DNA from: Bacillota bacterium
GTDB lineage: Bacteria > Bacillota > Clostridia > Christensenellales > DTU072
Length of the DNA stretch: 64,000 bases
Direction of reading: 5' to 3'
Assembly (NCBI GenBank): GCA_009781445.1
Contig: WQYD01000004.1
Coordinates: 6,768 to 70,767 of the forward strand
Shown: in pieces, positions 1 to 64,000 of the stretch
Position numbering within the stretch: the first letter of the stretch is position 1
Layout of the letters: each line of letters starts with the position of its first letter
Translations under genes and position numbers: made by a program
The notes under the pieces: model-generated
What the model was told of the DNA's origin: nothing
Database searches by the model: none
The model's input: only the letters and a program-made list of their open reading frames with translations

Positions 1-211
1 TTTCATAAAGCCCCCTATCAAGCGGATTATCCGCCCTTTATTCTATTTATGGTTTACCTTATTATTTTATAACGGAAAGCACCCATAAGTCAATTACAAT
101 AATAAAACCTACGAAAAGTTGCAATAACCTTAAAAAGTTACAATATCCTTTGAATTTTTCGCCGTAATAGTTTAAACTATTAGCTATCGGCGAAATTAAC
201 CGCTTAGAGGT

Positions 212-1837
212 ATGGAAGTTTTGGATAATAACAAACAGCAAGAAGAAAAAGATTTAACCTTAAATGAACCCTCTGCATTAGTGCCTGAGGGTATGGAAGA
301 ATCAAATAGCGAAAACGAATCTTTGCAAGAATGTGAGGTGAGTTCTGCCACAGGTGCAGAAGTTAACGAATGCGCAGGCGCAACTGCAAAACCTAATGCC
401 CCCAACCTTTCTTCAATTAAACTTAGCAAAAAAGCAATTATCGTTACGGTGCTGATTGTGTTTTCGCTTGTGGTGGCTTCTTACATATTAACCTTTTTGC
501 TTCCGCAAGGCGCGTACGATCGCGATCCCGATAGCGGTGCGATTATAGACGGTTCTTATAGGGAAACAGGTGGCGGAAATCTTCCCTTTTGGAAATTTTT
601 ACTTGCGCCCGTAATGATTTTAAATCCCACCGCGGGCGGTGCGGAAATCGTGTATGTGATAATTGCGCTTATGCTGATTATCGGCGCGGTGTTTACCGCG
701 TTGGACGCAAGCGGTATTTTGGTGTACATGGTGGATTCGCTTGCCAACCGATTTAAAAACAAGAAGTATATGCTTATCTTCGCGCTTTCCTTTGCTTTTA
801 TGTTTTTGGGAAGTGCGGCGGGCATGATTGAGGAACTTATTCCCCTTGTGCCGATAGTTATTTTGCTGTGCTATGCGTTCGGGTGGGACGCCCTTGTGGG
901 GCTTTCCGTTTCACTTTTATCCGCAGGTTGCGGATTCGCCGCGGGCGTAATAAATCCGTTTTCGGTGGGCGTGGCGCAAACGCTTGGCGGTTTGCCCCTC
1001 TTTTCGGGAATCCATATGCGGTTGCTTACCTTTGTGCTTGTGTACACGGCGGTTTCGGGGTTCACTTTTCTTTACGCTAAAAAAATTGATAAAAATCCTA
1101 AAAAATCCCTTGTTTATAAGGACGACATTGCCCGCAGGGCAGAATTTAGCGAACGGCTTGGAAATTTTGAAAAAGATCCTCAAAAAAGTAAAGCCCTAAA
1201 CTTCCTTGGGATTTTGGTGGGGGTTATCCTCGTTTCTTCCGTGGGCGCAATTTTTTGGCATGAACTTGCTAATTATATAATGTATATAGCGGCGGGGGTT
1301 TATATCGTGGGCGGTGTGGGCGCGGCAATGATATGCGGAATCCGCGGTAAAAAGCTATTAAAACTTCTCGCCAAAGGTTCGCTTACGCTATTGCCTGCCG
1401 TGGTTATGATTTTAATTGTGGGAAGTGTGCGCTATATAATTGAAGAGGGTGGCATAATGGATACCATTCTTTACAAATCCATTGGCTTGATTTCGGGCAG
1501 TTCCCCCTTTGTTGCCACGCTTTACATTTATCTGATTGTTATAATTTTTAATATCTTTATCCCCTCAGGTTCGGCAAAAGCCTTTTTGATAATGCCTATT
1601 ATCTTCCAAGTTTGCGCTGTGGTGGGCGTTCACCCCCAAACCGCCGTTCTTGCGTACGCTTTCGGGGACGGCTTTTCAAGCATGATGCTTCCCACCAATC
1701 CCATGCTTTTAATTATCCTTGGGCTTACCACAGTAACTTACCCCAAATGGCTAAAATTCGGCGCACCGATATTTTTAACAATTCTCGCCATAACCGTGGG
1801 CGTGCTTTTCTTGGCGCAAGCGGTGGTTTATGCTTAA
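212..1837 (+). CDS. Polytopic membrane transporter, YfcC/DcuC-like anaerobic carrier family, with an acidic low-complexity N-terminal extension
   Basis: 541-aa ORF with more than 10 hydrophobic helices (AIIVTVLIVFSLVVASYILTFLL, IVYVIIALMLIIGAVFTAL, FIPSGSAKAFLIMPIIFQV). Family call rests on overall resemblance only. AGAGG lies just upstream of the ATG. A repeat element and terminator follow. Confidence 0.7.
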   Translation: MEVLDNNKQQEEKDLTLNEPSALVPEGMEESNSENESLQECEVSSATGAEVNECAGATAKPNAPNLSSIKLSKKAIIVTVLIVFSLVVASYILTFLLPQGAYDRDPDSGAIIDGSYRETGGGNLPFWKFLLAPVMILNPTAGGAEIVYVIIALMLIIGAVFTALDASGILVYMVDSLANRFKNKKYMLIFALSFAFMFLGSAAGMIEELIPLVPIVILLCYAFGWDALVGLSVSLLSAGCGFAAGVINPFSVGVAQTLGGLPLFSGIHMRLLTFVLVYTAVSGFTFLYAKKIDKNPKKSLVYKDDIARRAEFSERLGNFEKDPQKSKALNFLGILVGVILVSSVGAIFWHELANYIMYIAAGVYIVGGVGAAMICGIRGKKLLKLLAKGSLTLLPAVVMILIVGSVRYIIEEGGIMDTILYKSIGLISGSSPFVATLYIYLIVIIFNIFIPSGSAKAFLIMPIIFQVCAVVGVHPQTAVLAYAFGDGFSSMMLPTNPMLLIILGLTTVTYPKWLKFGAPIFLTILAITVGVLFLAQAVVYA

Positions 1838-1840
1838 AAT

Positions 1841-1990
1841 AATTCAGAATTAAGAATTCAGAATGCAGAATTGAAGATTAATTATTAATGAGATTTAGAT
1901 TCCTTCATGTTTCTCGTTTCATGTTTCTCGTTTCTCGTTTCATTTTTCAATTCCCCCCTAATCCCTTGTCCCTAATCCCTAATCCCTAAT
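1841..1990. repeat. Mosaic intergenic element: core AATGAGATTTAGATTCC (1887-1903) flanked by 7-nt-periodic modules (ATTCAGA/ATTAAGA/ATGCAGA), (TTTCTCG/TTTCATG)n and (CCCTAAT)n
   Basis: Read directly; the same core and modules recur in most intergenic gaps of the window. Confidence 0.85.
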
Positions 1991-2016
1991 AAAAAACCGC
2001 CTTTCAGCGGTTTTTA
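1991..2016 (+). terminator. Rho-independent terminator
   Basis: AAAAAACCGC-CTTTCA-GCGGTTTTTATT: GC stem plus T-run downstream of the transporter gene. Confidence 0.8.
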
Positions 2017-2072
2017 TTCGCCGTGGCAGTTTTTATATTTACAAAAAACGGATTGTAATATATAATATAAGT

Positions 2073-3161
2073 ATGGCAACCGTGCAAGCAAAGCAAATCT
2101 CGTATTTTGACAATCTGACTGCTGAGATTGCTTTTCCGTGTCGCATTGTTAACAAGAGTTTTACTAATGTAGAGTTGTTTGCTGGTTGTGGCGGTTTGGC
2201 TCTCGGGCTTGAACAGGCAGGATTTGATACCTTAATGTTAAATGATTTTGACAATTCTGCGTGCCAAACATTAAAACAAAATCGCCCAAATTGGAAAGTT
2301 ATTTGTGAGGATATAACGAAACTTTCAAGCGAAGATTTATTAAAACAATTAAACCTTAAAAGGGGCGAATTGGATTTATTGTCGGGCGGTTATCCTTGCC
2401 AAAGTTTTAGTTACGCTGGCAAAAAACTTGGCATTGACGATGTTCGCGGAACTATGTTTTATCACTTCGCACAAATCTTAAAGCAATTATATCCAAAAAT
2501 GTTTTTAGCGGAAAATGTTAAGGGCCTTGTTAATCACGATGACGGTAAAACACTCAAAACCATGATAGAGGTGTTTGCCGAAGTCGGTTACAATGTTCAA
2601 TTTAAAGTTCTAAACGCGTGGGAACACGGCGTAGCACAAAAGCGCGAAAGAGTAGTTATTATCGGAATCCGTAAAGATTTAAATATTCAATATGACTTTC
2701 CAAAAACGCAATCGTATAAGCCAACGCTGAAAGACGCATTAAAAGATGTTCCGAAATCACAGGGTGCAAAATACCCCGAAAGCAAAGCAAAAGTTTTTGA
2801 CCTTGTGCCTCAAGGCGGTTGCTGGCGACATTTACCGCAAGACATAGCAAAAGAATACATGAAAGGCAGTTACAATCTTGGCGGTGGAAAAACTGGTATC
2901 GCAAGACGAATTTCATGGAACGAACCAAGTTTAACCCTCACTTGTTCGCCCGCACAAAAACAAACTGACCGTTGCCACCCAGACGAAACGCGACCCTTTA
3001 CGGTTCGCGAATACGCAAGAATACAATCATTTCCAGACGACTGGGCTTTTGTGGGAACAATCACAAATCAATATAAACAAATCGGAAATGCTGTGCCGGT
3101 AAACTTCGCAAAAGAAATAGGCTTAACCATTTTGAAAGCATTGAAGGGGGCAGAAGAATAA
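2073..3161 (+). CDS. DNA (cytosine-5)-methyltransferase, type II R-M
   Basis: All canonical m5C motifs are present: I ELFAGCGGLALG, IV GGYPCQSFS, VI ENVKGL, VIII QKRERV, IX REYARIQSFPDDW, X QIGNAVPV. Confidence 0.95.
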   Translation: MATVQAKQISYFDNLTAEIAFPCRIVNKSFTNVELFAGCGGLALGLEQAGFDTLMLNDFDNSACQTLKQNRPNWKVICEDITKLSSEDLLKQLNLKRGELDLLSGGYPCQSFSYAGKKLGIDDVRGTMFYHFAQILKQLYPKMFLAENVKGLVNHDDGKTLKTMIEVFAEVGYNVQFKVLNAWEHGVAQKRERVVIIGIRKDLNIQYDFPKTQSYKPTLKDALKDVPKSQGAKYPESKAKVFDLVPQGGCWRHLPQDIAKEYMKGSYNLGGGKTGIARRISWNEPSLTLTCSPAQKQTDRCHPDETRPFTVREYARIQSFPDDWAFVGTITNQYKQIGNAVPVNFAKEIGLTILKALKGAEE

Positions 3162-3895
3162 TGGCATACTTAGATTTTATAAGTAACGAAAATTTAGAGA
3201 AACATATCAGAGAAACTATCCTTAAATACGGCGATAGCCTCAAAGGCATTAACCTTGCAACTTTTAACAAAAATATTATTGACCCTATCAAGCTTACTTT
3301 TGACAGCATTGTGTTTAATAAGGATATTGAACAAATCATAGTCGCCGAACTAATACGGCAACGCGATAAAACAAATTCAAACACAATCGGTTATTTTAAC
3401 CAAAACATTTTCAAATATATTGAAGGTTGCGAAGTGCCAACGCATGGCTTTGATGTCATTTTCCACGGGAAGAAAACCGTTTATGTTGAAATAAAGAACA
3501 AGCACAATACAATGAACTCATCGTCCTCGCAAAAAACATTTATGCGGATGTTGAACCAAGTTTCAAAAGACCAAAATTGCGAATGTTACCTTGTTGAAAT
3601 AATCGCAAAGAAAAGCCAACATGTTGTTTGGAAAATGTCGCTTGACGGCGAACAAACTTCAAACGAAAGAATATATCGCGTTTCTGTTGACAAGTTTTAT
3701 GAATTTATTACTGGGGATAAAGGTGCTTTTGCTAAACTATGCGAAGTTTTACCGCAAGTTATAACAAAAATAGTCAAAACCGATTTTGCAAGCAAAATTG
3801 AACAAGACACCGTTTACAGCGAATTAAAAGAACACAGCAAAGATTTACTTAGGGCATTATACTTGCTTGCGTTTAAAACTTATGAAGGGTTTTAA
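3161..3895 (+). CDS. Putative type II restriction endonuclease (PD-(D/E)xK fold), partner of the m5C methyltransferase
   Basis: Its start overlaps the methylase stop (TAATG). It has a PD-(D/E)xK-like catalytic pattern GFD98 ... VE110-I-K112 (nt 3452-3496). Size (244 aa) and position are typical of a cognate REase. Specificity is not determinable. Confidence 0.65.
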   Translation: MAYLDFISNENLEKHIRETILKYGDSLKGINLATFNKNIIDPIKLTFDSIVFNKDIEQIIVAELIRQRDKTNSNTIGYFNQNIFKYIEGCEVPTHGFDVIFHGKKTVYVEIKNKHNTMNSSSSQKTFMRMLNQVSKDQNCECYLVEIIAKKSQHVVWKMSLDGEQTSNERIYRVSVDKFYEFITGDKGAFAKLCEVLPQVITKIVKTDFASKIEQDTVYSELKEHSKDLLRALYLLAFKTYEGF

Positions 3896-3898
3896 TGA

Positions 3899-4636
3899 TT
3901 GATGGGCTTGAACAAGTGCGAAACTTTGATGGTAAAAAATATTGCTGAAAAAATTCGGCACTTATTTTTCATTACTCAAATGATGATAAAAAACTTTGAT
4001 GATTTCAAAGAGTCATGTTCTTTTATAGCGAAAAGAAATTCGCAAATATTTTTTCGATCAAAAACCGAAGAAGAAAAAGAAGAAGTGTATTGCCATTTCG
4101 CAAGACCTTTTTATAATTGTTTGGAAATGTACTATGCGGTAACACAGCATTTTGATGTAGTAAAAAATCAAAATAAGGATAACATAAAGTTTATCGCGAA
4201 GTACGATATAAACTGGAAAGAAAAGAATTTGAGTAGCAATGAAACAAAATTTCTCAATGGAATGCGTAGTTACATAACGCATTACCAAATACCTATTTTA
4301 ACTATCAGAACCGCTGAGTTTCCTTGCGGATTACATACTCAGTTGCTGATAAGCAAAAACTCACTGTTGGGATATGACGGTTGGACTAAACAAGCAAAGA
4401 ACTTTATTGAAACTTATTACAAAAAAACTGAACCTATTAAAATACCGCTTTGTGAAGATTGCGAATATGCTAGAGAAAACTCAAGTGGCTTAGTTCAATG
4501 CAAAGGGCTTTATAAAGAGTGTAAGGACATTGAAATAGCCCCTATCGTAGAAAGGTGCATTAACAACGCGGTTCACTTTTATAACTGGCTTGTGTCGGCT
4601 CTTGCAAGTGAATGCAAAGAAGAAATTGGCGAATAG
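3899..4636 (+). CDS. Hypothetical protein downstream of the R-M pair; possible HEPN-like (Rx4H) protein with a Cys-rich C-terminal part
   Basis: 245-aa ORF (TTG at 3899, ATG at 3902), 4 nt after the REase stop. Motif MRSYITH (R123-x4-H128, nt 4265-4282) fits the HEPN Rx4-6H signature. It also has a CEDCEY...CKGLYKECKD cluster. No family recognised. Confidence 0.7.
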   Translation: MMGLNKCETLMVKNIAEKIRHLFFITQMMIKNFDDFKESCSFIAKRNSQIFFRSKTEEEKEEVYCHFARPFYNCLEMYYAVTQHFDVVKNQNKDNIKFIAKYDINWKEKNLSSNETKFLNGMRSYITHYQIPILTIRTAEFPCGLHTQLLISKNSLLGYDGWTKQAKNFIETYYKKTEPIKIPLCEDCEYARENSSGLVQCKGLYKECKDIEIAPIVERCINNAVHFYNWLVSALASECKEEIGE

Positions 4637-4686
4637 AGAACCTGATTAAGCCCTTGTGGAATTATTTTATTAAGCATTTCTCTTAA

Positions 4687-4764
4687 CAAGATTTAGAATC
4701 CACAATTCGTACTTCTCATAATGAGATTTAGATTCCTTCCCTATGCCCTATAACCTATGCCCTC
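4687..4764. repeat. Mosaic intergenic element: partial core at 4689, full core 4730-4746, (CCCTATG)n arm
   Basis: Read directly. Confidence 0.8.
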
Positions 4765-4797
4765 AAAAAAACACCGCTTCTGCGGTGCTTTTTTTTA
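4765..4797. terminator. Bidirectional rho-independent terminator between convergent genes
   Basis: AAAAAAACACCGC-TTCT-GCGGTGCTTTTTTTT: A-run and T-run flank a GC stem. Confidence 0.8.
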
Positions 4798-4808
4798 GAT
4801 TCTCTTAA

Positions 4809-4982
4809 TTATCTTCTGTTAGAGTTTCTGTCTTGCCATTGGCGTTGTTTTTTTGCTTTACGGCAATCAAAACATCTTGTGGGTTCGTTGTCAAAGCCTT
4901 TTTCTTTGTAAAATTCTTGTTCGCGAACGGTAAAAGTGAAATCTTTTCCGCAATCTTTGCATTTAAGCGTTTTATCCTGCAT
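4809..4982 (-). CDS. Small zinc-ribbon protein (zf-trcl-like, CxxC...CxxC), 57 aa; absent from the supplied ORF track (below the 60-aa cutoff)
   Basis: Hand translation gives MQDKTLKCKDCGKDFTFTVREQEFYKEKGFDNEPTRCFDCRKAKKQRQWQDRNSNRR. GGAGG lies 8 nt upstream of the ATG. There is a sigma-A-like promoter upstream and a terminator downstream. Confidence 0.8.
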   Translation of the reverse strand: MQDKTLKCKDCGKDFTFTVREQEFYKEKGFDNEPTRCFDCRKAKKQRQWQDRNSNRR

Positions 4983-5076
4983 TTCCTGTGCCTCCTTCCA
5001 TTTTCCCGAACAATATTTATAAAGATTTTTTTAAGGATATTCCTTAAGCAGTATTAATTTTTATCGGCTTATTTAC

Positions 5077-5105
5077 AATATACAACACGCGCGAAACAGT
5101 GTCAA
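5077..5105 (-). promoter_or_regulatory. Sigma-A-type promoter for the zinc-ribbon gene
   Basis: On the minus strand: TTGACA (5105-5100), a 17-nt spacer, then TATATT (5082-5077). Confidence 0.5.
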
Positions 5106-5131
5106 GTGTTTTTCGCGTTATGTGCTTTGTT

Positions 5132-5332
5132 CTAACTGTTTAGCGCAAGATACACGATTAGCACAATTATGCCAAGCGCAAGAACCGCACCAAGGAAGAT
5201 ACCGCAACCGTTTCTGCGCCCTGTGCAACCTCTGCGCCTGCCAAGGCGGTGTCCGCTGTTACCACCGCGTGCCTTGTTATGATAATTGCGGTTTCTGTTA
5301 TTGTTATTAAAATTAAATTTTGCTTTACCCAT
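5132..5332 (-). CDS. Possible small tail-anchored membrane protein (66 aa)
   Basis: Asn/Arg/Gly-rich N-terminus followed by one clear C-terminal TM helix (IFLGAVLALGIIVLIVYLAL). No convincing RBS. Confidence 0.3.
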   Translation of the reverse strand: MGKAKFNFNNNNRNRNYHNKARGGNSGHRLGRRRGCTGRRNGCGIFLGAVLALGIIVLIVYLALNS

Positions 5333-5356
5333 GTTTATTAATTATGAATTATTTTT

Positions 5357-5504
5357 CAGCGCACAGCGCACAACGCACAGCGCACAGTGAAGGAATTATT
5401 TATTAATGAGATTCAGATTCCGCGCCTGTTGCCTATTGCCTGTTGCCTCAATAATGAGATTTAGAATCCACCATTGTGCGCTGTGCGCTGTGCGTTGTGC
5501 GCTG
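5357..5504. repeat. Nested mosaic hairpin element: (CAGCGCA)n ... core 5405 ... (GCCTGTT)n ... core 5453 ... (TGCGCTG)n
   Basis: The outer arms are reverse complements of each other; two cores lie inside. Confidence 0.85.
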
Positions 5505-5521
5505 TAAAACGCGTTCCGCGT

Positions 5522-6064
5522 TTAGAAATTATCCGCCTTAACCTCAAAGTACGCCTGCGGGTGTGCGCAGACGGGGCATTTGATTGGCGCTTTGTCATTA
5601 TCCATTATATATCCGCAGTTACGGCAAATCCAGCTTGTTTTTTGCGGTTTTGCAAATATTGTGCCGTTTTCAATGCCTTTTAATAATTTTGTATAGCGTT
5701 CTTCGTGTTCTTTTTCAATATTGCCCACTTTTTCAAAGAGGAAAGCAATATCGTTAAACCCTTCTGCGCGCGCTTCTTCTGCCATGCGCTTGTACATACT
5801 CGTCCATTCTTCGTTCTCACCGCTTGCGGAAGCCTTTAAATTTTCCACGGTTGAGGGGATTTCGCCACCGCAAAGAAGTTTAAACCAAATTTTTGCATGT
5901 TCCTTTTCGTTACCTGCGGTTTCTTCAAAGAAAGAGGCGATTTGTTCATAGCCGTCTTTTCTTGCTTTAGACGCAAAATATGTGTACTTATTGCGCGCTT
6001 GGCTTTCACCTGCGAACGCTTCTGCTAAATTCTTTTCAGTTTTTGTTCCTTTTAAATTTGCCAT
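5522..6064 (-). CDS. rbr: Rubrerythrin
   Basis: N-terminal diiron ferritin-like domain (EAFAGESQARNKY, GNEKEHAKIW, EKEHEERY) plus a C-terminal rubredoxin-type CRNCG...CPVC. Confidence 0.95.
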   Translation of the reverse strand: MANLKGTKTEKNLAEAFAGESQARNKYTYFASKARKDGYEQIASFFEETAGNEKEHAKIWFKLLCGGEIPSTVENLKASASGENEEWTSMYKRMAEEARAEGFNDIAFLFEKVGNIEKEHEERYTKLLKGIENGTIFAKPQKTSWICRNCGYIMDNDKAPIKCPVCAHPQAYFEVKADNF

Positions 6065-6265
6065 GTTTTACACCTCATTAGTTTTTGTGATTTCATTATA
6101 CCACAAAATTTTGGCAATAATCATTGTTTCCTTAATTTTTACATTTTTTTTCGCGTGGCGCGCATTTTGTTTACAACGGTGAAGCATTTGTAATATACTT
6201 GTACTAATACCTATTATTACGCGCGCATTATCATAGCGCACAAAAGGTGTTAAAGGATAAACAAA

Positions 6266-8140
6266 ATGGCAAATTTATTAAAAAAGTTTTCTTTCACGAA
6301 TGATATTGCAGATGTTCTTGCAAATTGCAAAAGCGTTACGATTCCAAGAACCAAGGACGAACTCGTTTCCCTTGCTTTTGGCGGAACGGGCGCAAACAGC
6401 TTTGATGTGGTTTACGATGTAAAGGGCAAGCCTTTTAAGGAAGCCACTATCGTGCGTTGCAAAAACGGCGCGGCGGTTAATTACTGCGAGGATTATATGC
6501 GCAGGCGCGATCCTGATTGCATGGCAATTGCAGACGATCTTCCCACAGATAAGCCAAGGTTTAAGGATTTATACGGCAAAGATTTCTCTTCCTTGAGAAA
6601 ACAAACTTACGAATGGCTTAAAGGGCAGGATCTACTTGTGATGCCCGTTATGTCCGGCGGAACAACTTACGGTTCTGAAACAGTGCTTATCGCACCCAAA
6701 AACGCGGCGTTCTTTGCTTGCGGATTTGCGGATTTGCAATTCCTTGTGAATATCAGCGAATACAAGGGAACATTTAAACCAAAGGTGGTTCTTTTCCTTG
6801 CGCCCCCTTTCAGGCACACTTTCTTTAGCAAAAAGCAAATGGTTGTGCATAACCGCTTGCCTGAACTTTATGAAATGTTTTCTTACAATTTATACCCTGG
6901 CCCCAGTGCCAAGAAAGGCATTTACGGCTTCTTATTGCATGAAGGCGAAAGAGAAGGCTGGATAACCGCGCACGCTTCGGCGGTAAAAGTTATTACCCCT
7001 TATGAAAACGAAATCGTTATCATGCACGAGGGCGCAAGCGGTGGCGGAAAATCTGAAATGGGTGAAAATATCCACAAAGAACCTAACGGAAAAATCCTTA
7101 TCGGGCAGAATGTGGAAACAAAAGAAAAGTTCCATATGCTTTTGGACGAACCTTGCGAACTTCAACCAGTGGCAGACGATATGGCTTTATGCCACCCCAA
7201 AATGCAAAACGAATCTCAAAAACTTGTGATTCAAGACGCGGAAAACGGTTGGTTCTTAAGGCTTGATCACATTAAGCATTACGGCACTGAACCTGTTCGT
7301 GAAAAACTTACCATTCACCCCCCCGAACCCCTTGTATTTATAAATATTCAAGGCGCACCCGATGCAACCTGCTTAATTTGGGAACATACTATTGATTCAA
7401 ACGGACAACCCTGCCCCAATCCGCGCGTGGTTATGCCAAGATCACTTATGCCGGGGATTGTTAGCGGGCCTGTGGAAGTGGATTTGAGAAGTTTCGGCGT
7501 CCGCACCCCCCCATGTACTGCAAAACGCCCAACTTACGGAATTTTGGGCATGATTCAAGTTGTACCCCCTGCGCTTGCATGGCTTTGGCGACTCGTTGCG
7601 CCACGCGGGCATAACAACCCAAGCATAGTGGAAACAGAGGGCATGACGAGTGAGGGAATCGGTTCTTACGGCCCGTTCTTAACAGGAAAGCGCGTTGCCC
7701 ACGCAAACATTTTGCTAAAGCAAATTATTGATTCCCCCGCCACGCGCTATATGGTTATTCCTAACCAACACATAGGTTGCATAAAGGTAGGGTTTATGCC
7801 ACAATGGATTGCACGCGAATATGTGGCACGCCGTGGCAGTGCGAAATTTAAAGCAGAACAGCTTGTGCCTGCGCGTTGCGCACTTCTTGGCTACTGCCTT
7901 GAAAGTTTAAAAGTAGACGGGCAATATATAGGCAAGAGTTTCTTGCAACCCGAAACGCAAAAAGAAGTGGGTGCAGAGGCTTACGATCTCGGTGCAAAAA
8001 TGCTTAGCGATTTCTTCAAAAAGCAACTCGCCGATTTTGACACACCCGAACTTGATCCCCTCGGCAAAAAGATTATTGATCTTTGCATGAACGATGCTAC
8101 GCTTGAGGAATATCTTGAATTGATACCAATGAGGTTATAG
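6266..8140 (+). CDS. Conserved hypothetical P-loop protein (PEPCK/HprK-like nucleotide-binding motif; possibly the DUF4914 family)
   Basis: 624-aa ORF with the Walker-A-like motif HEGASGGGKSEM (nt 7025-7060). The family name is from memory only and is not verified. Confidence 0.75.
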   Translation: MANLLKKFSFTNDIADVLANCKSVTIPRTKDELVSLAFGGTGANSFDVVYDVKGKPFKEATIVRCKNGAAVNYCEDYMRRRDPDCMAIADDLPTDKPRFKDLYGKDFSSLRKQTYEWLKGQDLLVMPVMSGGTTYGSETVLIAPKNAAFFACGFADLQFLVNISEYKGTFKPKVVLFLAPPFRHTFFSKKQMVVHNRLPELYEMFSYNLYPGPSAKKGIYGFLLHEGEREGWITAHASAVKVITPYENEIVIMHEGASGGGKSEMGENIHKEPNGKILIGQNVETKEKFHMLLDEPCELQPVADDMALCHPKMQNESQKLVIQDAENGWFLRLDHIKHYGTEPVREKLTIHPPEPLVFINIQGAPDATCLIWEHTIDSNGQPCPNPRVVMPRSLMPGIVSGPVEVDLRSFGVRTPPCTAKRPTYGILGMIQVVPPALAWLWRLVAPRGHNNPSIVETEGMTSEGIGSYGPFLTGKRVAHANILLKQIIDSPATRYMVIPNQHIGCIKVGFMPQWIAREYVARRGSAKFKAEQLVPARCALLGYCLESLKVDGQYIGKSFLQPETQKEVGAEAYDLGAKMLSDFFKKQLADFDTPELDPLGKKIIDLCMNDATLEEYLELIPMRL

Positions 8141-8168
8141 AAAAAAGCCACCGAAGGGTGGCTTTTTT
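8141..8168 (+). terminator. Rho-independent terminator
   Basis: AAAAAAGCCACC-GAAG-GGTGGCTTTTTT. Confidence 0.85.
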
Positions 8169-8324
8169 AATTAAGAATTAAGAATTCAGAATGCAGAATT
8201 GTGGAATCTAAATCTCATTGTTGAGGGGGCAGGTTGCAGGATGCAGGATGCAGGGTTGGATTCTAAATATCATTATTAGTTAAATAATCCATAATTCTGA
8301 ATTCTGAATTCTGAATTCTTAATT
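8169..8324. repeat. Mosaic hairpin element: (AAGAATT/CAGAATT)n, core 8203, (GCAGGTT/GCAGGAT)n, core 8258, (AATTCTG)n
   Basis: Read directly; the outer ATTCAGA-type arms are inverted copies of each other. Confidence 0.85.
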
Positions 8325-8336
8325 GCGGAAAACGCA

Positions 8337-9194
8337 TTATGCGTTTTTCGTTGTCGCACTCACTAAAACATATTCCACTTTTTCTTCAATCATTTTAAGC
8401 GGTAGATAAAAGCTGTTATTATTATTTTCTGCGGAACTGCCTTCAATAGAGAAACTTTTTTCGCTATACCAAACTTCCATAGAAGTGCCGATTGGGGCGG
8501 AAGTTCTTGTGATTGTGGCTTTGATTACCCTCATGGTTTTTGCTGAACCCTCTTCGCCGAATGTGAATGTTTGGCTTGTTCTGCCGTGGGAAGCGATTCT
8601 TACCGATGCCGTTTGCCCATTAAGAGGATTGATAAGCGTGGTGTTAATTGTGTGTGCGCTTTCAATTTCGTCATACACTCTTAAGATTACATAAAGAAGT
8701 GAATTATCAAGCGCGTTGCCTGCTTTCACGCTTTGTTCTTTACCGCCTTGCTGTTTGTAAAGATAATTTTTACCGCTTAGGCGCGCCGTTGCGGTTGAGG
8801 TTACTTCGCCCTCACTGTTATAGGATTCGCTGTAGCTTGCCAAGGATTGGAAATTCCTCATAATGCTAACCGTGCGCGTTACCCTTATAGTTTGGGCTTC
8901 GTCCTTGTACACGGTTTGGGTGTAGCGCATTCCGCGAAGCGCGTTTGATTCAATTTTGAACTTTCTGTCCCCATGCCCCTCAAGCGTGTGTTCGCCCATG
9001 GGTAGCGTTTCAATTTCCGTCACAAGGTAGCCAAGGATTTCGCCACCCTCTTTGTTTTCACGCATTTCATAAGTTAAGCGTTCGTAGTCCGCCCAAGCCG
9101 TCCCCGGCAAGGGTGAAGAAGAACAACCCGTGAACATAAAAGACGCGCCAAGCGCGATAACAAGAATTAAAACAATTAGCAAGGCTTTTTTCAT
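8337..9194 (-). CDS. Lipoprotein, function unknown
   Basis: Signal peptide with lipobox MKKALLIVLILVIALGASFMFTGC. Confidence 0.8.
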   Translation of the reverse strand: MKKALLIVLILVIALGASFMFTGCSSSPLPGTAWADYERLTYEMRENKEGGEILGYLVTEIETLPMGEHTLEGHGDRKFKIESNALRGMRYTQTVYKDEAQTIRVTRTVSIMRNFQSLASYSESYNSEGEVTSTATARLSGKNYLYKQQGGKEQSVKAGNALDNSLLYVILRVYDEIESAHTINTTLINPLNGQTASVRIASHGRTSQTFTFGEEGSAKTMRVIKATITRTSAPIGTSMEVWYSEKSFSIEGSSAENNNNSFYLPLKMIEEKVEYVLVSATTKNA

Positions 9195-9311
9195 ACTGAA
9201 AGTATACCAATTTTTTTGGCAAGTGTAAACCTAATTTTAAATGTATAGGGAAGTTTTAAAAGGCAATAATTTTGAGGAACAAAATAAGCAACGAATTATT
9301 GAGGTATTTTT

Positions 9312-10562
9312 ATGGCATTTAATCCTTTTAACGAAAAACCGATTAAGGTTGAAAAAGCATTGAGAAATTGGAAACAGCTTTATCCTGATAGCTATGATAT
9401 TAAAACGGTTGATCCTTACACCCGCGTTCGGGTGATTTTAATGAACGGCGCGGAATATGAATCCTCTTGGTTTTCGCACCACTTCCACCGCCATTGCAAT
9501 AACAATGATTTAAGGCGCGATCTTGCTTTAATGCGCCGTGTGGAACAGCAACAGCAAAAGCTGATTTCTTGCTTAAAACCGCTTAATGAATCTATTCTTG
9601 AAACCACAATCGGCTATGAACAAGTTGCCGTGGATTTAACCGCCACCTTAGCGCAAAGAGAACCCGATAAATATGTGAAAGAAGCCCTTGATTTTGCCCT
9701 TCTTGAGGACTTTGATCACCTTTACCGCTTTGCGGATTTACTTGAAATGGATATGGGGATTGAAGCAGAAAGAATAGTGGGCGGATACACCGAAATTATG
9801 CCGGGGCGTCCCACAATAGCGGAACATAGGTGTCCTTGTGACGATGTTCGGTATCCCATAAACGCAAAAACCGCAAGCCCGATAACAAAACTTAACATTG
9901 CAATAATAACTTCTGCCGAACAGCAAACAATGAATTACTACAATAATATTGCACCTTTTTATAAGAACGATTTAGGGCGGAAACTCTTCACTGAAATTGC
10001 AATGATTGAAGAACAGCATGTTACGCATTACGGCGGACTTCAAGATCCAAACGCTACCATGCTTGAGTGCTTATTAAACCACGAATACACCGAATGCTAC
10101 CTCTATTATTCCATGCTTCATGACGAAACGGATAGCAAAATCCGTGCAGTTTGGGAACGGCTTTTGGGGGAAGAAATTGCCCACCTGCACAAGGCAAAAG
10201 AAATGCTACAAAAGTACGAGGGGCGCGATTATCAAGAAGTGATTCCTAACGGCGAATTCCCCGAACTTTTAAAGCTAAAGCCAAATAAAGATTATGTGCG
10301 CGAAGTGCTTGCCAAAACCGTGTGGAAAACTTCGCATAAGGAAAAATATGCAGATTCACGCAAATTGGGGGCAGACAGCACCTTTGCAAAATACCAAAGC
10401 ATAGTAAACAAGAATGAAAAGACTGTGCCGAACCACATTGCAATTAGTAGCTACATTAAGCTAAATAAGCAAGATTACCGCTACGAGGACGCACCGCACC
10501 CGATAAAAGAGTTAAGAAACAGAAAGGCGGATAATACTGCGGTTGCGCGACCGCCATTGTAA
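9312..10562 (+). CDS. Ferritin-like / rubrerythrin-type diiron domain protein (hypothetical)
   Basis: 416-aa ORF with ExxH motifs (IEEQHVTHY, GEEIAHLHK) typical of diiron four-helix bundles. Exact family not recognised. Confidence 0.7.
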   Translation: MAFNPFNEKPIKVEKALRNWKQLYPDSYDIKTVDPYTRVRVILMNGAEYESSWFSHHFHRHCNNNDLRRDLALMRRVEQQQQKLISCLKPLNESILETTIGYEQVAVDLTATLAQREPDKYVKEALDFALLEDFDHLYRFADLLEMDMGIEAERIVGGYTEIMPGRPTIAEHRCPCDDVRYPINAKTASPITKLNIAIITSAEQQTMNYYNNIAPFYKNDLGRKLFTEIAMIEEQHVTHYGGLQDPNATMLECLLNHEYTECYLYYSMLHDETDSKIRAVWERLLGEEIAHLHKAKEMLQKYEGRDYQEVIPNGEFPELLKLKPNKDYVREVLAKTVWKTSHKEKYADSRKLGADSTFAKYQSIVNKNEKTVPNHIAISSYIKLNKQDYRYEDAPHPIKELRNRKADNTAVARPPL

Positions 10563-10727
10563 TGGCGGGTAGCTTCGCATGATGTCGCTATCGCTTATGA
10601 TGGTATGATGTCGGCTTTGCCTTATGATGTGTTGCTTTGCAACATTATGGAATGCTTAATATAATCCACCATGCGGGCTTGCCCGCCCATCATAAGCGTA
10701 GCGCCATCATATCATCATATCATCATT
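10563..10727. repeat. Family-B long hairpin element (core TAATCCACCATGCGGGCTTGCCCGC; arms built from CTTATGATG / CATCATAAG words)
   Basis: The arms are reverse complements. Homologous copies lie at 24576-25066 and 51800-51997 but use different arm words. Confidence 0.8.
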
Positions 10728-10747
10728 TATTTTGCGAAACCGCAAAA

Positions 10748-10780
10748 TAAAAAACCGCCTTTCGGCGGTTCTTTTATTTT
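10748..10780. terminator. Bidirectional rho-independent terminator
   Basis: AAAAAACCGCC-TTTC-GGCGGTTCTTTTATTTT between convergent genes. Confidence 0.8.
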
Positions 10781-10790
10781 GTGTTTTCGC

Positions 10791-13700
10791 TTAAATGTTC
10801 TTATTCGCAAGCATTAAATAGTTCGCATATCTTAGCTTTGCTTCTTTTTCGTTATCGTCAAAGAGTTTTTGGGCAAGTTCTGCGTCTTGTTTCTTTAAGC
10901 TGTTATACCTTGTTTCGTTTGCAAGGAATTCTTGGTAGCTTGCTGTGGGTTCTTTGCTGTCAAGAATGAAGGGGTTCTTGCCTTCGTCTGCAAGCGTGGG
11001 GTTATAGCGGTATAAGTGCCAATAGCCACAATCCACAGCTTTCTTCATTTCTGCCATGCTTTGGCTCATGTTTACACCGTGGTTAATGCAGGTTGAGTAG
11101 CAGATAATTAGGGAAGGCCCGTCATACGCTTCTGCTTCTTTAATTGCCTTGATAGCTTGGTTCATATCTGCGCCGATTGCGATTTGTGCCACATACACAT
11201 AGCCGTAACCCATTGCGATAAGCCCTAAATCCTTCTTGCGTGTGCGCTTTCCAGAGTAAGCGAATTTTGCAATAGAAGCCGTGGGGGTTGCTTTTGAAGC
11301 CTGTCCGCCTGTGTTTGAGTAAACTTCCGTGTCCATAACAAGCAGGTTTACATTTTCGCCAGAAGCAATAACATGATCTAATCCGCCGAAGCCGATATCG
11401 TAAGCCCAGCCGTCACCGCCGAATGCCCAAACTGATTTCTTCACAAGGCAATCCTTGTTCTTAATGATTTCCGCTTTAAGCGTTTGCGCCTTGCCGTCAC
11501 AATTGCATTCTGAAAGTGCTTCAAGAAGTGCGGTTGACGCTTTCTTGCTACCTTCGGCGTCCTCTTTACTCTTAAGCCATGCTTCGCAAGCCTTTACGCA
11601 ATTCTTGCAGGAAGCCTCAGCTTTAAGTTCGGTAATCCATTCTTCAAGCATTGCCCTTCTTTGGTTAAACGCAAGTGCCATACCGAATGAGAATTCCGCT
11701 GTGTCTTCAAACAAGCTGTTCGCCCATGCAGGCCCTTGCCCCTTATCGTTAGTTGTGTAAGGGTTGGAAGGATATGTTCCGCCGTAAATTGAAGAACAAC
11801 CTGTGGCGTTGCCGATAACCATTCTATCACCGTAAAGTTGGCAGATAAGTTTGATATAAGGTGTTTCACCGCAACCAGAACACGCGCCCGAGAATTCAAA
11901 TAAGGATTTTTTGAATTGGCTGTTCTTAACTGTGAATATATCTTTGATAGGTGCGTCTGTTTCAGGAAGCGCGTAAGCAAAATCCCAATTTGCGGATTCT
12001 TTTTCAATTGATTCCGCAATAGGCTTCATTTCAAGTGCCTTTTTCTTAGAGGGGCAAACATTTGCGCAAACACCGCAGCCCATGCAATCAAGCGGGCTTA
12101 TTGCTATGCGGTATTTATAGCCTTTGAAGCCTGTGGCGTCTTTCGTGTCAAAAGAAGCAGGTGCGCCTGCAAGCTGTTCTTCGGTTGCAAGCACAGGAAC
12201 TATTGTGCTGTGGGGGCAAACATACGAACATTGGTTACATTGAATGCAGTTTTCGTTAATCCAAACAGGTGCATTAACGGCAACACTTCTCTTTTCAAAT
12301 TTGGTTGTGCCTGAGGGAACTGTTCCGCAGGGGGTAAAGCAGGAAACAGGAAGTTTATCGCCCTCTTGAAGAAGAATGGGGGAAGCAACCTTTTTAAAGA
12401 ATTTGTCTTTGGTTGCGTGTGTGAACATTGTTGCGCCTTTGGTTGTGGTTGCCCAATCAGCAGGGATTGCCACTTCAAGAAGTTCGCTTGTTGCCCTGTC
12501 TATAGACGCATTGTTTGCGTTAACGATTTTTTCGCCCTTATGTCCGTAAGACTTTAAGATAGCGTCTTTCATATAGCCTTCAGCTTCTGCATAGGGCATA
12601 ATATCGGGATTAAGGAAGAAGAATGATGCCTGCATAACGCTGTTAATTCTTCCGCCAAGCCCAAGTTCCGCTGCAATTTTATTTGCGTTAATTGTGTAAA
12701 ACTTAATGTTCTTTTTCGCGATTTCGTTCTTAACTTTGGCAGGTAATTGCTTTGTCATTTCTTCGGGTGACCAAAGGCTGTTCAAAAGGAATGTACCGCC
12801 TTCTTTAAGGCTTGAAAGAATAGGATAACGGAAAAGGTAAGAGGGAACATGGCAGGCAACGAAGTCTGCTTGATCAATAAGATAGCTACTCTTAATGGGT
12901 TTATCACCGAATCTTAAATGGCTAACTGTGAAACCGCCACTCTTTTTACTGTCGTAAACGAAGTAACCTTGTGCGTATTTATCTGTGTGATCGCCGATAA
13001 TTTTAATGCTGTTCTTATTTGCGCCAACAGTTCCGTCACTGCCCAAGCCGTAAAATTTGCAACGGACTGTGCCTTCTGGTGCCGCGTTAATGAAATCTTT
13101 AATTTCAAGGGAAGTTCCCGTAACATCGTCCACGATACCAACGGTGAAGCCCGCTTTATTTAAACCGCCCATGTTATCAAACACGGATTTAATCATTGAA
13201 GGGGTGAATTCCTTTAAGCCAAGCCCGTATCTTCCGCCGATAATTGAAGCGGTTGTTTTGCCTGAAAGCGCAGCCACAACATCAAGGAAAAGAGGTTCGC
13301 CGAGTGAACCGGGTTCTTTAGTTCTGTCAAGCACTGTGATAAACTTAGCGGTTGCGGGGATTGCTTTCACGAAAGCGTCTACTGCAAAGGGGCGGTATAA
13401 TCTTACTTTTAAAACGCCTGTTTTTTCGCCTTTTGCGTTAAGGTAATTCACGGTTTCTTCCACCGCGTCTGCGCCTGAACCCATTAAGATAACGATTTTT
13501 TCGGCATCTTTCGCGCCCACATAATCAAACAAATTGTATTGCCTGCCTGTGAGTTTGGCATATTTGTTCATGTACTTTTGAACAATAGCGGGGGTTGCAT
13601 CGTAATATTTATTGCAGGCTTCCCTGTTTTGGAAATAAACATCGGGGTTTTGCGCTGTGCCTTTTTGTGTGGGGTGTTCGGGGTTAAGTGCGCGTGCGCG

Positions 13701-14306
13701 GAAATCGTCTACATCGGCGATATCCACGAGGCTTTTGAGTTCTTCGTAAGAGGGTGCGTCAATTTTGCTTACTTCGTGGCTTGTTCTGAATCCGTCAAAG
13801 AAATGCAAGAAAGGAACTCTTGACTTAAGTGTGGCGAGGTGCGAAATAGCCGCTAAGTCCATTGCCTCTTGCACAGAGTTGGAAGCAACCATTGCAAAGC
13901 CGGTTTGACGGCAAGCCATAACATCTTGGTGATCGCCGAAGATATTTAATGCTTGGGCGGCAATTGCTCTTGCGGAAACATGGAAAACCGTGGGCCAAAG
14001 TTCGCCCGAGATTTTGTACATATTGGGAATCATTAGTAGCAAACCTTGGCTTGCTGTGTAAGTGGTGGTTAAAGAACCTGCCGCAAGTGAACCGTGAACA
14101 GCACCCGCCGCACCCGCTTCGCTTTGCATTTCGGCAATTTTTACCACTTGCCCGAACATATTCTTTTCGCCCTTTGAAGCCCATTCATCGGCGTATTCCG
14201 CCATGTTAGAAGACGGCGTTATCGGATAAATAGCCGCCACCTCGCTAAACGCATACGCAACATAAGATGCCGCATAATTGCCGTCTATAGTCATTTTTTT
14301 ACTCAT
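10791..14306 (-). CDS. nifJ: Pyruvate:ferredoxin (flavodoxin) oxidoreductase, single-chain
   Basis: 1171 aa. Two 4Fe-4S motifs (CIQCNQCSYVCP, CMGCGVCANVCP), TPP-binding GDGWAYDIGFGGLDH, and a typical N-terminus MTIDGNYAASYVAYAFSEV. GGAGG RBS. Confidence 0.97.
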   Translation of the reverse strand: MSKKMTIDGNYAASYVAYAFSEVAAIYPITPSSNMAEYADEWASKGEKNMFGQVVKIAEMQSEAGAAGAVHGSLAAGSLTTTYTASQGLLLMIPNMYKISGELWPTVFHVSARAIAAQALNIFGDHQDVMACRQTGFAMVASNSVQEAMDLAAISHLATLKSRVPFLHFFDGFRTSHEVSKIDAPSYEELKSLVDIADVDDFRARALNPEHPTQKGTAQNPDVYFQNREACNKYYDATPAIVQKYMNKYAKLTGRQYNLFDYVGAKDAEKIVILMGSGADAVEETVNYLNAKGEKTGVLKVRLYRPFAVDAFVKAIPATAKFITVLDRTKEPGSLGEPLFLDVVAALSGKTTASIIGGRYGLGLKEFTPSMIKSVFDNMGGLNKAGFTVGIVDDVTGTSLEIKDFINAAPEGTVRCKFYGLGSDGTVGANKNSIKIIGDHTDKYAQGYFVYDSKKSGGFTVSHLRFGDKPIKSSYLIDQADFVACHVPSYLFRYPILSSLKEGGTFLLNSLWSPEEMTKQLPAKVKNEIAKKNIKFYTINANKIAAELGLGGRINSVMQASFFFLNPDIMPYAEAEGYMKDAILKSYGHKGEKIVNANNASIDRATSELLEVAIPADWATTTKGATMFTHATKDKFFKKVASPILLQEGDKLPVSCFTPCGTVPSGTTKFEKRSVAVNAPVWINENCIQCNQCSYVCPHSTIVPVLATEEQLAGAPASFDTKDATGFKGYKYRIAISPLDCMGCGVCANVCPSKKKALEMKPIAESIEKESANWDFAYALPETDAPIKDIFTVKNSQFKKSLFEFSGACSGCGETPYIKLICQLYGDRMVIGNATGCSSIYGGTYPSNPYTTNDKGQGPAWANSLFEDTAEFSFGMALAFNQRRAMLEEWITELKAEASCKNCVKACEAWLKSKEDAEGSKKASTALLEALSECNCDGKAQTLKAEIIKNKDCLVKKSVWAFGGDGWAYDIGFGGLDHVIASGENVNLLVMDTEVYSNTGGQASKATPTASIAKFAYSGKRTRKKDLGLIAMGYGYVYVAQIAIGADMNQAIKAIKEAEAYDGPSLIICYSTCINHGVNMSQSMAEMKKAVDCGYWHLYRYNPTLADEGKNPFILDSKEPTASYQEFLANETRYNSLKKQDAELAQKLFDDNEKEAKLRYANYLMLANKNI

Positions 14307-14394
14307 TAGGAAACCTCCGTATTTTAATTGGAAATATTTGATAAATCAATTATAGAACATGAGAGGGAAGGAAGTCAACAAAATTATTTAGGAT

Positions 14395-14534
14395 ACAGGT
14401 TGCAGGGGGCAGGGGGCAGGGGCGGAATTTTATTAATTCAGAATTAAGAATTCAGAATGCAGAATTATGGATTAATTAATAATGAGATTTAGAATCCTTC
14501 CCTGCAACCTGCCCCCTGCAACCTGCAACCTGCG
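14395..14534. repeat. Mosaic hairpin element: (GCAGGNN)n ... (ATTCAGA)n ... core 14481 ... (CTGCAAC)n
   Basis: Read directly. Confidence 0.85.
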
Positions 14535-14575
14535 TAAAATATCTATTGACACGCGCGCACTAATATAATATAATA

Positions 14576-16810
14576 ATGTTAATGAAACGCATTTCTTTGG
14601 CTGTATCTATCGTACTGCTTATGTTTTTTGCGCTCTCGGCGTGTTCGGGGGGCGCGTCTTTTGTTGCCGATACCCTGCTTTCGGGGGTGGCAGATAGCCT
14701 CAATTTAAGCCAAAATGATATTACAAGCGGTGAAAACGGCGTAAAAAGCCCAAGTAACGCACCAAGTTTGCCAAAAAATAATGACGAAGACGAAGAACCC
14801 ATCGTTGAATTTACCGCATTTTTTATCACATTTGGCGGAACTAATATTGAACCTATCATTTGCGCCGTTCTTGAAGAATATATGATTCCCTTGCCCACGC
14901 GCTTCGGTTTTGTGTTTGAGGGTTGGTTTTTAGAGGAAAATTTTTCAGGAACAGTGGTTTTCAATGCGGATAACACCAAATTTTATATGCAGGATAACAC
15001 CACATTTTATGCAAAATGGGGGCTTGATATAGTGCAGGAAATCCGCACCGTTGCCCAGCTTAAAAATATCGCTAACCCTAATAATGTGAGTTCCATGGCG
15101 CAAAGGTATCGGCTTATGGCAAATATTGATTTGCGCGGTGAGGCTTGGGAACCTCTTGGGCAAAGCATTAGCCGTTCTGAGGAAAGAGAGGGCAAAGTAA
15201 AGCAAAACCGTTCTGCCCTGCCCTTTACAGGTTCATTGGACGGTAACGGCTTTTCAATTATCGGCTTAAGTTTAATGCCTTTAGGCCCCGAAGAAAGGTT
15301 TAATCATTTATATTACGGGCTTTTTGCGATAATCGGCGCAGGCGCGGTGGTGCAGAACCTTCATTTTTCTTCCGTCCGCATAGAACTTGACGGCGGATAC
15401 TCAAATTTTTACATTGGCGCGCTTGCAGGCAGGCTGGACAGAGGAACTGTGCGCAACTGCACCGCAACAGGCGTACGCATTAACAACCCCGAACTTAAAT
15501 ATGAAGCAGGGCTTTTAGACGACTTCTTTTTTAGTTCCGCCACCCCCACAAGCAGTGCGTTTATCGGCGGGCTTATAGGCGGAATCACAGAGGGAACAGT
15601 GGAAAACTGCGCCGTGCTAAGCGGAAGCGTTATTTCTAAATCTGTGGCAGACGGCGTCTTTGTGGGCGGGCTTGCAGGCTTTAATTGGCGCGGAATTATC
15701 AGAAGATCAACTTCTGCCGTGGCGGTTGAGGGCAGATACGCAGGCGGGCTTGCGGGATACAACAACGGACGGATTTATGATAGCGACTCTTCGGGCAGTG
15801 TTCTCGGAAGTATCGCATATCCTGCCGTGGCAGGCGGACTTACCGCTTATAATGATATAGACGGCGAGATTTTAAGAAGTTTCGCGCGCGGAAGCGTGAG
15901 GGCGCGCACCGCAGGCGGGCTTGTGGGAATAAATATGTACAATTTCAGCCTGAACGCACCGCCGTCCACAGGTGGCGATCCCATTGTGCGCGCGCTTGGC
16001 TTGGATAATGAAAGCCTTGGCAACGGCACAGGCGGAATTATCAGCAACTCTTACGCTTCGGGCAATGTTACCGCAAGCGAGTACGCTGGGGGGCTAATAG
16101 GCAGGGCAGAAGCCAAAGTTCCAGTGAACGGTGCTTGGGCAAAAATCCCCGAATTGGACGCAGACGGCAATTTTGCTAAAGACGAGGACGGAAATGTTAT
16201 TTATGTGACGGACGAGGACGGCAAACTGATTTACGAATATCAGCTTAAAGAAGAAAGGTATTTTATTATAAACTGCTTTGCGTTCGGCAATGTGGTGGCA
16301 TACGCGGAAGAAATAATGTTTAAAAACTCTCTTGGAAATTGGGTTTTAAGCGTGGGTGTTCACCACACCGTGTTTGCAGGCGGGCTTATCGGACACGCGG
16401 TTGAACCCGCAATCACAGGTTCGGGCGCATTCGGCAATGTGCTTGCGGAATCCAAACGCCCTGTGGCAAGCGGTGATTCCTTTGTTTTCAACACGGCTTT
16501 TGCGTCTAACACAATCGGCAGAAGTTCTTCCGTTTTAACCTATTCGCGCCCTGCCTCTGATTATTATTTTATGCCTATCAGAATGCTTGTGGGTTCAGCC
16601 GAACAAACCGTGCTAAGAAACGGCATTCCGTTTGAAGGCTTTAACGGCTTTAACTTAAGCCCCTCTCTTTTAGCAAGTGCGTTCACTTCCGCTTTCTTCA
16701 CAGGTTCGCCCACGGCGTCCACCCCCGGCATGGGCTTTTCAAGCGCGGTTTGGGATTTTTCAAATACCGATATTGAAAATAAAATTTATCCAAGGCTGAT
16801 AAGGAATTAG
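14576..16810 (+). CDS. Surface lipoprotein with a Listeria-Bacteroides-type repeat and multiple GLUG motifs
   Basis: Lipobox FFALSAC. FGFVFEGWF...TFYAKW repeat. Many GGL(I/A/V)G motifs (GGLIGG, GGLAGF, GGLAGY, GGLTAY, GGLVGI, GGLIGR, GGLIGH). LPFTGSLDGNGFSI motif. Confidence 0.85.
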   Translation: MLMKRISLAVSIVLLMFFALSACSGGASFVADTLLSGVADSLNLSQNDITSGENGVKSPSNAPSLPKNNDEDEEPIVEFTAFFITFGGTNIEPIICAVLEEYMIPLPTRFGFVFEGWFLEENFSGTVVFNADNTKFYMQDNTTFYAKWGLDIVQEIRTVAQLKNIANPNNVSSMAQRYRLMANIDLRGEAWEPLGQSISRSEEREGKVKQNRSALPFTGSLDGNGFSIIGLSLMPLGPEERFNHLYYGLFAIIGAGAVVQNLHFSSVRIELDGGYSNFYIGALAGRLDRGTVRNCTATGVRINNPELKYEAGLLDDFFFSSATPTSSAFIGGLIGGITEGTVENCAVLSGSVISKSVADGVFVGGLAGFNWRGIIRRSTSAVAVEGRYAGGLAGYNNGRIYDSDSSGSVLGSIAYPAVAGGLTAYNDIDGEILRSFARGSVRARTAGGLVGINMYNFSLNAPPSTGGDPIVRALGLDNESLGNGTGGIISNSYASGNVTASEYAGGLIGRAEAKVPVNGAWAKIPELDADGNFAKDEDGNVIYVTDEDGKLIYEYQLKEERYFIINCFAFGNVVAYAEEIMFKNSLGNWVLSVGVHHTVFAGGLIGHAVEPAITGSGAFGNVLAESKRPVASGDSFVFNTAFASNTIGRSSSVLTYSRPASDYYFMPIRMLVGSAEQTVLRNGIPFEGFNGFNLSPSLLASAFTSAFFTGSPTASTPGMGFSSAVWDFSNTDIENKIYPRLIRN

Positions 16811-16813
16811 AAC

Positions 16814-17362
16814 ATGACGCCTTTTGTTGCCGAAATCCCCATAAACAAATCGGATTTTTTAATCCTAAATGCCTATTATTTAAGGAAGTATATAGGATTA
16901 AGGGAATTTATCCTGCTTGCGGTTTTGTTTACGCTTGGTTCTTTGCTTTACTTCATGTCCGGCTTGCCGTTAATTTTTATCCTTGCGTGCGTTACCCTTG
17001 GTGTGATTTTCCTTGGGGTTTTCGTTTTTATCTTCACTTCCGTAAAAGGATATGATTTAGAATTTACAAAACGGGGCGCGTACAAATGGCAAATAAAATT
17101 TTACGAAGATACATTTGAAGTTACCCAATGCGAACGCGATAAGGATTACAACGAAACGCGCAAATACCAAGATATTGAGAAACTTGCCTTGAAAAAGGAT
17201 CGCGTATTCATTTACGGCAGTGCTTCCGTAATGTTTTACATTAAGCACAACCACTTCACAGAAGGGGACTTTGCTAACTTTTGCGAATTCCTAAAAACCA
17301 AAGTAACCGCAGAACAATTGAGAATGAAGAAACGCAGGAAAAAGCGCGTAAGGCACTTTTAG
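16814..17362 (+). CDS. Membrane protein, YcxB-like (two TM helices plus a C-terminal domain)
   Basis: 182-aa ORF 3 nt after the upstream stop, with two N-terminal hydrophobic helices. Family call tentative. Confidence 0.65.
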   Translation: MTPFVAEIPINKSDFLILNAYYLRKYIGLREFILLAVLFTLGSLLYFMSGLPLIFILACVTLGVIFLGVFVFIFTSVKGYDLEFTKRGAYKWQIKFYEDTFEVTQCERDKDYNETRKYQDIEKLALKKDRVFIYGSASVMFYIKHNHFTEGDFANFCEFLKTKVTAEQLRMKKRRKKRVRHF

Positions 17363-17382
17363 CGCATAGCGTGCGCAACACT

Positions 17383-17575
17383 AAATATAAAATATAAAAT
17401 ATAAATTACGGAATTATTATCTTGGGATTAGGGATTAGTTGCTTGGGATTAGAGTTAATAAATCCAACATTCGTAAATCGTAAGTCGTAAGTCGTCATTA
17501 CTCTTGAGTGAGATTTAGAATCCTCAATTTATATTTCATATTTTATATTTTATATTTTTCATTAATTCTGAATTA
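17383..17575. repeat. Mosaic hairpin element: (AAATATA)n, (GGGATTA)n, (CGTAAGT)n, core 17506, (TATTTTA)n; paralog of 39343-39597
   Basis: About 190 nt, nearly collinear with the element downstream of dnaN. Confidence 0.85.
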
Positions 17576-17579
17576 AAAC

Positions 17580-18170
17580 ATGAACACATTCGTTTACAAA
17601 CTCTCAACTTCCCTCTATATCAACCTCACCAACCGTTGTTCTAACGATTGTGTTTTTTGCGTCAGGAATTTAAGTGATTCTCTTGGCGGTTATGATTTAA
17701 GGCTTTCGCGTGAACCCTTAGCAAGTGAGGTGCTTAACCTCATTGAAAAGGAAAGGGATTACAGCGAAGTCGTTTTCTGTGGCTACGGTGAACCCACCTG
17801 CTGTTTTGATACTCTTATTGTGATTGCTTCCGCTTTAAAGGCACAGGGCGTTAAAACGCGCCTAAACACTAACGGGCAGGCAAATTTAATTCTGAAGCGC
17901 AATGTGGCAAAAGAACTTGCCTCTGTTATAGATATTATCAGCATAAGTTTAAACGCGGTATCAGCGGAAAAGTATCAAGAGGTTTGCAAAAGTGAATTCG
18001 GTAAAGACGCTTTCGGTGCGCTTTTATCATTTGCAAAGGAATGCGCTGAGGCAGGCGCAAAAGTAATTTTAAGCGCGGTAGACATTTTAAGCGAAGAAGA
18101 AATCCTTTCCGCAAAAGAAATCGCAAAGACTGCGGGCGCAGAATTTAGATTAAGGGCGTTAATTGAATAG
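17580..18170 (+). CDS. Radical SAM protein (small, TatD-associated-type)
   Basis: CxxxCxxC cluster CSNDCVFC near the N-terminus; 196 aa. Confidence 0.8.
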   Translation: MNTFVYKLSTSLYINLTNRCSNDCVFCVRNLSDSLGGYDLRLSREPLASEVLNLIEKERDYSEVVFCGYGEPTCCFDTLIVIASALKAQGVKTRLNTNGQANLILKRNVAKELASVIDIISISLNAVSAEKYQEVCKSEFGKDAFGALLSFAKECAEAGAKVILSAVDILSEEEILSAKEIAKTAGAEFRLRALIE

Positions 18171-18172
18171 TC

Positions 18173-19072
18173 CTAACTTTTGCTTGCGTTGTCAAGGAAA
18201 TAGGAATAGCTACTTAGCGTTATCATTTCATTCACATCTTCAAATAGATAATTTGTGTATTCCTCGCTTGCGGAAGCCGTGTCCACATCTGTGAGGTAAA
18301 GAATGTTTAGGCTTAAATCGTCATAGCTAAATTTTGAAATCTGCTTGGATAAAAATTTAGAAAGCGCATCGCAATAGTCTGCACTTTTAACCCCTTTGAA
18401 GTTTGAAAACAATTTTTTTGCGTTTTCGTGAAGCCCTTGTTGGGCGGAATATAGCACTTCTTCAGGCCCGTCCGACATTAAGATAATTCCCTTAAGCTCC
18501 TTAAATTCCCCCGTGATTAGCCTTAGGTGTTTTTCCGCATCTGCCCCTGTTATGAAAAAAGTTATATTGGGCGCACCGCCGTTTTCGGGGGCAGATAGCA
18601 CTCTTAAAGAACCCTGCGCGCCCTCACTCATAAGCGCGCCGATAACCCCGTCCCCGATATGCCCTAAAAACAATTTTTCGCCCTTCACCGCCACGAACAA
18701 AAGCGTGCAGGGAAGTTCGGTGATACTCTCACCTTTTGCCACCTTTTTTGCTATTGCGGTTTGCACACGGCTAACTATTTCTTTCTTTAAATCCGCCATG
18801 TCTTTTTGGTATTCGGCATCTGTTTTTAGCCCTGATTCGGCACGCATATAGTAGCTGTCAAATTCAGTTGCCATAAGTTCGCAAATAGCCAAAACCGCCT
18901 CTTCCGCACCTGCCTCAGAACGCGGTTTTGAACCTGCCCCGTCTGCAAGCGAAATGGCGTGTACGCCACCCTTTTTCACATATGCAATCCTGTCTTGGCA
19001 GGGCTTATTTCTTTCCTTATGTTCCTTGCCGAGTACCACTGCGCCTGCTTGAATCCACTTCTTAATTATCAT
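18173..19072 (-). CDS. PP2C-family (PP2C_2-type) protein phosphatase-like protein
   Basis: N-terminal CQDRIAY...AISLADGAGS and HIGDG motifs. Its start overlaps the vWA stop (ATGA). Confidence 0.75.
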   Translation of the reverse strand: MIIKKWIQAGAVVLGKEHKERNKPCQDRIAYVKKGGVHAISLADGAGSKPRSEAGAEEAVLAICELMATEFDSYYMRAESGLKTDAEYQKDMADLKKEIVSRVQTAIAKKVAKGESITELPCTLLFVAVKGEKLFLGHIGDGVIGALMSEGAQGSLRVLSAPENGGAPNITFFITGADAEKHLRLITGEFKELKGIILMSDGPEEVLYSAQQGLHENAKKLFSNFKGVKSADYCDALSKFLSKQISKFSYDDLSLNILYLTDVDTASASEEYTNYLFEDVNEMITLSSYSYFLDNASKS

Positions 19073-19725
19073 AATTTTGCAAACCCCTCTAAGCCCTTTT
19101 TATCAAACCTCACACCCCTATTCGGCTGTGTGGTTATGCGGATTTTTCCCGCCTCATAAACCCATTTTAAGAATGCGTCCGCACTCATTTCTTTAAGCAC
19201 AAGCGCCCGTTTGTTTATGCTTATCGGTTCAATTTTCACGGCTACTGAATCACTTAAAAGAAAGGGCATATACAAGAGTTTCCCTGCCTCGTCCCATTCC
19301 TTTAATTTGTCCGCAGTCTTGGAAACATCGTCCACGGAATGCCCGTCCGTAAGTATAAAAAGCCAAGGCTTATAGCTGTCCTCACCAAGTTTAATTAGCT
19401 TTCTTTTTCTTGCCGAAATTCCTTGCAAGGATAGTTCAATCGCCTCAGATAAAAACGGCGCGCGCCCCTGCTTAATGGGTTCAGAAACCTCATCGGTAAA
19501 CTTCTTAACAGTCTTTGATTTCGGGGTGTCAAACACGGTAAGCTGTAATTCAATGTAATCACTCAGCCCCTCATTCTTAATGCTTTCCGTAAGCGAATTG
19601 AAACTTGCGATAAAATTATTTACCTTAAGCCCTTGGGTAGAAAAGCTGTTGTCAAGAACAAAAGCTATCAGCAGTTTTAAGTTTTTGTTTATGTCGTCAA
19701 TCATATGTTTTTTAGTTTCCTTCAC
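19069..19725 (-). CDS. von Willebrand factor A domain protein (TerY-like)
   Basis: MIDAS DxSxS motif (VLDNSFS) and LFILTDGHS. GTG at 19725, or ATG at 19704 preceded by GAAGGA. Confidence 0.8.
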   Translation of the reverse strand: MKETKKHMIDDINKNLKLLIAFVLDNSFSTQGLKVNNFIASFNSLTESIKNEGLSDYIELQLTVFDTPKSKTVKKFTDEVSEPIKQGRAPFLSEAIELSLQGISARKRKLIKLGEDSYKPWLFILTDGHSVDDVSKTADKLKEWDEAGKLLYMPFLLSDSVAVKIEPISINKRALVLKEMSADAFLKWVYEAGKIRITTQPNRGVRFDKKGLEGFAKL

Positions 19726-21205
19726 TGTGCGCTGTGCGTTGTGCGTTGTGCATTGCGCAGAATGAATTCTGCGCCAATCTTTCCCTCTCTATCCTATAAA
19801 TTATCGGTAGCATTTCTTTTTGTTCCAAGAGGTTTTTCATATGTTTTTCATATGTTTCTTGATCTTGAAGCGCGCTTAAAAGTGCGTTTAAAAGCTGTAC
19901 GCCTTTGATATTTAAGTGCGTTTTATACTCAGCTGAGAGGGCTAATAATTTGCCCTTGTCTATCAAATTTAAAGCCTCTTCACATATGTTTTTTGCCCCT
20001 GAGAACCTTAAAATGTTTTTTGAAAATTCGCCGAAAAGTTCTTGATTTTCGTCCTGCGCTTTTCTGTAAGCGGTTTCAATTTTTTCAAAATTTCCCTCAA
20101 GATTTTGGTTTTTATAAATTGATAAAATGCTGTGATCAGGCGCGCCACCGCGCTTGTAATAATGGTATAAAATCAAAAGCATATTTTCATATTTCACCGA
20201 AATATCCCCAAGTAAAAGTTCTGTTGAAAGTATTGCTTTAAAGGATTCAAGCGCGCGGTATTCCGAATTCGGCGCGCAGGAATTAAGCGCGAAATTTATT
20301 GCGCCAATGTGTTCCACCGATAAAAATCCCATAATATAATTTAGGCTTTCCGTGGCGGAATGTGAAAGCATTTTAGAAAGAAGCCTGCCAAGTTCGCGCT
20401 TATCCAGCTTATCAAAAACTTCTTTGGGGTAATTTAAAAAGCCGTTATTTTCAATGCTTTCTTCCACTGCCCTATTCAATGCTTCGTCACATTTTTCCTC
20501 TACGCCAACCACAAGGCGCGCTAAATTTTCTTCTAAGATTTTTGGCGGTTCGCTTGGAAAAGGTTCTGCCTTTTCACCTCTTAAATGCTTTTTAAATTCC
20601 TCATTAAATCTTAAAATTTCAAGTTCGCCGTAGCACAAAATAAGTTTCTTTTGTTCGTCAAGTTCTTTAAAAACTTCATTAAAAAGTTCGTCCGCCACAG
20701 CACTATTCGGCTTAACGCTTAAGTAATTATCCCACCTTTTAAGCCTCTCTCTTGAGGCTTCTCTCTCACTTGCGAACTTGTTAAAAATCCTTTCGTATTC
20801 GCCCAAAACTTCCCCAAGCGCGCCCCTTTCAATCTTAGAAAAATAATCCTTAAATCCAAGAATTCCGCGCTTTAATTTTCCGCGTGTAAGCGTTAAAAAA
20901 AGTTCCGCACCCACCGCAAGAATCACAGGCGCAATAGCCAAAAGATAAATTAGCGTAACGGGTGAAAGGCAGGAAATCACCACGCAAAAAATGCTGTACA
21001 GCGCAAAGATTGCTGAGAGAATTAAAAACAAAATATCCCTTGGCGGATTGAATAATTTTGCCTTTTGTTTGAAGGTATGATAGCTAACTTCGTTTCTTTT
21101 TAACAGGGGAATTTCTCTTAAAGCGCAGTACGCAAACAGCCCCGTCCCAAACACGAAAAGGGCGATAACAAAGTATAAGGTGTTCGTTTCAAAGAAGGTT
21201 ATCAT
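19712..21205 (-). CDS. Membrane-anchored helical protein, function unknown
   Basis: 497 aa: three N-terminal TM helices, then a long predicted helical cytoplasmic part. Its start overlaps the upstream stop (ATGA, 21202-21205). The last ~15 codons are encoded by a (CAGCGCA)n repeat module. Confidence 0.75.
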   Translation of the reverse strand: MITFFETNTLYFVIALFVFGTGLFAYCALREIPLLKRNEVSYHTFKQKAKLFNPPRDILFLILSAIFALYSIFCVVISCLSPVTLIYLLAIAPVILAVGAELFLTLTRGKLKRGILGFKDYFSKIERGALGEVLGEYERIFNKFASEREASRERLKRWDNYLSVKPNSAVADELFNEVFKELDEQKKLILCYGELEILRFNEEFKKHLRGEKAEPFPSEPPKILEENLARLVVGVEEKCDEALNRAVEESIENNGFLNYPKEVFDKLDKRELGRLLSKMLSHSATESLNYIMGFLSVEHIGAINFALNSCAPNSEYRALESFKAILSTELLLGDISVKYENMLLILYHYYKRGGAPDHSILSIYKNQNLEGNFEKIETAYRKAQDENQELFGEFSKNILRFSGAKNICEEALNLIDKGKLLALSAEYKTHLNIKGVQLLNALLSALQDQETYEKHMKNLLEQKEMLPIIYRIERERLAQNSFCAMHNAQRTAHSEGN

Positions 21206-22995
21206 TTGATTTTCCGCCTTAAAATTATTAGCCCTACCGCACCCAGAGTAAGCACCAAGCCTGCGCCCAAAAGTGCGTACGAAGCCGTGAAATTCTTGTT
21301 ATTAAAATTAACCGTTTCAAGCGTTTTGCTTTCACCGCCAAGCGTATAAGTTAAAAAGGAAGAACCGTTCGTTTTAAGAATTGTGCTACCCGTTATCTCT
21401 CTTCCGCCAAGGAAAATTTTTGCCATGGGGTGGATTTTTTCTATAATAATTTCCGTGCCGTTCTTTGTTTCGTTAACCTTATATATAAGAGGCACGATTT
21501 CAAACTCAACTTCAAAAACTAATTCCCCCGCCACAAAGACTTCTGCCCTGTACTTCCTTGCCATAAAAATTTCCGCGCCCGCGTTAAGGCGCGTGGCTGA
21601 AGTTCCGCCGTCCGCGTGCAACACAACATCGCAATAAAAAAAGTTTATCTTAACTGCCTCAGCATAAATCTTGCCGTCCTCAACGCCGTCAAAAACTAAA
21701 AGCGCAGGGGAAAGGAAGCTAAAATTCCAATATGCGCTATTCCACTCGTCTTTAGCCTTTTCTATAATTTCACTCATGGTTAAAGGGGTAGCGTTATCTG
21801 TGGCAGAATTTCCGCTACCGCCGTCAAACACGGTTTTGAAGCTACTGTTTTCGTAATCAAGCCAACCTGAGTTAATCCGTTGGTGATCGGCGGGGTAAAA
21901 AACATCGGTATATCTTATCACGGTATCGGATATTCCGCCCACCAACAATGCGTCCTCAGGCGCATCGGAATTTTCAGCAGTTAAATTGCAAGAGGCAACT
22001 GAATTTATAATCCTATAAAGGTTCGCCCCTGCAATTCCGCCCCCTGCGTGAATATTTGACCACGAGGGCGGATTACCGCGGTGCTTGCCGTACAATTCAA
22101 TAGTTGTTTTAGCGTAGCAATCTCTAATTATGCCACCGCCAACAACTTGGGTAAACCAAAAACCAAAAATGTCGCGCACGCTTTCAAGGCTTGCCGAATT
22201 AAATCCTGCAATTCCGCCTGCAAACAAGTCTGCACGCACATTGGGTTCGTTTTCCGCAAAAAGCCTAATTTCCGCCAAAGCATAGCAAGAATTGATTTCG
22301 CCTGTGTTCAGCCCCGCAATCCCACCGCCGTAAATCCCCCTATCCGCCTTAACTTCTGATTTAAGTTCGGCAAAGCAAGCAAGAATTTTTGCGCCTGCTT
22401 CATTAACCCCTGCAATACCGCCGACAACAGTTGTAAATTCCTCACTTGCCTTATTGTGATTTATCAAGATTTCACCGCTGGCGCGCACAAAAGAAATTTC
22501 ACCGCCGTTTACCCCTGCCACGATTCCTGCGTCCGCTTCTTCACTCAAAATAATCTCTGCGCCTGTGAAGCTTAAGTTTTTAATAATTCCGTTCGTATGC
22601 CCGAAGAAGCCCGAAACGGCTTCTTTCACTTGGCGCGCGTTATTTCCCGATCCCACTGTCGTGTGGGTAACTTTCACGGTTTCAATTTTGAAATTTGAAA
22701 TCGTGAAGCGGTTGCCGTCTAATTCCCCTCTGAACGGATTTCGCGAATCACCAATCGGTTCGTGCGCTTTGCCCTCAAAATCAATATCTGCCCCCAGCTG
22801 AAATTTTCCGCCGAGGTTACTTCTTATCAGCCCAAAGTCCTCTGCCGTGTTAATCATAATAGCTTCGCCTTCTTCAGCGCGCACGAACCCCGCGCCCACC
22901 GCAGGCGCAAGCGCAATTATCATGATTAAAAAAAATGTTGCCACGGCAACAATCGCAATGTTGCCGATTTTAAAGCAGTGTTTTGCCATATTCAA
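21202..22995 (-). CDS. Secreted GLUG-motif protein with a C-terminal TM anchor
   Basis: Signal/anchor IAIVAVATFFLIMIIALAPAVGAG. NPFRGELDGNRFTISNF. GGIAG repeats (GGIAGVN, GGGIAGLN, AGGIAGFN, GGGIAGAN). C-terminal LLGAGLVLTLGAVGLIILRRKIK. Confidence 0.85.
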   Translation of the reverse strand: MNMAKHCFKIGNIAIVAVATFFLIMIIALAPAVGAGFVRAEEGEAIMINTAEDFGLIRSNLGGKFQLGADIDFEGKAHEPIGDSRNPFRGELDGNRFTISNFKIETVKVTHTTVGSGNNARQVKEAVSGFFGHTNGIIKNLSFTGAEIILSEEADAGIVAGVNGGEISFVRASGEILINHNKASEEFTTVVGGIAGVNEAGAKILACFAELKSEVKADRGIYGGGIAGLNTGEINSCYALAEIRLFAENEPNVRADLFAGGIAGFNSASLESVRDIFGFWFTQVVGGGIIRDCYAKTTIELYGKHRGNPPSWSNIHAGGGIAGANLYRIINSVASCNLTAENSDAPEDALLVGGISDTVIRYTDVFYPADHQRINSGWLDYENSSFKTVFDGGSGNSATDNATPLTMSEIIEKAKDEWNSAYWNFSFLSPALLVFDGVEDGKIYAEAVKINFFYCDVVLHADGGTSATRLNAGAEIFMARKYRAEVFVAGELVFEVEFEIVPLIYKVNETKNGTEIIIEKIHPMAKIFLGGREITGSTILKTNGSSFLTYTLGGESKTLETVNFNNKNFTASYALLGAGLVLTLGAVGLIILRRKIK

Positions 22996-23024
22996 TATTA
23001 TATCATGCGCGCGCGCATTGCGCG

Positions 23025-24245
23025 CTACGCAATCATCAATGCGGGCGCGCCTTTGCTATTGTTTTCCACAGGCACAGGCTTTTCCGCCTTAAATCCCATA
23101 CTGCCGTCCTCACCCACGAAAAACACAATGTTGCCGTGGCGGTTGGTGCGGTAGGTTACCGCGCCTGCGTTGAACAAACGGTTCATAACAGGGGACGCAG
23201 GGTGCGCGTATCCGTTCTGTTCGCCCACGGTTATAACCGCGTAACCAATGCTATCAAAGAAATCTATAAAGCTTTGTTGCGAAGCCGAACTTGCGCCGTG
23301 GTGCGAAACCTTTAAAAGATCTATATCTTTACCGCGTGAGTATTTTGCCATGAACGCATTTTCCGCCTGCGTTTCCGCATCGCCTGCAAGTAGCACGCGC
23401 CTGCCCGCATATTCTATTGTTACCATTAAGGAAAGATTGTTGCTTGAGTGTCCGCTAAATCCATAGCCCGCGCCAAAGATATCCACCGTGTAGTCAGACT
23501 GTGCGCCGAAGATATCTTTAAAGTCCGCACCGCTTTCGCCAACCCAAATAGCCTCGCCCACATTTCCGCCTGCCTTATCCGCCTCGCTTTTAATTTTGTC
23601 ATTTAGGTACAAAGACCCCGTAGAGGAATTCACGCTTGGCGCATCGTTTGCATAAACCGTTCCGATTGAGTAAGTATCCACCACCGTCCACAGCATATTA
23701 ATATGATCCGCATCAGGGTGCGTAACCACAAGATAGTCAATATGATTGCCGTCTAAATTACTGCTTAGATAATTCATATACTTGTTTCGCGTGGCACTCG
23801 GCACGGTGTTTCCGCCCGCCGTGTGGTAATAGTTATGCGCCGTCCCGCTTGCGTATACCCCTTGCGTGCCTGCATCAATCAGCATGGTTTTCTCATCGCC
23901 GAATTTAACAAGCATGGCATCGCCTTGGTTAACATCAATAAAATGAATCTCAAGCCCGATAGCCTCTAAATCAAAATCTATAAGATCCGCCACGCTATAG
24001 TTCGGCGCGTGGTTCTTTTCACATATGCCGTTGTGTTCTTTCTCACACACCTCTAAGCCATTTCCGCCTGTGAGCAATTCTCTGAATTCATTGCTGAACA
24101 CCCCCACAATAAGCACCGAAGCAATAATGATTGCCACCGCAATTATAACCGCACCCCAAAGCGTAATGGGCTTTTTGGGTTGCTGTGTTTTGCTTCCACC
24201 GCTTGGGCGTTTTGCTGTTTGTTTTTGTTTCTGCATATGTTTCAC
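23025..24245 (-). CDS. Membrane-anchored MBL-fold hydrolase, ComEC C-terminal-domain-like
   Basis: N-terminal TM helix. FIDVNQGDAMLV, VVTHPDADHI and LKVSHHGASS motifs of the ComEC/Rec2 beta-lactamase-like domain. Confidence 0.8.
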   Translation of the reverse strand: MKHMQKQKQTAKRPSGGSKTQQPKKPITLWGAVIIAVAIIIASVLIVGVFSNEFRELLTGGNGLEVCEKEHNGICEKNHAPNYSVADLIDFDLEAIGLEIHFIDVNQGDAMLVKFGDEKTMLIDAGTQGVYASGTAHNYYHTAGGNTVPSATRNKYMNYLSSNLDGNHIDYLVVTHPDADHINMLWTVVDTYSIGTVYANDAPSVNSSTGSLYLNDKIKSEADKAGGNVGEAIWVGESGADFKDIFGAQSDYTVDIFGAGYGFSGHSSNNLSLMVTIEYAGRRVLLAGDAETQAENAFMAKYSRGKDIDLLKVSHHGASSASQQSFIDFFDSIGYAVITVGEQNGYAHPASPVMNRLFNAGAVTYRTNRHGNIVFFVGEDGSMGFKAEKPVPVENNSKGAPALMIA

Positions 24246-24330
24246 CTTTATTCCTTATATAATTTTTAAGTTAAATCCAATCCGTTAGCCCAAGTTAGCC
24301 TAAGCCTTTCACCTCAGCTTTACACCTCTC

Positions 24331-24443
24331 ACATATGTTTTGCGCCTACCAAAATATATGCCACTTTTCCGCCAATACATATGTTTTCATTCACTCTAAA
24401 CATATGTTTTCCGTTCGGCAATACATATGTTTTCATATGTTTC
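24331..24443. promoter_or_regulatory. Iteron-like array of five ACATATGTTTT(C) direct repeats upstream of the ComEC-like gene
   Basis: Copies at 24331, 24377, 24400, 24423 and 24433. The middle three are phased 23 nt apart. AAACATATGTTT is itself a palindrome. Confidence 0.6.
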
Positions 24444-24575
24444 GCAGGGGGGTTAAAGCGAACCGCCTCAAGCACGAAACCAAACTTCTCACCGCGCCTA
24501 CCACATTCATATGTGCATTACGGGGTACTAAAATTGTAACATATTTTTTGCCCTTTTTCCACCATAAAAATAAAC

Positions 24576-25066
24576 CTTGTGAAGTCGCGTGTTGAAGTGC
24601 GCTATGGCGCGTGAAGACGCTACGCTTGTGAAGACGCAAACAAGTTTGCTTATGAAGTCGCTTCGCTTGTGAAGAGTTGCTTCGCAACATGAAGGAAGTT
24701 TATATTTAATAATCCGCCATGCAGGCTTGCCTGCACTTCATGCGCCGTACAGGCGCACTTCACAAGCGTGCAACGCACGCGACTTCATAAGGCGCAAGCC
24801 GTCTTCACAAGTGAACGCAGTGAACGGCTTCATAAGCAAACTACTTGTTTGCGTCTTCACAAGGCGTAGCCGTCTTCACAAGCGTAGCGTCTTCACGCGC
24901 CAAAGGCGCACTTCACAAGCGTGCAACGCACGCGTCTCATACCTTAATGCGGAACGCCCACATATAATCCACCATGCAGGCTTGCCTGCACTTCATGCGC
25001 CGTACAGGCGCACTTCACAAGCGTGCAACGCACGCGACTTCATAAGGCGCAAGCCGTCTTCACAAG
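24576..25066. repeat. Two adjacent family-B hairpin elements (cores TAATCCGCCATGCAGGCTTGCCTGC at ~24711 and TAATCCACCATGCAGGCTTGCCTGC at ~24966; arms built from CTTGTGAAG / CTTCACAAG / CTTCATAAG words)
   Basis: Long reverse-complementary arms. A block of more than 100 nt (CCATGCAGGCTTGCCTGCACTTCATGCGCCGTACAGGCGCACTTCACAAGCGTGCAACGCACGCGACTTCATAAGGCGCAAGCCGTCTTCACAAG) is present twice. Confidence 0.8.
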
Positions 25067-25160
25067 CAAACTTCCTTGCGTCCTCAAGCGTCCTTTCTAT
25101 GCAACAAAAACTTTCCCCGCAATCTTTCAGCGTAACTCAATTCGCCACTTCTTAGCAACT

Positions 25161-25188
25161 TAATAAAAGAACATTTGTTCTTTTATTA
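25161..25188. promoter_or_regulatory. Perfect 13-bp inverted repeat with 2-nt spacer, containing AGAACATTTGTTCT (GAAC-N4-GTTC, SOS/Cheo-box-like)
   Basis: TAATAAAAGAACA-TT-TGTTCTTTTATTA. Confidence 0.6.
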
Positions 25189-25393
25189 AGTTTCACACAT
25201 TGTGTTGCGTGGGGCGGTTGTGCCTGCTTGCTTCGCTATCGGCAAGCGAATAAACCCCTTCGCATAGCCCACCTTCCGTTCCGCGTTTGTGCGGTTTACC
25301 GCGCTGTCCCACTGTAGATACCTGCCCTTTAAGCGTGCTGTTTCTTCGCCTTATCGCGCGCTATCGCCCCACCCAAGCCACTATCGCAACCAC

Positions 25394-25409
25394 TGTTTCA
25401 CATGGAACA
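25394..25409. promoter_or_regulatory. parS-like palindrome (variant centre)
   Basis: TGTTTCACATGGAACA versus parS TGTTNCACGTGAAACA / its complement TGTTTCACGTGNAACA; it differs at the central CG (CA here). Confidence 0.55.
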
Positions 25410-25887
25410 TTCTGCATATGTTGCTAATTTCCCGCGCATTATGCCATATCTGCCCCAACCGCTTGCCACTGCATATGTGTGGCACTATTTGCAGATTCCG
25501 CGCCCTCGCCCCTGAATCCGCCATACTGCGCCGTGCGTTGCGCGCTGGTTCACGGCAATCCGCCGTGCTTCCCCTATTCTGCTTCGCCATAGCCATACCG
25601 CCATTAAATGCGCGTTCGCCCCATTTGTCCGCGGTATCAGCGCACTTTTCTGCAATAGTGCGTGGTAGTTGCACGCTATTACTGCCCTGCGTTAATCCCT
25701 GCGTACCGCATTACTTTACCGCATAATACCGCGCTGTTGCGCCAATCTTTCCCCTATCTTCGGCTATTTCGCAAGTCCTGCGTGGTGTATTCCCGCCTAT
25801 TCGCCCACTTGCCTTATGCTTGCAAACCTAATACAATTTGCGTTGATTTGCGGATTTTACGGTGGTTTTCGCCCCAAAATAGCGCAA

Positions 25888-25903
25888 TGTTTCATGTGAA
25901 ACA
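25888..25903. promoter_or_regulatory. parS-like palindrome (variant centre), embedded in a ~35-nt extended palindrome (25878-25912)
   Basis: TGTTTCATGTGAAACA, one mismatch from TGTTTCACGTGAAACA. Flanked by AATAGCG ... CGCTATT. Confidence 0.6.
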
Positions 25904-25981
25904 TACGCTATTGTCCGTACAAAATGCGCCACTCTAATGGCGCGATATCTGCGAAAAATGCCATGCTATTCGCTATTTACA

Positions 25982-25994
25982 CGAACATATGTTC
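25982..25994. promoter_or_regulatory. SOS-box-like palindrome CGAACATATGTTC
   Basis: Matches the Gram-positive LexA (Cheo box) consensus CGAACN4GTTCG in 13 of 14 positions. Confidence 0.5.
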
Positions 25995-26531
25995 TTATAA
26001 CTTGTGTATTGAACCGCGTGCGCCATGCCCTAACCACTGCACGCTTACACGCATTCTTGGGCAATTATATCTTGATTTTGCAAATTCGCCTGCCGAAAGC
26101 ACTCTATTTGCGCGGTAAACCAATACCAAACAAATGCGCTTTTGCCACCGATTCTTCTACAAATAAACCACTAAGCGTTGGCTCATAGTGCGCAGTGCGT
26201 TAGCTTCTAGCGCACCGCGTACGCCGTGCCTCGTGCCTTTTACCGATATTGTTTTGGGCAAATATTGGTTTTGCTTGGCGTATGGACTGCGTGCGTTTCT
26301 GCATAGATTTGCAAGAAATCACGCCAAGCTGTGGGCGCGGTTTTACCACTCAGCAATCCTGCAACGCTTCGCCAACAGCGCAAGAATGCGCAATTTGCGC
26401 TTAACGCAAGTAATTGTTCCGTGCAATTCTAATCACAATATTGCGTGATGATATTTGAGTAAATAGTTCCGAATTTCCTCACACCAATATAAGTGTGTTA
26501 TTTTGTTCTGTTTTACGCGATTGCTTGCCAA

Positions 26532-26563
26532 TGTTTCACATGAAACATTGCGAACATATGTTC
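26532..26563. promoter_or_regulatory. Composite site: parS-like TGTTTCACATGAAACA (26532-26547) immediately followed by SOS-box-like CGAACATATGTTC (26551-26563)
   Basis: The 33-nt block ATGTTTCACATGAAACATTGCGAACATATGTTC is repeated with 3 changes at 27206-27238. Confidence 0.6.
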
Positions 26564-27206
26564 TTTTAGCGAAAAGCGTATCTTTTGCGTGTTTTTCAGC
26601 ACCAAGCCACGAAAGTAAGCATAGAATGGAACGCGTGTTCGTTTTATGTAAGTATACTTGCCGTGGGCGCGAAACGGTTGCCGTTCGCCAATTTCAGGCA
26701 AAAATGAGAGATTTTTGGGCAGAGATTGGACGGGGAAATATATGACTTTTTTACCGCCGTAAAAGTGCAGAATTTTTGGTTTTGGCGCGGTTCAAAGCAG
26801 TTTGGCGGTTCGCACTCTAAATTTTAAGGAATTGCTTTTGCGAAGTGAGAGGGCGGATAATTTACGCCACTGCGTGGCTGAATTTAGTGCAAATAGCAGT
26901 GGAATTTCGTGGATTGCTTTGATTTCTGTGAAATTTGCGGATATTCTGCGCCATTGCGTGGCGAAATATTGCCGAATAGGGCAAAACGAACAAAAAGCGA
27001 ACAAGCGTTTTCGGCACAATGGTAAATCGTGGTTGGTTTTAGCTTGCTTGCCCCAACTTTGGGATATTTTTTGCATTAGATATGCAATTTTTATAGCAAT
27101 TTTTGATATTTGCTTGCAGTCTTGCAAAATTTCGCGTATTTTCACTGAAATTTGCTTAGTTTTTGTGTGCAATTTGGTGTATTTTTCATTTTTGTGAAAT
27201 ATGCTA

Positions 27207-27238
27207 TGTTTCACATGAAACAATGCGAACATTTGTGC
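27207..27238. promoter_or_regulatory. Composite site: parS-like TGTTTCACATGAAACA (27207-27222) plus degenerate box CGAACATTTGTGC (27226-27238)
   Basis: Paralog of the 26531-26563 block. Confidence 0.6.
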
Positions 27239-27999
27239 TATTTAACAAATGGAACATATGTGTGTTTATTTTGGGTAAAATTTTAGGTGGGTAAAAATGT
27301 GCTAAAAATTAGGGAAAAACGGGTAAAAAGCAGATAAATTTGGGTAAAAAGCAGATAAATTTGGGTAAAAATCAGGCGGGAAGTGTGATAATTAGCAAAA
27401 GCAAGGGGAAAATTGGGGGTAAAGTACGGCAAATAGGGCGAAATCGGGGCTATTCGCGGACATTTTCACCACCATGGCAGTGGTTTTACCTCAGATTTGG
27501 CTACTTTCGCCTAAGTTTTCGCTTATTTCTGCCTAAAAACAGCGAAATTGGCGCGAAACTGCTTAGTTTGGTGAGGAATTTTGTGCTGAAATTTTTGGGT
27601 AGGGTTGCTGAAGGCTAAAAATGCCTTAAAAACGAATATTTGTGTGGAAATTTAGGTAAATTTTTCAAACATAAGTTTGTTTTTATGTGTGAAATTTTTG
27701 GGTAGGGTGAAAAATGCTGATTTTGCACACATTTTGGCGGATTTTATATGCAAAATCGGGCAAAATATTACCATTTTTTACTAAAATTTTACATAGAAAA
27801 TGCGCATTTTTAACCGCGTTTTGAGGCTCCAAAATTTTTGGGTAGGGTTTTAGGCTTAGAAAATTTTTGGGTGCGAAATTTAAGGAAATTTTACGCTTGA
27901 AAATTGCTTGATTCTGCGCGTTTTCTTGAGAATATGGCGAAAATCAAGCGTTTTGCTGATTGTGAAATTTTGGCTTATGTTTAACATGGAACGGAAAGA

Positions 28000-28015
28000 T
28001 GTTCCACATGAAACA
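28000..28015. promoter_or_regulatory. parS-like palindrome (variant centre)
   Basis: TGTTCCACATGAAACA equals the Bacillus-type parS TGTTCCACGTGAAACA with only the central G changed to A. A weaker copy, TGTTTAACATGGAACG, lies at 27978-27993. Confidence 0.6.
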
Positions 28016-28330
28016 GTATTTAGCCTTGAAATAGGCGGTTTTTGCGCTATTTTTGAGGTATTTACCGTGGTGTTTACGGGAAATTTATGTGCTGAAAGGC
28101 AGGCTATTTAATGTGCTTGATTTTGGGCATTTTCGTGAGTTTTTGCCCATTTTCTGCACTCGCTTAAGGCGGTTATCCGCGGTTTTGCCCTCGCTTAGCA
28201 TTTTGTATTGATATAATTAAATTTTACATTAGAATTGCCCCTAAACGCAAGGAAAAAATTGAGTAATTTTTGCTAATTTTGCGCACGGGAAAGAGGGTTT
28301 GAGGGGTGCGGGCGGAACAGTGCGCGCTTT

Positions 28331-28634
28331 GCCGTGGGTTTTACCCGCGGTTATGCAAATACTGCCCTCTGCGGGGCAGTTACGGATTGATTTAGAGTTA
28401 GCGTTTGGGATTTTGTGCTGTGCCGTGGGTTTCACCCACGGTTATGCAAATACTGCCCGCTACGGGGCAGATAAGGGATTGGGGTAAAGGTTAACCCAAG
28501 ATTGGGGCTTTAGGGCTTTGGGCTTCGCCGTGGGTTTTACCCAAGGCTCAAGCAAATTCTGCCCCTTTGGGGCAGTTGAGGATTAAACTATCCAATAATG
28601 AGATTTAGAATCCTCAATTCTGCATTCTGAATTA
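28331..28634. repeat. Three tandem copies (starts 28331, 28422, 28527) of a two-hairpin unit GCCGTGGGTTTYACCCRCGGTTATGCAAATACTGCCC...GGGGCAG, ending in the common core (28597) and an (ATTCTGC) arm
   Basis: Read directly. An inverted homolog lies at 49667-49743. Confidence 0.8.
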
Positions 28635-28719
28635 GTCCAAATCTGTATTGAATAATGCACCGTTCTGCATTCAGCGCGCGTGGGCGAAGTGCAAACAAAG
28701 CGAAGTAGGTTTATTTGGG

Positions 28720-29970
28720 CTAAAAACAAAGCTTTTCAAGGGCTTTTTGGTAGATTTCTTGCAGTTTTTTGAAGTTTCCAAGGGAAATGTTTTCGTCTTT
28801 GGCGTGGACTGTGGACGGTTCGCTTGGGAAAACGGGCCCGAAGGATACGCCAAGTGGCAGGACGCGCGCGTAAGTTGCGCCACCGATGGCAAGAGGGGTT
28901 GAGGCGGTGTCGCCCGTTACTTCGCTATAAGCGGACAAAAGCCCAAGAACAAGAGGGTGATTGGGGGGAACATATAGGGGCGGATTGTGTGCGCCCTCGC
29001 TGACGGTGCAAAAGGGCAGGGCTTCTGCAAGGCGCGCCGTTATTTCTTCTTTTTTGAATGAAACCGGGTAGCGAATATCTGTTTTTATGGTAATAGTGCC
29101 GTTTTCGGCGGAAATTACACCAAGATTTATGGTTAGCGCGCCACTTTTGCTATCGCTTAGCTTAAGATTGACGCCTTCGCCGTCTGAATTCTTTAAAGCG
29201 GAATGTAGTTTAGTTAAGTTTTCGGCTTTTTCTTCGCTAATCAATGAGGAAAGCAACTTAATTATTGCGTTTTCGCCCTCTTTAGGACGGCTACCGTGGG
29301 CGGATTTTCCGCGCGCTTCTATAGTTTTACCGCATTTTAGCGTTGCAGTCGCATAGTCGGGTACGATATTTGCCTGTTCGCCACCGCTGATATCGCGGAT
29401 TTCGGGGGGTAGGGGGAAGGATATTTTGTGGCGCAGAACGCCTTTTTCGCAATTTATTACAGGGAAATCCGAATCGGGCGAAAAGCCTAATTGTGGCATT
29501 TCTTCGGTTTCTTTGTACCGATCCATGCACTTCCAACCGCTTTCTTCATTGCAACCAAGGATAAACCTTAGGCGCATTTTGGGCTTTTTGCCACCGGCAA
29601 GAATGCGCGCCACGGCGTAAATAACTGCCACAAGAGGCCCTTTGTCGTCCTCTGCACCGCGTGCGTAAATTCTGCCGTTGTGAATCTCTGCGCCGAACGG
29701 CGGATATGTCCAACCAACCCCCGCAGGCACAGTGTCAAGGTGTGCAAGAACCCCGAACAATTCGCCCTCGCCGATTTCAGCCCAACCGCAATAGTTGTCT
29801 ATATTCTTTGTTTTAAATCCGAACCCCTTAAGCAAGTCAAGCGTGAAGTTAAGCGCGGTAGCGTTGCCCTCGCCGAACGGCATTCCTTCAAGCGGGGGCA
29901 CGGAAGAGGTGTCTATCATTAATAGCTTTCTTAGCGCGGTTACTGAGGCTTCGTAATTCGTGTTTTCCAT
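28720..29970 (-). CDS. M20-family dipeptidase (PepV/Sapep-like)
   Basis: GVLAHLDTVPAG, ARGAEDDKGPLVAV and NEESGWK motifs of M20 metallopeptidases; 416 aa. Confidence 0.85.
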   Translation of the reverse strand: MENTNYEASVTALRKLLMIDTSSVPPLEGMPFGEGNATALNFTLDLLKGFGFKTKNIDNYCGWAEIGEGELFGVLAHLDTVPAGVGWTYPPFGAEIHNGRIYARGAEDDKGPLVAVIYAVARILAGGKKPKMRLRFILGCNEESGWKCMDRYKETEEMPQLGFSPDSDFPVINCEKGVLRHKISFPLPPEIRDISGGEQANIVPDYATATLKCGKTIEARGKSAHGSRPKEGENAIIKLLSSLISEEKAENLTKLHSALKNSDGEGVNLKLSDSKSGALTINLGVISAENGTITIKTDIRYPVSFKKEEITARLAEALPFCTVSEGAHNPPLYVPPNHPLVLGLLSAYSEVTGDTASTPLAIGGATYARVLPLGVSFGPVFPSEPSTVHAKDENISLGNFKKLQEIYQKALEKLCF

Positions 29971-30306
29971 ACCATTATTGTATTACTTTTAGACAATTTT
30001 TGCTAACATATTTTTGAATTTCAAGCAATAAGTTTTAAGGAAGCAATGAATAAATAGCACGAACGATTATGAGTAGATTTTGGAAAGACAAATTTGGCAA
30101 TTTTTGACCCAAGGGCGTAGCTGGGCTACGCTTAAGGGGCGGGAATTGACGGATTTGTTCCAAAAGATACCATAAGTTTCGGGCAGTCGCAAAGCGAAGG
30201 TATTTATTCAGTGATTCCTCAATAAGCAATGTGATAGCGGATACCAAAAACCACCCTAAATCACTATCCGAAGTCAGAAATTCTGTAGCCAAAGAAACAA
30301 ACGCAT

Positions 30307-30347
30307 TGTGGATAACTATGTGGATAACTCATTATAAATGTGGATAA
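30307..30347. promoter_or_regulatory. Cluster of three perfect DnaA boxes (TGTGGATAA = complement of TTATCCACA) followed by an AT-rich stretch; candidate oriC or DnaA-regulatory site
   Basis: Boxes at 30307-30315, 30319-30327 and 30339-30347, all in the same orientation and each extended to TGTGGATAAC. AT-rich AATATGTAATATTTTGTAAAATTATGCAATTATGATA at ~30357-30395. Confidence 0.7.
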
Positions 30348-30474
30348 CTATGCGCGGAATATGTAATATTTTGTAAAATTATGCAATTATGATACCCAAA
30401 TGCGTAAAAATTTGGTGCAATTTGCCAGAAGTTTCGCAGTGTGGAATGCTGTTGCTTGTGCAACGGGGCTTAAT

Positions 30475-30632
30475 CAGCGCACAATGCACAGCGCACAATG
30501 AAGGATTCTAAATCTCACTCAAGAGTAATGACGACTTACGACTTACGATTTACGAATGGTGGATTCTAAATCTCAGTATTAGTTAATTAATTCTGAATTA
30601 AACTATACCCTATGCCCTATGCCCTATACCCT
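30475..30632. repeat. Mosaic element: (CAGCGCA)n, core 30503, (ACGACTT)n, core 30561, (AATTCTG), (CCCTATG)n
   Basis: Read directly. Confidence 0.85.
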
Positions 30633-30637
30633 TAAAT

Positions 30638-31327
30638 ATGTTTTTAATTATTCGTAAAAAATTCCTAATTCTTGCCCTCGTGGTGATACTTGCCCTCGGA
30701 ATAGCAGGGGGGACGGCTTTGGCTGTGGTTTCGTGGACAGTGCCGAAGGACGGCATAACCGTGGTTCTGGACGCAGGGCATGGCGGACGGGACGGCGGTG
30801 TTATCGGCGTAAACAGCAGGGCGAAGGAATCCGATATTAATCTTGAAATTGTGAAAATTTTGAAGGGAATGCTTGAGAGGCTGAACTATAATGTGGTGCT
30901 GACAAGGGAAACAGAGGACGATCTCGGCGCAAACAAATCAAAGGATATGTCCGCAAGAAAAAACATAATTCTTAACGCAAAGCCTCACCTTGTGGTTTCT
31001 GTGCATTGCAATAAATTTCCTGATAAAAACCGCAGAGGGGCGCAGGTGTTTTTTGACACATTTTCCGAACGGGGCGCAAGCCTTGCAAAGCTGATTCAAA
31101 CGAACCTCAACGCGGTGAACACGGCGCAGAACGGGCGCAGTTTTAACGCACTTCGCGGTGATTATTATATTTTGAAGTGTAGCCCCTTTCCATCGGCGAT
31201 AGTTGAATGCGGATTTTTATCTAACCCTGAGGACGATAAACTTTTAAATACTCACGCTTACCGCGTGGAAATTGCTGAGGGGATAGCGCGTGGCATTCAA
31301 GCATTTCTACTGAATGTGCAGGCTTAG
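30638..31327 (+). CDS. N-acetylmuramoyl-L-alanine amidase (Amidase_3; CwlD-like, membrane-anchored)
   Basis: N-terminal TM helix. VVLDAGHGGRDGG, VVSVHCN and ECGFLSN motifs. Confidence 0.85.
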   Translation: MFLIIRKKFLILALVVILALGIAGGTALAVVSWTVPKDGITVVLDAGHGGRDGGVIGVNSRAKESDINLEIVKILKGMLERLNYNVVLTRETEDDLGANKSKDMSARKNIILNAKPHLVVSVHCNKFPDKNRRGAQVFFDTFSERGASLAKLIQTNLNAVNTAQNGRSFNALRGDYYILKCSPFPSAIVECGFLSNPEDDKLLNTHAYRVEIAEGIARGIQAFLLNVQA

Positions 31328-31487
31328 CCACGCTGATGCTGTGTCAAGCCGATTTTGCCTGCGGGTCATGTACGCTTAAGTACACTCCCCTTGTCAAAAA
31401 CTTCTTTCCTTGCCTGAGCGTGGCTAAGCCTGCACATTATCAACAATTTAGTTGTGTTTTTATTGCGCCCATTTGTATTAATTTTAA

Positions 31488-31517
31488 TTGACTTTAACAA
31501 TTTAAATCCTGTATACT
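31488..31517 (+). promoter_or_regulatory. Sigma-A-type promoter upstream of rpmH
   Basis: TTGACT (31488-31493), an 18-nt spacer, then TATACT (31512-31517). Confidence 0.45.
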
Positions 31518-31565
31518 CTATAAGCTATTAAATATTAAATAATATAAGGGGCTTAGAGTTTTTAA

Positions 31566-31700
31566 ATGAAAAGAACATATCAACCAAAAAAACGCCAAAG
31601 AAGCAAGGTTCACGGCTTTCGCCAAAGAATGAAAACAAAGAACGGCAGAGCTGTTATTTCCCGCAGAAGAAGAAGGGGCAGGGCGAAGCTAACGGCGTAA
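31566..31700 (+). CDS. rpmH: 50S ribosomal protein L34 (44 aa; below the ORF-track cutoff)
   Basis: Hand translation gives [44 protein letters not shown]. Confidence 0.95.
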
Positions 31701-31704
31701 CCCT

Positions 31705-32034
31705 ATGAAAAAGGCGAACAGGCTAACTAATAACGCAAGCTTTAGCTACATTTATAAGCACGGCAAAGCGGTTCACGGCGCGGTTTTGGCGGTTCACTTT
31801 GTGGTGGCAGGTTCAATTAAAGTTGGCATAAGCGTTTCCAAAAAAATAGGAAAAAGCGTTATCCGCAGTAAGGTTAAAAGGCGCATAAAGGAAAGTTTCC
31901 GCCACATTATCCCTTTGCTTTCGGCAAAATGCAATTATGTGGTTTCCGCAAAGGAAGGTATCGCCGAAAAGGATTTTGCCTATATTGATAAAGAATTGAG
32001 GGCATTGCTGAAGAGGGTGAAACATTTAGATTAA
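31705..32034 (+). CDS. rnpA: Ribonuclease P protein component
   Basis: 109 aa, basic, immediately after rpmH. Has the typical N-terminal KKANRLTNNASFSYIYKHG. Confidence 0.9.
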   Translation: MKKANRLTNNASFSYIYKHGKAVHGAVLAVHFVVAGSIKVGISVSKKIGKSVIRSKVKRRIKESFRHIIPLLSAKCNYVVSAKEGIAEKDFAYIDKELRALLKRVKHLD

Positions 32035-32130
32035 TTCAGAATTAAGAATTCAGAATGCAGAATTAAGGATTTATTTATAATGAGATTTAGAATCCTTCCC
32101 TATGCCCTATGCCCTATAACCTATGCCCTC
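32034..32130. repeat. Mosaic element: (ATTCAGA)n, core 32079, (CCCTATG)n
   Basis: Read directly; it sits inside the rnpA-yidD operon gap. Confidence 0.85.
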
Positions 32131-32139
32131 AAATAAATC

Positions 32140-32385
32140 GTGTTCAAATATATTGCAAAACTTCTGATTATCGGTTATAAGAAAACGCTTTCACGCGTTG
32201 TGGGGAACAGTTGCGCATATACGCCCACTTGTTCCATGTACACCTATGACGCAATAAGCAAGTACGGTGCATTCGCAGGGATACTTATGGGCGCAAAGAG
32301 GATCATTAGTTGCCACCCCCGTGCAAAGGGCGGGTTTCACCCCGTAAAAGAAAATTTTAAAGGACAAGCGAAATGGGTTTTATAA
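32140..32385 (+). CDS. yidD: Membrane protein insertion efficiency factor YidD
   Basis: CAYTPTCSMYTYDAISKYG...CHPRAKGGFHPV signature. Confidence 0.9.
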   Translation: MFKYIAKLLIIGYKKTLSRVVGNSCAYTPTCSMYTYDAISKYGAFAGILMGAKRIISCHPRAKGGFHPVKENFKGQAKWVL

Positions 32386-33410
32386 TTTCCGCCACGCCGT
32401 CACTTAATTGGATCGGCAGGTTAATTTACAACAATTTATATCTCGGCTGGATAAATAACTGGGCAGGCGGAAGCACGCTTATCGGCGGTTTTGCCGTTAC
32501 GGTTATCTTTTTCACATTGTTTTTGAAAATCGCCACGCTTCCGCTTGATTTATGGCAGAAGTCCATGGGGCGCAAAAATCAAAAAAAGATGGAAATAATG
32601 AAGCCTGAACTTGACAAGCTGAACAAGCAATATGCTCAAGATAAGCAAACGCTTATGATGAAACAACGGCAGGTTCACAAGAAATATAAGTACAGTGCTT
32701 TCGGTGCGTGCTTGCCTGCAATTGTTACCATGGGAATATTTATTGTGGTTTTCACAGGGTTTAACAGTGCGGTAAGGTTTCATAATTTTAAGGAATACGA
32801 AAGGCTTGATGAAGGCTATCACACCGCTTACGCAGTGTCTTACGAAGAATCTAAGAACAGCGCAGAGGCAACTAAAGACGCGGAAAAGTGGGTTAAGGAC
32901 AACTTTAAGCCCGAAGGCTTTTTATTAACCACAAATATTTTTATGCCCGACACTTGGGCAAAAGCAATCCCCACTGCTTCGGATTTCAGCGGTTCGGGAA
33001 TCGGCAAACTTGGAATCACCGTGGATAGAACGCGCTATGAAAAAGTTATGAAACCGCTGTTTGAAGAATATAACAGCGGGGGCAAATGGAACGGCAGGTT
33101 AATTTTGCCGATATTTGCTTTCTTGCTTTCTATAGTTTCCGCAAAATTCGTAAAACCGCCCGAAATGCCCCAAATGGCAGGGCAATCCGCCGAACAGCAA
33201 AAGGCAAGCAAAGCGCAACAAAAGTTTATGGGGTATTTAATGCCCGTAATGTTTGGCGCGTTTACGCTGTTTTATAGTTCCGCTTTCGCTATTTATATGG
33301 TAATGAGTAACCTCTTTGCCACCGTCCTCGGCGTTTCTTATAACATAATAACCAAAAAGATAGACGCAAGGGAAAAGGACGCAAGGCTGTCAAACACGAT
33401 AAAAAGATAA
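32373..33410 (+). CDS. yidC: YidC/Oxa1-family membrane protein insertase
   Basis: Position after yidD. TM pattern, PLDLWQ, KYKYSAFGACLPAIVTMGIFI, and a basic C-terminus. Confidence 0.9.
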   Translation: MGFIISATPSLNWIGRLIYNNLYLGWINNWAGGSTLIGGFAVTVIFFTLFLKIATLPLDLWQKSMGRKNQKKMEIMKPELDKLNKQYAQDKQTLMMKQRQVHKKYKYSAFGACLPAIVTMGIFIVVFTGFNSAVRFHNFKEYERLDEGYHTAYAVSYEESKNSAEATKDAEKWVKDNFKPEGFLLTTNIFMPDTWAKAIPTASDFSGSGIGKLGITVDRTRYEKVMKPLFEEYNSGGKWNGRLILPIFAFLLSIVSAKFVKPPEMPQMAGQSAEQQKASKAQQKFMGYLMPVMFGAFTLFYSSAFAIYMVMSNLFATVLGVSYNIITKKIDAREKDARLSNTIKR

Positions 33411-33437
33411 TAATATTATATAAGTTTAGGAGAATTT

Positions 33438-34451
33438 ATGCCCGAATATAAAGGTTCAACAACAGAAGAAGCAAAGAAAAAAGGACTTTCCGCCCTCGGA
33501 ATAACCGAAAGCGAGGCGGATATTGAAATCACAAGCTACGGCGGGCTTTTATCAAAAGCCTCGGTTTTAATCACACCCAAGGCAGGCGCGAACGCGGTGG
33601 AAGTAAGCAAAAAAGCGGAAAGCAAAGAAGAAAGCCCCGAAAGCGCACAAGAAAAGCCCCGTGCAAAAAAGCGCGCAAGCGAACCAAAAGAAGCGGACAG
33701 TGCTGAGGAAAATTCGGATTCAGAAGAAAAGCGCGTATTCCCCACGGAAGTTCTTGAAAAGGTGGGCGGTGAGGCACTTGAGTTTTTAAGGGAAGTTCTT
33801 TGCAAAATGTATATGTCGCATTGCGATACCGAATTCAAGATTAAGGACGGCGAAATTTTGCTTGAGATTTCGGGGGATGACGCAGGTTCTCTTATCGGAC
33901 ACAGGGGCGAAACGCTTGACGCGATAAGGCACATTGTGTCCACCGTAACCACAAACGGCGAAAAAACCATGCCCCGCGTGCAGGTGGACGCGGCGCGCTA
34001 CCGTGAACGCAGGGTGGAAACTCTTACCGCACTTGCTAACAGAATGGCGCGCAAGGCGGCAAGTAGCAGAACCTCTGTGGAACTTGAACCTATGAACCCT
34101 TACGACAGGCGCACAATCCATTCCGCACTCACAGAGGACAGATTCGTGAAAACCGAATCCCGCGGTGAGGGAAAATTCCGCCATGTGGTGATAATCCCTG
34201 TGGATAGGGGCGGAAGAAACAGAGATCGCGGGGGCAGAAGAGATAACAGGGAAAGGGATAGGGATAACCGCGAGGGCGGTTTCCGTTCGGAATACACACC
34301 TAAATCTGATTTCGCGCCCAAAAGAGATACCGTTAGCGAGAATATTAACAACGAATCCGCGCCGAGAGAAATCACTTACGGTTCTTCCGATTTTTCCAAA
34401 AGAGGCCCGAATAAGATCAGAAGTTTCGGGCAAAAAGGAAGAAAGTTTTAA
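33438..34451 (+). CDS. jag: Jag/KhpB RNA-binding protein (Jag_N, KH, R3H) with an unusually long Arg/Gly/Asp-rich C-terminal tail
   Basis: Synteny after yidC. R3H region YDRRTIHSALTEDRFVKTESRGEGKFRHVVI. Tail RGGRNRDRGGRRDNRERDRDNREGGFR. Confidence 0.9.
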   Translation: MPEYKGSTTEEAKKKGLSALGITESEADIEITSYGGLLSKASVLITPKAGANAVEVSKKAESKEESPESAQEKPRAKKRASEPKEADSAEENSDSEEKRVFPTEVLEKVGGEALEFLREVLCKMYMSHCDTEFKIKDGEILLEISGDDAGSLIGHRGETLDAIRHIVSTVTTNGEKTMPRVQVDAARYRERRVETLTALANRMARKAASSRTSVELEPMNPYDRRTIHSALTEDRFVKTESRGEGKFRHVVIIPVDRGGRNRDRGGRRDNRERDRDNREGGFRSEYTPKSDFAPKRDTVSENINNESAPREITYGSSDFSKRGPNKIRSFGQKGRKF

Positions 34452-34502
34452 TTACAGAACGCAATAAATCCCTGCGGGCTTTATTAAGTTAATCTCTTTT
34501 CC

Positions 34503-35843
34503 ATGCAAAAAAAGCCAAGAACACAAACGATAGTAGCTATTGCAACCCCTGCTTCGGCGGGGGCTATCGGCATTATACGGCTTTCGGGTGAAGATAGCCT
34601 TAAAATCGCGCTTAAGGTGTTTAGGGCAAAGGGTTTTGAAAGAGGTAAGATTGAACCAAGAAGAATGTATCTTGGGGAAATAAGCGCGCAAAACTTTAAG
34701 GATAAGGCATTTTGTGTGTTTTTTAAATCCCCCGAATCTTACACGGGCGAAGATATGGTTGAGTTTCATACGCACGGCGGAACAAGCGTCTTAAAAGGGG
34801 TTCTTCGCCTCATGTGCGACATTGGCGCGCGCCCTGCAACGGCAGGCGAATTTACAAAGCGCGCGTTTTTAAACGGCAAAATGACTCTTGCCGTGGCAGA
34901 GGGCATAGAGGACATGATTAACGCGGAAAGCGAAGCCGAAGCTATGCAGGCGTATAGGCTTCTTTCGGGCGAACTTGCAGGGGGAATTAAGGACACAATT
35001 TCCTTGCTTCTTGAAGCCGTAAGCACGGTGGACGCCTCGCTTGATTACCCTGAGGAACTTTTGGAAGATATGCGCGAACCTGTTAGGCAGTGCCTTTGCG
35101 AAGCAAAAAAGAACCTTGAAGAAACCCTTAAATCCTCTTTGGTTAACCGCCATTTAAAAGACGGGGTTACCGCGGTAATCGCAGGTTTAACCAATGTGGG
35201 CAAAAGTAGCCTTTTAAACGCGCTATTAAAAGAGGATAGGGCGATTGTAACGAATATCGCAGGGACGACAAGGGATACCCTTAAAGAAGCCCTTGAAATC
35301 GGCGGGGTTAAAATCAATATTCTTGACACCGCAGGGATAAGAAACAGTACAGACGAAATTGAAAAGGAAGGAATCGCGCGCGCTAAAAAAGCCTCACAGA
35401 GTGCGGATTTAGTGCTGTTTGTTACGGATTTATCCGCCCCCGAAACCCCCGAAGAATCCGCTTTTTTTGATTCTCTTAAGGGCAAAAAGATTATTAAAAT
35501 CGGCAACAAAGGCGATATTAAAAAGTACGAAAAAGGCGAAGATATTATTGTTGAAGCGCGCGCAGGCAAAAACATTTCCGCTTTAGTAGAACTTATCAAA
35601 AACGCACTTGAGGTATCCAAAAGCGGGGAATTGGTTATCTTAACGCGCGAAAGGCATATCAAGCTAACCGAAGAGGCCTTACTAAACATTTCGCTTTCTC
35701 TTAAAAACTTTAATAATCTTACCGCGGATTTATTGTCCTCTCAAATCAAAACCGCCCACAAACTTTTATCCCAAATCACAGGCACAGACGCAAGCGAAGA
35801 AATCGTGGATAAAATTTTTAGTAGTTTTTGTGTGGGGAAATAA
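34503..35843 (+). CDS. mnmE: tRNA modification GTPase MnmE
   Basis: TIVAIATP N-terminus, G1 GLTNVGKSSLLNAL, G3 DTAGIR, C-terminal CVGK. Confidence 0.95.
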   Translation: MQKKPRTQTIVAIATPASAGAIGIIRLSGEDSLKIALKVFRAKGFERGKIEPRRMYLGEISAQNFKDKAFCVFFKSPESYTGEDMVEFHTHGGTSVLKGVLRLMCDIGARPATAGEFTKRAFLNGKMTLAVAEGIEDMINAESEAEAMQAYRLLSGELAGGIKDTISLLLEAVSTVDASLDYPEELLEDMREPVRQCLCEAKKNLEETLKSSLVNRHLKDGVTAVIAGLTNVGKSSLLNALLKEDRAIVTNIAGTTRDTLKEALEIGGVKINILDTAGIRNSTDEIEKEGIARAKKASQSADLVLFVTDLSAPETPEESAFFDSLKGKKIIKIGNKGDIKKYEKGEDIIVEARAGKNISALVELIKNALEVSKSGELVILTRERHIKLTEEALLNISLSLKNFNNLTADLLSSQIKTAHKLLSQITGTDASEEIVDKIFSSFCVGK

Positions 35844-35847
35844 TAGA

Positions 35848-36070
35848 AAGGCCATAGGCCATAGGGCAAAGGCCATAGAGTTGGATTCTAAATATAATTA
35901 TTGATAAGGCAAAAGGCGTTGGGTGAAAAATAATAGGGCAAAGGCCATAGGGTTGGATTCTAAATATAATTATTGATAAGGCAAAAGGCGTTGGGTGAAA
36001 AATAATTCGGAAAGAAGGAAGTTTTAATAATAATTCCGCCCCTATCCCCTATGCCCTATGGCCTATGGCC
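35848..36070. repeat. Mosaic element with (GGCCATA)n arms and a 72-nt tandem duplication (35864-35935 and 35936-36005), each copy carrying a degenerate core GGATTCTAAATATAATT
   Basis: The two 72-nt copies differ at about one position. The outer arms GGCCATAGGCCATAGGGC / GCCCTATGGCCTATGGCC are inverted copies. Confidence 0.85.
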
Positions 36071-36132
36071 TTTTAAACACCTTTCCCTCAATTTTTCTTG
36101 AATTCTAATCTCACTTGTTATATACTTAAACT

Positions 36133-37542
36133 ATGATTGACTTACACAAGGTTTGGGAAGACGCAAAGTCAGAATTATCCGTGGATATTACCGCGGTGGA
36201 TTTTGTGCTATGGATTGAACCGCTTTTGCCTTTTTCAATTAAAGATAACTGCTTAATTTTAACCGCACCCACAACTAACTCACGAAAGACTGCGGAACGG
36301 CTTTACGGTGATTTTATTATAAGGGCTTTGAGGCGGGCTTTGCCGTCTATTAAGGGTGCGAAAATTATCACCGAAGAAGAACAAAGCAAGTATATAGACG
36401 ATCATGACGAATTCATAGATAACCAAATAATTATCAATTCTAAGGAAAAAAAGAAACCGCGCATAAATCCGTTCGTGCCACGGTTTACTTTTGATAAGAT
36501 TAAGCTTACGCGCTATGAGGGCAATAAAATGGCGGTTTATGCGGCGGAATCCGTGGCGAAAAACCCCGGCGGTGCGGAAACTTATGTGGGTTATTGCAAT
36601 CCTTTGTTTCTTTACGGCGGAACGGGGCTTGGCAAAACTCACCTCTTGCACGCTATCGGAAATTATCTTTACGATAATATGCCAAGCAAAAAGGTGCTGT
36701 ATGTTACCTCTGAAAAACTTATCAATGATTTTACCGAAGCAATAAAGAGTTCAAATTTTAATTCGTTCCGTGAAAAGTACCGCATGGTAGATGTGCTAAT
36801 GATAGACGATATTCAGTTCTTGCAAAAAAGAACAGGGCTTCAAGAGGCTTTCTTCCATATATTTAATGATCTTTATCAAAACAACAAGCAAATCGTGCTA
36901 ACAAGTGATCGTTTGCCAAGTGAAATCAGCACTCTTGAGGATCGTATGCGTTCGCGTTTTGAAAGCGGGCTAATTCAAGATATTCAAAAACCCACTCTTG
37001 ACGATCGCGTGGTGATAATTAAAGATAAGGTTCTTTCTTTAAATTACAGCCTAATTGAATCAGGAAATGAGGACAGCGTTATTTGCTTAAATGACGAAGC
37101 AACCTTTTATATCGCCGAAAAATTTGAAGATAATGTGAGAGAACTTGAGGGGGCAATCGGCAAGGTTTATATGGCTTCGCGGATGCTTAACGATATCCTT
37201 GTGGATATCAATATGGTTACGAAGGCTTTGCAATCAAACACCCAAAAGAAAGAGGAATTGAATGAAACTTCCCTTATGAACGCGCTTTGTTCTTATTTCC
37301 GCATTCAAAAAGCTGATATGGTGGGCAGGCGCAGAACTAAAGATGTCGTTGATGCGCGACAAATCGGCATTTGGTTTTTTACAGAACTTTTAAAAGAATT
37401 ACCCCTTGAAGCAATAGGGCAAATCTTCGGCGGACGCGATCACTCAACCGTAATCCATTCCCGCGATACTGTTGCTTCTAAAATTGAAGAAAATAATAAA
37501 GAGATTTTGAGGAAAATAAAGGACATTAAGGATTTACTGTAA
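36133..37542 (+). CDS. dnaA: Chromosomal replication initiator protein DnaA
   Basis: Walker A GGTGLGKTHLL, Walker B VLMIDDIQFL, C-terminal DNA-binding signature GRDHSTVIHS. Confidence 0.97.
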   Translation: MIDLHKVWEDAKSELSVDITAVDFVLWIEPLLPFSIKDNCLILTAPTTNSRKTAERLYGDFIIRALRRALPSIKGAKIITEEEQSKYIDDHDEFIDNQIIINSKEKKKPRINPFVPRFTFDKIKLTRYEGNKMAVYAAESVAKNPGGAETYVGYCNPLFLYGGTGLGKTHLLHAIGNYLYDNMPSKKVLYVTSEKLINDFTEAIKSSNFNSFREKYRMVDVLMIDDIQFLQKRTGLQEAFFHIFNDLYQNNKQIVLTSDRLPSEISTLEDRMRSRFESGLIQDIQKPTLDDRVVIIKDKVLSLNYSLIESGNEDSVICLNDEATFYIAEKFEDNVRELEGAIGKVYMASRMLNDILVDINMVTKALQSNTQKKEELNETSLMNALCSYFRIQKADMVGRRRTKDVVDARQIGIWFFTELLKELPLEAIGQIFGGRDHSTVIHSRDTVASKIEENNKEILRKIKDIKDLL

Positions 37543-37566
37543 ATTTTAAGCAGAGCTTAAAATTTA

Positions 37567-37811
37567 ATTCAGAATTAAGAATTCAGAATGCAGAATTATG
37601 GATTAATTAACTTATAATGAGATTTAGATTCCACCATGTTTCTCGTTTCATGTTTCTCGTTTCACTATTTATAATGAGATTTAGATTCCGCCATTCGTAA
37701 ATCGTAAGTCGTAAGTCGTCATTACTCTTGAGTGTGATTTAGATTCCATTACTTTTCACTCTTGATTCTTCATTTCCACCACTATGCCCTATAACCTATG
37801 CCCTATGCCCT
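37567..37811. repeat. Composite mosaic element with three cores (37616, 37673, 37730) and modules (ATTCAGA)n, (TTTCTCG)n, (CGTAAGT)n, a (TTTTCAC...)-type module and (CCCTATG)n
   Basis: Read directly. Its last 32 nt form the left arm of a perfect inverted repeat around the AT-rich spacer. Confidence 0.85.
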
Positions 37812-38104
37812 AAAAAATTTGTTAACCCCTGTTCACAACTGTTTATAACACTTAACAAGTTATCAACAAAAACTAAGCAACCTTTTGTTCCTTTTCTTTC
37901 TAAAAACCTAAAAACAAAGCAATTTTAAAAGTTATTAACATATCCACATAGCTTATTATTATTGTTATTATCTTTATCCTAATTATTAAATTATTATATA
38001 AATTTCCCACTGAAAATTTCCTGCTTGATTTTTATATTTTTTTTGTGTAAAATAGTAATAATCAATTTAGAATTTAAAATTATAAATTTCAAATGTCGTA
38101 ATTG
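37812..38104. other. oriC-like AT-rich dnaA-dnaN spacer with degenerate DnaA boxes
   Basis: TTATCAACA (37860-37868) and ATATCCACA (37940-37948) are each one mismatch from TTATCCACA. A very AT-rich run covers 37950-38100. This is the classical Firmicute origin location. Confidence 0.6.
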
Positions 38105-38201
38105 AGGGCATAGGGCATAGGTTATAGGGCATAGTGAAGGATTTAAATATTATTATTAGTTAATCCACCATTGTGCGCTGTGCGTTGTGCGTTGTGCGCT
38201 G
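38105..38201. repeat. Mosaic element: (CATAGGG)n arm (right arm of the 32-bp inverted repeat), degenerate core, (TGCGCTG)n
   Basis: 38105-38136 is the exact reverse complement of 37780-37811. Confidence 0.9.
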
Positions 38202-38228
38202 AAAAAACAATCACCAAAAAGAGGAACT

Positions 38229-39332
38229 ATGAAATTTTTTATTAACCCTGCCGAGCTTTCTGAAGCTTTAAATATTGTTTCGCGCGCGCTTTCTTCTAAG
38301 CCTGCCACCCCGATACTTGAGGGGCTTTTAATCCTTGCGGAAGGAAACAGAATTACCCTAACCGCCACGGATATGGATTTTTTTATTGAAACGAAAGTTT
38401 CAGCAGATATTAAAATTGAGGGTGAAGCAGTTATCAAAGGAAAATTCTTAACGGATTTCGTTAGAAAACTCTCAGCGTTAAGCAACATTGAAATTGAAAA
38501 AATCGGCGAAACTCTAATGGTTAAATACCTTGGAAACGAAGTGGAAATCCCTTGCCTTAATGAGGAAGTTTTCCCCATTCTCACAAATATAAATGACGAT
38601 ATTTCATTTATAATTAAAGAATCCGATTTTAAAGAACTGCTTGAAACTTCTCTCTTTTGTATCGCCGCGGACGACACACGCCCCATATTAAAAGGTTGCC
38701 TTATTGAAGCGAAAGATCAAACGGTTACGGCAGTCGCGCTGGACGGATACCGCCTTGCAGTTACTAAAGCCGAAATTAAAGATAAAAAAGGCGAAGTAAA
38801 AGTGGTTATCCCCGGCAAGATTATGGGGGAAATTGTTAAAATCCTATCCGACAGTGAAAACGATATTAAGATTAATATCCAAAGAAACCTTGTTTTATTT
38901 AACTTAGGACACACAAGAATAACCACAAGGCTTCTTGAGGGTGAATATATTCAGTACGAAAAGATTTTACCAAACAAATGCTACACCACGGTTAATATTA
39001 GCAGAGAAAAACTTCTTGAATGCCTTGATCGCGCTTCTCTAATGGTTAAGAACAAGAAAAGCAATTACCTTAAGCTAAGCATAGGCGATAATGTAATCGG
39101 CATTAACACAAATTCCGAATACGGCGCGATTAGGGAAAATGTGGCTTGCGAAATCGGCGGAAACAACCTTGAAATAGCATTTAATTCAAAATATCTTCTT
39201 GAAGCGTTAAGCCGAATTAAAAACGAATATATAAAAATTGAACTTGCCTCAGGCAACGCACCCGCAGTAGTAATGCCCGTGGACGGCGAAAAGTTTAAGT
39301 TTATTGTGCTACCTGTGAGAATAATGAATTAA
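38229..39332 (+). CDS. dnaN: DNA polymerase III beta sliding clamp
   Basis: 367 aa from MKFFINPAELSEALNIVSRA with RBS AAGAGGAA. The track ORF start at 38187 reads through the repeat arm and is rejected. Position after dnaA. Confidence 0.93.
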   Translation: MKFFINPAELSEALNIVSRALSSKPATPILEGLLILAEGNRITLTATDMDFFIETKVSADIKIEGEAVIKGKFLTDFVRKLSALSNIEIEKIGETLMVKYLGNEVEIPCLNEEVFPILTNINDDISFIIKESDFKELLETSLFCIAADDTRPILKGCLIEAKDQTVTAVALDGYRLAVTKAEIKDKKGEVKVVIPGKIMGEIVKILSDSENDIKINIQRNLVLFNLGHTRITTRLLEGEYIQYEKILPNKCYTTVNISREKLLECLDRASLMVKNKKSNYLKLSIGDNVIGINTNSEYGAIRENVACEIGGNNLEIAFNSKYLLEALSRIKNEYIKIELASGNAPAVVMPVDGEKFKFIVLPVRIMN

Positions 39333-39342
39333 TAATTTTTAA

Positions 39343-39597
39343 AAATATAAAATATGAAATATGAAATACAAATTATGGAATTATTATCTTGGGATTAGAG
39401 ATTAGTTGCTTTAGATTAGAGTTATGATAAACAAATCCAACATTCGTAAATCGTAAGTCGTAAGTCGTCATTACTCTTAATGAGATTTAGAATCCTCAAT
39501 TTATATTTTTAGTTAAGCCTGCAAGGCGACACCAAGGTTCTGCCACAGGCAGGTTCTTATATTTTATAATTCATATTTTTCCTTAATTCTGAATTAA
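39343..39597. repeat. Mosaic hairpin element, paralog of 17383-17575, with a ~55-nt insertion (39503-39560)
   Basis: Same module order: (AAATATA), (GGGATTA), (CGTAAGT), core 39479, (TATTTTA). Confidence 0.85.
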
Positions 39598-39713
39598 GCC
39601 TTTTTTTGATTGACTTCATATAGCCTTTATATATATAATATATTTCGCGCGCAATAAAGCGTGCAATCCTTGGTTCTTTTTAAAGAACCCAATCAGTCCA
39701 AAAGGAGGTAGAA

Positions 39714-39995
39714 ATGACGAAATATCAACTGTTATTCATCATCAACAACGATTTAGAGGAATCAAAGAAAGACGCGCTTACAGATAAAATCTCTGCGCTA
39801 ATTGAAAGCCTCGGCGGTGTAAATGCGGAAGTGAACAAGTGGGGAACAAAGGCTTATGCTTATCCCATTGAACACAAAAAAGAAGGCTACTATGTTTTAA
39901 TTAACTTTGAAGCCACCGCCACAGCACCGCTTGAAATTGACAGACAGATGCGCAATAACGAAAATATTGTGCGCCACATGATTACGCTGGCATGA
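39714..39995 (+). CDS. rpsF: 30S ribosomal protein S6
   Basis: MTKYQLLFIINNDLEE...YYVLINFEA; GGAGG RBS; rpsF-ssb-rpsR synteny. Confidence 0.95.
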   Translation: MTKYQLLFIINNDLEESKKDALTDKISALIESLGGVNAEVNKWGTKAYAYPIEHKKEGYYVLINFEATATAPLEIDRQMRNNENIVRHMITLA

Positions 39996-40020
39996 AAAAC
40001 CGCAAGAAAGAGAGGACAAA

Positions 40021-40461
40021 ATGAACAGAATTTGTTTAATAGGTAACTTAACGAGAGATCCCGAAGCAAGCACAATCCCGTCTGGAATTAAAGTTTGCAA
40101 ATTTACAATTGCGGTTAACAGAAGTTTTTCCAATGCAGACGGCACCCGTCAGGCAGACTTTATTCCCGTGGTTTGCTGGCGCAACAGCGCGGAAAACTGC
40201 GCAAAGTTTTTGAAAAAAGGTAGCAAAGTGGGCGTAACGGGTTCACTGCAGATCAGAACCTTTGACGCGCAAGACGGAACAAAGCGGTATGTAGCCGAAG
40301 TTCAGGCAGACGAAGTTCAGTTCTTATCCACAAAGAACGATTCCGATTCACAAGACTACGGTGGCGGTTTTGACGATGTTCAAACCCTTCCCGAAGCAAC
40401 CCAAGCGAAAAAAATTGAAACGCTTAAACCAATAGCAGATGACGGTGATTTGCCGTTTTAA
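40021..40461 (+). CDS. ssb: Single-stranded DNA-binding protein
   Basis: OB-fold N-terminus MNRICLIGNLTRDPE and acidic C-terminal tip DDGDLPF. Confidence 0.95.
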   Translation: MNRICLIGNLTRDPEASTIPSGIKVCKFTIAVNRSFSNADGTRQADFIPVVCWRNSAENCAKFLKKGSKVGVTGSLQIRTFDAQDGTKRYVAEVQADEVQFLSTKNDSDSQDYGGGFDDVQTLPEATQAKKIETLKPIADDGDLPF

Positions 40462-40480
40462 AAATTAAGAGGTAATAATT

Positions 40481-40786
40481 ATGTTAAATAAAGAATCAAA
40501 AGCACCCAAAGCACCCGCAGGCGCAAAAAGAGTGGCAAAAAAGAAAGTTTGCCCTTTCTGCGTAAGCAAAGCAACCGAAATAAATTATATTCAGCTTGCA
40601 AAAGAAATTCAAGAATCAGGAAACCGCTACGATAAGTCTGGCGAAAAGCGCACGCGCTATATCACAGAAAAAGGCAAAATTATACCGCGCCGTATGTCAG
40701 GCGTTTGCCTTCACCACCAACACTTGCTTGCAGTGGCAATCAAGAGAGGCAGAGTAATGGCACTGTTGCCTTTTAAAAACGATTAG
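40481..40786 (+). CDS. rpsR: 30S ribosomal protein S18 (with a ~15-aa internal insertion)
   Basis: KVCPFC...ITEKGKIIPRRMSGVC..HQ..LAVAIKRGRVMALLPF. Confidence 0.9.
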   Translation: MLNKESKAPKAPAGAKRVAKKKVCPFCVSKATEINYIQLAKEIQESGNRYDKSGEKRTRYITEKGKIIPRRMSGVCLHHQHLLAVAIKRGRVMALLPFKND

Positions 40787-40795
40787 TAATCCAAA

Positions 40796-40822
40796 CAAAA
40801 ACCGCCGAAAAGGCGGTTTTTT
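40796..40822 (+). terminator. Rho-independent terminator
   Basis: AAAAACCGCC-GAAA-AGGCGGTTTTTT. Confidence 0.85.
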
Positions 40823-40923
40823 GTTAGGGCAGTGGATTAGCATTGGAAGATTTTGCTTATAGCTGTAAAACCGCAACAGAAAATTAAATTGATTTTTGCG
40901 TAAGAATCTGCTAATATAATAGC

Positions 40924-41343
40924 ATGGACGAACAAATTCTGCTTAATAAATTAGAACTTAAACTTAAAGAGCAACTTAAAAACAACCCTCAACTTTTGTT
41001 GCCGTATGCGCATACTATAAATGTGGCTGAGGCAAAATATACGAACTATCTATTCGGCGGAAGTGACGAAAGGGGCTTAAATAAAGGGCGGTTGATAGCA
41101 AGGATTTTGGGCTACAATATAGGTAATTATTTAGAATTTGATAAAAAGATAAAGCAAGCCGTTTTAGAATTTCCTGCAATATTCAAAAAAGGAAATGAAT
41201 TTGGCGATGTTTACGAAGTAGACACCGTGATAACGGGAATAATCGGCAGAAAAGCGAGGGTATTGATTGCCGCCTTGGTGGATAGGGAAACCTCAAAAGT
41301 AACCACAATATACATAAAAGATGTAAAGGAGGAAAAGCTATGA
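40924..41343 (+). CDS. DUF6883-like protein (first gene of a two-gene toxin-antitoxin/immunity-like cassette)
   Basis: 139 aa. Pattern KYTNYLFGG...GLNKGRLIARILGY...FGDVYEVD..ITG..GRKA.V. The family name is recalled, not verified. Confidence 0.7.
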   Translation: MDEQILLNKLELKLKEQLKNNPQLLLPYAHTINVAEAKYTNYLFGGSDERGLNKGRLIARILGYNIGNYLEFDKKIKQAVLEFPAIFKKGNEFGDVYEVDTVITGIIGRKARVLIAALVDRETSKVTTIYIKDVKEEKL

Positions 41344-41534
41344 GCTTAAAACTTTATGACAAAGTAAGCTTAAAAGACGGCAGAACCGGCAGTATTATTG
41401 AAATACTGTCCGAGGATTGCTATTTGGTTGAATTAGATAGCTTTTTTGACTGCAACGGTTATTATGTCGGCGAGGACGGCGATTTTCCTTTAGAGTTCGC
41501 AAAAAAAGCCGACATTGTCGCAAAAGCCTGCTAA
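41340..41534 (+). CDS. DUF4926-like small protein (second gene of the cassette)
   Basis: 64 aa. Its start overlaps the upstream stop (ATGA). MSLKLYDKVSLKDGRTGSIIEILSEDCYLVEL resembles SH3-like DUF4926 proteins. Confidence 0.65.
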   Translation: MSLKLYDKVSLKDGRTGSIIEILSEDCYLVELDSFFDCNGYYVGEDGDFPLEFAKKADIVAKAC

Positions 41535-41575
41535 TACGCAAACCGTAATTCACCACTCTGAATTTTTGAATAAAG

Positions 41576-41600
41576 AAACCGCCGTAAGGGCGGTTTTTTT
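41576..41600 (+). terminator. Rho-independent terminator
   Basis: AAACCGCCGTAAGGGCGGTTTTTTT. Confidence 0.85.
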
Positions 41601-41640
41601 GCTTATTGACATACGCGCGCGCATATTATACAATAATATT

Positions 41641-43341
41641 ATGGAAGATTTTAACAAAAGTTTTAACAAAATAAAAGAAAAGATTGAATCGTTGTATCCT
41701 AACTTCAAAGTTGAACCGCATAACGGCGGTATCCGCATTTCGGGCGAAGCAGAGGATTATAACGATATTCTAACGGCGGGAAACCTTGCGGTTGATAAGG
41801 TGAATTCGCGCGGGGTTATTAACGATGTGGTTTTAAAAAACCATGAATATAAGCCCATGCGTTTGCCTGAGGTTAAGGATAACAGCCTTGAGGGGGCAAA
41901 GCCCGATGTGCTGATTATCGGCGGGGGCATTGTCGGCACGGCGATAATGAGGGAACTTTCAAGATTTAACCTTGATATTTTGCTTATTGAAAAGGAATAT
42001 GATCTTGCCACGGCGCAATCGTCAAGGAATGACGGAATGATTCATGCGGGCATTGATTTGAAACCCACAAGCAAAAAACTTCATTATAACATGAGGGGCA
42101 ACGCGCTTTATGATACGCTTAGCAAAGAGCTTGATGTGCCGATTAGAAGGGTGGGGCAATATGTCCTTTTCACGGGGCGGTTGCAAAAATTGATTTACCC
42201 TTTTATTAAAAGCCGTTCAAGGAAGAACAAAACCTCTATTAAGTTTTTATCAAAAGAAAAAATCCGCGCAAAATTTCCAAGCACAAAGCTAAATTACGGC
42301 GGAATTTTCTGCTATAAGGCAGGCATAGTTTCGCCTTATCTTATGACTGTGAGGCTTGCCGAAAGCGCGGTAATTAACGGCGCAAAACTTTCGCTTAACA
42401 CTGCTTGTCTTGAAATTGAAAATAACGGCGAAAGCGTGGTTTCAGTGCTAACCAACCGTGGGCGAATCTTCCCCAAGGTGCTTATAAACGCGTCTGGCGT
42501 TTGGAGCGATAAGATTGCCGAGCAGGCAGGGGATAGGTTTTTCACCATTCACCCAAGGCGCGGAACGGAAGCCGTTCTTGATAAAAAAGCAGGCGTAGTC
42601 ACAAATTCGGTTATCGGCAGGTTTGCTTTCACGGGCAAAAGCCACACGAAAGGCGGTGGCATAATCAGAACGATAGACGAAAATATCCTTCTTGGCCCAA
42701 CCGCCACCGAAAGCCCAGACAGGGAGGACGAAGATACAAGGCGTGAAGAACTTCAAGTTTTGTTCAAAAAGCACGGCGAAGTTACACCGCTTCTTGATCC
42801 ACGGCAGGTAATAACATATTTTGCAGGAACGCGCGCCGCGAGTTACGAAGAAGAATTTATTGTGGAAAGAAGCCCCGTTATCAAAAATCTGATTCAATCC
42901 GCGGGAATTCAATCCCCAGGGGTAACCGCCGCACCTGCCATTGCCGAAGATATTGCAAAATTTACGCTTCAAGCCCTAAATTTGGAAAAATCGGCAGTTT
43001 TAAAGGACAATTTTGTGGCGAATTTAACCACACCGCCAAGGGTTAACGAACTTTCTTTGGAAGAAAGAGATGCGCTTATTAAGCAAAATCCCGATTACGG
43101 CATTATCATTTGCCGTTGCGAAGAAATTTCAAAAGGCGAGATTATAGACGCAATCAACAGCCCCATTCCCTGCCACACGCTGGACGGGCTTAAAAGGCGC
43201 ATCCGCACAGGCATGGGAAGGTGTCAAGGCGGATTCTGCGCACCTTTAATTACCAAAATTATTGCAGAGCAAACAGGGGTAAGTATCCTTGAGGTTGAAA
43301 AGAAGGGTGGCGGAAAGATTCTTTTTGAAAAAACCAAGTAA
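41641..43341 (+). CDS. FAD-dependent oxidoreductase, GlpA-like (anaerobic glycerol-3-phosphate dehydrogenase type) with a BFD-like [2Fe-2S] domain
   Basis: Start moved to MEDFNKSF because the track start (41515) lies before the terminator. FAD motif DVLIIGGGIVGTAI. CRCEEISKGEIIDAI...CQGGFC. Confidence 0.85.
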   Translation: MEDFNKSFNKIKEKIESLYPNFKVEPHNGGIRISGEAEDYNDILTAGNLAVDKVNSRGVINDVVLKNHEYKPMRLPEVKDNSLEGAKPDVLIIGGGIVGTAIMRELSRFNLDILLIEKEYDLATAQSSRNDGMIHAGIDLKPTSKKLHYNMRGNALYDTLSKELDVPIRRVGQYVLFTGRLQKLIYPFIKSRSRKNKTSIKFLSKEKIRAKFPSTKLNYGGIFCYKAGIVSPYLMTVRLAESAVINGAKLSLNTACLEIENNGESVVSVLTNRGRIFPKVLINASGVWSDKIAEQAGDRFFTIHPRRGTEAVLDKKAGVVTNSVIGRFAFTGKSHTKGGGIIRTIDENILLGPTATESPDREDEDTRREELQVLFKKHGEVTPLLDPRQVITYFAGTRAASYEEEFIVERSPVIKNLIQSAGIQSPGVTAAPAIAEDIAKFTLQALNLEKSAVLKDNFVANLTTPPRVNELSLEERDALIKQNPDYGIIICRCEEISKGEIIDAINSPIPCHTLDGLKRRIRTGMGRCQGGFCAPLITKIIAEQTGVSILEVEKKGGGKILFEKTK

Positions 43342-43356
43342 AAACGCGGAGAGAAA

Positions 43357-44757
43357 ATGAACATAACAGAGTTTAAAACGATAGTAATAGGCGGTGGGCC
43401 TGCGGGAATGCAGTCGGCATTAAGTGCGTCTGAGGGCGGGGACAGTGTCCTCATAATTGAGCGCGAAGAAAAGCTTGGCGGTATTTTAAAGCAGTGCATT
43501 CATGACGGTTTCGGGGTTATAAGGTATAACGAAAAGTTATCAGGCCCCGAATACGCGGGCATTGACATGGATAAGGTTAAAAAAGATTTAAATATAACCG
43601 TTAAAACCCAATGCTTCGTTACCGATTTGTATAAGGACGAGAAGACTGGCAAATTCAAGATTTTTGCAAGCACGGAAAGCGGAATTGAAATCTTTGTAAG
43701 CAAATTCCTTGTTCTTGCAAACGGTTGCAGAGAAAGAACTGCGCGCCAAGTGCAAATCCACGGTTCGCGCCCCGCAGGGCTTTTAACCGCAGGCGCGGCG
43801 CAGGCTTATGTGAATCTTATGGGCGCACTTCCGGGGAAGAACATTGTGATTCTCGGCAGTGGCGATGTGGGCTTGATTATGGCACGGCGGTTTACGCTTG
43901 AGGGCGCAAAAGTTTTAGGCGTTTACGAAGCAGGAAGCAAACCCTCAGGGCTAATGAGGAATATTCACCAATGCTTGCATGATTTTGATATTCCCTTGCA
44001 CCTTTCCACCACAGTTACGAGGGTGTTCGGCAACCGCAGGGTTGAGGCGGTGGAAATCGCAAAAACAACTGAGGGATTTCAAATAGTCGCAGGCACAGAA
44101 CAAATAATTTCCTGCGATACCCTTGTGGTTTCCGTGGGGCTTATCCCCGAAAATGAACTTGCCGAAAAGCTAAAAATCAAAATGGATCCCAAAACGAACG
44201 GGCCTATCGTTACCGAGTACATGGAAACCTCACTTAAAAACTGCTTTAGCGTGGGCAACGCGCTTCATGTGCATGATCTTGTAGACGATGTTAGCGAGGG
44301 CGCGGAAATCGCAGGAAGATATATTGCGGGCTTACCCCCTCTTAAGAACAAAAAGAGGATTCATGAGGCAACCGAGTACGAGGGCGCGGAAGTTTTCGGC
44401 AAAGAAATCGTTTGCACCACCTGCCCCAATAGTTGCATTTTAATGGCAGAACTTTTGGACGGTGGCGGTGTAAAGGTTGCAGGAAACAAGGGAGGTTGCA
44501 AAAGGGGCATAAAATTTGCACAGTACGAACTCACCACCCCCATGAGAACGCTTACTTCTTATGTAAAAACCACGCGCAAAAGCGTGCCGTTTGCAAGCGT
44601 AAGAACGGAAAAAGAAGTCCCGAAAGATAAGCTGTTTGATATAATGGAAATCCTAAAAACCACAGTAATCAAAACCCCCATGAAACGGGGCGAAGTAGTG
44701 GTTGAAAATGTGCTAAACACAGGGGTTAATGTGATTTTAACTACGGAAGTTTATTAG
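43357..44757 (+). CDS. Pyridine nucleotide-disulfide/FAD oxidoreductase (GlpB-like role) fused to a C-terminal DUF1667-like Cys-rich domain
   Basis: IVIGGGPAGMQSA and IVILGSGDVGLIMA dinucleotide folds. C-terminal CTTCPNSCILMAEL...GGCKRG. Confidence 0.8.
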   Translation: MNITEFKTIVIGGGPAGMQSALSASEGGDSVLIIEREEKLGGILKQCIHDGFGVIRYNEKLSGPEYAGIDMDKVKKDLNITVKTQCFVTDLYKDEKTGKFKIFASTESGIEIFVSKFLVLANGCRERTARQVQIHGSRPAGLLTAGAAQAYVNLMGALPGKNIVILGSGDVGLIMARRFTLEGAKVLGVYEAGSKPSGLMRNIHQCLHDFDIPLHLSTTVTRVFGNRRVEAVEIAKTTEGFQIVAGTEQIISCDTLVVSVGLIPENELAEKLKIKMDPKTNGPIVTEYMETSLKNCFSVGNALHVHDLVDDVSEGAEIAGRYIAGLPPLKNKKRIHEATEYEGAEVFGKEIVCTTCPNSCILMAELLDGGGVKVAGNKGGCKRGIKFAQYELTTPMRTLTSYVKTTRKSVPFASVRTEKEVPKDKLFDIMEILKTTVIKTPMKRGEVVVENVLNTGVNVILTTEVY

Positions 44758-44908
44758 AGGGGGCAGGTTGCAGGGTGCGGGTTGCAGGGTTGGAATCTAA
44801 ATCTCATTATGAAACGAGAAACGAGAAACGAGAAACATGGCGGATTCTAAATCTCATTATTAGTTAAATAATCCATAATTCTGCATTCTGAATTCTTAAT
44901 TCTGAATT
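44757..44908. repeat. Mosaic element: (GCAGGNT)n, core 44792, (ACGAGAA)n, core 44842, (AATTCTG)n
   Basis: Read directly. Confidence 0.85.
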
Positions 44909-44922
44909 AAAAAGGGGGCAAT

Positions 44923-46452
44923 ATGCAAAAAACAATTTTAACATTTGATTGCGGTACGCAAAGCATAAGAGCAATGCTTTATGATACCAAGGGTGAACTT
45001 CTTGCCAAGGCAAAAAGGAAGTATGACGAGCCGTATTTTTCGGTGAAACCGCATTACGCGGAACAGCACGCGGATTTTTATTGGGAAAATTTGTGTGCTT
45101 CGGCAAAGGAATTAAAAGAACAGAATGCAGGGCTTTGGGATTCTATAATCGGCGTTACGGTTACCTGTATGCGCGATGTTGGCATTTGTTTGGACGCAGA
45201 TATGAAGCCTTTGCGCCCTGCAATGCTGTGGCTTGATGTGAGGAAAGCACCGCCACCCAAACTTCCGCTTATGGGCAGGGCTTTATACTCACTTGTGGGC
45301 ATGAAAGAAATTGTCCGCATGAAAAGCGATGATTGCAAAAGTTCATGGATTCGCCACCACGAACCTGAGATTTGGGCAAAAACCGCAAAGTTCGTTCAGC
45401 TTTCAGCTTATCTCAATTACAAACTCACAGGGGTTTTGAGTGATAGCGTGGCTTCAACCGTGGGGCATATTCCGTTTGATTACAAAAAGGGCGAATGGCT
45501 TAAGGATAACCATTGGCAGGCTTCACTTTTCAGGGTGGAATATAACAAACTTTATCCGCTTGCCAAGCCGGGGGAACTTCTTGGCGAAATTACCGAAACG
45601 GCTTCAAAGGAAAGCGGTGTGTTAAAAGGCTTGCCTGTAGTGGCAAGCGGAAGTGATAAAAGCTGTGAAACCGTGGGAACAGGCGCGATATATGAGGACT
45701 GTGCCAGCATAAGTTTCGGCACAACTTCCACAATGCAACTTACCACCAAAAAGTATTGCGAACCTGTTAAATTCTTGCCTGCGTACCAAGCGGTTTATGC
45801 GGGGCGTTTTAACCCCGAATTCATAATTTACCGCGGATATTGGTTGCTTACATGGTTTGTGGAACAGTTTATGAAAGGCGAAAAAGAAAAGCTGAAGGAC
45901 GGCAGTGTGGAAGCAAAACTTAACGAAAAACTTAAGGATGTCCCCCCCTGTTGCCAAGGGCTTTACCTCATGCCTTATTGGAACCCGGGGATTAATCTTC
46001 CCGAAGCCCGCGGAACAATGATTGGCTTTACCGCTGCCCACACGGCGGTTCATGTGTACCGTGCGCTAATTGAAGGTATCAATTTTGAACTCAAAAAAGG
46101 CATGGAAGTGCTTGAAAAGCAGGCAAAAACCAAAGTTAAGAGGCTTTTCGTTTCGGGTGGCGGTGCGCAAAGTGACGAAATTTTGCAAATAACCGCAGAT
46201 ATGTTCAACCTTCCCGTAACGCGCGTGCAAACCGTGGAAACCAGCGGACTCGGCGCGGCGGTTTGCGCTTTCAGCGGTTTAAAGGTGTTCCCCTCACTTG
46301 AGGACGCAATTAAAAACATGGTAACCGAAACCAAAACTTTCACCCCCAACCCCGAAATCCACAGGATTTATAAGGATTTTTACGAAAATATCTATAAAAC
46401 CACCTATAAAAAGCTAAAAAAGGTATTCAAAATAATTCACGAAAAGCACTAA
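44923..46452 (+). CDS. FGGY-family carbohydrate kinase (glycerol/xylulose kinase-like)
   Basis: N-terminal LTFDCGTQSIRAML and C-terminal FVSGGGAQSDEILQITADMF. Confidence 0.85.
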   Translation: MQKTILTFDCGTQSIRAMLYDTKGELLAKAKRKYDEPYFSVKPHYAEQHADFYWENLCASAKELKEQNAGLWDSIIGVTVTCMRDVGICLDADMKPLRPAMLWLDVRKAPPPKLPLMGRALYSLVGMKEIVRMKSDDCKSSWIRHHEPEIWAKTAKFVQLSAYLNYKLTGVLSDSVASTVGHIPFDYKKGEWLKDNHWQASLFRVEYNKLYPLAKPGELLGEITETASKESGVLKGLPVVASGSDKSCETVGTGAIYEDCASISFGTTSTMQLTTKKYCEPVKFLPAYQAVYAGRFNPEFIIYRGYWLLTWFVEQFMKGEKEKLKDGSVEAKLNEKLKDVPPCCQGLYLMPYWNPGINLPEARGTMIGFTAAHTAVHVYRALIEGINFELKKGMEVLEKQAKTKVKRLFVSGGGAQSDEILQITADMFNLPVTRVQTVETSGLGAAVCAFSGLKVFPSLEDAIKNMVTETKTFTPNPEIHRIYKDFYENIYKTTYKKLKKVFKIIHEKH

Positions 46453-46456
46453 TACG

Positions 46457-46542
46457 AAGGAAAAGTGAAACGAGAAACGATAAAAGAGAAACATGGCGGA
46501 ATCTAAATATCATTATTAGTTAATTGATCCATAATTCTGAAT
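46457..46542. repeat. Mosaic element: (ACGAGAA)-type arm, core 46498, (AATTCTG)
   Basis: Read directly. Confidence 0.8.
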
Positions 46543-46551
46543 CAAACCACA

Positions 46552-46989
46552 ATGAATGAAAAGAGAAGGGATTTGAACATAGCGAGGAAGATTTTAGTTA
46601 TAGCGGTGCTACTAATTACGGCATGTACACTATTTGCGTGTGGCAACAAGCCTGCGATTAGAAGGTTTGAGGGGTTGAGCGATTTGCCCGCAAATCCAGA
46701 CAGGATTGCTTATAAAACATTTCGGCTTTCAGAAGACGGAACTGAAGGTGAAAGAATAGAAGTTGATGTTCCAACGGAAAAAATAGGCTATGTCATGGGC
46801 TTGCTTTTTGCACGAAGATATACAGCCCTTCCGAAGCATATTAAAATAGACCTTTCAAATCATTATATAAGGATTCATAAAGGGAACAAAACTTGGAACT
46901 TTCACGCTTCCCTGATATGGCACAACGGACGCTGGTATAAGCCCATACATGATGACGCACTGGGCGGTTACTTACTTTCTTTAATATAA
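46552..46989 (+). CDS. Lipoprotein, function unknown
   Basis: Lipobox LITACTLFAC-GN. Confidence 0.7.
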   Translation: MNEKRRDLNIARKILVIAVLLITACTLFACGNKPAIRRFEGLSDLPANPDRIAYKTFRLSEDGTEGERIEVDVPTEKIGYVMGLLFARRYTALPKHIKIDLSNHYIRIHKGNKTWNFHASLIWHNGRWYKPIHDDALGGYLLSLI

Positions 46990-47021
46990 CGAAATTAGCG
47001 GAAAAACTTGAGGGAAAAAAC

Positions 47022-47528
47022 ATGAGAACACATAAATTACGAATTGGCAGAGTTGTTCTAACTGTTTTAGTGGCATTGCTTCTTCTTGTTGGGTGCAATT
47101 CGGGAATTGCGTTTGAAATAGGCTACAGCGGAATAGTGCCTTTCGGATATGTGGGTGGCACGGCTATTCTTATGCTTGAATTCGTGAGTTCGCCCCAAGA
47201 GTTAAAAAACTTGTGCGCAGAGAAAGGCGTTTCTGCTTTTGACGAAAGTAGCGTGTATTTTACGGGCGGACTAAGCAAAAAAATCCGCAACTATGACGAG
47301 GCATACTTTAAAGATAAGATACTGATAATCTATTCTTTTGAGAGAGGACACAGAAGAGAAACAAGAATAGATAGCATTAGCTTTGACAGAGAGCAGATAA
47401 CTGTTAATGCACGCCACAAGGAAAGAAGAGGAAATCTTACTGACGAGGCTTTTATTTGGCTAATTATGATTGAAGTCAACAAAGCAGACACCGCAGGCGC
47501 AAGCACCATACAAATAAAATACAAATAA
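47022..47528 (+). CDS. Lipoprotein, function unknown
   Basis: Lipobox LLLLVGC-NSG. Confidence 0.7.
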   Translation: MRTHKLRIGRVVLTVLVALLLLVGCNSGIAFEIGYSGIVPFGYVGGTAILMLEFVSSPQELKNLCAEKGVSAFDESSVYFTGGLSKKIRNYDEAYFKDKILIIYSFERGHRRETRIDSISFDREQITVNARHKERRGNLTDEAFIWLIMIEVNKADTAGASTIQIKYK

Positions 47529-47658
47529 AAATTCAAATCAATAAATCTTTTCGGTGGTGTTTATGAAAAAAAGTGAAAGTTTTAGCTTTGGGTATGTCAG
47601 ATAATAAAACCTATGGTATACTTATTAAGGAATTAGATTTTAAAAAGGAAACAAATAT

Positions 47659-49422
47659 ATGAGCAAAAAAGACAAAGATTTCAGATTAACATGGCAAGCG
47701 GAAGCACCCAAGCACAAAACGCACAAGCCTTACAAGGGTTTTAAGCCCGAATTTGATGTGAAAGATCCTGAAGCAGGTACTTACAGAAGCATTTTTAAGT
47801 GGGGTGCGCAGGATTTCCACAAGATTCCCAAAGAGGGGCTTTTGAAGCTGATTAAGGAAAGATTCGGCATGACGGATGAGGACTTTAAGAAGAGGCTTCC
47901 AAATGACGGACACGAAAAAGTGGAATATGATATTCCATTAAAGCTAACCGCAAAGCAACTTTCCGCGCTTGAAGCGATTGTGGGAAAGGATAATATTAAA
48001 ACCGATGATTACACAAGGCTTTCCGTGGCGTACGGCAAAACCATGTTTGATCTTTTGAGGTTAAGAAACAAAATTGTGGAAAATGTTCCCGATGCGGTTC
48101 TTTATCCTGCGGAAACTGAACAAATTGAGAAAATTGTTGAATTTTGCAACAAAGAAAGGATTCCTGTGTATGTTTACGGTGGCGGTTCGTCTGTTACCCG
48201 CGGGGTTGAATGCGTGAAGGGCGGAATCAGCCTTGATTTAAGGAAGAATTTTAATAAGGTGGTTAAATTTAACAAAGTTAACCAAACGGTTACCGTGCAA
48301 GCAGGCATGATGGGGCCTGCGCTTGAGGAATACCTTAATATGTTGCCTTTAACAGACGGCACAAAATATGCTTACACCTGCGGACATTTCCCCCAATCCT
48401 ATAAATGGTCTTCGGTGGGCGGTTGGGTTGTTACGCGCGGTGCGGGGCAAAATTCCACATATTTCGGCAAAATTGAAAATATCGTGATGCACCAAAAGTA
48501 CGCAACCCCTATCGGCGTTATTGAAACGGATAGCATTCCTGCCAAAGCCACTGGGCCAGATATCGGGCAAATCATGATGGGCGCAGAGGGAACATTCGGC
48601 GTGCTTACAGAGGTTACTTTGCGTGTGTTCAGGCTTATGGAAGATAACCAATTCCGCTTTGGCTTTATGTTCAGAACATGGCAAGATGCGCAAGCGTTCG
48701 GGCGCGAAGTTATGCAGTGCCAAGCAGGTTTCCCCTCAGTTTTCAGGCTTTCGGACGGCGAAGAAACCGAAATGATGATGTATAACTATAATCTTGACGA
48801 AATGAAACCCGTAATGGCACTTTTAAAAATGAAAGGCTACGAACTCGGGAAAATGAGCCTTTGTTTGGGATTTACAGACGGCGAAAAGGGCTTTTGCAAA
48901 AATGTACTTAAAAATGTGAAGAAACTTGCGAAGCAATACGGCGGAATGTCCTTAACGGGCGTGGTAACCAAAGAGTGGGAAAAAGGCAGGTTTACAGATC
49001 CTTACTTGCGCGATACGGTGCAAGATTTCGGCATAATGATTGAAACGCTTGAATGCGCCATGAATTGGGATAATATGAACCATGTTTGGGAATATGTGAG
49101 AAATTACTGCAAATCCCGCCCAAATACCATAGTTTGCACGCATATTTCGCACGCATATCCCCAAGGCGCGAACCTTTACTTCATTTTTATAGCGAAAATG
49201 ACGGAAATGGAAGAATTTAAAGCCTACCACAGCGGACTGCTTCAAGCAATCCATGATTCAGGCGCGGCAATGAGCCACCACCACGGAATCGGCAAAATGT
49301 TCGCCCCTTGGCTAAGAACAAGCGTCCTCGGTGAAAGCCAACATGACATAATTAAAGCACTAAGAAAGCACTTTGATCCTAACTGCATAATGAACCCCGG
49401 CGGGACATTGGGATTGGATTAA
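47659..49422 (+). CDS. FAD-linked oxidase (GlcD / alkyl-DHAP-synthase-like, FAD_binding_4 plus C-terminal oxidase domain)
   Basis: VYVYGGGSSVTRG, and HHHGIGK near the C-terminus; 587 aa. Confidence 0.85.
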   Translation: MSKKDKDFRLTWQAEAPKHKTHKPYKGFKPEFDVKDPEAGTYRSIFKWGAQDFHKIPKEGLLKLIKERFGMTDEDFKKRLPNDGHEKVEYDIPLKLTAKQLSALEAIVGKDNIKTDDYTRLSVAYGKTMFDLLRLRNKIVENVPDAVLYPAETEQIEKIVEFCNKERIPVYVYGGGSSVTRGVECVKGGISLDLRKNFNKVVKFNKVNQTVTVQAGMMGPALEEYLNMLPLTDGTKYAYTCGHFPQSYKWSSVGGWVVTRGAGQNSTYFGKIENIVMHQKYATPIGVIETDSIPAKATGPDIGQIMMGAEGTFGVLTEVTLRVFRLMEDNQFRFGFMFRTWQDAQAFGREVMQCQAGFPSVFRLSDGEETEMMMYNYNLDEMKPVMALLKMKGYELGKMSLCLGFTDGEKGFCKNVLKNVKKLAKQYGGMSLTGVVTKEWEKGRFTDPYLRDTVQDFGIMIETLECAMNWDNMNHVWEYVRNYCKSRPNTIVCTHISHAYPQGANLYFIFIAKMTEMEEFKAYHSGLLQAIHDSGAAMSHHHGIGKMFAPWLRTSVLGESQHDIIKALRKHFDPNCIMNPGGTLGLD

Positions 49423-49666
49423 AAAAGAGGCGAAAGCCCGCAGAGCGTTAACAAATCCCTACGGGCTTTCTTAACACTCTGTTGAGGGGGCAAATGTTCG
49501 TAATTACTCACCGCCTGCCCCCTCTATTGCCGATTTATCGGCAACATTCACCCCTCAGCGCGGATTTATTCACGCGCTTCGCGCTAAAATCCGTAAGGGG
49601 CGGTGTCAAAAAGTGCGATTTTTGCCTCCGCGCTTGCTACCGCAAGCACCATAGATTGTCTTGTAA

Positions 49667-49743
49667 GCAAATCTCATTATTGATTTATCCGCATAAAGCC
49701 CCAAAGGGGCGCAATGTGCATAACCGCGGGTGAAACCCACGGC
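49667..49743. repeat. Inverted single copy of the two-hairpin unit seen three times at 28331-28634, including a partial core (AATAATGAGATTTGC on the minus strand)
   Basis: The reverse complement reads GCCGTGGGTTTCACCCGCGGTTATGCACATTGCGCCCCTTTGGGGC...AATAATGAGATTT. Confidence 0.75.
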
Positions 49744-49777
49744 AAAGTGAGAGTGTAGCAAGCTTACCCACACAAAC

Positions 49778-49815
49778 AAACCCCCCTTTCTGCCGTTGGC
49801 AGAAAGGGGGGTTTT
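49778..49815. terminator. Bidirectional rho-independent terminator
   Basis: AAACCCCCCTTTCTGCC-GT-TGGCAGAAAGGGGGGTTTT. Confidence 0.8.
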
Positions 49816-50076
49816 GTGTTGCTATCTGCGTTTCTTCACCTTGCCTCGCGCTACGCTTACGCTTGCACGGGGTTATACACATTTCACCCCTGCGGGGTTC
49901 TGTAAGGAATTAGCCAATATGATAAGGGATTAGGGGCGGAAGTGAAGAGCGAAAAGTGAAGAATGGTGGATTAATTAGTATTGTAATTAAATTCCGTGCC
50001 GTGTTCTCAATGCTTGTTGGAAAGTTAGTCGTTCCGCGTTTTGAGAAGTCGTTTCTTCGTGACTTTAATGACTTAT

Positions 50077-50379
50077 TTATTTTTTGAAAGCATAGTCATA
50101 ATCTTGTAGCCGATGCTTGCACCTCTTAACTTCGTCTTCCGTAAACAACGAAGACCACTTTTCGTATACAAGAGATTCAACAGTTAAATCTAAACGCTTT
50201 AATTCCAAAAGCCTTGTGTAGCCAGAACTTACAACATCGGCATTGATAAGATATCGAGCAGTTTTAATTGCTCCTTTGGTAGTTATCATATCTAAAAAAA
50301 TTGTCGGTTTATATCCGATTTTTTTCGCTTCCCGATAAATATCAAGCATATCTTGTTCAAACTGTTTAATGTTATCCAT
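50077..50379 (-). CDS. Hypothetical 100-aa protein (second gene of a two-gene cassette)
   Basis: Start taken at MDNIKQFEQDML with a GGGGGAAA RBS, 14 nt after the upstream stop. Recalls uncharacterised proteins often seen near R-M genes (..YREAKK.GY.PT.FL.M......TA..L......S.G...L.E..RLDLTVE.LV....). No named family. Confidence 0.7.
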   Translation of the reverse strand: MDNIKQFEQDMLDIYREAKKIGYKPTIFLDMITTKGAIKTARYLINADVVSSGYTRLLELKRLDLTVESLVYEKWSSLFTEDEVKRCKHRLQDYDYAFKK

Positions 50380-50392
50380 AAATATTTCCCCC

Positions 50393-51037
50393 TTATATTT
50401 TGTAAAACACGACCCTTTCATCGTCAAGGCTAACTGTGTCAACTTGATACCCATAACTGCACCACACTTTTTTCCATACATGAGTCGGCGACTTTTCAGA
50501 AGCACCGTACCAAGCAATCTGATGTTTTCTTAAACTATCTATCAACCTGAAGCCCAAAATGCGCTCTATTTCAGAAAAAGATAGCTCTATTTTTTCTTTA
50601 CCCGATTTTTCAAGGTATTGTCCTAATGGTTGATATTTGCTCATGGTTGCTTTTCCCTCCGATGTAAATCGTATTCTTTCAAATTTTACCCTTTCATTGT
50701 CAATGTCAACTTCGGTTGTACGAAACCCAATGTTGAACCAAGCCCGCGAAAGAGAGTGTGTTTGCGTGTTTGCCCACATTGCCCTGTGTTCTCGTGCAGA
50801 CGGCGGTAGCTTCTCGCCAAGAATCTTCTCAATTTCACCAAATGTCAAAGGAATGACATCCTCGTTGCTACTTAGCAAATAGTCAGACAAATATCTGTAT
50901 TTTCCTTTTACTTCACTTACGCATTCTGATTCGCAGACACCAGATTGTGTGCTACATGCCACCTTTTCCAAAACCGCAACCTTTTCTTCAAGCGTTAGAA
51001 CGCGCTCAAACAACTCTAATAGCAATTTATCACTCAT
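50393..51037 (-). CDS. Hypothetical 214-aa protein with a coiled N-terminus and two tandem copies of a ~80-aa module
   Basis: Start taken at MSDKLL with a GGAGG RBS. Repeat 1 is KYRYLSDYLL...LTFGEIEKILGEKLPPSAREHRAMWAN...VDIDNERVKFERI. Repeat 2 is KYQPLGQYLE...LSFSEIERILGFRLIDSLRKHQIAWYG...VSLDDERVVFYKI. Confidence 0.75.
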   Translation of the reverse strand: MSDKLLLELFERVLTLEEKVAVLEKVACSTQSGVCESECVSEVKGKYRYLSDYLLSSNEDVIPLTFGEIEKILGEKLPPSAREHRAMWANTQTHSLSRAWFNIGFRTTEVDIDNERVKFERIRFTSEGKATMSKYQPLGQYLEKSGKEKIELSFSEIERILGFRLIDSLRKHQIAWYGASEKSPTHVWKKVWCSYGYQVDTVSLDDERVVFYKI

Positions 51038-51299
51038 TTTACTGACCTCCAAACCTTTGTTTTCTAAATAATATCATAACCAATGTTAAATTGCAACAAT
51101 TTTCATAATAATTATTAACTATTTTTAATACCAAATGTTTGTGTATCAATTATTCACTTTGTTATGTCTTTTTGCGATACACTGCTTCACCCAATCTGCA
51201 AATCAATCCGCGCCTTTGCCGAACAAACGGCAAGTATCTTTTTATGATCTTTTGCATATACTATTTACATAGTGATATTACATATGATATCATATTTAT

Positions 51300-51554
51300 A
51301 TGGCAACCGTAGTATACAAAAGGCAACCCGAAAAATACCTAAAAAGTGTGGACGCTAACACTTATAGGAAATTAAGGTGTGCGTTAGAGGGTTTGGCAGA
51401 CGGCAAAGGTGATATTGTAAAACTGCAAGGCAGTGAATACTATAGGCTTAAAATTGAGCATTATAGGGCAATATTTACCTATGACAAGGCGCAAGACATT
51501 ATTACGGTTGAAGAACTAAACACAAGAACAAATATTAAATATAGAAGGTGGTAA
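51300..51554 (+). CDS. RelE/ParE-family type II toxin
   Basis: 84 aa. YYRLKIEHYRAIFTYD...IITVEEL pattern typical of RelE/ParE toxins. Confidence 0.75.
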   Translation: MATVVYKRQPEKYLKSVDANTYRKLRCALEGLADGKGDIVKLQGSEYYRLKIEHYRAIFTYDKAQDIITVEELNTRTNIKYRRW

Positions 51555-51555
51555 T

Positions 51556-51786
51556 ATGACACTATTTGACAATGTACCCGAAGTAAGCCCTGAACAAGAG
51601 GATTTGCAAATGATAAAAAAGATTGCAAAAAGAAAGGACAAAACGGTTAAAACGATTGAAGAAATTGAATATAACGGTAAAATATTATTGCGTGTACCCA
51701 AATCTTTGCATAAGCAATTAGTGGCAAAAGCTAAAGCTGAGGGCGTAAGCCTTAACCAACTCATACTTTATAGATTGGCACAATAG
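51556..51786 (+). CDS. Antitoxin with a C-terminal ribbon-helix-helix (HicB/CopG-like)
   Basis: 76 aa, 1 nt after the toxin stop. LLRVPKSLHKQLVAKAKAEGVSLNQLILYRL. Confidence 0.7.
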   Translation: MTLFDNVPEVSPEQEDLQMIKKIAKRKDKTVKTIEEIEYNGKILLRVPKSLHKQLVAKAKAEGVSLNQLILYRLAQ

Positions 51787-51799
51787 GCGTGGAATTATT

Positions 51800-51997
51800 T
51801 GTGAAGACGGCTTCGCCTTGTGAAGACGCAAACAAGTTTGCTTATGAAGCCGTTCACTTCGTTCACTTGTGAAGAGTTGCTTCGCAACATGGCGGAATGT
51901 TTATATATAATAATCCACCATGCAGGCTTGCCTGCACTTCATAAGGCGAAGCCGGCTTCACAAGCGTAGCGTCTTCACGCGCCAAAGGCGCACTTCA
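51800..51997. repeat. Family-B long hairpin element (core TAATCCACCATGCAGGCTTGCCTGC at ~51911)
   Basis: Arms GTGAAGACG.../...CGTCTTCAC are reverse complements. Homologous to 24576-25066 and 10563-10727. Confidence 0.8.
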
Positions 51998-52039
51998 TTT
52001 TTAATTCCGAATAAAACCTAATCCCTAATCCCTATTCCC

Positions 52040-53905
52040 TCATTTTTGCGTCCGCAAAAATATCGCCACCACCGTAATATCCGCAGGGGTTACACCGCTT
52101 ATGCGTGAGGCTTGGGCGAGGGTGAGGGGTTTAACCTTGTTTAGCTTTTCTGAGGCTTCTTTTCTTAGCCCGTGGATTTGGCTAAAGTCCAGCCCTTGGG
52201 GCAGGGGGGCGGATTCCATTTTAACCATGCTTAGGATATTTTCTTGTTCTTTTAAAAGATATCCCTCATATTTAATTTCAATTTCAAGGTGCTTTAAAAT
52301 TTCGGGGCTTACTTCTTGAAGTTCGGGAAACCTTTCGCGGACGGCTTCGGCGGTAATTCCTGCGCGTTTTAAAAGAGTGCGGATGCTTACGCCACCTTTT
52401 GGCGGATTTTCGTTAAAAGATAAGCAAAAATCTGAAACGGCGGTGGGGGAATAGCTTTTTGAAAGAAGTTTTTCGGCTATCTTTATTTGTTTTAATTTTT
52501 CTTGAAAAAGGGCATACCGCCTATCGCAAACCGTGCCGATTTCTCTGCCAAGTTCGGTAAGGCGCAAATCCGCGTTATCTTGCCTTAAATGCAAGCGGTG
52601 TTCTGCGCGCGAAGTCATCATGCGGTAAGGTTCGTTAGTGCCTTTTGTAACCAAATCGTCTATCAGTACGCCGATATAGCTTTGATCGCGCCTCATTACT
52701 ATGCCTTTTTTGCCCTCAATGCTTCGCACAGCGTTAACCCCTGCCACGAATCCTTGGGCGGACGCTTCCTCATATCCGCTTGAACCGTTAACCTGCCCCG
52801 CAAGAAAAAGCCCCTTGATATTTTTAACTTCAAGTGTGGGATATAGGCATAAAGGATCTACGCAATCATATTCAATGGCATAGCCGTACCGCGTGATAAC
52901 CGCGTTTTCAAGCCCCTTAACCGTTCTTAACATTTGTTCCTGAATGTCATAAGGCAGTGAAGTGGAAAGCCCTTGCACATAATATTCGTCTGTATCCGCG
53001 CCCTCGGGTTCAAGGAAAATTTGGTGCTTATCCTTATCCTTAAACCTCACCACTTTATCTTCAATTGAGGGGCAATACCTCGGGCCTGTGCCACTAATTA
53101 AACCGTTATACATTGGTGCTTTATCAAGGTTATTTAAAATTATTTTATGCGTGGCTTCCGTGGTGTACGAAAGAAAACATTTGTAGTCGTTCCGCGGTTG
53201 AAATTCTGTTAAAAAAGAGAAGTTTGGGTTACCAATATCGCCAACTTGAGGCACTAAATCAGCAAAATTGATTGAAGTGCCTTGCACGCGCATAGGCGTC
53301 CCCGTTTTGAATCTTCGCACGCTTAAGCCAAGTTTTTTAAGGCTGTCTGTTAAAGCTTCACTGCGCATAAAGCCCGAAGGCCCTGCCTCTTTTTGATATT
53401 CACCTGTAATGATTTTTGAATTAAGAAAAACCCCCGAAGCAAGCACAACCGCTTTTGCAAAAAAGGTTTGCCCAAGTGCGGTTTTAACCCCCGTAACCCT
53501 TGTTTCACCGTTTTCGCTTATGCTTAGAATCTCTATTGCTTCCGCTTGATGCACGGAAATGTGCTTTGTTAATTCAAGCCGTTTTTTCATGGTACGGCGG
53601 TATAATTCCTTATCAACCTGCGCCCTTAAACTTTGCACAGCGTAACCGCTTGAAAGGTTTAGCGTTCGGCTTTGGATTGTGGCAATGTCTGCCACTTCAC
53701 CGATTAAACCGCCAAGCGCGTCTACTTCGCGCACAAGATGCCCTTTAGCCGTTCCGCCTATGTTAGGATTGCAAGCAAGCATGGCAATGCAGTCAAGCGA
53801 AAGCGATAGCAAGAGAACTTCCTTGTTTAGCTTTGCAATCGCATTTGCCGATTCCGCGCCCGCGTGTCCGCCACCGATTACGATTATATCAAATTCTTTT
53901 TTCAT
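52040..53905 (-). CDS. mnmG: tRNA uridine 5-carboxymethylaminomethyl modification enzyme MnmG (GidA)
   Basis: FDIIVIGGGHAGAE FAD motif; 621 aa; C-terminal ...SGVTPADI. Confidence 0.95.
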   Translation of the reverse strand: MKKEFDIIVIGGGHAGAESANAIAKLNKEVLLLSLSLDCIAMLACNPNIGGTAKGHLVREVDALGGLIGEVADIATIQSRTLNLSSGYAVQSLRAQVDKELYRRTMKKRLELTKHISVHQAEAIEILSISENGETRVTGVKTALGQTFFAKAVVLASGVFLNSKIITGEYQKEAGPSGFMRSEALTDSLKKLGLSVRRFKTGTPMRVQGTSINFADLVPQVGDIGNPNFSFLTEFQPRNDYKCFLSYTTEATHKIILNNLDKAPMYNGLISGTGPRYCPSIEDKVVRFKDKDKHQIFLEPEGADTDEYYVQGLSTSLPYDIQEQMLRTVKGLENAVITRYGYAIEYDCVDPLCLYPTLEVKNIKGLFLAGQVNGSSGYEEASAQGFVAGVNAVRSIEGKKGIVMRRDQSYIGVLIDDLVTKGTNEPYRMMTSRAEHRLHLRQDNADLRLTELGREIGTVCDRRYALFQEKLKQIKIAEKLLSKSYSPTAVSDFCLSFNENPPKGGVSIRTLLKRAGITAEAVRERFPELQEVSPEILKHLEIEIKYEGYLLKEQENILSMVKMESAPLPQGLDFSQIHGLRKEASEKLNKVKPLTLAQASRISGVTPADITVVAIFLRTQK

Positions 53906-55139
53906 TCGTAATTATATCAAATTTCAGCCCTTCGCCCTCAAAAATCTCAAAAAATGACTTTTCTATGGCGGTATTGCCGATAAGTTTGCTTGTGAAAGCA
54001 AGCGTAACAATGTTATTTGAAGTTACTGTGGCAAGGTTTAAAGGCACTTTTTTAGAAACATTTAAATTAAAACCTATTCCGCTTACAACGCTACTTAACG
54101 AATCATGAAATTTCACAAGCCCCAAATTTGAAACAAGCATTGTTTGCTTCGTCTTCCCTGCGAAAAGTTTTCCAAGCCTCACCGCAAAACTTTTAATGCA
54201 AAGCGGAATAAGCCTAACCGCCACATTCTTGCCAAAAAAGTTAGAAGCATTAAGTTTTTCTTGCAATAATTCCTTATCAATACCGCTTGTGATTTGGTTA
54301 TCAACCAAAACCGCATAGTCCTTAAGCGTGCTTGGCACGGCAAAGCGATCAATTTCTGCACGAAGAATTGTGGTGAAATTTAAAAGCGTTTCACTGGGGA
54401 ACTGTCGCCTCAAATCCACAGGAATTGCACAGCAAAGCAAATCCTTATCATTTTCATTTGCATTTTTTGCCACAGCAAGCATTACTGCGCCTGCAATCAG
54501 GGCGGTAACGGTAACCCCGAACGTTTTAGCAATCTCTTTGAAAGCGGTGGCATCTGTGCGCCCTTCGGTAAGGGCATAACCCTCACCGCCAAAGAATTTT
54601 CCGCGGATTTGATACGCACGCGTGCCTGCAAGCCTTGAAATTGTGCCTTTTGTTAGCTTTTTCTTGCTGTCGTGCTTCAAAAACCCGTCTTCCCACTCAT
54701 TTTCAGAGGGCGCGCCGATATCCGCATTTATATCCGCATAAAGCATAAGAACGGCGTTAAAGAACTTCATTGCGCCTGCGCCGTCACAAAGCCCGTGGAA
54801 GAAATCCGAAAAAATGCGGTTTTCTTTGTAGGTAATCCTAAAAAGATAAGCATTGTTTTTCTTGAAATCTATGGGATCAAACAGGATTCCGTCATCTTCG
54901 TAAATCACGGGCGGAAGTTGATTGGTATCAAAAAAGTATCTAAAAACACCGTTTCTCAAAACCACATTAAAAGAAGGAAACCTTTCAAGGGCTTTCAAAA
55001 GCGCGTCATAAAGCACCTTGGGGTTAACCTCTTGCTTTAAATCCGCACTCAGCCTAAAAAGGCTTTGCGTGGTGAGCGTTATACTCATAGGATAAATCAT
55101 AGCAGAGTTATCAATTCTAAACCATTCAGGGGTATTCAT
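53889..55139 (-). CDS. HxxxD-type acyltransferase (condensation / alcohol acetyltransferase-like superfamily)
   Basis: FFHGLCDGAGAMKFF (HxxxDG) catalytic motif; 416 aa. Its stop overlaps the mnmG start by 17 nt. Confidence 0.75.
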   Translation of the reverse strand: MNTPEWFRIDNSAMIYPMSITLTTQSLFRLSADLKQEVNPKVLYDALLKALERFPSFNVVLRNGVFRYFFDTNQLPPVIYEDDGILFDPIDFKKNNAYLFRITYKENRIFSDFFHGLCDGAGAMKFFNAVLMLYADINADIGAPSENEWEDGFLKHDSKKKLTKGTISRLAGTRAYQIRGKFFGGEGYALTEGRTDATAFKEIAKTFGVTVTALIAGAVMLAVAKNANENDKDLLCCAIPVDLRRQFPSETLLNFTTILRAEIDRFAVPSTLKDYAVLVDNQITSGIDKELLQEKLNASNFFGKNVAVRLIPLCIKSFAVRLGKLFAGKTKQTMLVSNLGLVKFHDSLSSVVSGIGFNLNVSKKVPLNLATVTSNNIVTLAFTSKLIGNTAIEKSFFEIFEGEGLKFDIITNEKRI

Positions 55140-55210
55140 ACAATAATTATATAGGAAAACCGCCCCGTCCGCAATTGTTTTGGCGGTGAGAGGGCAATTA
55201 AAGGATTATT

Positions 55211-55480
55211 ATGGAAGCAAACCTAACAAACACGCAACACAAAATGTGCTACGAAAAGAACCGCTTGGAACTTAACGGAATCAAAGAAGTGGTTAGTTAT
55301 GACGATAAAGAAGTGGTGCTAACCCTTTGCGACAAAGGCATGGTTATCCGCGGAACGGAACTTTCCGTTGCCGAACTTAACTTAAAAACAGGGCTTTTGC
55401 GCATAGACGGGCAAGTTTTACTAATAACTTACACCAAGGCGCACGAAAAGCAATCGGTTTTGAAGAAAATCTTTAAATAG
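55211..55480 (+). CDS. yabP: Sporulation protein YabP
   Basis: LELNGIKEVVSYDDKEVVLTL..GMVIRGTELSVAELNLKTGLLRIDG. Confidence 0.85.
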   Translation: MEANLTNTQHKMCYEKNRLELNGIKEVVSYDDKEVVLTLCDKGMVIRGTELSVAELNLKTGLLRIDGQVLLITYTKAHEKQSVLKKIFK

Positions 55481-55501
55481 CGCGCAACCTGTTGCGTGCT
55501 T

Positions 55502-55643
55502 CAGCGCACAGCGCACAGCGCACAGCGCACAATGGTGGATTCTAAATCTCATTATTAGTTAATTGATCCATAATTCTGCATTCTGCATTCTTAATTCTGA
55601 ATTAATCCTTCACTGTGCGCTGTGCATTGTGCGTTGTGCGCTG
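55502..55643. repeat. Mosaic hairpin element: (CAGCGCA)4, core 55537, (AATTCTG)n, (TGCGCTG)n
   Basis: The outer arms are reverse complements. It lies between yabP and yabQ. Confidence 0.9.
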
Positions 55644-55652
55644 AAAATTACT

Positions 55653-56000
55653 ATGCTTACCGATTCCCACCTTCAACCCCTTGCACTAATTCTTTTTACC
55701 TGCTGTGGTGCAGGGGTGTATTTTTGTTATGAAGTTTTGCGTGCGGTGCGCTTTCAAAGAAAGCTACCTGTGCTTATGCACATTACAGACGCACTCTTTG
55801 CCGTGTCCGTCTGCGCGGTGTTTGCCCTGCTTACGCACCTTTTTTATAGCGGAATAATCAAACCTTACACACTTTTTTGTTATGCACTCGGGCTAATCAC
55901 CGCAAGGCTATCTTTAAAGCCTGCAATTAGAAAGGTTTTACAATTTGTAAAGCGCAAGTATATAGGGCGGAAGAAGCGACAAAATATTAGAGGGCAATAG
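55653..56000 (+). CDS. yabQ: Spore cortex biosynthesis protein YabQ-like membrane protein
   Basis: Start taken at MLTDSHLQPL (the track start at 55563 reads through the repeat element). Multi-TM, 115 aa, follows yabP. Confidence 0.7.
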   Translation: MLTDSHLQPLALILFTCCGAGVYFCYEVLRAVRFQRKLPVLMHITDALFAVSVCAVFALLTHLFYSGIIKPYTLFCYALGLITARLSLKPAIRKVLQFVKRKYIGRKKRQNIRGQ

Positions 56001-56070
56001 GCAATAAGGGTGCAGGTTGCAGGATGCAGGATGCAGGGGTGGAATCTAAATCTCATTATTGAGAGGGCAG
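55993..56070. repeat. Mosaic element: (GGCAATA), (GCAGGNT)n, core 56041
   Basis: Read directly. Confidence 0.8.
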
Positions 56071-56086
56071 TACATAAAGAGGAAAA

Positions 56087-56176
56087 ATGATAAAGCTAAA
56101 AAAATCAACAGTAGTAACGCAAGCAAGCAAAGCCGTTAACGGAAAATGCGCGTGTGGGAAAAATGTTTCGGAATAG
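56087..56176 (+). CDS. Candidate 29-aa small ORF MIKLKKSTVVTQASKAVNGKCACGKNVSE
   Basis: AAGAGGA lies 6 nt upstream of the ATG. It sits between two repeat elements and is not in the ORF track. There is no homology evidence. Confidence 0.3.
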   Translation: MIKLKKSTVVTQASKAVNGKCACGKNVSE

Positions 56177-56187
56177 GGAATGGGTTT

Positions 56188-56283
56188 AATTCAGAATTCA
56201 GAATTAAGAATGCAGAATTATGGATTTATTTATAATGAGATTTAGATTCCATCCCCGCAATCTGAATCCTGCAACCTGCACCC
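56188..56283. repeat. Mosaic element: (ATTCAGA)n, core 56234, (CTGCAAC)-type arm
   Basis: Read directly. Confidence 0.8.
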
Positions 56284-58058
56284 TAAATATTAAATTGCGA
56301 ATTATATAGTTCGCTATAAAATCCGTTTTTCTTAATTAGTTCTTGGTGGCTACCGCTTTCGGCTACACCGCCGTTATGAAGAACAAGGATAATATCCGCG
56401 TTTTTAATGGTGGAAAGGCGGTGGGCGATTATAAATGAGGTTCTGCCTGCGGTTAGCTTATCCATGGCGGTTTGCACCAAGATTTCGGTGCGTGTGTCTA
56501 CCGAACTTGTGGCTTCGTCCAGAATTAGCATAGGCGCATCAGTAAGGATTGCGCGCGCAATGGTTAAAAGTTGCTTTTGCCCTGCGGAAAGGGCGGTGTT
56601 TTCAGTTAGCATGGTATTATAGCCACCGCTTAGCGTTTTAATAAAGCGGTGAACCCCTGCGGTTTTGCAGGCATTTTTAATTTCCTCGTCCGTAGCCTCT
56701 TTGTTAGCATAAGCCACATTTTCTTTCACAGTACCCTCAAACAGCCACGAATCTTGAAGAACCATGCAGAATAAGGAATGCACAGTTTCTCTTTTGAGGG
56801 AACTAATCGGCAAGCCGTCTATTAAAATTTCACCGCTTAAAACCTCATAAAAGCGCATTAAAAGGTTCACGATTGTGGTTTTGCCTGCGCCCGTTTGCCC
56901 CACGATTGCAATTTTCTGCCCTGGGGTAGCCTTAAAAGATAGGTTTTCAATTACGGGTTTATTCTCAACATATCCAAACGAAACATTGCTAAATTCCACA
57001 AAACCTTTCACGCTTTCGGGCGCAAGAGTTTCGGTTTTGTGAGTTTCGGATTCCATTTCTTCCTCTTTTAGAAACCCAAACACCCTTTCACTTGACGCGG
57101 AAGCAGATTGAAGCATTTGCGCGCCTTGGGCAAATTGCGTTAGAGGTTGCGTAAAAAACCTTATATATAATAGGAAAGCCACAATCGTGCCGAATTCAAT
57201 TTTAATTGCAGGGTTAGAACTGCTTGCCAAAATCGCGCCTGCCACGCACACGGCAACATAGCCCAAATTTCCTATAAATCCCATAACGGGCATCATCATT
57301 CCTGAAAAGAATTGTGCTTTCCAACCGCTTTTCCAAAGTTTTTTATTTGCTAAGGTAAACTTTTCGCGCGCTTTATCCTGCGCGCCGTAAATTTTTATTG
57401 TGGACGAACCAGAATAGATTTCTTCCACATGCCCGTTAACTTCGCCAAGGGCGGATTGCTGTGCGCGGAAATATTTTTGCGATTTTGTGATAATTAAAAA
57501 CATAACCGCAAAGCCAAAAAGCGAAGTGCTGATTGCAATCACCGCCAAAAGGGGGCTTGTGATAAGCATCATAATAATTGCGCCCACAAAAAGGGTGAAG
57601 GAAATAACCATCATTCCCACACCTTGATTTAAGGCTTGCCCTATGTTGTCTATATCGTTCGTCACACGGCTTAGCACATTTCCGTGGCTTTCTTTATCAA
57701 AGTATTTAAGAGGCAATTTGTTAATTTTTGAAGAAATATCCGCCCTTAATCCATAGCAAACGCGCTGAGTAACCGTGGCAAGGATAAAGTGGCAAATGTA
57801 CGAACAAAGCGAACCAGAGATAAAAAGCGCGCCCAAAATCATGGCGATTTGAGTAATCCGCGATATATCAATGCCCGATACCACACCCGCCATTATGGTG
57901 TTTGTGATTGCTTCTATCCTTTTAGGGCCTGCGATTGTTACCGAAGCGGAATAAACCGCAAGCACAACGGACGCAATAAGTGCAGGCAAAAACGGACGCA
58001 TATAAACAAGCAGTTTTTTTAAAGAGGGCTTTTTGGTTTTGCTTAGATCTTCTTTCAC
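56283..58058 (-). CDS. ABC transporter permease/ATP-binding protein (type I exporter half, heterodimer partner)
   Basis: 6-TM N-terminal domain. Walker A GQTGAGKTT, signature LSAGQKQ, Walker B LILDEATS. Confidence 0.9.
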   Translation of the reverse strand: MKEDLSKTKKPSLKKLLVYMRPFLPALIASVVLAVYSASVTIAGPKRIEAITNTIMAGVVSGIDISRITQIAMILGALFISGSLCSYICHFILATVTQRVCYGLRADISSKINKLPLKYFDKESHGNVLSRVTNDIDNIGQALNQGVGMMVISFTLFVGAIIMMLITSPLLAVIAISTSLFGFAVMFLIITKSQKYFRAQQSALGEVNGHVEEIYSGSSTIKIYGAQDKAREKFTLANKKLWKSGWKAQFFSGMMMPVMGFIGNLGYVAVCVAGAILASSSNPAIKIEFGTIVAFLLYIRFFTQPLTQFAQGAQMLQSASASSERVFGFLKEEEMESETHKTETLAPESVKGFVEFSNVSFGYVENKPVIENLSFKATPGQKIAIVGQTGAGKTTIVNLLMRFYEVLSGEILIDGLPISSLKRETVHSLFCMVLQDSWLFEGTVKENVAYANKEATDEEIKNACKTAGVHRFIKTLSGGYNTMLTENTALSAGQKQLLTIARAILTDAPMLILDEATSSVDTRTEILVQTAMDKLTAGRTSFIIAHRLSTIKNADIILVLHNGGVAESGSHQELIKKNGFYSELYNSQFNI

Positions 58059-59827
58059 TAATCCTTGCCCCCCTTGCTGTGATTTCCTTTGCTTATCCCC
58101 TGCGAAAGGGCGATTTCTTTATAAACCGCGCAATCCTTCAAAAGTTCGTTATGCTTGCCGATTCCTGCCACTTCGCCGTTTTCAAGAACTATGATTTTAT
58201 CCGCGTCCATAATCGTGCTTATTCTTTGCGCCACGATAAGCACCGTGGCATTGCTTGCATTTTCCTTTAAAGAGGCACGCAATTCCTTATCCGTTTTATA
58301 ATCAAGGGCGGAAAAGGAATCGTCAAATATAAAAATATCGGGTTTTTTGCAAATCGCCCTCGCGATAGAAATCCTTTGCTTTTGCCCGCCCGAAAGGTTT
58401 TTGCCTTCCTGCGAAATTAAGGAATCATAGGAATTATCCATTTTTGAAATAAACTCGCTTGCCTTTGCCACGCCTGCCGAATGGATAACGCTTTCTAAAA
58501 TACCCTCGCTTTCTTCGCTTCCGAGTGCAATGTTTTCTTTAACCGTTCCCGAAAACAAAACCGCTTTTTGCGCCACATAACCAAGTTTCTTGTTTAAATC
58601 CTTTTCGCTGAAATCCTTTATATTTACACCGCTTATAAGCAGTTCGCCTGCGGTTATATCATAAAACCTTGCCACAAGGTTAATAAGGGTGCTTTTTCCG
58701 CTTCCAGTGCTTCCGATAAACGCCACTGTTTCACCGCTTTCAATTTTAAAGCTAACATTTTTAAGCACCAATTCTTCCGCATTCGGATACCCAAACGAAA
58801 CATTTTTAAATTCCACTTCACCCGCCTCTGAAAGGGGCTGGGCTGAAATTTCAGGGTAAGAAATTAGGGGATTAACAGATAAAACTTCATTGATTCTTAA
58901 CGCGGAAACGCTTGCCCTCGGCAGGAAAATAAACACCATGGTAATCATTATAAATGCCATAATAACCTGCATGGCGTAAGAGGAAAACACAGTCATATCA
59001 GCAATAAGCCCTGCACGCGCAGAGAGGGGTGCGCTGTTAATTAAATGCGCGCCGATAAAGTAAACAGAAAGGGTTAAGCCGTTAAGCAAAATGCTTAACA
59101 GGGGCTGAACCGAAGCAAGCGAACGGGTGGTGAAAAGGTGGGTTTTGGTTAAATCCTCATTTGCCGTTTTGAATTTTTTTGCGGAAAGTTCTTCCGCATT
59201 ATAAGCGCGCACCACTCTCAAACCTGTTAGGTTTTCACGCGTTACCGCATTCAAATTATCCGTTTGCTTTTGAATTACCTTAAATTTGGGTAGCACAAAA
59301 ATTAGCATAACCACAAGCACAATAAGCATAATTATCAAAGTTGTTGCCACTGCAAGAGTCCATTGCCAACCGCTACCCACCATTTCAGTGGTTGCCCACA
59401 CCGCCATAATCGGCGCGCGCAATAAAACCTGCAAGGAAATTGCCACAAGCAAACCCACCTGCGTTATGTCGTTAGTTGAACGCGTTATTAGGCTTGCCGT
59501 GGTAAATTTATTCATTTCCTCGTGCGAAAAACTGCCAGCTTTGTCATAAACAAGCCCCCTCAACCTCATGGAAAAATCCGCGGATACCCTTGCCGATAAA
59601 AACCCCACCGTGAACGCACACACCGCGCTTCCAAGCGTGGAAAGTAGCATAAAACCGCCAAGTTTCCAAATTTCGCCTGTGTTTCCCCCTAATTGCAAAT
59701 TAAGCACAATTTCGCGCATTAACCGCGGAAGCCTCAAATCCAAAAAAACCTGCGTGGTAACAAAAACCACACTTGCAAGCGCAAGCAACCATTCTTTTGG
59801 CTTAAGGTGTTTCAAAAGTGATAGCAT
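58058..59827 (-). CDS. ABC transporter permease/ATP-binding protein (type I exporter half)
   Basis: Walker A GSTGSGKST, signature LSGGQKQR, Walker B FIFDDSFS. ATG at 59827 (MLSLLKHLKPKEW) is preferred over TTG at 59857. Its stop overlaps the start of the downstream gene. Confidence 0.88.
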   Translation of the reverse strand: MLSLLKHLKPKEWLLALASVVFVTTQVFLDLRLPRLMREIVLNLQLGGNTGEIWKLGGFMLLSTLGSAVCAFTVGFLSARVSADFSMRLRGLVYDKAGSFSHEEMNKFTTASLITRSTNDITQVGLLVAISLQVLLRAPIMAVWATTEMVGSGWQWTLAVATTLIIMLIVLVVMLIFVLPKFKVIQKQTDNLNAVTRENLTGLRVVRAYNAEELSAKKFKTANEDLTKTHLFTTRSLASVQPLLSILLNGLTLSVYFIGAHLINSAPLSARAGLIADMTVFSSYAMQVIMAFIMITMVFIFLPRASVSALRINEVLSVNPLISYPEISAQPLSEAGEVEFKNVSFGYPNAEELVLKNVSFKIESGETVAFIGSTGSGKSTLINLVARFYDITAGELLISGVNIKDFSEKDLNKKLGYVAQKAVLFSGTVKENIALGSEESEGILESVIHSAGVAKASEFISKMDNSYDSLISQEGKNLSGGQKQRISIARAICKKPDIFIFDDSFSALDYKTDKELRASLKENASNATVLIVAQRISTIMDADKIIVLENGEVAGIGKHNELLKDCAVYKEIALSQGISKGNHSKGGKD

Positions 59828-59932
59828 ATCTAAAGTATATAAGATTTTGAAAAACAAAGCAACTCAACCGCGCCCGTGCGTGTTATAGTAATTTGTTTGA
59901 CTTTGCGCGCGCGCGCCGTTTAAAATAGAAAC

Positions 59933-61120
59933 ATGAAATACTTGGTTGTTTTGGGTGACGGCATGGCTGATTTGCCCATAGCTGAATTAAACGGCAAAAC
60001 CCCGCTTGAAGTGGCGGACATTCCCGCTATGAACGAACTTGCAAAAAGAGGGCAAACAGGGCTTATTAAAACCGTGCCTGCCCCTTTTAAACCGGGAAGT
60101 GATATTGCAAATTTATCCGTTTTGGGCTATCACCCTGAAAAGTATTATTCGGGCAGAAGCCCCCTTGAAGCCCTAAACCTTGGCGTTAAAATGAAAGACA
60201 GCGATGTCGCATTAAGGCTAAACCTCACCACGGTTGAAAACGGCGTTATGAAAGATTATAGCGCAGGTGAGATTTCTTCCCAAGAGGCGTCTGAACTTAT
60301 AAGCGCGCTTAACCAAGGTTTAAAAATCAGCGGAATCAAGATTTATGCGGGGGTTTCTTACCGCCATTGCCTGATTTATGAAAACGGTGAAACCGCCACG
60401 GAACTTACCCCCCCTCACGACATTACGGGGAAACCAATCGCAAATCATTTGCCAAAGGGCGCAAATTCCGCATTTTATTTGGATTTTATGGAAAAATCCG
60501 CTAAAATCCTCAAAAATCACCCTATAAATTTGGCGCGCCGTGAAAGAGGGCAGAACGAAGCTAACACCGCTTGGCTTTGGGGCGCAGGGGTAAAGCCCAA
60601 CCTTAAACGCTTTAAAGAAATCCACGGGCTTAACGGCGCGGTTATATCCGCGGTGGATCTTTTAAAGGGAATTGCAAAAGGCACAGGAATGCTTGCGCCT
60701 TTCGTGGACGGTGCAACAGGCACGCTTCATTCCAACTTCAAGGGCAAGGCGGAAAAGGTTAAGGAATGCTTTGAAAACGGCACGGACTTTGTGTACTTGC
60801 ACATAGAAGCACCGGACGAATGTAGCCACCAAGGGGATTTAAAAGGAAAAATTAAGGCAATAGAAATCGTAAACGGATTGCTTAAAGAACTTTGGGATTA
60901 CTTAGAATCAAGCGGTGAAGATTATGCGATTGCACTGCTTCCCGATCATTCAACCCCCTTATCCACCCAAACCCACGCGGATAACCCTGTGCCTTACGCA
61001 GTGTTTAAAAGCAATTCCCCCTATAACTCAGGGCTATCGTATAACGAAAAAAGCGCGGAAAACGGCGTATTTTTGGCAGAGGGCGGGGAAATTATGGAAT
61101 TGCTGTTGCACAGCAATTAG
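59933..61120 (+). CDS. apgM: Cofactor-independent phosphoglycerate mutase, archaeal ApgM type
   Basis: MKYLVVLGDGMADLP...GKTPLE N-terminus and HIEAPDECSHQGD motif. Confidence 0.85.
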   Translation: MKYLVVLGDGMADLPIAELNGKTPLEVADIPAMNELAKRGQTGLIKTVPAPFKPGSDIANLSVLGYHPEKYYSGRSPLEALNLGVKMKDSDVALRLNLTTVENGVMKDYSAGEISSQEASELISALNQGLKISGIKIYAGVSYRHCLIYENGETATELTPPHDITGKPIANHLPKGANSAFYLDFMEKSAKILKNHPINLARRERGQNEANTAWLWGAGVKPNLKRFKEIHGLNGAVISAVDLLKGIAKGTGMLAPFVDGATGTLHSNFKGKAEKVKECFENGTDFVYLHIEAPDECSHQGDLKGKIKAIEIVNGLLKELWDYLESSGEDYAIALLPDHSTPLSTQTHADNPVPYAVFKSNSPYNSGLSYNEKSAENGVFLAEGGEIMELLLHSN

Positions 61121-61261
61121 CGCACAGCGCACAGCGCACAATGAAGGATTCTAAATATCATTATTAGTTAATTAACCCATAATTCGTACTTCGTACTTTG
61201 TACTTCGTACCTAAATAAATAATTCCTTCACTGTGCGCTGTGCGTTGTGCGCTGTGCGCTG
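61119..61261. repeat. Mosaic hairpin element: (CAGCGCA)n, core 61146, (CGTACTT)n, (TGCGCTG)n
   Basis: Read directly; it begins at the apgM stop codon. Confidence 0.85.
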
Positions 61262-61311
61262 TAAAAATCAATAATGTGTACCTCGCACCTAACCACCATT
61301 AAACTATTACC

Positions 61312-63093
61312 ATGAACAAAATTACCTCAACCGAACTAAGAAACAAATACCTCGCGTTCTTTAAATCAAAGAACCATGCTATAATTCCGTCTGCCTCGCT
61401 TGTGCCTGATAATGATCCCACGGTTTTATTCACAACCGCAGGAATGCACCCCCTTGTGCCGTACCTTTTGGGAACGGCGCACCCTCAGGGCAAGAGGCTT
61501 GCGAATGTGCAAAAGTGCGTGCGCACAGGGGATATAGACGAAGTTGGTGACGATGTGCATTGCACTTTTTTTGAAATGCTTGGCAATTGGTCACTCGGGG
61601 ATTATTTTAAAGAAGAAAGCATTAAAATGAGTGCGGAATTTTTAACTAAGGTTATCAATATTCCGCTAACTTCCCTTGCGGTTTCGGTTTTTGCAGGCGA
61701 TAACGATTGCCCGAAAGACGAAGTTTCGGCTTCCGTTTGGCTAAGCCTTGGGATACCAAAAGAACGGATTTTTTATCTTCCCAAGAAAAATAATTGGTGG
61801 GGGCCGGCAGGAATCACAGGCCCTTGCGGGCCTGATACGGAAATATTTATCATAAGGGATAAAAAGCCCTGCGGTAAGGATTGTTCCCCTGCGTGCGATT
61901 GCGGAAAATATGTGGAAATTTGGAACAATGTGTTCATGGAATATTTTAAGCAGGCAGACGGTTCGTTTATCCCGCTAAAGCAAAAAAATGTGGACACAGG
62001 CATGGGGCTTGAAAGAACCGTTGCCATGCTTAACGGTTGCCAAAGCGTGTACGAAACCGATGTATTTTTACCGATTGTTAAATTTTTAAAAGAATCCGCC
62101 ACCGTGGAAAAAGAGGACGCTTTAAGAAATATTAAAATTATTGCGGATCATTTGCGCACGGCAACATTTATGCTTGGTGACGATAAAGGGGTAACCCCGT
62201 CTAATGTGGATCAAGGCTATGTGCTGAGGCGGTTGATTCGCCGTTCTTTGAGGTTTGCAAGGGGCATTGGCATTAAACCTGAGTGTTTTACTGCTGTTGC
62301 TTTAATGTTCGTGGATATTTATAAAGAACAATATCCCGAACTTCTTAAGAATAAAGATAAGATTTTTAATGAACTTTCCGCCGAAACTTTGAAGTTTGAG
62401 GCAACGCTAAGCCAAGGCTTAAAGGAATTTGATAAACTTAAGCAATATATCCAAAATAGCAGAATGAGCGGAAAATCCGCATTTAAACTTTACGATACTT
62501 ACGGATTCCCCCTTGAAATCACGCTTGAACTTGCGAATGAAAACGGAATCACCGTGGACACAGAGGGCTACGAAGCCTGCTTTAAAGAACACCAAGCTAA
62601 GTCGCAAGCAGGCGCAGACAAGAAGTTTGCAGGGGGGCTGGCAGATTCCACAGAGGAAACCGCAAAACTTCACACCGCGACTCACCTTTTGCTTGCTTCG
62701 CTTAAAGAGGTTCTTAACGATAATAATATCAACCAAAAGGGTAGCAATATCACCGCGGAACGCTTAAGGCTTGATTTTAATTTTCCGCGCCCCTTAACCG
62801 CTGACGAAATCAAAAAGGTGGAAGATAAGGTTAATAAGGCGATAAAAGACGGCGTTTCCGTGGTTATGGAAGAAATGAGCCTTGAATCTGCCAAAGCGTT
62901 GGGTGCTACGGGCGTTTTTGAATCCAAGTACGATACGGTGGTTAAGGTGTACACAATGGGCGGATATTCCAAAGAAATCTGTGGCGGGCCTCATGCTACG
63001 AACACGGCAGATTTAAAAGGCTTTAAGATTGATAAAGAAGGTTCTTCAAGCGCAGGGGTAAGAAGAATAAAGGCGGTACTTAGCAATGATTAG
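61312..63093 (+). CDS. alaS: Alanine--tRNA ligase, short form (593 aa; catalytic plus editing domains, no C-Ala/DHHA1-like C-terminal domain)
   Basis: N-terminal [35 protein letters not shown]. Editing-site HTATHLL and CGGPH. The ORF ends ~35 aa after CGGPH. Confidence 0.88.
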
Positions 63094-64000
63094 AACGCGT
63101 TTTGCACCAAGCCCCACGGGGTTCATGCACCTTGGAAACTTAAGAACCGCGCTTTATTGCTACCTTTTTGCAAAAAACGGTGGCGGTAAATTTATATTGC
63201 GCATTGAGGATACGGATAGAGAACGCGAGGTTAAAGGCGCGGTGGATATAATTTATGCCACGCTTGAAAGGTGCGGAATGGTTCTGGACGAATCCCCTAA
63301 AAACCCCGGAAAAGTCGCGCCTTATGTTCAAAGCGAAAGGTTGGACATTTATTTAAAGCACGCAAAAGAACTTGTTAAGCTAAAAGGCGCGTACTATTGT
63401 TTTTGCGATAAGGAAAGATTGGAATCCTTAAAGGACGAAAACGGTATCCGAAAGTACGATAAACATTGCCTTTCGCTTTCCGAAGAAGAAGTTAATAAAA
63501 GGATTAAAACTGAAAGTTTTGTGATACGGCAAAATGTGCCTGAAACGGGGGTTTCTTCGTACACAGATTTGGTTTACGGCAATGTGGCGGTGGAATGCAA
63601 AGAACTTGAGGATAACATTTTAATTAAATCAGACGGCTACCCCACTTATAACTTTGCAAATGTGGTAGACGATTATCTCATGGGCATAACCCATGTTTTC
63701 AGAGGGTGCGAATACCTAAGTTCCACACCCAAGTATAATTTGATTTATAGGGCTTTCGGCTGGAAAGAACCTAATTATATTCACCTTCCGCTTATAATGC
63801 GCGATCATTCGCACAAACTTTCAAAACGGCACGGTGACGCTAACTTTGAAGATTTTTATGAAAAGGGCTATCTTCCCGAAGCCATTATCAATTATATTGC
63901 CTTGCTTGGCTGGAGTCCTAAGAATAATGCGGAAAAAATGAGTTTACCCGAATTGATTGCCTCATTTTCAATAAGCGGAATAAATAAATCGCAAAGCATA
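63086..64000 (+). CDS. gltX: Glutamate--tRNA ligase (5' partial, runs off the window)
   Basis: Hand translation gives [30 protein letters not shown]...; KLSKRH (KMSKS-type) near 63815. The ATG overlaps the alaS stop (ATGATTAG). Confidence 0.9.

What the first reader, a model, noticed from the sequence alone, without database searches (positions are those of the whole stretch)
1841..61261. Pervasive intergenic mosaic hairpin elements: conserved 17-nt core plus interchangeable heptanucleotide-repeat arms
At least 25 copies, in both orientations, of AATGAGATTTAGAWTCC occur in 64 kb. Essentially all lie between genes, near 1887, 4730, 5405, 5453, 8203, 8258, 14481, 17506, 28597, 30503, 30561, 32079, 35883, 35955, 37616, 37673, 37730, 39479, 44792, 44842, 46498, 55537, 56041, 56234 and 61146.

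Each core is joined by a short CCNN/NNGG linker to a 25-40 nt arm. The arm is itself a 3-5x tandem repeat of a 7-mer, and the 7-mer differs from copy to copy: ATTCAGA/ATGCAGA, CAGCGCA, GCAGGTT/GCAGGAT, CCCTATG, CGTAAGT, TTTCTCG, AAATATA, GGGATTA/CCCTAAT, GGCCATA, CGTACTT, GCCTGTT.

Arms reappear as reverse complements on the far side of the core(s), so whole elements are long nested imperfect hairpins. An example is 55502-55643: (CAGCGCA)4 - core - (AATTCTG)n - (TGCGCTG)4.

I do not recognise this architecture (constant core, variable period-7 stems) as a named REP, BIME, MITE or CRISPR class. It could be a mobile element, a structured RNA/DNA terminator or insulator, or the footprint of a slippage-type synthesis mechanism.
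Basis: seen in the sequence. Interest (0 to 1): 0.8.

Follow-up and report, generated by a model that had tools for sequence, protein, structure and literature searches.

The report
Mosaic hairpin repeats with seven-base arms
An uncultured Clostridia-like bacterium has filled about a fifth of its intergenic DNA with small non-coding repeats built from one constant AT-rich core and interchangeable arms of tandem 7-base units; they look like a new family of selfish mosaic hairpin repeats, not a gene, an RNA gene or a terminator.

Summary
The 17-nt core occurs 26 times (≤2 mismatches; 0.03 expected), always between genes, and 7 more copies lie in the 11 kb flanking the window. Period-7 tracts number 37, against 0-3 for any other period, and 33 of them lie within 120 nt of a core.

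The arms are about 10 recurrent modules copied with identical imperfections, not local slippage products. The core is the right half of a symmetric apex, GGATT-N23-AATCC. The arms are phase-locked to the core.

Only about half of the composites are true hairpins (9 of 16 have complementary outer arms; permutation P=7.5e-5). The rest are chimeras or core-arm-core arrays.

There is no bias relative to transcription, no U-tract and no Rfam, plasmid or phage match. No transposase is encoded in the ~75 kb examined.

A related metagenomic organism carries the same modules. A closer protein relative (PFOR 81%) has intergenic heptamer arrays but no core.

Best reading: a lineage-specific BIME/BOX-like mosaic repeat family that spreads at the DNA level, with stems made of heptanucleotide arrays as in cyanobacterial STRR/SDR. 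This is a new variant of a known kind. The mobilising mechanism is unresolved.

The parts
1838..1992 (+). E1: C arm (AATTCAG)n - linker - core (1887) - F arm (GTTTCTC)n - G array (CCCTAAT)n. It starts 1 nt after a stop codon and is followed by a canonical terminator.
   Evidence: Not a hairpin (z -1.2; DNA z 0.7).
4660..4768 (+). E2: degenerate core (4685) - one CGTACTT-type unit - core (4720) - P arm (CCCTATG)n, then a terminator at 4772-4787.
   Evidence: z 0.1.
5350..5507 (+). E3: A arm (CAGCGCA)4 - GTGAAGGAATT - core (5405) - M arm (GCCTGTT)3 - core (5453) - A' arm (TGTGCGC)4. Strong hairpin.
   Evidence: RNA -75.9 kcal/mol, z -9.0. DNA z -7.7.
8169..8326 (-). E4: C arm - linker - core (8258) - D arm (CCTGCAT)n - core (8203) - C' arm. 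Hairpin next to a bidirectional terminator at 8141-8168.
   Evidence: RNA z -6.2/-8.0. DNA z -6.5.
14398..14536 (+). E5: D' arm (GCAGGGG)n - C arm - linker - core (14481) - D arm. Hairpin lying between two divergent promoter-like sites (14378-14349 on the - strand, 14546-14574 on the + strand).
   Evidence: z -9.8; z -7.4.
17383..17579 (+). E6: N arm (AAATATA)n - G'-like segment - truncated core (AAATCCAACAT) - T arm (TCGTAAG)n - core (17507) - N' arm - C' fragment.
   Evidence: 90% identical over 160 nt to E12.
28560..28640 (+). E7: GC-rich REP-like unit fused to GAGGATT - loop - core (28597) - short C' arm.
   Evidence: z -3.1.
30470..30637 (-). E8: P' arm - short C - linker - core (30561) - T arm - core (30503) - A' arm. 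Chimera, not a hairpin. Adjacent to a DnaA-box-like cluster at 30307-30352.
32030..32130 (+). E9: C arm (begins inside the rnpA stop codon) - linker - core (32079) - P arm. Chimera.
   Evidence: z -0.6.
35846..36075 (-). E10: outer arms (AGGCCAT)n and (CCCTATG/GGCCTAT)n enclosing a 72-bp tandem duplication, each copy with a 2-mismatch core (35883, 35955). Upstream of dnaA.
   Evidence: z -4.7.
37563..37815 (+). E11: C arm - linker - core (37616) - F arm - core (37673) - T arm - core (37731) - spacer - P arm. Three-core array in the dnaA-dnaN spacer.
   Evidence: z -0.1.
38100..38205 (-). E11b: P' arm - GTGAAGGATT - degenerate, indel-bearing core and linker - AATCCACCAT - A' arm.
   Evidence: Folds only as + strand RNA through G-U pairs (z -7.1 versus -0.4).
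39342..39565 (+). E12: paralogue of E6 (N - truncated core - T arm - core 39479 - N'), with a ~50-nt insertion (39509-39558) inside the N' arm.
44758..44912 (-). E13: C arm - linker - core (44842) - F arm - core (44792) - D arm. It fills the whole 165-nt gap between two co-directional genes.
46460..46545 (-). E14: short C arm - linker - core (46498) - F arm. It fills the gap after the FGGY-family sugar kinase gene (44923-46452).
55498..55646 (-). E15: A arm - GTGAAGGATT - C arm - linker - core (55537) - A' arm.
   Evidence: z -9.3; z -8.8.
56003..56275 (.). E16: D' arm - core (56041, - strand) ... ~170 nt holding a 29-codon ORF ... C arm - linker - core (56234, + strand) - D arm. Inverted pair.
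   Evidence: z -8.3.
61115..61265 (-). E17: A arm - GTGAAGGAATT - (GTACGAA)n arm - linker - core (61146) - A' arm. The A' arm overlaps the stop codon of the upstream gene. Strong hairpin.
   Evidence: z -10.4; z -7.6.
19717..19760 (+). Orphan half element: CTTCACTG + A' arm (TGTGCGC)n, with no core.
49935..50000 (-). Core-less apex: GGAATT - AT-rich loop - AATCCACCAT, followed by a heptamer arm (TCTTCAC-type).

Best explanation
These are copies of a lineage-specific family of small, non-coding, modular palindromic repeats. They are comparable to BIME or BOX mosaic elements and are carried by an uncultured Clostridia-like bacterium.

Anatomy (shown).
- The constant part is a symmetric AT-rich apex, GGATT-AATTAACTAAT-AATGAGATTTAG-AATCC.
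- From AATCC, a 5-nt junction (RCCAT-type) leads into an arm of 3-5 tandem heptanucleotides, in a fixed register relative to the core.
- Arms come from about 10 recurrent types.
- When the two outer arms are complementary, the element is a 30-35-bp hairpin or cruciform.
- Otherwise it is a chimera, or a core-arm-core array.

Mechanism (inferred).
- The heptamer arrays arise and turn over by replication slippage. Heptamers are the most slippage-prone unit size in many bacteria.
- Inverted arms are kept complementary by intrastrand template switching at quasi-palindromes.
- Finished modules are then copied to new intergenic sites at the DNA level. This could be done by a trans-acting enzyme that recognises the constant apex, or by gene conversion or recombination at the shared core. 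Either route explains the free re-assortment of arms around the core.
- The elements are probably selfish or neutral. Where they are transcribed they add very stable hairpins to 3' UTRs and intercistronic regions, which may incidentally affect mRNA stability.
For: - Copy number and strict intergenic location. The same density continues outside the window, with 7 more cores in 11 kb.
- Dispersal rather than local slippage: identical imperfect arms occur at different loci. For example, AATTCAGAATTAAGAATTCAGAATGCAGAAT is found at 1841, 14435, 32033, 37566 and 44878 (reverse complement). TCGTAAATCGTAAGTCGTAAGTCGT is found at 17471, 30531 (reverse complement), 37695 and 39444. Blocks of 40-160 nt are shared at 88-99% identity in different combinations.
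- Sharp copy definition: 26 copies at ≤2 mismatches and none at 3. This indicates recent spread or homogenisation.
- Re-assortment: the C-linker-core module is followed by F (4 times), D (3), P (1) or A' (1).
- Complementary outer arms in 9 of 16 composites, against 2.5 expected (P=7.5e-5), using five different stem sequences around one apex.
- Very stable folds as both RNA and DNA for those copies.
- Phase lock: T at +23/+30/+37/+44 in 21/22/20/20 of 26 copies, across 9 of 10 arm types.
- No orientation bias relative to flanking genes: 7 sense, 7 antisense, 3 ambiguous. E5 lies between divergent promoters. Both points indicate DNA-level rather than strand-specific RNA function.
- Nested structure: a ~50-nt insertion in E12 relative to its paralogue E6, and a 72-bp tandem duplication in E10.
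- A related organism (L044, L047) carries the same C-linker-core-F and core-C' modules with shuffled unit order.
- The PFOR-81% relative has intergenic heptamer arrays, including inverted ones, but no core. More distant relatives have essentially none.
- The slippage rationale for heptamers comes from Mrazek et al. 2007, as summarised in PMC4679880 and PMC4692102.
Against: - No transposase, RAYT/Y1, reverse transcriptase or recombinase gene lies in the window or in the 11 kb of flanks.
- No target-site duplication is visible at the ends of the complete hairpins (read).
- No empty versus filled orthologous site could be examined, because no close relative is available. The nearest DnaA is 52% identical.
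- The only difference between two assemblies of this genome lies in an unrelated 21-bp repeat. Mobility is therefore inferred, not shown.
- About half of the copies are not hairpins, so the hairpin cannot be essential for persistence.
- Template switching and slippage are inferred from general knowledge, not observed here.
Confidence: 0.6

Rival explanations
1. Functional cis-acting RNA elements. Hairpins in 3' UTRs and between cistrons would stabilise upstream mRNA, act as RNase III/Y processing sites, or present the constant loop (with its GGA motif) to an RNA-binding protein such as CsrA.
For: Many elements abut or overlap the stop codon of the upstream gene, or fill entire intercistronic gaps (E9, E13, E14, E17). 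E1, E2 and E4 lie between a stop codon and a canonical terminator, so they are almost certainly transcribed. RNA folds reach -55 to -88 kcal/mol. E11b folds only on the sense strand, through G-U pairs. REP/BIME and BOX elements have such side effects (PMC3184786).
Against: Core orientation relative to transcription is random (7 sense, 7 antisense). Half the copies have no significant structure. E5 and E8 lie in divergent promoter regions. Sense and antisense fold energies show no consistent bias. There is no Rfam match.
Confidence: 0.15
2. DNA-level host sites. The constant apex would be a binding site for a nucleoid, topology or replication-associated protein, as IHF and gyrase bind BIMEs, and the heptamer arms would provide cruciform-prone or phased DNA.
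For: The core is the only part shared by all sub-families. The related junction AATCC-RCCAT is enriched (30 observed versus 3.4 expected) and is shared with a second, core-less palindromic family. There is no strand bias. Elements flank dnaA on both sides and lie next to the DnaA-box-like cluster. Three heptamers equal two helical turns.
Against: No candidate protein is known. The PFOR-81% relative lacks the core, which argues against a conserved host function. Copy similarity (88-99%) looks like recent spread, not ancient conserved sites.
Confidence: 0.1
3. Footprint of a dedicated repeat-synthesising activity. A telomerase-like or reverse-transcriptase-like enzyme, or a slipping polymerase, would start at the core and add heptamer units de novo at each site.
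For: Arms start at a fixed distance from the core and in a fixed phase. The first base is T in 9 of 10 arm types. Only period 7 is seen.
Against: Arms at different loci share identical imperfections, so they were copied, not synthesised independently. No reverse transcriptase or similar gene lies in ~75 kb. Arm types are few.
Confidence: 0.04
4. Assembly or chimera artefact of a metagenomic contig.
For: The source is a metagenome assembly. One short-read contig (L038) ends inside a core.
Against: Independent records reproduce the elements base for base (L036, L037, L056, L058). A different organism in another metagenome carries diverged copies. The elements sit precisely between intact genes.
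Confidence: 0.01

Closest known systems
REP/BIME (bacterial interspersed mosaic elements) of enterobacteria and pseudomonads, including REPINs
   Same: Extragenic and highly repeated. Built as mosaics of short palindromic units plus other short motifs in varied combinations. Often sit at 3' ends of genes or between cistrons. Form stable hairpins. No coding capacity. The central motif between inverted units is reminiscent of BIME-1 with its IHF site (own knowledge; PMC3333891 and PMC3116915 abstracts).
   Different: In REPs the stem sequence and a 5' tetranucleotide are conserved and the loop varies. Here the apex is conserved and the stems are interchangeable period-7 arrays. No RAYT gene was found in ~75 kb. 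The host is a Firmicute.
BOX elements of Streptococcus pneumoniae
   Same: Firmicute, intergenic and modular (boxA, a variable number of boxB, boxC). MITE-like, 67-637 bp, transcribed, no identified dedicated transposase (PMC3184786).
   Different: BOX modules are 45-59 bp unique sequences in a fixed A-Bn-C order. Here the modules are a 17-33-nt apex and heptamer arrays in free combination.
Cyanobacterial STRR heptanucleotide arrays with embedded small dispersed repeats (SDR; Elhai et al. 2008, Genome Res 18:1484)
   Same: Many different intergenic tandem heptamers. 21-27-nt dispersed repeats found inside such arrays. Nested copies. A shared hairpin structure for some families. Mobility inferred without a known enzyme. 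This is from memory of the abstract; the paper could not be opened.
   Different: The host is Clostridia-like, not a heterocystous cyanobacterium. The core sits between two different or mutually complementary arrays, rather than inside one array. Arms are short (3-5 units), phase-locked and dispersed together with the core. The single Nostoc match to the core is a chance hit with no arms.
Over-represented intergenic heptameric SSRs (Xanthomonas GGGAATC, Nostoc GGGGAYT, Beggiatoaceae TAACTGA)
   Same: Period 7 specifically, intergenic, short arrays. Attributed to polymerase slippage, with possible regulatory roles (PMC4692102 and PMC4679880).
   Different: Those are one or a few heptamers per genome, occurring as free direct repeats. 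Here there are about 10 heptamers tied to a common core, often as inverted pairs.
MITEs (e.g. Nezha, Correia, RUP)
   Same: Small, AT-rich, multi-copy, intergenic, stable predicted folds (PMC3184786).
   Different: There are no constant terminal inverted repeats, no target-site duplications at the copies examined, and no related IS.

Membership tests
MITE | Small (<~500 bp), non-coding, multi-copy, intergenic | tested here: met
   26 cores in 18 loci, composites of 80-270 nt, all intergenic.
MITE | Constant terminal inverted repeats shared by all copies | tested here: not met
   Outer arms differ between copies and are complementary in only 9 of 16.
MITE | Target-site duplications flanking the element | tested here: not met
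   Flanks of E3, E4, E5, E15 and E17, read, show no direct repeats. The flanks instead extend the palindrome (T-run on the 5' side, A-run on the 3' side).
MITE | A parent IS or transposase with matching ends | not testable with these tools
   None in the window or in 11 kb of flanks. The rest of the genome is not available.
REP/BIME-REPIN | Extragenic imperfect palindromes clustered in mosaic combinations | tested here: met
REP/BIME-REPIN | Conserved stem sequence with a conserved 5' tetranucleotide; variable loop | tested here: not met
   The conserved part is the apex; the stems are interchangeable.
REP/BIME-REPIN | Associated RAYT (Y1 transposase) gene flanked by REPs | not testable with these tools
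   No Y1_Tnp-type hit among window genes. A genome-wide search was not possible.
Cyanobacterial STRR/SDR | Tandem heptanucleotide arrays of several sequences in intergenic DNA | tested here: met
   37 period-7 tracts, about 10 unit types.
Cyanobacterial STRR/SDR | A 21-27-nt dispersed repeat embedded within an array of one heptamer; sequence identity to SDR1-8 | tested here: inconclusive
   The core always separates two different or complementary arrays, never X-core-X in direct orientation. SDR sequences are not held here.
Cyanobacterial STRR/SDR | Confined to a coherent cyanobacterial subgroup | tested here: not met
   Closest proteins come from Clostridia/Christensenellaceae MAGs. yabP and a yabQ-like ORF are present.
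CRISPR | Regular repeat with unique spacers in a long array; cas genes | tested here: not met
   At most 3 cores per array, with irregular spacing (35-72 nt). The 'spacers' are recurrent low-complexity arms. No cas genes. No Rfam CRISPR-DR hit on the core.
Integron attC | Conserved R/L boxes at the stem base, uniform orientation behind cassettes, intI nearby | tested here: not met
   Conservation is at the apex, orientation is mixed, neighbours are housekeeping genes (dnaA, dnaN, rnpA) and there is no integrase.
Intrinsic terminator | GC-rich hairpin followed by a U-tract | tested here: not met
   The 3' flanks of the strong hairpins are A-rich or mixed on both strands. Separate canonical terminators lie beside E1, E2 and E4.
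Any Rfam RNA family | Covariance-model match | tested here: not met
   0 hits at gathering threshold. At E≤1 there are only two unrelated sub-threshold hits.

The most novel reading that the evidence does not exclude
The family would be a self-propagating hairpin system in which a still-unidentified structure- or sequence-specific enzyme recognises the constant apex (GGATT-N23-AATCC). The stems would then evolve freely by concerted heptamer slippage and arm-to-arm template switching. That would be a REP/RAYT-like or SDR-like mobility mechanism with loop recognition and period-7 'designer' stems, and the first mechanistic link between bacterial heptanucleotide arrays and mobile DNA outside cyanobacteria.
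Probability: 0.2. Interest if true: 0.7.

Novelty: new variant of a known kind. Interest (0 to 1): 0.5.

Why it matters
Why bacteria accumulate tandem heptanucleotides (STRR in cyanobacteria, similar arrays in Xanthomonas and giant sulfur bacteria), and how very small dispersed repeats move, are old unresolved questions.

This genome offers a compact case. The arrays are physically and phase-wise tied to one conserved core. They are re-assorted like cassettes, and they occupy about 20% of intergenic DNA, including the spacers either side of dnaA and the spacer holding the DnaA-box-like cluster.

If the mobilising or binding factor can be found in the complete genome, it would show how such repeats arise and spread.

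Practically, the elements explain assembly breaks. They would also confound annotation of promoters, terminators and small RNAs in this lineage.

Tried and rejected
- **Genome-collection scan.** The Nostoc, Oscillatoriales and Hanamia hits have no heptamer arms next to the match.
- **Metagenome scan.** A 21-mer gave 8 loci, of which only L044 and L047 are real. The viral scan gave 2 chance hits.
- **GANTC site.** The core always contains GANTC, which suggested a methylation site. GANTC is not unusual in the window (156 observed versus 168 expected), so this was dropped.
- **Promoter or terminator function.** The consensus scans do not clearly exceed their shuffles (promoter-like 45 versus 38±6.3, terminator-like 36 versus 27±5.3), and there are no U-tracts after the strong hairpins.
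- **Coding potential.** The ATG in the core has no ribosome-binding site. Heptamer arms give inconsistent peptides. The apex carries stop codons in all six frames (read from the sequence).
- **Strain polymorphism.** The only indel between assemblies is in a 21-bp repeat at 27321-27375, not in these elements.
- **Orthologous empty sites.** The nearest relatives are too distant. Their sites carry other heptamer arrays (L053, L055) or no spacer at all (L054).
- **Elhai 2008 paper.** It could not be read, so the comparison with SDRs rests on memory.
- **Plasmid and phage BLAST.** No match.


Full report
**Check of the observation.** AATGAGATTTAGAWTCC occurs 26 times at ≤2 mismatches (14 exact). 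Shuffles give 0.03. Loosening the threshold adds no copy at 3 mismatches and only two chance hits at 4, so copies are sharply defined. Against a conservative list of 44 genes, all 26 are intergenic. Intergenic DNA is 21.7% of the window, giving P=5.6e-18, or 1.1e-12 counting 18 loci. Tandem tracts of period 7 number 37, against 0-3 for every other period from 4 to 12 and about 0.07 in second-order Markov simulations. 33 of the 37 lie within 120 nt of a core. Tandem Repeats Finder lists the same arrays. The composites add up to about 2.8 kb, which is 4.3% of the window and 20% of its intergenic DNA.

**Host and setting.** Gene content points to an uncultured Clostridia-like Firmicute:
- Pyruvate:ferredoxin oxidoreductase, a short alanine-tRNA ligase, MnmG, yabP plus a yabQ-like ORF, and the string rpmH-rnpA-yidC-jag-mnmE-dnaA-dnaN.
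- Best protein matches are to Clostridia/Christensenellaceae MAGs: DnaA 52%, PFOR 81% then 72%.

The window contains the replication-origin region. There is a DnaA-box-like cluster at 30307-30352, and the GC skew changes sign near 28 kb. Independent records of the same genome reproduce the elements exactly. They also extend the sequence by 11 kb, in which 7 more cores with the same grammar are found.

**Anatomy.** I aligned all copies on the core.
- In 12 copies the core is preceded by GGAWT plus an AT-rich stretch. The full apex is therefore GGATT-AATTAACTAAT-AATGAGATTTAG-AATCC, a 5-bp inner stem around a 23-nt loop.
- The other 14 cores are 'internal': they directly follow the tail of a preceding arm, giving core-arm-core arrays with spacings of 35-72 nt.
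- After the core comes a 5-nt junction (ACCAT, TTCAT, AACCC, TCAAT...), then 3-5 heptamers.
- The arms are phase-locked to the core. Positions +23, +30, +37 and +44 are T in 21, 22, 20 and 20 of 26 copies, across 9 of 10 arm types. Several types have C at the preceding position.

**Arms are copied modules.** The arms are not private to each locus.
- The imperfect array AATTCAGAATTAAGAATTCAGAATGCAGAAT is identical at five loci.
- TCGTAAATCGTAAGTCGTAAGTCGT is identical at four loci.
- Self-BLAST shows blocks of 40-160 nt shared at 88-99% identity in different combinations.
- The (AATTCAG)n arm plus linker always lies 5' of a core. It is followed by four different arm types.

The elements are therefore mosaics of a small set of dispersed modules.

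**Hairpins.** I delimited 18 composites, plus orphan pieces.
- Eight fold far better than dinucleotide shuffles as RNA (z -6 to -10; -55 to -88 kcal/mol). The five of them also folded as single-stranded DNA behave the same way (z -6.5 to -8.8): E3, E4, E5, E15 and E17. E16 was folded as RNA only. E10 is weaker. E11b folds on one strand only.
- E1, E2, E8, E9, E11, E13 and E14 fold no better than shuffles.
- Outer arms are complementary in 9 of 16 two-armed composites, against 2.5 expected if arms were paired at random (P=7.5e-5).
- Five different stem sequences (CAGCGCA, AATTCAG, GCAGGNN, AAATATA, AGGCCAT/CATAGGG) are used around the same apex.

Complementarity is thus favoured or generated by the process that makes the elements, but it is not obligatory.

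**What it is not.**
- Not a known RNA family. Rfam gives nothing at gathering thresholds, and only two unrelated sub-threshold hits at E≤1.
- Not a strand-specific RNA. The core is sense to the surrounding transcription unit 7 times, antisense 7 times and ambiguous 3 times.
- Not an intrinsic terminator. The strong hairpins are followed by A-rich or mixed sequence on both strands. E1, E2 and E4 each have a separate canonical terminator beside them. E5 lies exactly between two divergent, near-consensus promoter-like sites.
- Not CRISPR, attC or a classical MITE. There are no regular arrays or cas genes, no base-of-stem conserved boxes or integrase, and no constant terminal repeats or target duplications.
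- Not coding. The apex has stop codons in all six frames, and no gene in the ~75 kb examined encodes a transposase, Y1/HUH enzyme or reverse transcriptase.
- Not found in plasmid or phage collections, nor as a string in the paper library.

**Relatives.**
- The genome-collection scan with the bare 17-mer returned only chance singletons, including a Nostoc hit with no arms.
- A 21-mer scan of metagenomes found two genuine loci from one other sample (L044, L047; GC 0.37). They carry C arm-linker-core-F arm and core-C' arm. The core is identical, but the heptamer variants within the arm are in a different order. The family therefore exists in at least one other organism, and arrays keep slipping after divergence.
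- The organism with the closest PFOR (81%; L053, and L055 from the same sample) has intergenic heptamer arrays of other sequences. One is an inverted pair upstream of PFOR. Others lie after PFOR and after the FGGY-kinase gene. No core is found at ≤4 mismatches in L053 or ≤3 in L055.
- More distant relatives have essentially no arrays.
- Heptamer arrays are thus older and broader in this clade than the core.

**A wider superfamily in the same genome.** The junction AATCC-RCCAT is itself enriched (30 observed versus 3.4 expected). It is shared with a second palindromic family that has no core and uses 12-19-nt repeats as arms. That family's apex at 51889-51921 is CATGGCGGAAT-GTTTATATATAAT-AATCCACCATG. 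The junction is also shared with core-less or degenerate apexes at 38139 and 49963. A GC-rich REP-like unit is fused to a core at 28597.

**Mechanism.**
- *Shown:* modular composition, dispersal of identical modules, re-assortment around the core, excess complementarity, phase lock, intergenic confinement, absence of strand bias, and presence in a second organism.
- *Inferred, slippage:* heptamer arrays arise by replication slippage. Heptamers are the dominant long-SSR class in many bacteria, and this has been attributed to the footprint of the polymerase (Mrazek et al. 2007, as summarised in PMC4679880 and PMC4692102).
- *Inferred, template switching:* inverted arms are homogenised by quasi-palindrome template switching (established mutational mechanism; own knowledge).
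- *Inferred, copying:* modules are copied to new sites either by a trans-acting enzyme that recognises the apex, or by recombination or gene conversion at the shared core.
- *Unresolved:* I cannot distinguish the last two options. There is no transposase, no target duplication and no empty site. I give the overall 'selfish mosaic repeat' reading 0.6.
- *Rivals:* cis-acting RNA hairpins (0.15), host protein-binding DNA sites (0.10), de novo repeat synthesis from the core (0.04) and artefact (0.01).

**Comparison and novelty.** Functionally and architecturally the closest precedents are enterobacterial BIMEs, pneumococcal BOX elements and, most specifically, the heptamer arrays with embedded small dispersed repeats of heterocystous cyanobacteria (Elhai 2008, from memory). 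The present family differs from each in a defining respect:
- the apex is conserved rather than the stem;
- the order of modules is free;
- the arms are phase-locked and often complementary;
- the host is a Firmicute.

I therefore file it as a new variant of a known kind, not as a member of any named family.

**Interest.** Moderate (0.5). It is a clean, dense, unusual example that bears on the unexplained prevalence of heptanucleotide repeats. The organism is uncultured, and mobility and function remain inferred.

Noticed in passing
10640-10730; 24593-25070; 51799-51997: A second palindromic mosaic repeat family. It has no 17-nt core, and its arms are made of CTTCACAAGCG-type repeats of about 12-19 nt. 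It shares the apex design and junction, e.g. CATGGCGGAAT-GTTTATATATAAT-AATCCACCATG at 51889-51921. Two copies at 24709-24811 and 24964-25066 are 99% identical.
   Followed up: partly
28310-28590; 49717-49747 (reverse complement); L047 4080-4140: GC-rich REP-like units of about 90 nt, each with two small hairpins (ccgtgggttttacccgcgg; ctgccctctgcggggcag). They occur three times in tandem, the last fused to a core. The unit is also present in the related organism.
   Followed up: partly
24246-28719: About 4.5 kb with almost no long ORF. It is rich in GAACATATGTTC palindromes (Cheo/LexA-box-like), TGTTTCA(C)ATGTGAAACA palindromes and 'aaatttttgggtagggt' repeats. Its nature is unknown (degraded prophage, regulatory island or non-coding region).
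   Followed up: no
27321-27375: A 21-bp tandem repeat, GGGTAAAAAGCAGATAAATTT. The window has one more unit than the independent assembly L037. This is the only difference over 15 kb.
   Followed up: yes
30307-30352 and 28000-38200: A DnaA-box-like cluster (TGTGGATAA, 3 copies) lies about 6 kb upstream of dnaA. rpmH-rnpA-yidC-jag-mnmE-dnaA-dnaN are all co-directional, and the GC skew changes sign near 28 kb. oriC is probably near 30 kb rather than beside dnaA. There is a sub-threshold Rfam AsdA hit inside dnaA (36613-36691, - strand).
   Followed up: no
2073-3895: A Type II restriction-modification pair: a C5 cytosine methylase followed by an Eco47II-family endonuclease.
   Followed up: no
39509-39558: A ~50-nt insertion (ttagttaagcctgcaaggcgacaccaaggttctgccacaggcaggttc...) inside the AT-rich arm of E12. 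It is absent from the paralogous element E6, has weak hairpin potential, and has no other copy in the window.
   Followed up: partly
56088-56176: A 29-codon ORF (MIKLKKSTVVTQASKAVNGKCACGKNVSE) bracketed by two inverted core+arm modules (E16). It may be a passenger or a spurious ORF.
   Followed up: no
55654-56000: An uncalled membrane-protein ORF immediately after yabP, probably yabQ. It is separated from yabP by the very stable hairpin E15.
   Followed up: no
L053 2070-2260, 5795-5827, 8495-8545; L055 1599-1630: The PFOR-81% relative has its own heptamer arrays: ATTGAAT/ATTCAAT inverted around a 130-nt GC-rich segment, TAATTAT, and TAGTGGC flanked by TTATGGATT...GGTGGAAT. They sit at positions equivalent to elements in the window, but with no 17-nt core.
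   Followed up: partly
L044 8-451: An IS3-family (rve-type) transposase fragment lies about 1 kb from the core copy in the related organism. No link to the repeats is evident.
   Followed up: no

Follow-up and report, generated by a model that had tools for sequence, protein, structure and literature searches.

What occupies about 4.4 kb of gene-free DNA close to the replication origin of a bacterial chromosome? The question is raised by positions 24246-28719 of a 64-kb stretch (the window) from the genome of an uncultured Clostridia bacterium, for which a first-pass annotation had offered three candidate explanations, namely a centromere-like platform for the loading of ParB, a cluster of non-coding RNAs and a decayed mobile element. 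On balance, the evidence suggests that the region is probably the origin-proximal parS centromere locus of the chromosome in an expanded form. The first candidate finds support in homologous parS doublets that follow the M20 dipeptidase gene of relatives (in two of these, ParB is encoded nearby), whereas the other two candidates find none.

A gene-free island beside the origin

Coding signal is absent across the region. The longest ORF initiated by ATG, GTG or TTG encodes 146 aa, in agreement with the ceiling of 146 codons given earlier for any frame, and reassignment of any single stop codon still does not open a long frame. Further, the period-3 power is 0.1-0.7, as compared with 6.5-21 in the neighbouring genes, six-frame translations of the region had no matches in Pfam, and its open segments of at least 60 aa, when concatenated, retrieved no homologue from 5.8 billion proteins. 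The original description of an ORF-free region of this size is thus upheld. The accompanying statement that all other gaps lie below about 0.7 kb is incorrect: elsewhere, stretches in which no ORF reaches 150 aa extend to ~1.0-1.1 kb, and one further such stretch, of 2.2 kb, contains rpsF, ssb and rpsR.

The edges of the region are made of the following elements:

24575-25090, no strand: GTGAAG/CTTCAC inverted-repeat element, about two copies, with a 108-nt direct repeat
28326-28581, minus strand: three tandem two-hairpin modules, terminator-like on the sense strand of the M20 gene
28590-28665, no strand: REP-like dispersed repeat, with similar copies in many intergenic regions of the window

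The first of these belongs to a dispersed family with a further copy at 51799-51997, and metagenome assemblies break at it. The triple two-hairpin tandem, already recognized in the first reading, has a related copy at 49669-49747, downstream of another gene and in the same relative orientation. Neither the GTGAAG/CTTCAC block nor the hairpin/REP-like block (28326-28665) is specific to the locus, as their families recur in the window; only the two edges are composed of such unrelated dispersed repeats and terminator-like modules. MITE-like and REP-like repeats in this position might point to a decayed mobile element, a prophage remnant or a string of pseudogenes. However, blastn of the region against phages and plasmids gave no match, codon periodicity is missing, and the above-mentioned Pfam and protein searches recovered no gene remnants. 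This explanation is accordingly largely refuted, and is the least probable of the alternatives.

The replicon is the chromosome, with dnaA, dnaN, rnpA, yidC, jag and trmE present, and the reported proximity of the region to the origin is borne out by one feature outside it together with the position of dnaA (start at 36133; dnaA-dnaN at 36-39 kb):

30307-30347, minus strand: three perfect DnaA boxes, spaced 12 and 20 bp, 2.3 kb from the parS doublet described below

The same trio of boxes is found upstream of the amidase gene in a relative (L005). In principle, the region could itself be part of the origin, either as an auxiliary element or as the true point of fork divergence: GC skew switches from about -0.25 to +0.33 at ~26450, minus-strand genes occupy the left side and mostly plus-strand genes the right, and curved DNA, which is predicted here (see below), is common near origins. 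Yet no DnaA box, even with one mismatch, occurs between 23062 and 30307, the conserved trio and dnaA-dnaN lie elsewhere, the centre is not an AT-rich unwinding element, and the skew exceeds that of the flanking genes while AT skew shows no flip. We therefore consider an origin function exceedingly improbable.

parS-like sites and the conserved doublet

The parS consensus is a 16-bp palindrome, TGTTTCACGTGAAACA (TGTTTCAC-GTGAAACA) (PMC7383237). The following sites were identified:

25394-25409, no strand: parS-like TGTTTCACATGGAACA, from the motif search
25888-25903, minus strand: parS-like TGTTTCACATGAAACA, from the motif search
26532-26563, plus strand: composite of parS-like TGTTTCACATGAAACA, a 4-nt gap and the LexA-type box GAACATATGTTC
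27207-27263, plus strand: second composite, parS-like TGTTTCACATGAAACA followed by the degenerate LexA-type boxes GAACATTTGTGC and GAACATATGTGT
27978-28015, minus strand: presumed ancestral parS doublet, a pair of 16-mers 6 nt apart

Six parS-like 16-mers thus begin at 25394, 25888, 26532, 27207, 27978 and 28000. The palindromes and their spacing of about 0.5-0.8 kb stand as first described, with their number corrected from five to six. When up to three mismatches are allowed, the window contains 12 strand matches as against 1.04 expected, the sole match outside the region being one at 17232 with three mismatches; across 74 kb (the window and 10 kb further left), all six 16-mers are confined to the region. 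Three of them differ from the consensus at one position, two at two positions, and the site at 27978 at four. Three copies share 100% identity across 16-22 nt, yet have unalignable flanks (the site at 25888 and its flanks form 22 nt that are the exact reverse complement of 26531-26552), such that conservation among the copies stops at the site itself.

Every site carries CACATG rather than CACGTG at its centre, because the genome excludes the tetranucleotide ACGT (1 observed versus 146 expected). The nearest relative likewise avoids ACGT, and one of its two copies of this tetranucleotide falls in its parS. Both the common centre and its cause had been overlooked in the first reading. That each site deviates from the canonical centre counts against the centromere; they are putative binding sites of the ParB of this organism.

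Comparison with relatives, whose M20 dipeptidases are 52-56% identical, revealed that in four other lineages (L010, L007/L008, L016 and L005) the orthologous M20 gene is directly followed by a parS doublet. These doublets lie 20-80 nt beyond the stop codon of the M20 gene and are homologous to the doublet at 27978/28000, as is apparent from an alignment with 22 invariant columns. The intergenic regions that contain them are shortest in L007 and L010 (0.32 kb), longer in L016 (0.54 kb) and longest in L005 (1.17 kb), with two to four parS sites in each. A ParB gene is located 5-10 kb from the locus in L008/L009 and L010; in the 74 kb of the present genome no parB gene was found, which counts against the centromere.

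These observations are consistent with a scenario in which the M20 dipeptidase gene would ancestrally have been closely followed by a parS doublet, within some 0.3 kb of intergenic DNA, with the locus having been enlarged in this lineage to its present 4.4 kb of gene-free DNA with six spaced sites. ParB dimers would load at the individual sites and spread over a platform free of transcription, assembling one dense partition complex close to oriC.

Helically phased DNA between the sites

Much of the interior of the region is taken up by two blocks in which GC-rich and AT-rich positions alternate with the period of the DNA helix:

25220-26364, no strand: left phased block of GC/AT alternation, period 11.0 bp
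26836-27886, no strand: right phased block of GC/AT alternation, period 10.4 bp
27321-27375, plus strand: 21-bp tandem GGGTAAAAAGCAGATAAATTT, 2.6 copies

Each block is about 1.1 kb long, and they remain phase-coherent over ~104 (left) and ~100 (right) periods. Their periodicity power (41.8 and 42.9, respectively) compares with at most 18.1 in 457 background windows and at most 13.1 in dinucleotide shuffles, with a maximum of 21.2 in the shuffle set from which the tandem had been excluded. GC skew is mirrored between them: the top strand of the left block is C- and T-rich (skew about -0.23; GC content 0.49-0.56 versus ~0.43 for the window), whereas that of the right block is G- and T-rich (skew about +0.3) and contains phased A/T tracts. 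A wedge model, with angles from the literature, predicts stronger curvature for positions 26950-27650 of the right block than for any other part of the 64 kb; the predicted ratio of end-to-end distance to contour length is 0.15-0.38 for this block as against a window median of 0.93, and 210-bp pieces of it are predicted to trace near-circular paths. On these predictions, with its A/T tracts in helical phase and its curved path, the right block would fit phased A-tract curved DNA. For the left block the same model predicts no curvature despite its periodicity. This combination of kilobase-scale helical phasing and predicted curvature, likewise overlooked in the first reading, is the most unusual property of the locus.

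Another candidate is one or more structured non-coding RNAs, large or small, whose divergent transcription would start at the centre near 26450: on either side the G-rich strand faces outward, the GC content of the left block is above that of the genome, and the right edge carries hairpin modules. However, Rfam 15 gave no match at gathering score in the whole window and, at E<=5 across 24000-30700, only two chance-level matches (E>1); fold z-scores of the core are unremarkable, most of them falling from -2 to +0.5; no homologous sequence was available for covariation; and the observed periods (10.4-11.0 bp) indicate a feature of the DNA duplex. The RNA cluster put forward in the first-pass annotation is, accordingly, very improbable.

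A more substantial challenge to the expanded centromere comes from the possibility that most of the region is neutral DNA. Under this explanation, the ancestral doublet alone would be the centromere and the remainder tolerated junk at a rearrangement breakpoint near the origin, consisting of short-period satellite made by slippage, insertions of dispersed repeats, and copied parS- and LexA-like palindromes. Dispersed intergenic repeats are indeed abundant in the genome and compose both edges, and the gene order flanking the origin is unlike that of the closest relative. Further, an independent metagenome assembly has one 21-bp unit fewer, its sole difference in 15 kb, which shows that slippage continues. 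Since none of the relatives examined has the phased blocks, not even L005 in its 1.17-kb region, they could represent a neutral, satellite-like expansion. Against this stands, first, the complete identity of the three parS copies amid unalignable flanks. Second, the coherence over ~100 periods is maintained despite very low per-position information, and G far outnumbers A or T at the GC-rich phases, a pattern unlike simple decay from one ancestral unit. Third, distances between sites fall near whole numbers of block periods (494 = 44.9 x 11.0; 814 = 74.0 x 11.0; 675 = 64.9 x 10.4), though with pairs picked after the fact this is suggestive only. Taken together, we view predominantly neutral DNA as unlikely, albeit with an appreciable chance of being correct. 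If the expanded centromere is accepted instead, the blocks appear to lengthen through slippage in multiples of the helical repeat, as the 21-bp copy-number difference indicates, and the phasing would be retained because they give shape to the partition complex DNA or compact it; we infer this architectural role, as we do the binding and spreading of ParB, and the prediction of curvature for the right block only counts against it.

LexA-type boxes and known systems

The expanded centromere does not cover a further set of elements in the region, namely its LexA-type boxes and an array related to them. In addition to the boxes adjoining parS listed above, these are:

24331-24445, no strand: iteron-like array, 4-5 copies of ACATATGTTTT, spacing 46/23/23/10 bp
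25157-25192, no strand: perfect 36-bp palindrome, 17-nt arms and 2-nt centre, centred on GAACATTTGTTC
25983-25994, no strand: LexA (Cheo)-type box cGAACATATGTTCt

The iteron-like array had been correctly noticed at the outset. Its unit, ACATATGTTTT, corresponds to one half of the GAACATATGTTC palindrome in degenerate form, and the array occupies the interval from 95 to 210 bp upstream of the MBL/ComEC-like gene start (24236); the region holds seven of the window's eight copies of ACATATGT. An iteron-type plasmid origin or copy-control array was considered in view of the 23-bp phasing and rejected, as there is no rep gene, DnaA box or plasmid similarity. The GAAC-N4-GTTC palindromes, too, were as reported: the sites at 25169, 25983, 26552 and 26629 are all four of the perfect ones in the window. 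The B. subtilis LexA consensus is CGAACATATGTTCG, and two boxes match it at 13 of 14 positions.

These boxes raise the possibility of an SOS-controlled non-coding locus, in which LexA would repress non-coding RNAs or block the sliding of ParB, and DNA damage would thereby alter the behaviour of the centromere. cGAACATATGTTCt is present twice, GAACATTTGTTC sits within the perfect palindrome, the region holds every perfect site of the window, and two boxes lie 4 bp from parS sites, on the same side both times. Additionally, the core fits the LexA consensus GAAC-N4-GTTC/T of Bacillus and Clostridia, and in C. difficile a LexA box is predicted upstream of soj (PMC4234289). Nevertheless, the region contains no gene and no above-chance promoter, with 12 promoter-like matches versus 12.1 expected and none convincing over any box; no box has a downstream gene; the orthologous regions of relatives lack LexA-type boxes; and there is no lexA gene within the sequence at hand. 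Moreover, the common spacer ATAT and the extended flanks suggest one copied palindrome rather than independent operators. Such control is, consequently, improbable. The most elaborate proposal joins these elements into a bacterial 'regional centromere', i.e., a multi-parS array set in kilobase-scale, helically phased, satellite-like DNA that is resized in helical steps and under selection for curving or wrapping the partition complex, with abutting LexA operators that would tie ParB spreading or SMC loading to the SOS response; this is speculative, and we deem it distinctly unlikely.

Known systems share parts of this organization. The boxes have the GAAC-N4-GTTC core of the Firmicutes LexA (Cheo) boxes (PMC4234289), but stand in no gene's promoter and are missing from the orthologous regions. 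The blocks resemble phased A-tract or nucleosome-positioning-type DNA with a 10-11 bp periodicity in their AT-rich/GC-rich alternation per helical turn and in the near-circular paths modelled for the right block. They differ in being far longer and more coherent, at ~100 consecutive periods per block, and in forming a pair with distinct periods and mirrored strand bias; we know of no wrapping protein for this organism. In plasmid centromeres, such as sopC of F (12 x 43-bp repeats) and parC of R1 (11-bp iterons), the sites for the partition protein are arranged in non-coding DNA on a lattice of helical-repeat multiples. The present locus likewise has several sites on such a lattice in non-coding DNA; however, its sites are 0.5-0.8 kb apart, a scale ~10x larger, its intervening units are degenerate and show compositional periodicity rather than sequence repeats, and its replicon is chromosomal.

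The closest comparison is with the chromosomal parS clusters of ParABS systems, such as the origin-proximal sites of B. subtilis, Caulobacter, Corynebacterium and Myxococcus, with which the locus shares 16-bp palindromes (here with one central change), the presence of several sites within a few kb of oriC, and a position conserved in relatives, in two of which ParB is nearby. Chromosomal parS sites are usually found within ordinary genes or in the gaps that separate them, whereas here all are gathered in one 4.4-kb gene-free island, all carry CACATG, they sit in helically phased and partly curved DNA, and two of them are abutted by LexA-type boxes. Judged from its sequence, the locus would be an expanded variant of the known chromosomal parS centromere, grown from ~0.3 kb as in relatives to 4.4 kb, and what is new in it are the two ~1.1-kb helically phased GC/AT blocks between the parS-like sites.

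A gene-free island near the replication origin

We favour, with modest confidence, a reading of the gene-free region at 24246-28719 as an expanded chromosomal parS centromere locus, the spacer DNA of which is helically phased and partly curved; the evidence base is the sequence of one uncultured Clostridia species. The region lies between genes for an MBL-fold, ComEC-like protein and an M20 dipeptidase, in the following setting:

23025-24236, minus strand, MBL-fold gene
28720-29970, minus strand, M20 dipeptidase gene
30307-30347, three perfect DnaA boxes (TGTGGATAA)
Beyond the boxes, in order: amidase, rnpA, yidC, jag and trmE genes, then dnaA (36133) and dnaN (38187)

As the first-pass annotation had observed, no sizeable open reading frame exists in this interval, the largest being 146 aa. 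Reassigning any single stop codon opens no long frame, and the period-3 (codon) power is 0.1-0.7 vs 6.5-21 in the neighbouring genes. Six-frame translations had no match among Pfam families, and all open segments of 60 aa or longer, joined into one query, retrieved no homologue from 5.8 billion proteins. These three tests give no sign of pseudogene remnants, and a distant-mode blastn search found no match to phages or plasmids; the decayed mobile element first offered as an explanation ranks lower. So does a cluster of non-coding RNAs, another early candidate: the region has no match to any Rfam family, tRNA and tmRNA searches found none, and sliding-window fold z-scores are strong solely at the palindromic and hairpin repeats. 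The accompanying remark that all other intergenic gaps fall under about 0.7 kb needs revision: elsewhere in the window, stretches lacking any ORF of 150 aa or more can be about 1.0-1.1 kb long, and rpsF, ssb and rpsR lie within one that measures 2.2 kb.

The repeats previously named in the region are all present. Both of its edges consist of families occurring elsewhere in the window, leaving a core at about 25100-28300 as the distinctive part:

24575-25090, GTGAAG/CTTCAC element; second copy at 51799-51997
28326-28581, two-hairpin module; second copy at 49669-49747
28590-28665, REP-like piece with many copies in the window

Dispersed REP- or MITE-like families of 40-150 nt fill many intergenic regions of the window (e.g., 1832-1934, 8153-8324, 14432-14503, 17383-17536, 30503-30599, 37564-37747, 39434-39508, 44792-44911, 55527-55607, 56186-56284 and 61115-61272), and are points at which the species' metagenome assemblies break. 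Two adjacent small ORFs (84 and 76 aa; 51300-51786) just upstream of the second GTGAAG/CTTCAC copy might be a toxin-antitoxin pair. In the trmE-dnaA intergenic region, a unit of about 73 nt is duplicated in tandem (35861-36006; 98.6% identity).

The gene order and the DnaA boxes together place the region close to the origin. The box trio, upstream of the amidase gene, recurs with identical 12- and 20-bp spacing in the nearest relative (L005, 3243-3275; M20 protein 56% identical), and is a likely oriC box cluster, though dnaA lies elsewhere. The region itself contains no DnaA box, and its reading as an origin element ranks lower.

parS-like sites and their conservation

A search of the window for TGTTTCACATGAAACA with up to three mismatches returned 12 strand matches vs 1.04 expected. 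These resolve into six sites, all inside the region (25394, 25888, 26532, 27207 and a doublet at 27978 and 28000), and one three-mismatch chance match; the next 10 kb to the left of the window have none. Between copies, identity is complete over 16-22 nt (one copy, in inverted orientation, is the exact reverse complement over 22 nt) and the flanks cannot be aligned, which speaks for the site itself being conserved and not for a recent segmental duplication. The segments between sites were also considered as diverged duplicates of each other and rejected, local alignment scores being near shuffle level.

Further, four other lineages, with M20 orthologues 52-56% identical, each carry a parS-like doublet (16-mers whose starts are 21-23 bp apart) at 20-80 nt beyond the stop codon of the M20 gene. 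The window doublet aligns with these, 22 columns being invariant.

Doublet positions, intergenic lengths and parS-like sites at the locus in relatives and in the window
L010: doublet 11374/11396; 0.32 kb
L007/L008: doublet 11315/11337; 0.32 kb (L007)
L016: doublet 9322/9343; 0.54 kb, three sites
L005: doublet 6290/6313; 1.17 kb, three to four degenerate sites
Window: doublet 27978/28000; 4.4 kb, six sites

This alignment-based comparison is the key result for the putative centromere. ParB is encoded within 5-10 kb of the locus in L008/L009 and L010; its gene was not found in the 10 kb beyond the window's left end. The ParB-loading platform suggested in the first-pass annotation is the best supported of its candidates, given the conservation of the sites, their exclusivity to the region, its proximity to the origin and lack of genes, the phasing of its DNA and its growth in unit steps.

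The comparison covers distant relatives. The closest homologues of the flanking proteins in the protein collection are 44% (MBL/ComEC-like) and 57% (M20) identical, with none above these values to serve for synteny, and a scan of genome contigs yielded three distant loci. Near-identical contigs occur in only two metagenome samples (ERZ27264051 and SRR10512954), and a metagenome scan with the doublet pattern returned nothing beyond the L010 genome again. The gene-free region of the closest relative (L005 6211-7387, equivalent to L014 9303-10473), between M20 and dnaN, is strongly T/C-rich (70% pyrimidine), with direct repeats of about 100 bp and parS-like sites at its bounds, and shows no helical periodicity.

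Gene order at the origin is rearranged between the window (28720-46452) and this relative: in L014/L015 the M20 gene is followed by convergent dnaN-dnaA and then by DAO, Pyr_redox and FGGY genes, while in the window dnaA-dnaN come after trmE and the M20 gene points towards the non-coding island. The difference in order from L005 and L014 favours the main rival explanation, that everything beyond the ancestral doublet is a neutral accumulation of repeats and satellite at a rearranged origin region. We regard this as possible but rather unlikely.

Each parS-like site in the window combines one CAC half with one CAT half, whereas the canonical parS, TGTTTCAC-GTGAAACA, contains ACGT (PMC7383237). 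The central change from CACGTG to CACATG is common to all sites because ACGT is excluded genome-wide: observed/expected counts in the window are 1/146 for ACGT, 2/101 for TCGA, 2/61 for CTAG, 23/206 for CCGG, 32/199 for GGCC and 68/146 for GATC, GGWCC is absent, and the extra 10 kb of the genome has no ACGT. L005 has two ACGT vs 26 expected, one of them inside its parS, and also avoids GGCC and GATC. Restriction avoidance is most likely the cause, and the depletion of short palindromes across the window, the extra 10 kb and L005 suggests heavy restriction-modification pressure. A type II restriction-modification pair, comprising a C-5 cytosine methyltransferase gene and then an Eco47II-family endonuclease gene, is present at 2073-3895.

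Phased spacer DNA and LexA-type boxes

With each position scored as GC or AT, normalised spectral power reaches 41.8 at 11.0 bp in the left block (25200-26400) and 42.9 at 10.4 bp in the right block (26800-28000). Dinucleotide shuffles attain at most 13.1 (21.2 in the set with the 21-bp tandem removed), and 457 background windows from this genome and relatives at most 18.1; when the 64 kb is cut into 317 windows of 600 bp, the ten that score highest all fall inside the region. Without the one clear 21-bp tandem, the signal is hardly altered (40.7). Phase is held within roughly +/-45-60 degrees across about 100 periods per block, with little sequence information per unit: on the left top strand, 4-5 T-rich positions alternate with 5-6 C/G-rich ones, and G far outnumbers A or T at GC-rich phases. 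GC skew is mirrored, being about -0.23 in the left block and about +0.3 in the right one, with the change of sign near 26450. Such helical phasing is absent from the relatives.

An independent assembly (L001) matches the window across 15 kb except for a single 21-bp unit (27321-27341), so block length changes by multiples of the helical repeat. Distances between like sites lie near whole periods (494 = 44.9 x 11.0; 814 = 74.0 x 11.0; 675 = 64.9 x 10.4), a match that is suggestive only because the pairs were picked after the fact. An approximate dinucleotide wedge model, with parameters after Bolshoy and co-workers, places the strongest predicted curvature in the window at 26950-27650 (end-to-end/contour ratio 0.15-0.38 vs a median of 0.93). 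It predicts no curvature for the left block, and scaling the twist to 11 bp per turn, as for underwound DNA, had no clear effect. Enrichment of parS half-sites in the blocks is not convincing.

Outside the region, GC/AT periodicity is strongest (11.2-11.4 bp, power 15-18) in genes for a VWA-domain protein and a 497-aa hypothetical protein (18400-21200), where it may reflect amphipathic helices in the products. The right block also has, at 27597-27847, three co-oriented copies of TGAAATTTTTGGGTAGGGT (one with CAAAA for TGAAA), spaced 103 and 140 bp; these contain GGGTAGGG, which fits the E. coli KOPS pattern GGGNAGGG, yet this pattern is uninformative window-wide (13 vs 4.4 expected) and the candidate was set aside.

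All four GAAC-N4-GTTC sites of the window lie inside the region. Two are cGAACATATGTTCt, which nearly fits the LexA consensus of Bacillus and Clostridium (PMC4234289), and a perfect 36-bp palindrome is centred on one of the four. Two of these LexA-type boxes stand 4 bp from a parS-like site, on the same side both times, and one half of the palindrome recurs every 23 bp in the ACATATGTTTT array upstream of the MBL gene. Neither a gene nor an above-chance promoter adjoins the boxes, which are absent from the relatives; an SOS locus ranks lower as a reading of the region. The boxes and the array are not accounted for by a centromere. At the level of hypothesis, LexA might obstruct the sliding of ParB there or have a regulatory role.

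Implications for bacterial centromeres

Under the favoured centromere reading, ParB would load at the parS-like sites and spread, the phased DNA would serve an architectural role, and ParB affinity should be comparable for TGTTTCACATGAAACA and TGTTTCACGTGAAACA. With ACGT purged and CACGTG turned to CACATG, the locus offers a clean natural case of restriction-site avoidance set against an essential DNA-binding site, and the pairing of parS with LexA-type boxes suggests that DNA damage and segregation could be linked, a testable idea. Even if the phased DNA were merely neutral satellite, it would be a useful case of expansion size in a compact genome.

Origin-proximal parS clusters are a known kind of element. 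A literature search on phased or curved DNA, or LexA boxes, at parS found nothing directly relevant, and we could not find a description of the present form, in which phase-coherent DNA on the kilobase scale, a parS variant free of ACGT and neighbouring LexA-type boxes share one dedicated island devoid of genes. As a rule, each chromosomal parS site is regarded as an isolated point of 16 bp. In the window, several such putative sites on a helical-repeat lattice share what looks like a dedicated island with some 2.2 kb of DNA that is phase-coherent and in part curved. Such an island would raise the question of whether the physical properties of bacterial centromere DNA matter, as they do in the satellite centromeres of eukaryotes.

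Follow-up and report, generated by a model that had tools for sequence, protein, structure and literature searches.

A probable chromosomal parS array with CA/TG-centred sites in an ACGT-depleted Bacillota genome

Five perfect-armed 16-mers of the form TGTTYCA-CA/TG-TGRAACA and one degenerate partner were found inside a 4.5 kb ORF-poor block in a 64 kb stretch of the genome of an uncultured Christensenellales bacterium of the Bacillota (the window). These palindromes probably constitute a chromosomal parS array beside the replication origin, in which CACATG has taken the place of CACGTG through the elimination of the tetranucleotide ACGT in this lineage. A ParB/Spo0J-type protein would load at the array, which occupies a non-coding block of its own adjoining the origin. 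That ParB binds there in this organism we infer from indirect signs: the conservation of the arms, the natural co-occurrence of such sites with canonical ones, and ChIP-seq of P. aeruginosa ParB at the GTTTCAT half-site. Few bacterial cis-elements are as conserved as the CACGTG core of parS, whose central CpG is common to ParB and Noc sites. A deviation shared by a whole array is best explained by the genome-wide purge of ACGT.

The palindrome array and its surroundings

The window was searched with the pattern TGTTNCACRTGRAACA, allowing at most two mismatches. This gave 11 strand-matches against 0.39 expected, all confined to about 2.6 kb (25394-28015), and 0 of 100 shuffles reached 11. The search recovered the five palindromes of the first-pass annotation with their sequences and positions (Table 1), and agrees with its view that they exceed chance and represent a functional parS-type variant. 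Compared with the parS consensus TGTTNCACGTGAAACA, each of the five, read on the appropriate strand, shows a single mismatch and keeps 12 of 12 arm positions; the deviation had been said to lie at the central dinucleotide only, and does so in 5 of 5. The weak sixth copy of that annotation (site A) is also real, with two arm mismatches and three mismatches to TGTTNCACGTGAAACA in all. The centre of all five perfect-armed sites is CA/TG instead of the CpG of the strict consensus (CACGTG core), and a CG-centred site with at most two mismatches was not found in the whole window. Since CA/TG replaces the central CpG, every site is intrinsically asymmetric. The half-site GTTTCAC is only about 2-fold above expectation window-wide, with no concentration in the block. 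In the literature corpus searched, neither the exact 16-mers nor their 14-mer cores occurred.

Table 1. Features of the window discussed in the text
Feature	Position	Strand	Remarks
Type II restriction-modification pair	2073..3895	+	C5-cytosine methylase and Eco47II-family endonuclease (GGNCC type); Pfam
ORF-poor, repeat-rich block	24246..28719	.	Holds the whole array; between MBL-fold gene and M20-peptidase gene
parS variant TGTTTCA-CA-TGGAACA	25394..25409	.	TGTTNCACRTGRAACA pattern match
parS variant TGTTTCA-TG-TGAAACA	25888..25903	.	Inverted copy of 26532 site
parS variant TGTTTCA-CA-TGAAACA	26532..26547	.	GAACATATGTTC starts 4 nt after
parS variant TGTTTCA-CA-TGAAACA	27207..27222	.	GAACATTTGTGC starts 4 nt after
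Degenerate partner site A, TGTTTAA-CA-TGGAACG	27978..27993	.	Distal member of 22-bp-spaced pair adjoining M20 gene
parS variant site B, TGTTCCA-CA-TGAAACA	28000..28015	.	Proximal member of conserved pair
M20-family peptidase gene	28720..29970	-	Syntenic anchor marking the orthologous parS position in relatives
Three perfect DnaA boxes (TTATCCACA)	30307..30347	-	2.3-4.9 kb from array
dnaA	36133..37542	+	8-11 kb from array; AT-rich dnaA-dnaN spacer after dnaA

The same architecture can be observed in the Spo0J/ParB parS sites of B. subtilis, Caulobacter, Thermus and others, where several 16-bp inverted repeats whose 7-bp arms are identical cluster beside oriC and dnaA. The window copies moreover occupy positions orthologous to the canonical sites of relatives. 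They differ from these systems in that every copy is CA/TG-centred and that all are found in one 2.6 kb non-coding stretch, not scattered within genes. ParB sites packed into a short origin-proximal segment are also found in the dense arrays of Streptomyces and of Myxococcus xanthus, which has 22 parS near the origin (PMC3899335). Here, however, the sites number only 5-6 and stand about 500-800 bp apart, and the non-coding block around them is rich in repeats and shows a GC-skew switch.

That the block conceals a gene or encodes a known RNA was considered and rejected. Its longest stop-free run (160 codons) falls within the range of shuffles (mean 118, maximum 259), no Rfam family matched, and promoter- and terminator-like matches are at chance level. 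Gene calling gave a single 77-aa call in the part covered by an independent assembly (L001, window positions ~24990-28719). Palindromes of the type GAACATATGTTC and TTTTTGGGTAGG repeats are also present in the block.

To the right of the block, the gene order is rnpA-yidD-yidC-jag-mnmE-dnaA-dnaN. The dnaA-dnaN spacer is AT-rich, carries near-consensus DnaA boxes and probably forms the part of oriC that unwinds. The array is thus clustered near oriC and dnaA, as is typical of chromosomal parS, and the 2-5 kb earlier estimated between the sites and a DnaA-box cluster matches the measured distance to the three perfect boxes. GC skew changes sign near 26400-26600 within the block, and elsewhere in the window it tracks gene orientation. 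A replication origin inside the block, as the skew switch might suggest, was rejected, as DnaA boxes are absent between 23070 and 30307.

Elimination of ACGT

ACGT occurs once in the window, against about 146 expected, and CACGTG occurs 0 times against 11 expected (word depletion was scored against a Markov expectation). A second sequence of the same genome (L010), which overlaps the first 11.8 kb of the window and extends 9.8 kb further left, contains 0 ACGT against 48 expected. Across both, about 74 kb of genome, there is one ACGT and no CACGTG. Canonical sites elsewhere in the genome, which the first-pass annotation had named as a finding that would speak against it, are very unlikely with such counts.

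The depletion acts on the DNA itself, whichever of the three reading phases the word falls in, by context-dependent synonymous codon choice. NAC followed by GTN was found 0 times and NAT followed by GTN 111 times, against a C:T split of 1069:1110 elsewhere. ACG is followed by T once, compared with 216 ACG in other contexts, and 0 of 57 CGT codons are preceded by A. Because the purge reaches every phase through synonymous codons, canonical parS is itself excluded from the genome.

Further short words are affected as well, with observed/expected counts of 2/101 for TCGA, 2/61 for CTAG, 23/206 for CCGG and 32/199 for GGCC. ACGT, TCGA and CTAG are reduced to 0.7-3% of expectation, and 23 of the 64 hexamer palindromes do not occur at all. 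A general depletion of CpG was rejected, since CGCG (374/411) and GCGC (497/527) are normal.

This is the pattern of restriction-site avoidance: short palindromes are depleted, composition-matched words are not, and all codon phases take part. As in other prokaryotes with such avoidance, 4- and 6-bp palindromes are selectively depleted and a restriction-modification pair is encoded nearby. Unlike in these, the depletion is of unusual depth and a near-universal cis-element has been overwritten. Restriction systems are present in the genome, as the GGNCC-type pair attests. This pair matches the absence of GGWCC (0 occurrences) and the scarcity of GGNCC (26 against ~134 expected), but not the depletion of ACGT. 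It is the only restriction-modification pair in the window; a restriction or methylase gene specific for ACGT was not identified there. The depth of the purge is unusual for a cellular chromosome and is a more unusual feature of this genome than the parS variant. In a literature search, no paper tying parS to restriction avoidance was found.

Long-term selection against restriction-enzyme targets would be the most likely cause by which the lineage eliminated ACGT, as we infer from this pattern, and deamination of methylated cytosine possibly helped the loss. The canonical parS contains ACGT, and every CG-centred site would have been forced to change or vanish. One C-to-T transition at the centre destroys ACGT while keeping the half-site GTTTCAC perfect and turning the other half into GTTTCAT. 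The first-pass annotation had listed fixed CpG deamination products among its possibilities. The single C-to-T transition is retained from this idea, but it belongs to a loss of ACGT across the whole genome that had escaped the first reading.

Related sites in this genome and in other bacteria

A pair of sites spaced by 22-23 bp at the 3' end of the M20 gene has been kept in the relatives L005, L007/L132 and L133. Site A corresponds to TGTTTACCGTGGAACA in L007, TGTTTCACGTTTAACA in L133 and TGTTTCATGTTAAACA in L005, and site B to TGTTTCACGTGAAACG, TGTTCCACGAGGAACA and TGTTTCCCGTGAAACA, respectively. The centre of site B is CG in 3 of 3 relatives and CA only in the window. Canonical parS was found in L007/L132 and in L003, a distant Clostridiales MAG with five canonical sites upstream of rnpA/yidC and soj nearby. 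The array therefore holds positional orthology with accepted parS of related genomes. In the equivalent block, L133 has two perfect sites with CA/TG centres, and its CG-centred sites have arm mismatches. A YidC scan for a close relative among species-representative genomes returned only a 40%-identical Clostridiales MAG.

Relatives have ACGT at 0.67-0.94 of expectation, and a purge of CATG was observed in L009/L136/L137. The purge is not required for CA/TG sites to arise, because L133 combines its two perfect CA/TG sites with near-normal ACGT (29 observed, 43 expected), and variant-only clusters are found elsewhere in contigs with normal ACGT (L034, L051, L065, L086 and L110).

Three of the five window sites (25888, inverted, 26532 and 27207) are paralogous copies with flanking identity over 22-37 nt. 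Over 22 nt, the 25888 site shows 100% complementarity with 26531-26552, and the 27207 repeat is 89% identical to that at 26531 over 37 nt. The number of independent centre changes is accordingly about 2-3, not 5. The arms and flanks of the 25394 site repeat those of the 28000 site in inverted orientation, but both centres read CA on the + strand; that the two are mutually inverted except at the centre implies independent centre changes. A single ancestral centre mutation, followed by duplication within the block, would make the shared deviation a matter of hitch-hiking unrelated to the purge. The shared flanks of the three copies, which include an adjacent GAACAT motif, fit such a history. It does not extend to 25394 and 28000, whose flanks differ from these and whose centres are not inverted along with their arms. 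The orthology of site B to CG-centred sites of three relatives also contradicts it, and it leaves unexplained why a genome with one ACGT has 0 CG-centred sites; as the source of the shared centre it is quite unlikely. The arms, by comparison, are intact at 12 of 12 positions in all five sites although most flanks have diverged. This conservation suggests purifying selection on the arms and supports the reading as a parS array.

CA/TG-centred sites are not restricted to this lineage. Among metagenome contigs with the exact variant 16-mer, 40 of 120 have it beside parA, parB, rsmG, mnmG, mnmE or dnaA, and the variant sites in such clusters are often interleaved with canonical sites, in many unrelated genomes. 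When the ascertaining site of each locus is excluded, the centres in these loci are CG in 69 cases, CA/TG in 30, TA in 3 and all others in 4. CA/TG is thus by far the commonest non-CG centre, at about 30% of additional sites in the sampled clusters. The CA/TG core is not exotic and occurs commonly in the parS of other bacteria as well. Whether the variant implies freedom from ACGT was examined on the metagenome loci, where only ~6 of ~85 informative ones are ACGT-free (L026, L032, L048, L054, L092 and L118), a count with no background rate alongside. Their gene contexts are ordinary, except for L054, where the site lies within mnmE.

As the commonest non-canonical centre in natural parS clusters, CA/TG is a form that ParB proteins evidently tolerate. 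For P. aeruginosa, ChIP-seq of ParB showed that the half-sites GTTTCAT and GTTCCAT are enriched in vivo (PMC5961200). The altered half of the window sites is GTTTCAT or GTTCCAT, both of which belong to the half-sites bound there (GTTCCAC, GTTTCAC, GTTCCAT and GTTTCAT; PMC5961200). It carries the same C-to-T change at the innermost position as the P. aeruginosa halves bound in ChIP. Those are isolated half-sites without spreading, whereas the sites here are full-length and join the altered half to a perfect one. ParB of P. aeruginosa also binds with lower affinity in vitro when the CACGTG core is damaged (PMC4368675), and the window sites may therefore be weaker.

The ParB protein and the meaning of the array

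The first-pass annotation had reported no parA, parB or rsmG gene, and this stands. Pfam searches of all ORFs of at least 150 aa and of the shorter rnpA and yidD, and tblastn with the proteins of a relative, found no parB or rsmG in the window; parA was not found there either. Nor was parB found in the window and L010 together (~74 kb around the origin). The gene parB normally follows mnmG-rsmG. Downstream of mnmG in the window, rsmG-parB is missing. In relatives, rsmG is followed by the gene for a well conserved ParB (66-75% identity).

The missing genes would agree with a loss of ParB during rearrangement of the origin region, which would leave the sites as non-functional, decaying relics. 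However, in L007/L132 and L009 rsmG-parB likewise does not adjoin mnmG. With 12 of 12 arm positions at all five sites, better than the sites of ParB-bearing relatives and amid diverged surroundings, decay is very improbable.

Two of the earlier suggestions concerned the protein itself. The first was a ParB with altered central specificity, and in its stronger form the ParB of the lineage would have come, by co-evolution, to favour the asymmetric CA/TG centre, a specificity switch and not a tolerated mismatch. It is true that all perfect-armed sites of the window are CA/TG, and that in L133 the perfect-armed sites are CA/TG while those with CG have arm mismatches. The residues of the recognition helix and of the GHAR motif are nevertheless invariant between L005 and L133, which have CA/TG sites, and P0168, which has canonical sites. 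CA/TG and CG centres are also interleaved within single clusters of many unrelated genomes, and the exclusivity of CA/TG is already accounted for by the purge of ACGT. An altered specificity is thus unsupported and unneeded, and the switch unlikely.

The second was a Noc-like paralog. The Noc-binding site (NBS) has the consensus ATTTCCCGGGAAAT, whose half-site bears A at position 2 and C at position 7. The window sites have G and A at these positions (TGTTTCA..) and do not match the NBS. They resemble the NBS of Bacillota as ParB-family-type palindromes near the origin of a Bacillota genome, but they keep the parS-specific bases, and the NBS contains CCGG, itself depleted in this genome. The clade has only one origin-linked ParB-family protein. 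It passes the ParB model, and the proteins of the relatives score 224-232 bits on the Noc model TIGR04285, below its cut-off of 315 bits. The Noc-like paralog therefore finds no support, nor is one needed. In a broader form, the palindromes would bind some other protein, either this paralog or an unrelated transcription factor, and merely resemble parS. Further DNA-binding factors at the block are indeed suggested by its GAACATATGTTC palindromes and TTTTTGGGTAGG repeats. Against this, 14 of 16 positions are those of parS, the sites are orthologous to canonical parS of relatives, the mismatches to ATTTCCCGGGAAAT fall at the very positions that separate both consensuses, the ParB-family protein of the clade stays below the Noc cut-off, and promoter-like sites are not enriched in the block. 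Another binder is highly improbable.

The reading as a parS array, shaped by the purge of ACGT, describes a genome that bars the CACGTG core and yet retains a well-kept array with a single-transition substitute. It illustrates concretely how restriction-site avoidance can constrain an essential non-coding element, and the depth of the k-mer purge deserves study in its own right. The prediction of parS in genomes should take in CA/TG-centred sites. The array is also a natural test substrate for the weight of the central base pair in ParB nucleation and in CTP-dependent clamp closure; for ParB loading, the 16-mer forms TGTTTCACGTGAAACA, TGTTTCACATGAAACA and TGTTTCATATGAAACA can be set side by side, with TGTTTCACATGAAACA contrasted with the CG form. 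A further, rather unlikely, step would be that the purge forced the rewriting of a near-universal centromere sequence, that ParB may have co-adapted to obligatorily asymmetric CA/TG sites, and that the purge of each Christensenellales lineage (ACGT here, CATG in L009/L136/L137) may dictate the permitted parS core. If true, genome defence would here have driven the co-evolution of ParB and parS in nature.

The variant parS sites and their counterparts in relatives

The five 16-mers and the weaker copy reported in the first-pass annotation were all found at exactly the positions reported, and in each of the five (read on the appropriate strand) the centre is indeed the sole difference from the canonical TGTTNCACGTGAAACA. 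The whole window holds 11 strand-matches to TGTTNCACRTGRAACA with at most two mismatches, against 0.39 expected from dinucleotide-preserving shuffles, none of which attained this count. All 11 are confined to 25394-28015, and the window contains no CG-centred site with at most two mismatches.

The five sites are not fully independent of one another. Site 25888 repeats 26532 in inverted orientation (22 nt, 100% complementary), and 26532 and 27207 are 89% identical over 37 nt, the adjacent GAACAT motif included. Sites 25394 and 28000 are mutually inverted together with their flanks, except for the centre, where the + strand has CA at each site. This is expected if a CG-centred ancestral pair underwent C-to-T changes independently, on opposite strands. 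The arms are intact at 12 of 12 positions in all five sites amid mostly diverged flanks; this points to continued selection and hence to a ParB in the organism.

The relatives' contigs L005 and L133 preserve the order M20 peptidase, amidase, rnpA, yidC, jag and mnmE, followed by mnmG, rsmG, parB and gltX; on the 2.39-Mb scaffold to which L007/L132 belong, ~5 kb separate rsmG-parB-gltX from the M20 gene. L005, L007 and L133 each carry a parS-like pair, 22-23 bp apart, at this gene's 3' end, in the same position as that of the window (Table). The centre of site B is CG in all three relatives and CA in the window only. Five canonical sites also occur upstream of rnpA/yidC, with soj nearby, in L003, a more distant Clostridiales MAG. 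Through the orthologous pair and these canonical sites, comparison with relatives identifies the palindromes as parS, and the original reading of them was right.

Table. Features of the window, and site pairs at the M20 gene of relatives
Feature	Position in window	Details
C5-cytosine DNA methylase	2073-3161	
Eco47II-family restriction endonuclease	3161-3895	GGNCC type
ORF, 245 aa	3899-4636	no Pfam match
Array-bearing block	24246-28719	4,474 bp, between MBL-fold gene and M20-peptidase gene
GAACATATGTTC-type palindromes	25169, 25983, 26552, 27227, 27252, also 24398	
Repeat nest	24575-25090	dense direct and inverted repeats based on CTTCACAAGCG / CGCTTGTGAAG
108-nt unit	24709, 24964	within repeat nest
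TTTGGGTAAAAA repeats	27270-27375	related to AAATTTTTGGGTAGGGT
AAATTTTTGGGTAGGGT motif	27587-27605, 27690-27708, 27830-27848	three copies
Site pair, window	27978, 28000	distal A TGTTTAACATGGAACG; proximal B TGTTCCACATGAAACA
Site pair, L007		distal A TGTTTACCGTGGAACA; proximal B TGTTTCACGTGAAACG
Site pair, L133		distal A TGTTTCACGTTTAACA; proximal B TGTTCCACGAGGAACA
Site pair, L005		distal A TGTTTCATGTTAAACA; proximal B TGTTTCCCGTGAAACA
60-nt unit	28326-28581	three copies, just past M20 gene 3' end
Three perfect DnaA boxes	30307-30347	right of block
Gene order right of DnaA boxes		amidase gene, rnpA, yidD, yidC, jag, mnmE, dnaA, dnaN
Tandem duplication	35861-36006	near-exact, 72-73 nt, mnmE/dnaA spacer
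dnaA	36133-37542	
Rearranged origin region	34503-39332, 50393-55139	compared with relatives
Dispersed MITE/REP-like intergenic elements	30483-30625, 37600-37810, 38105-38150, 17461-17524, 39434-39496, 14432-14503, 1832-1934, 32031-32095, 44792-44911	inverted ends GGATTCTAAATCTCA; internal micro-repeats CGACTTACGA, CCCTATGCCCTATG

The block and the origin neighbourhood

The block contains no ORF exceeding random-sequence expectation and no Rfam match, and its promoter- and terminator-like matches are at chance level. Its GC skew switches sign near 26.4-26.6 kb. The GAACATATGTTC-type palindromes fit the Gram-positive LexA/Cheo-box pattern GAAC-N4-GTTC. Of the window's eight matches to this pattern, six fall inside the block, and two of these follow a parS site at a distance of 4 nt. 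L005 has two copies of TTTTGGGTAGG at the corresponding position (460-499), which makes this a conserved element beside the parS pair. An independent ENA assembly of the genome breaks at the repeat nest, for which Rfam gave only a weak, sub-threshold hit to Gut-1 (E = 0.73). Each 60-nt unit carries two GC-rich hairpins, CCGTGGGT..ACCCGCGG and CTGCCC..GGGCAG, and looks like a REP-like element.

The DnaA boxes, the rnpA-to-dnaN gene set and an AT-rich dnaA-dnaN spacer mark this as the chromosomal origin region. Judged by its YidC homologues, the closest of which is 61% identical, the organism belongs to the uncultured Christensenellales and is about equidistant from four retrieved relatives (53-57% YidC identity). 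The origin region is rearranged: dnaA-dnaN directly follows mnmE, while mnmG is inverted, 16 kb away and followed by ~1 kb without a sizeable ORF, and the usual mnmG-rsmG-parB-gltX continuation is missing in the window. MITE/REP-like elements typically lie just past gene ends, including in the vicinity of the DnaA-box cluster and of the dnaA-dnaN spacer.

As the first-pass annotation said, the window has no parA, parB or rsmG; the further 9.8 kb to its left, covered by the same-genome locus L010, has none either, and the organism's own ParB was not found in these sequences. In five relatives' contigs (L005, L132, L133, L136 and L137) parB follows rsmG, and tblastn with Soj found no parA adjoining it. 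This suggests a ParB-only arrangement at this locus, possibly for SMC loading instead of ParA-driven segregation. The origin-linked protein of the ParB family in this clade passes the model for the ParB domain but scores too low for Noc (~230 bits against a cut-off of 315). The Noc-like paralog once proposed as a possible reader of the variant is unneeded. The same holds for a ParB with altered central specificity: the HTH/recognition residues G-K-x-R-x-x-V-x-N-x-x-R-L-L ... L-S-A-G-H-A-R do not vary from lineages that have CA/TG sites to those that have canonical ones, giving no sign of re-tuned specificity.

Tolerance of the CA/TG centre elsewhere

A scan of the metagenome collection for the exact variant 16-mer returned at least 120 loci. 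Par/origin genes (parA, parB, rsmG, mnmG, mnmE, jag, dnaA, dnaN) adjoin it in 40 of the 120 listed, which is far above what a random 16-mer could yield. Many of these loci (L012, L013, L016, L018, L021, L050 and L124) have canonical sites interspersed with the variant at distances of a few tens of bases. After removal of one ascertaining site per locus, the sites with at most one arm mismatch among the loci listed had the centres CG (69), CA/TG (30), TA (3) and four further types represented by a single site each; among the tolerated deviations, central transitions thus predominate. In P. aeruginosa, the half-sites GTTTCAT and GTTCCAT were bound by ParB in ChIP-seq (PMC5961200), but damage to the CACGTG core reduces affinity in vitro (PMC4368675). 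The searchable literature contains neither the exact variant sequences nor a link between parS and restriction avoidance. An exceptionally dense parS array was seen in the metagenome locus L060 (ODTK01003963.1, 6229 bp): its 6.2 kb contain 27 sites with a CG centre and 2 with a CA/TG centre, none with more than one arm mismatch.

The ACGT purge and the parS core

ACGT is the most extreme among many purged words: it occurs once in the window, where a maximal-order Markov model predicts ~146, and not at all in L010 (48 expected). CACGTG is absent from the window (11 expected). General CpG loss was ruled out, since CGCG and GCGC stand at 0.91 and 0.94 of expectation; GCGCGC is overrepresented (76 against 6). 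All three reading phases show the purge, which acts on the DNA itself. Before a GT-starting codon, Asp/Asn/His/Tyr codons end in T 111 times and never in C, against 1110 T and 1069 C endings in other contexts. The Thr codon ACG precedes a T-starting codon once (216 in other contexts), and none of 57 Arg CGT codons follows an A-ending codon. Also depleted in the window are TCGA (2 observed/101 expected), CTAG (2/61), GGTC (3/67), CCGG (23/206), GGCC (32/199), CCWGG (3/~77) and the Shine-Dalgarno core GGAG/CTCC (8/93 and 9/82); GGWCC, GWGCWC and 23 of the 64 hexamer palindromes are absent. The loss of short words extends to L010. The stretch 2073-4636 holds one of the window's two TCGA and one of its two CTAG words, consistent with a recently acquired element.

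Canonical parS contains ACGT and so cannot exist in a genome purged in this way. The observed centre change is the single transition that eliminates this word. For the deviation common to all five sites, the best explanation is that ACGT was purged throughout the genome, this cis-element included, and that nature tolerates the element in its CA/TG form. Two perfect CA/TG sites are already present in the block of L133, where ACGT is near-normal. The variant is thus older than the purge or unconnected with it, and the purge accounts for the CA/TG centres being the only ones.

Biologically, the extreme k-mer purge is more surprising than the variant sites. In the relatives ACGT stands at 0.67-0.94 of expectation, and related Christensenellales and Clostridia contigs carry tetranucleotide purges of their own: CATG is absent from L009, L136, L137 and L138 (30, 23, 13 and 7 expected), and CTAG occurs 0-1 times in L003, L007 and L132 against 24-29 expected. 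A CATG purge would forbid the CACATG variant of parS, so the parS core open to a lineage may be dictated by its purge.
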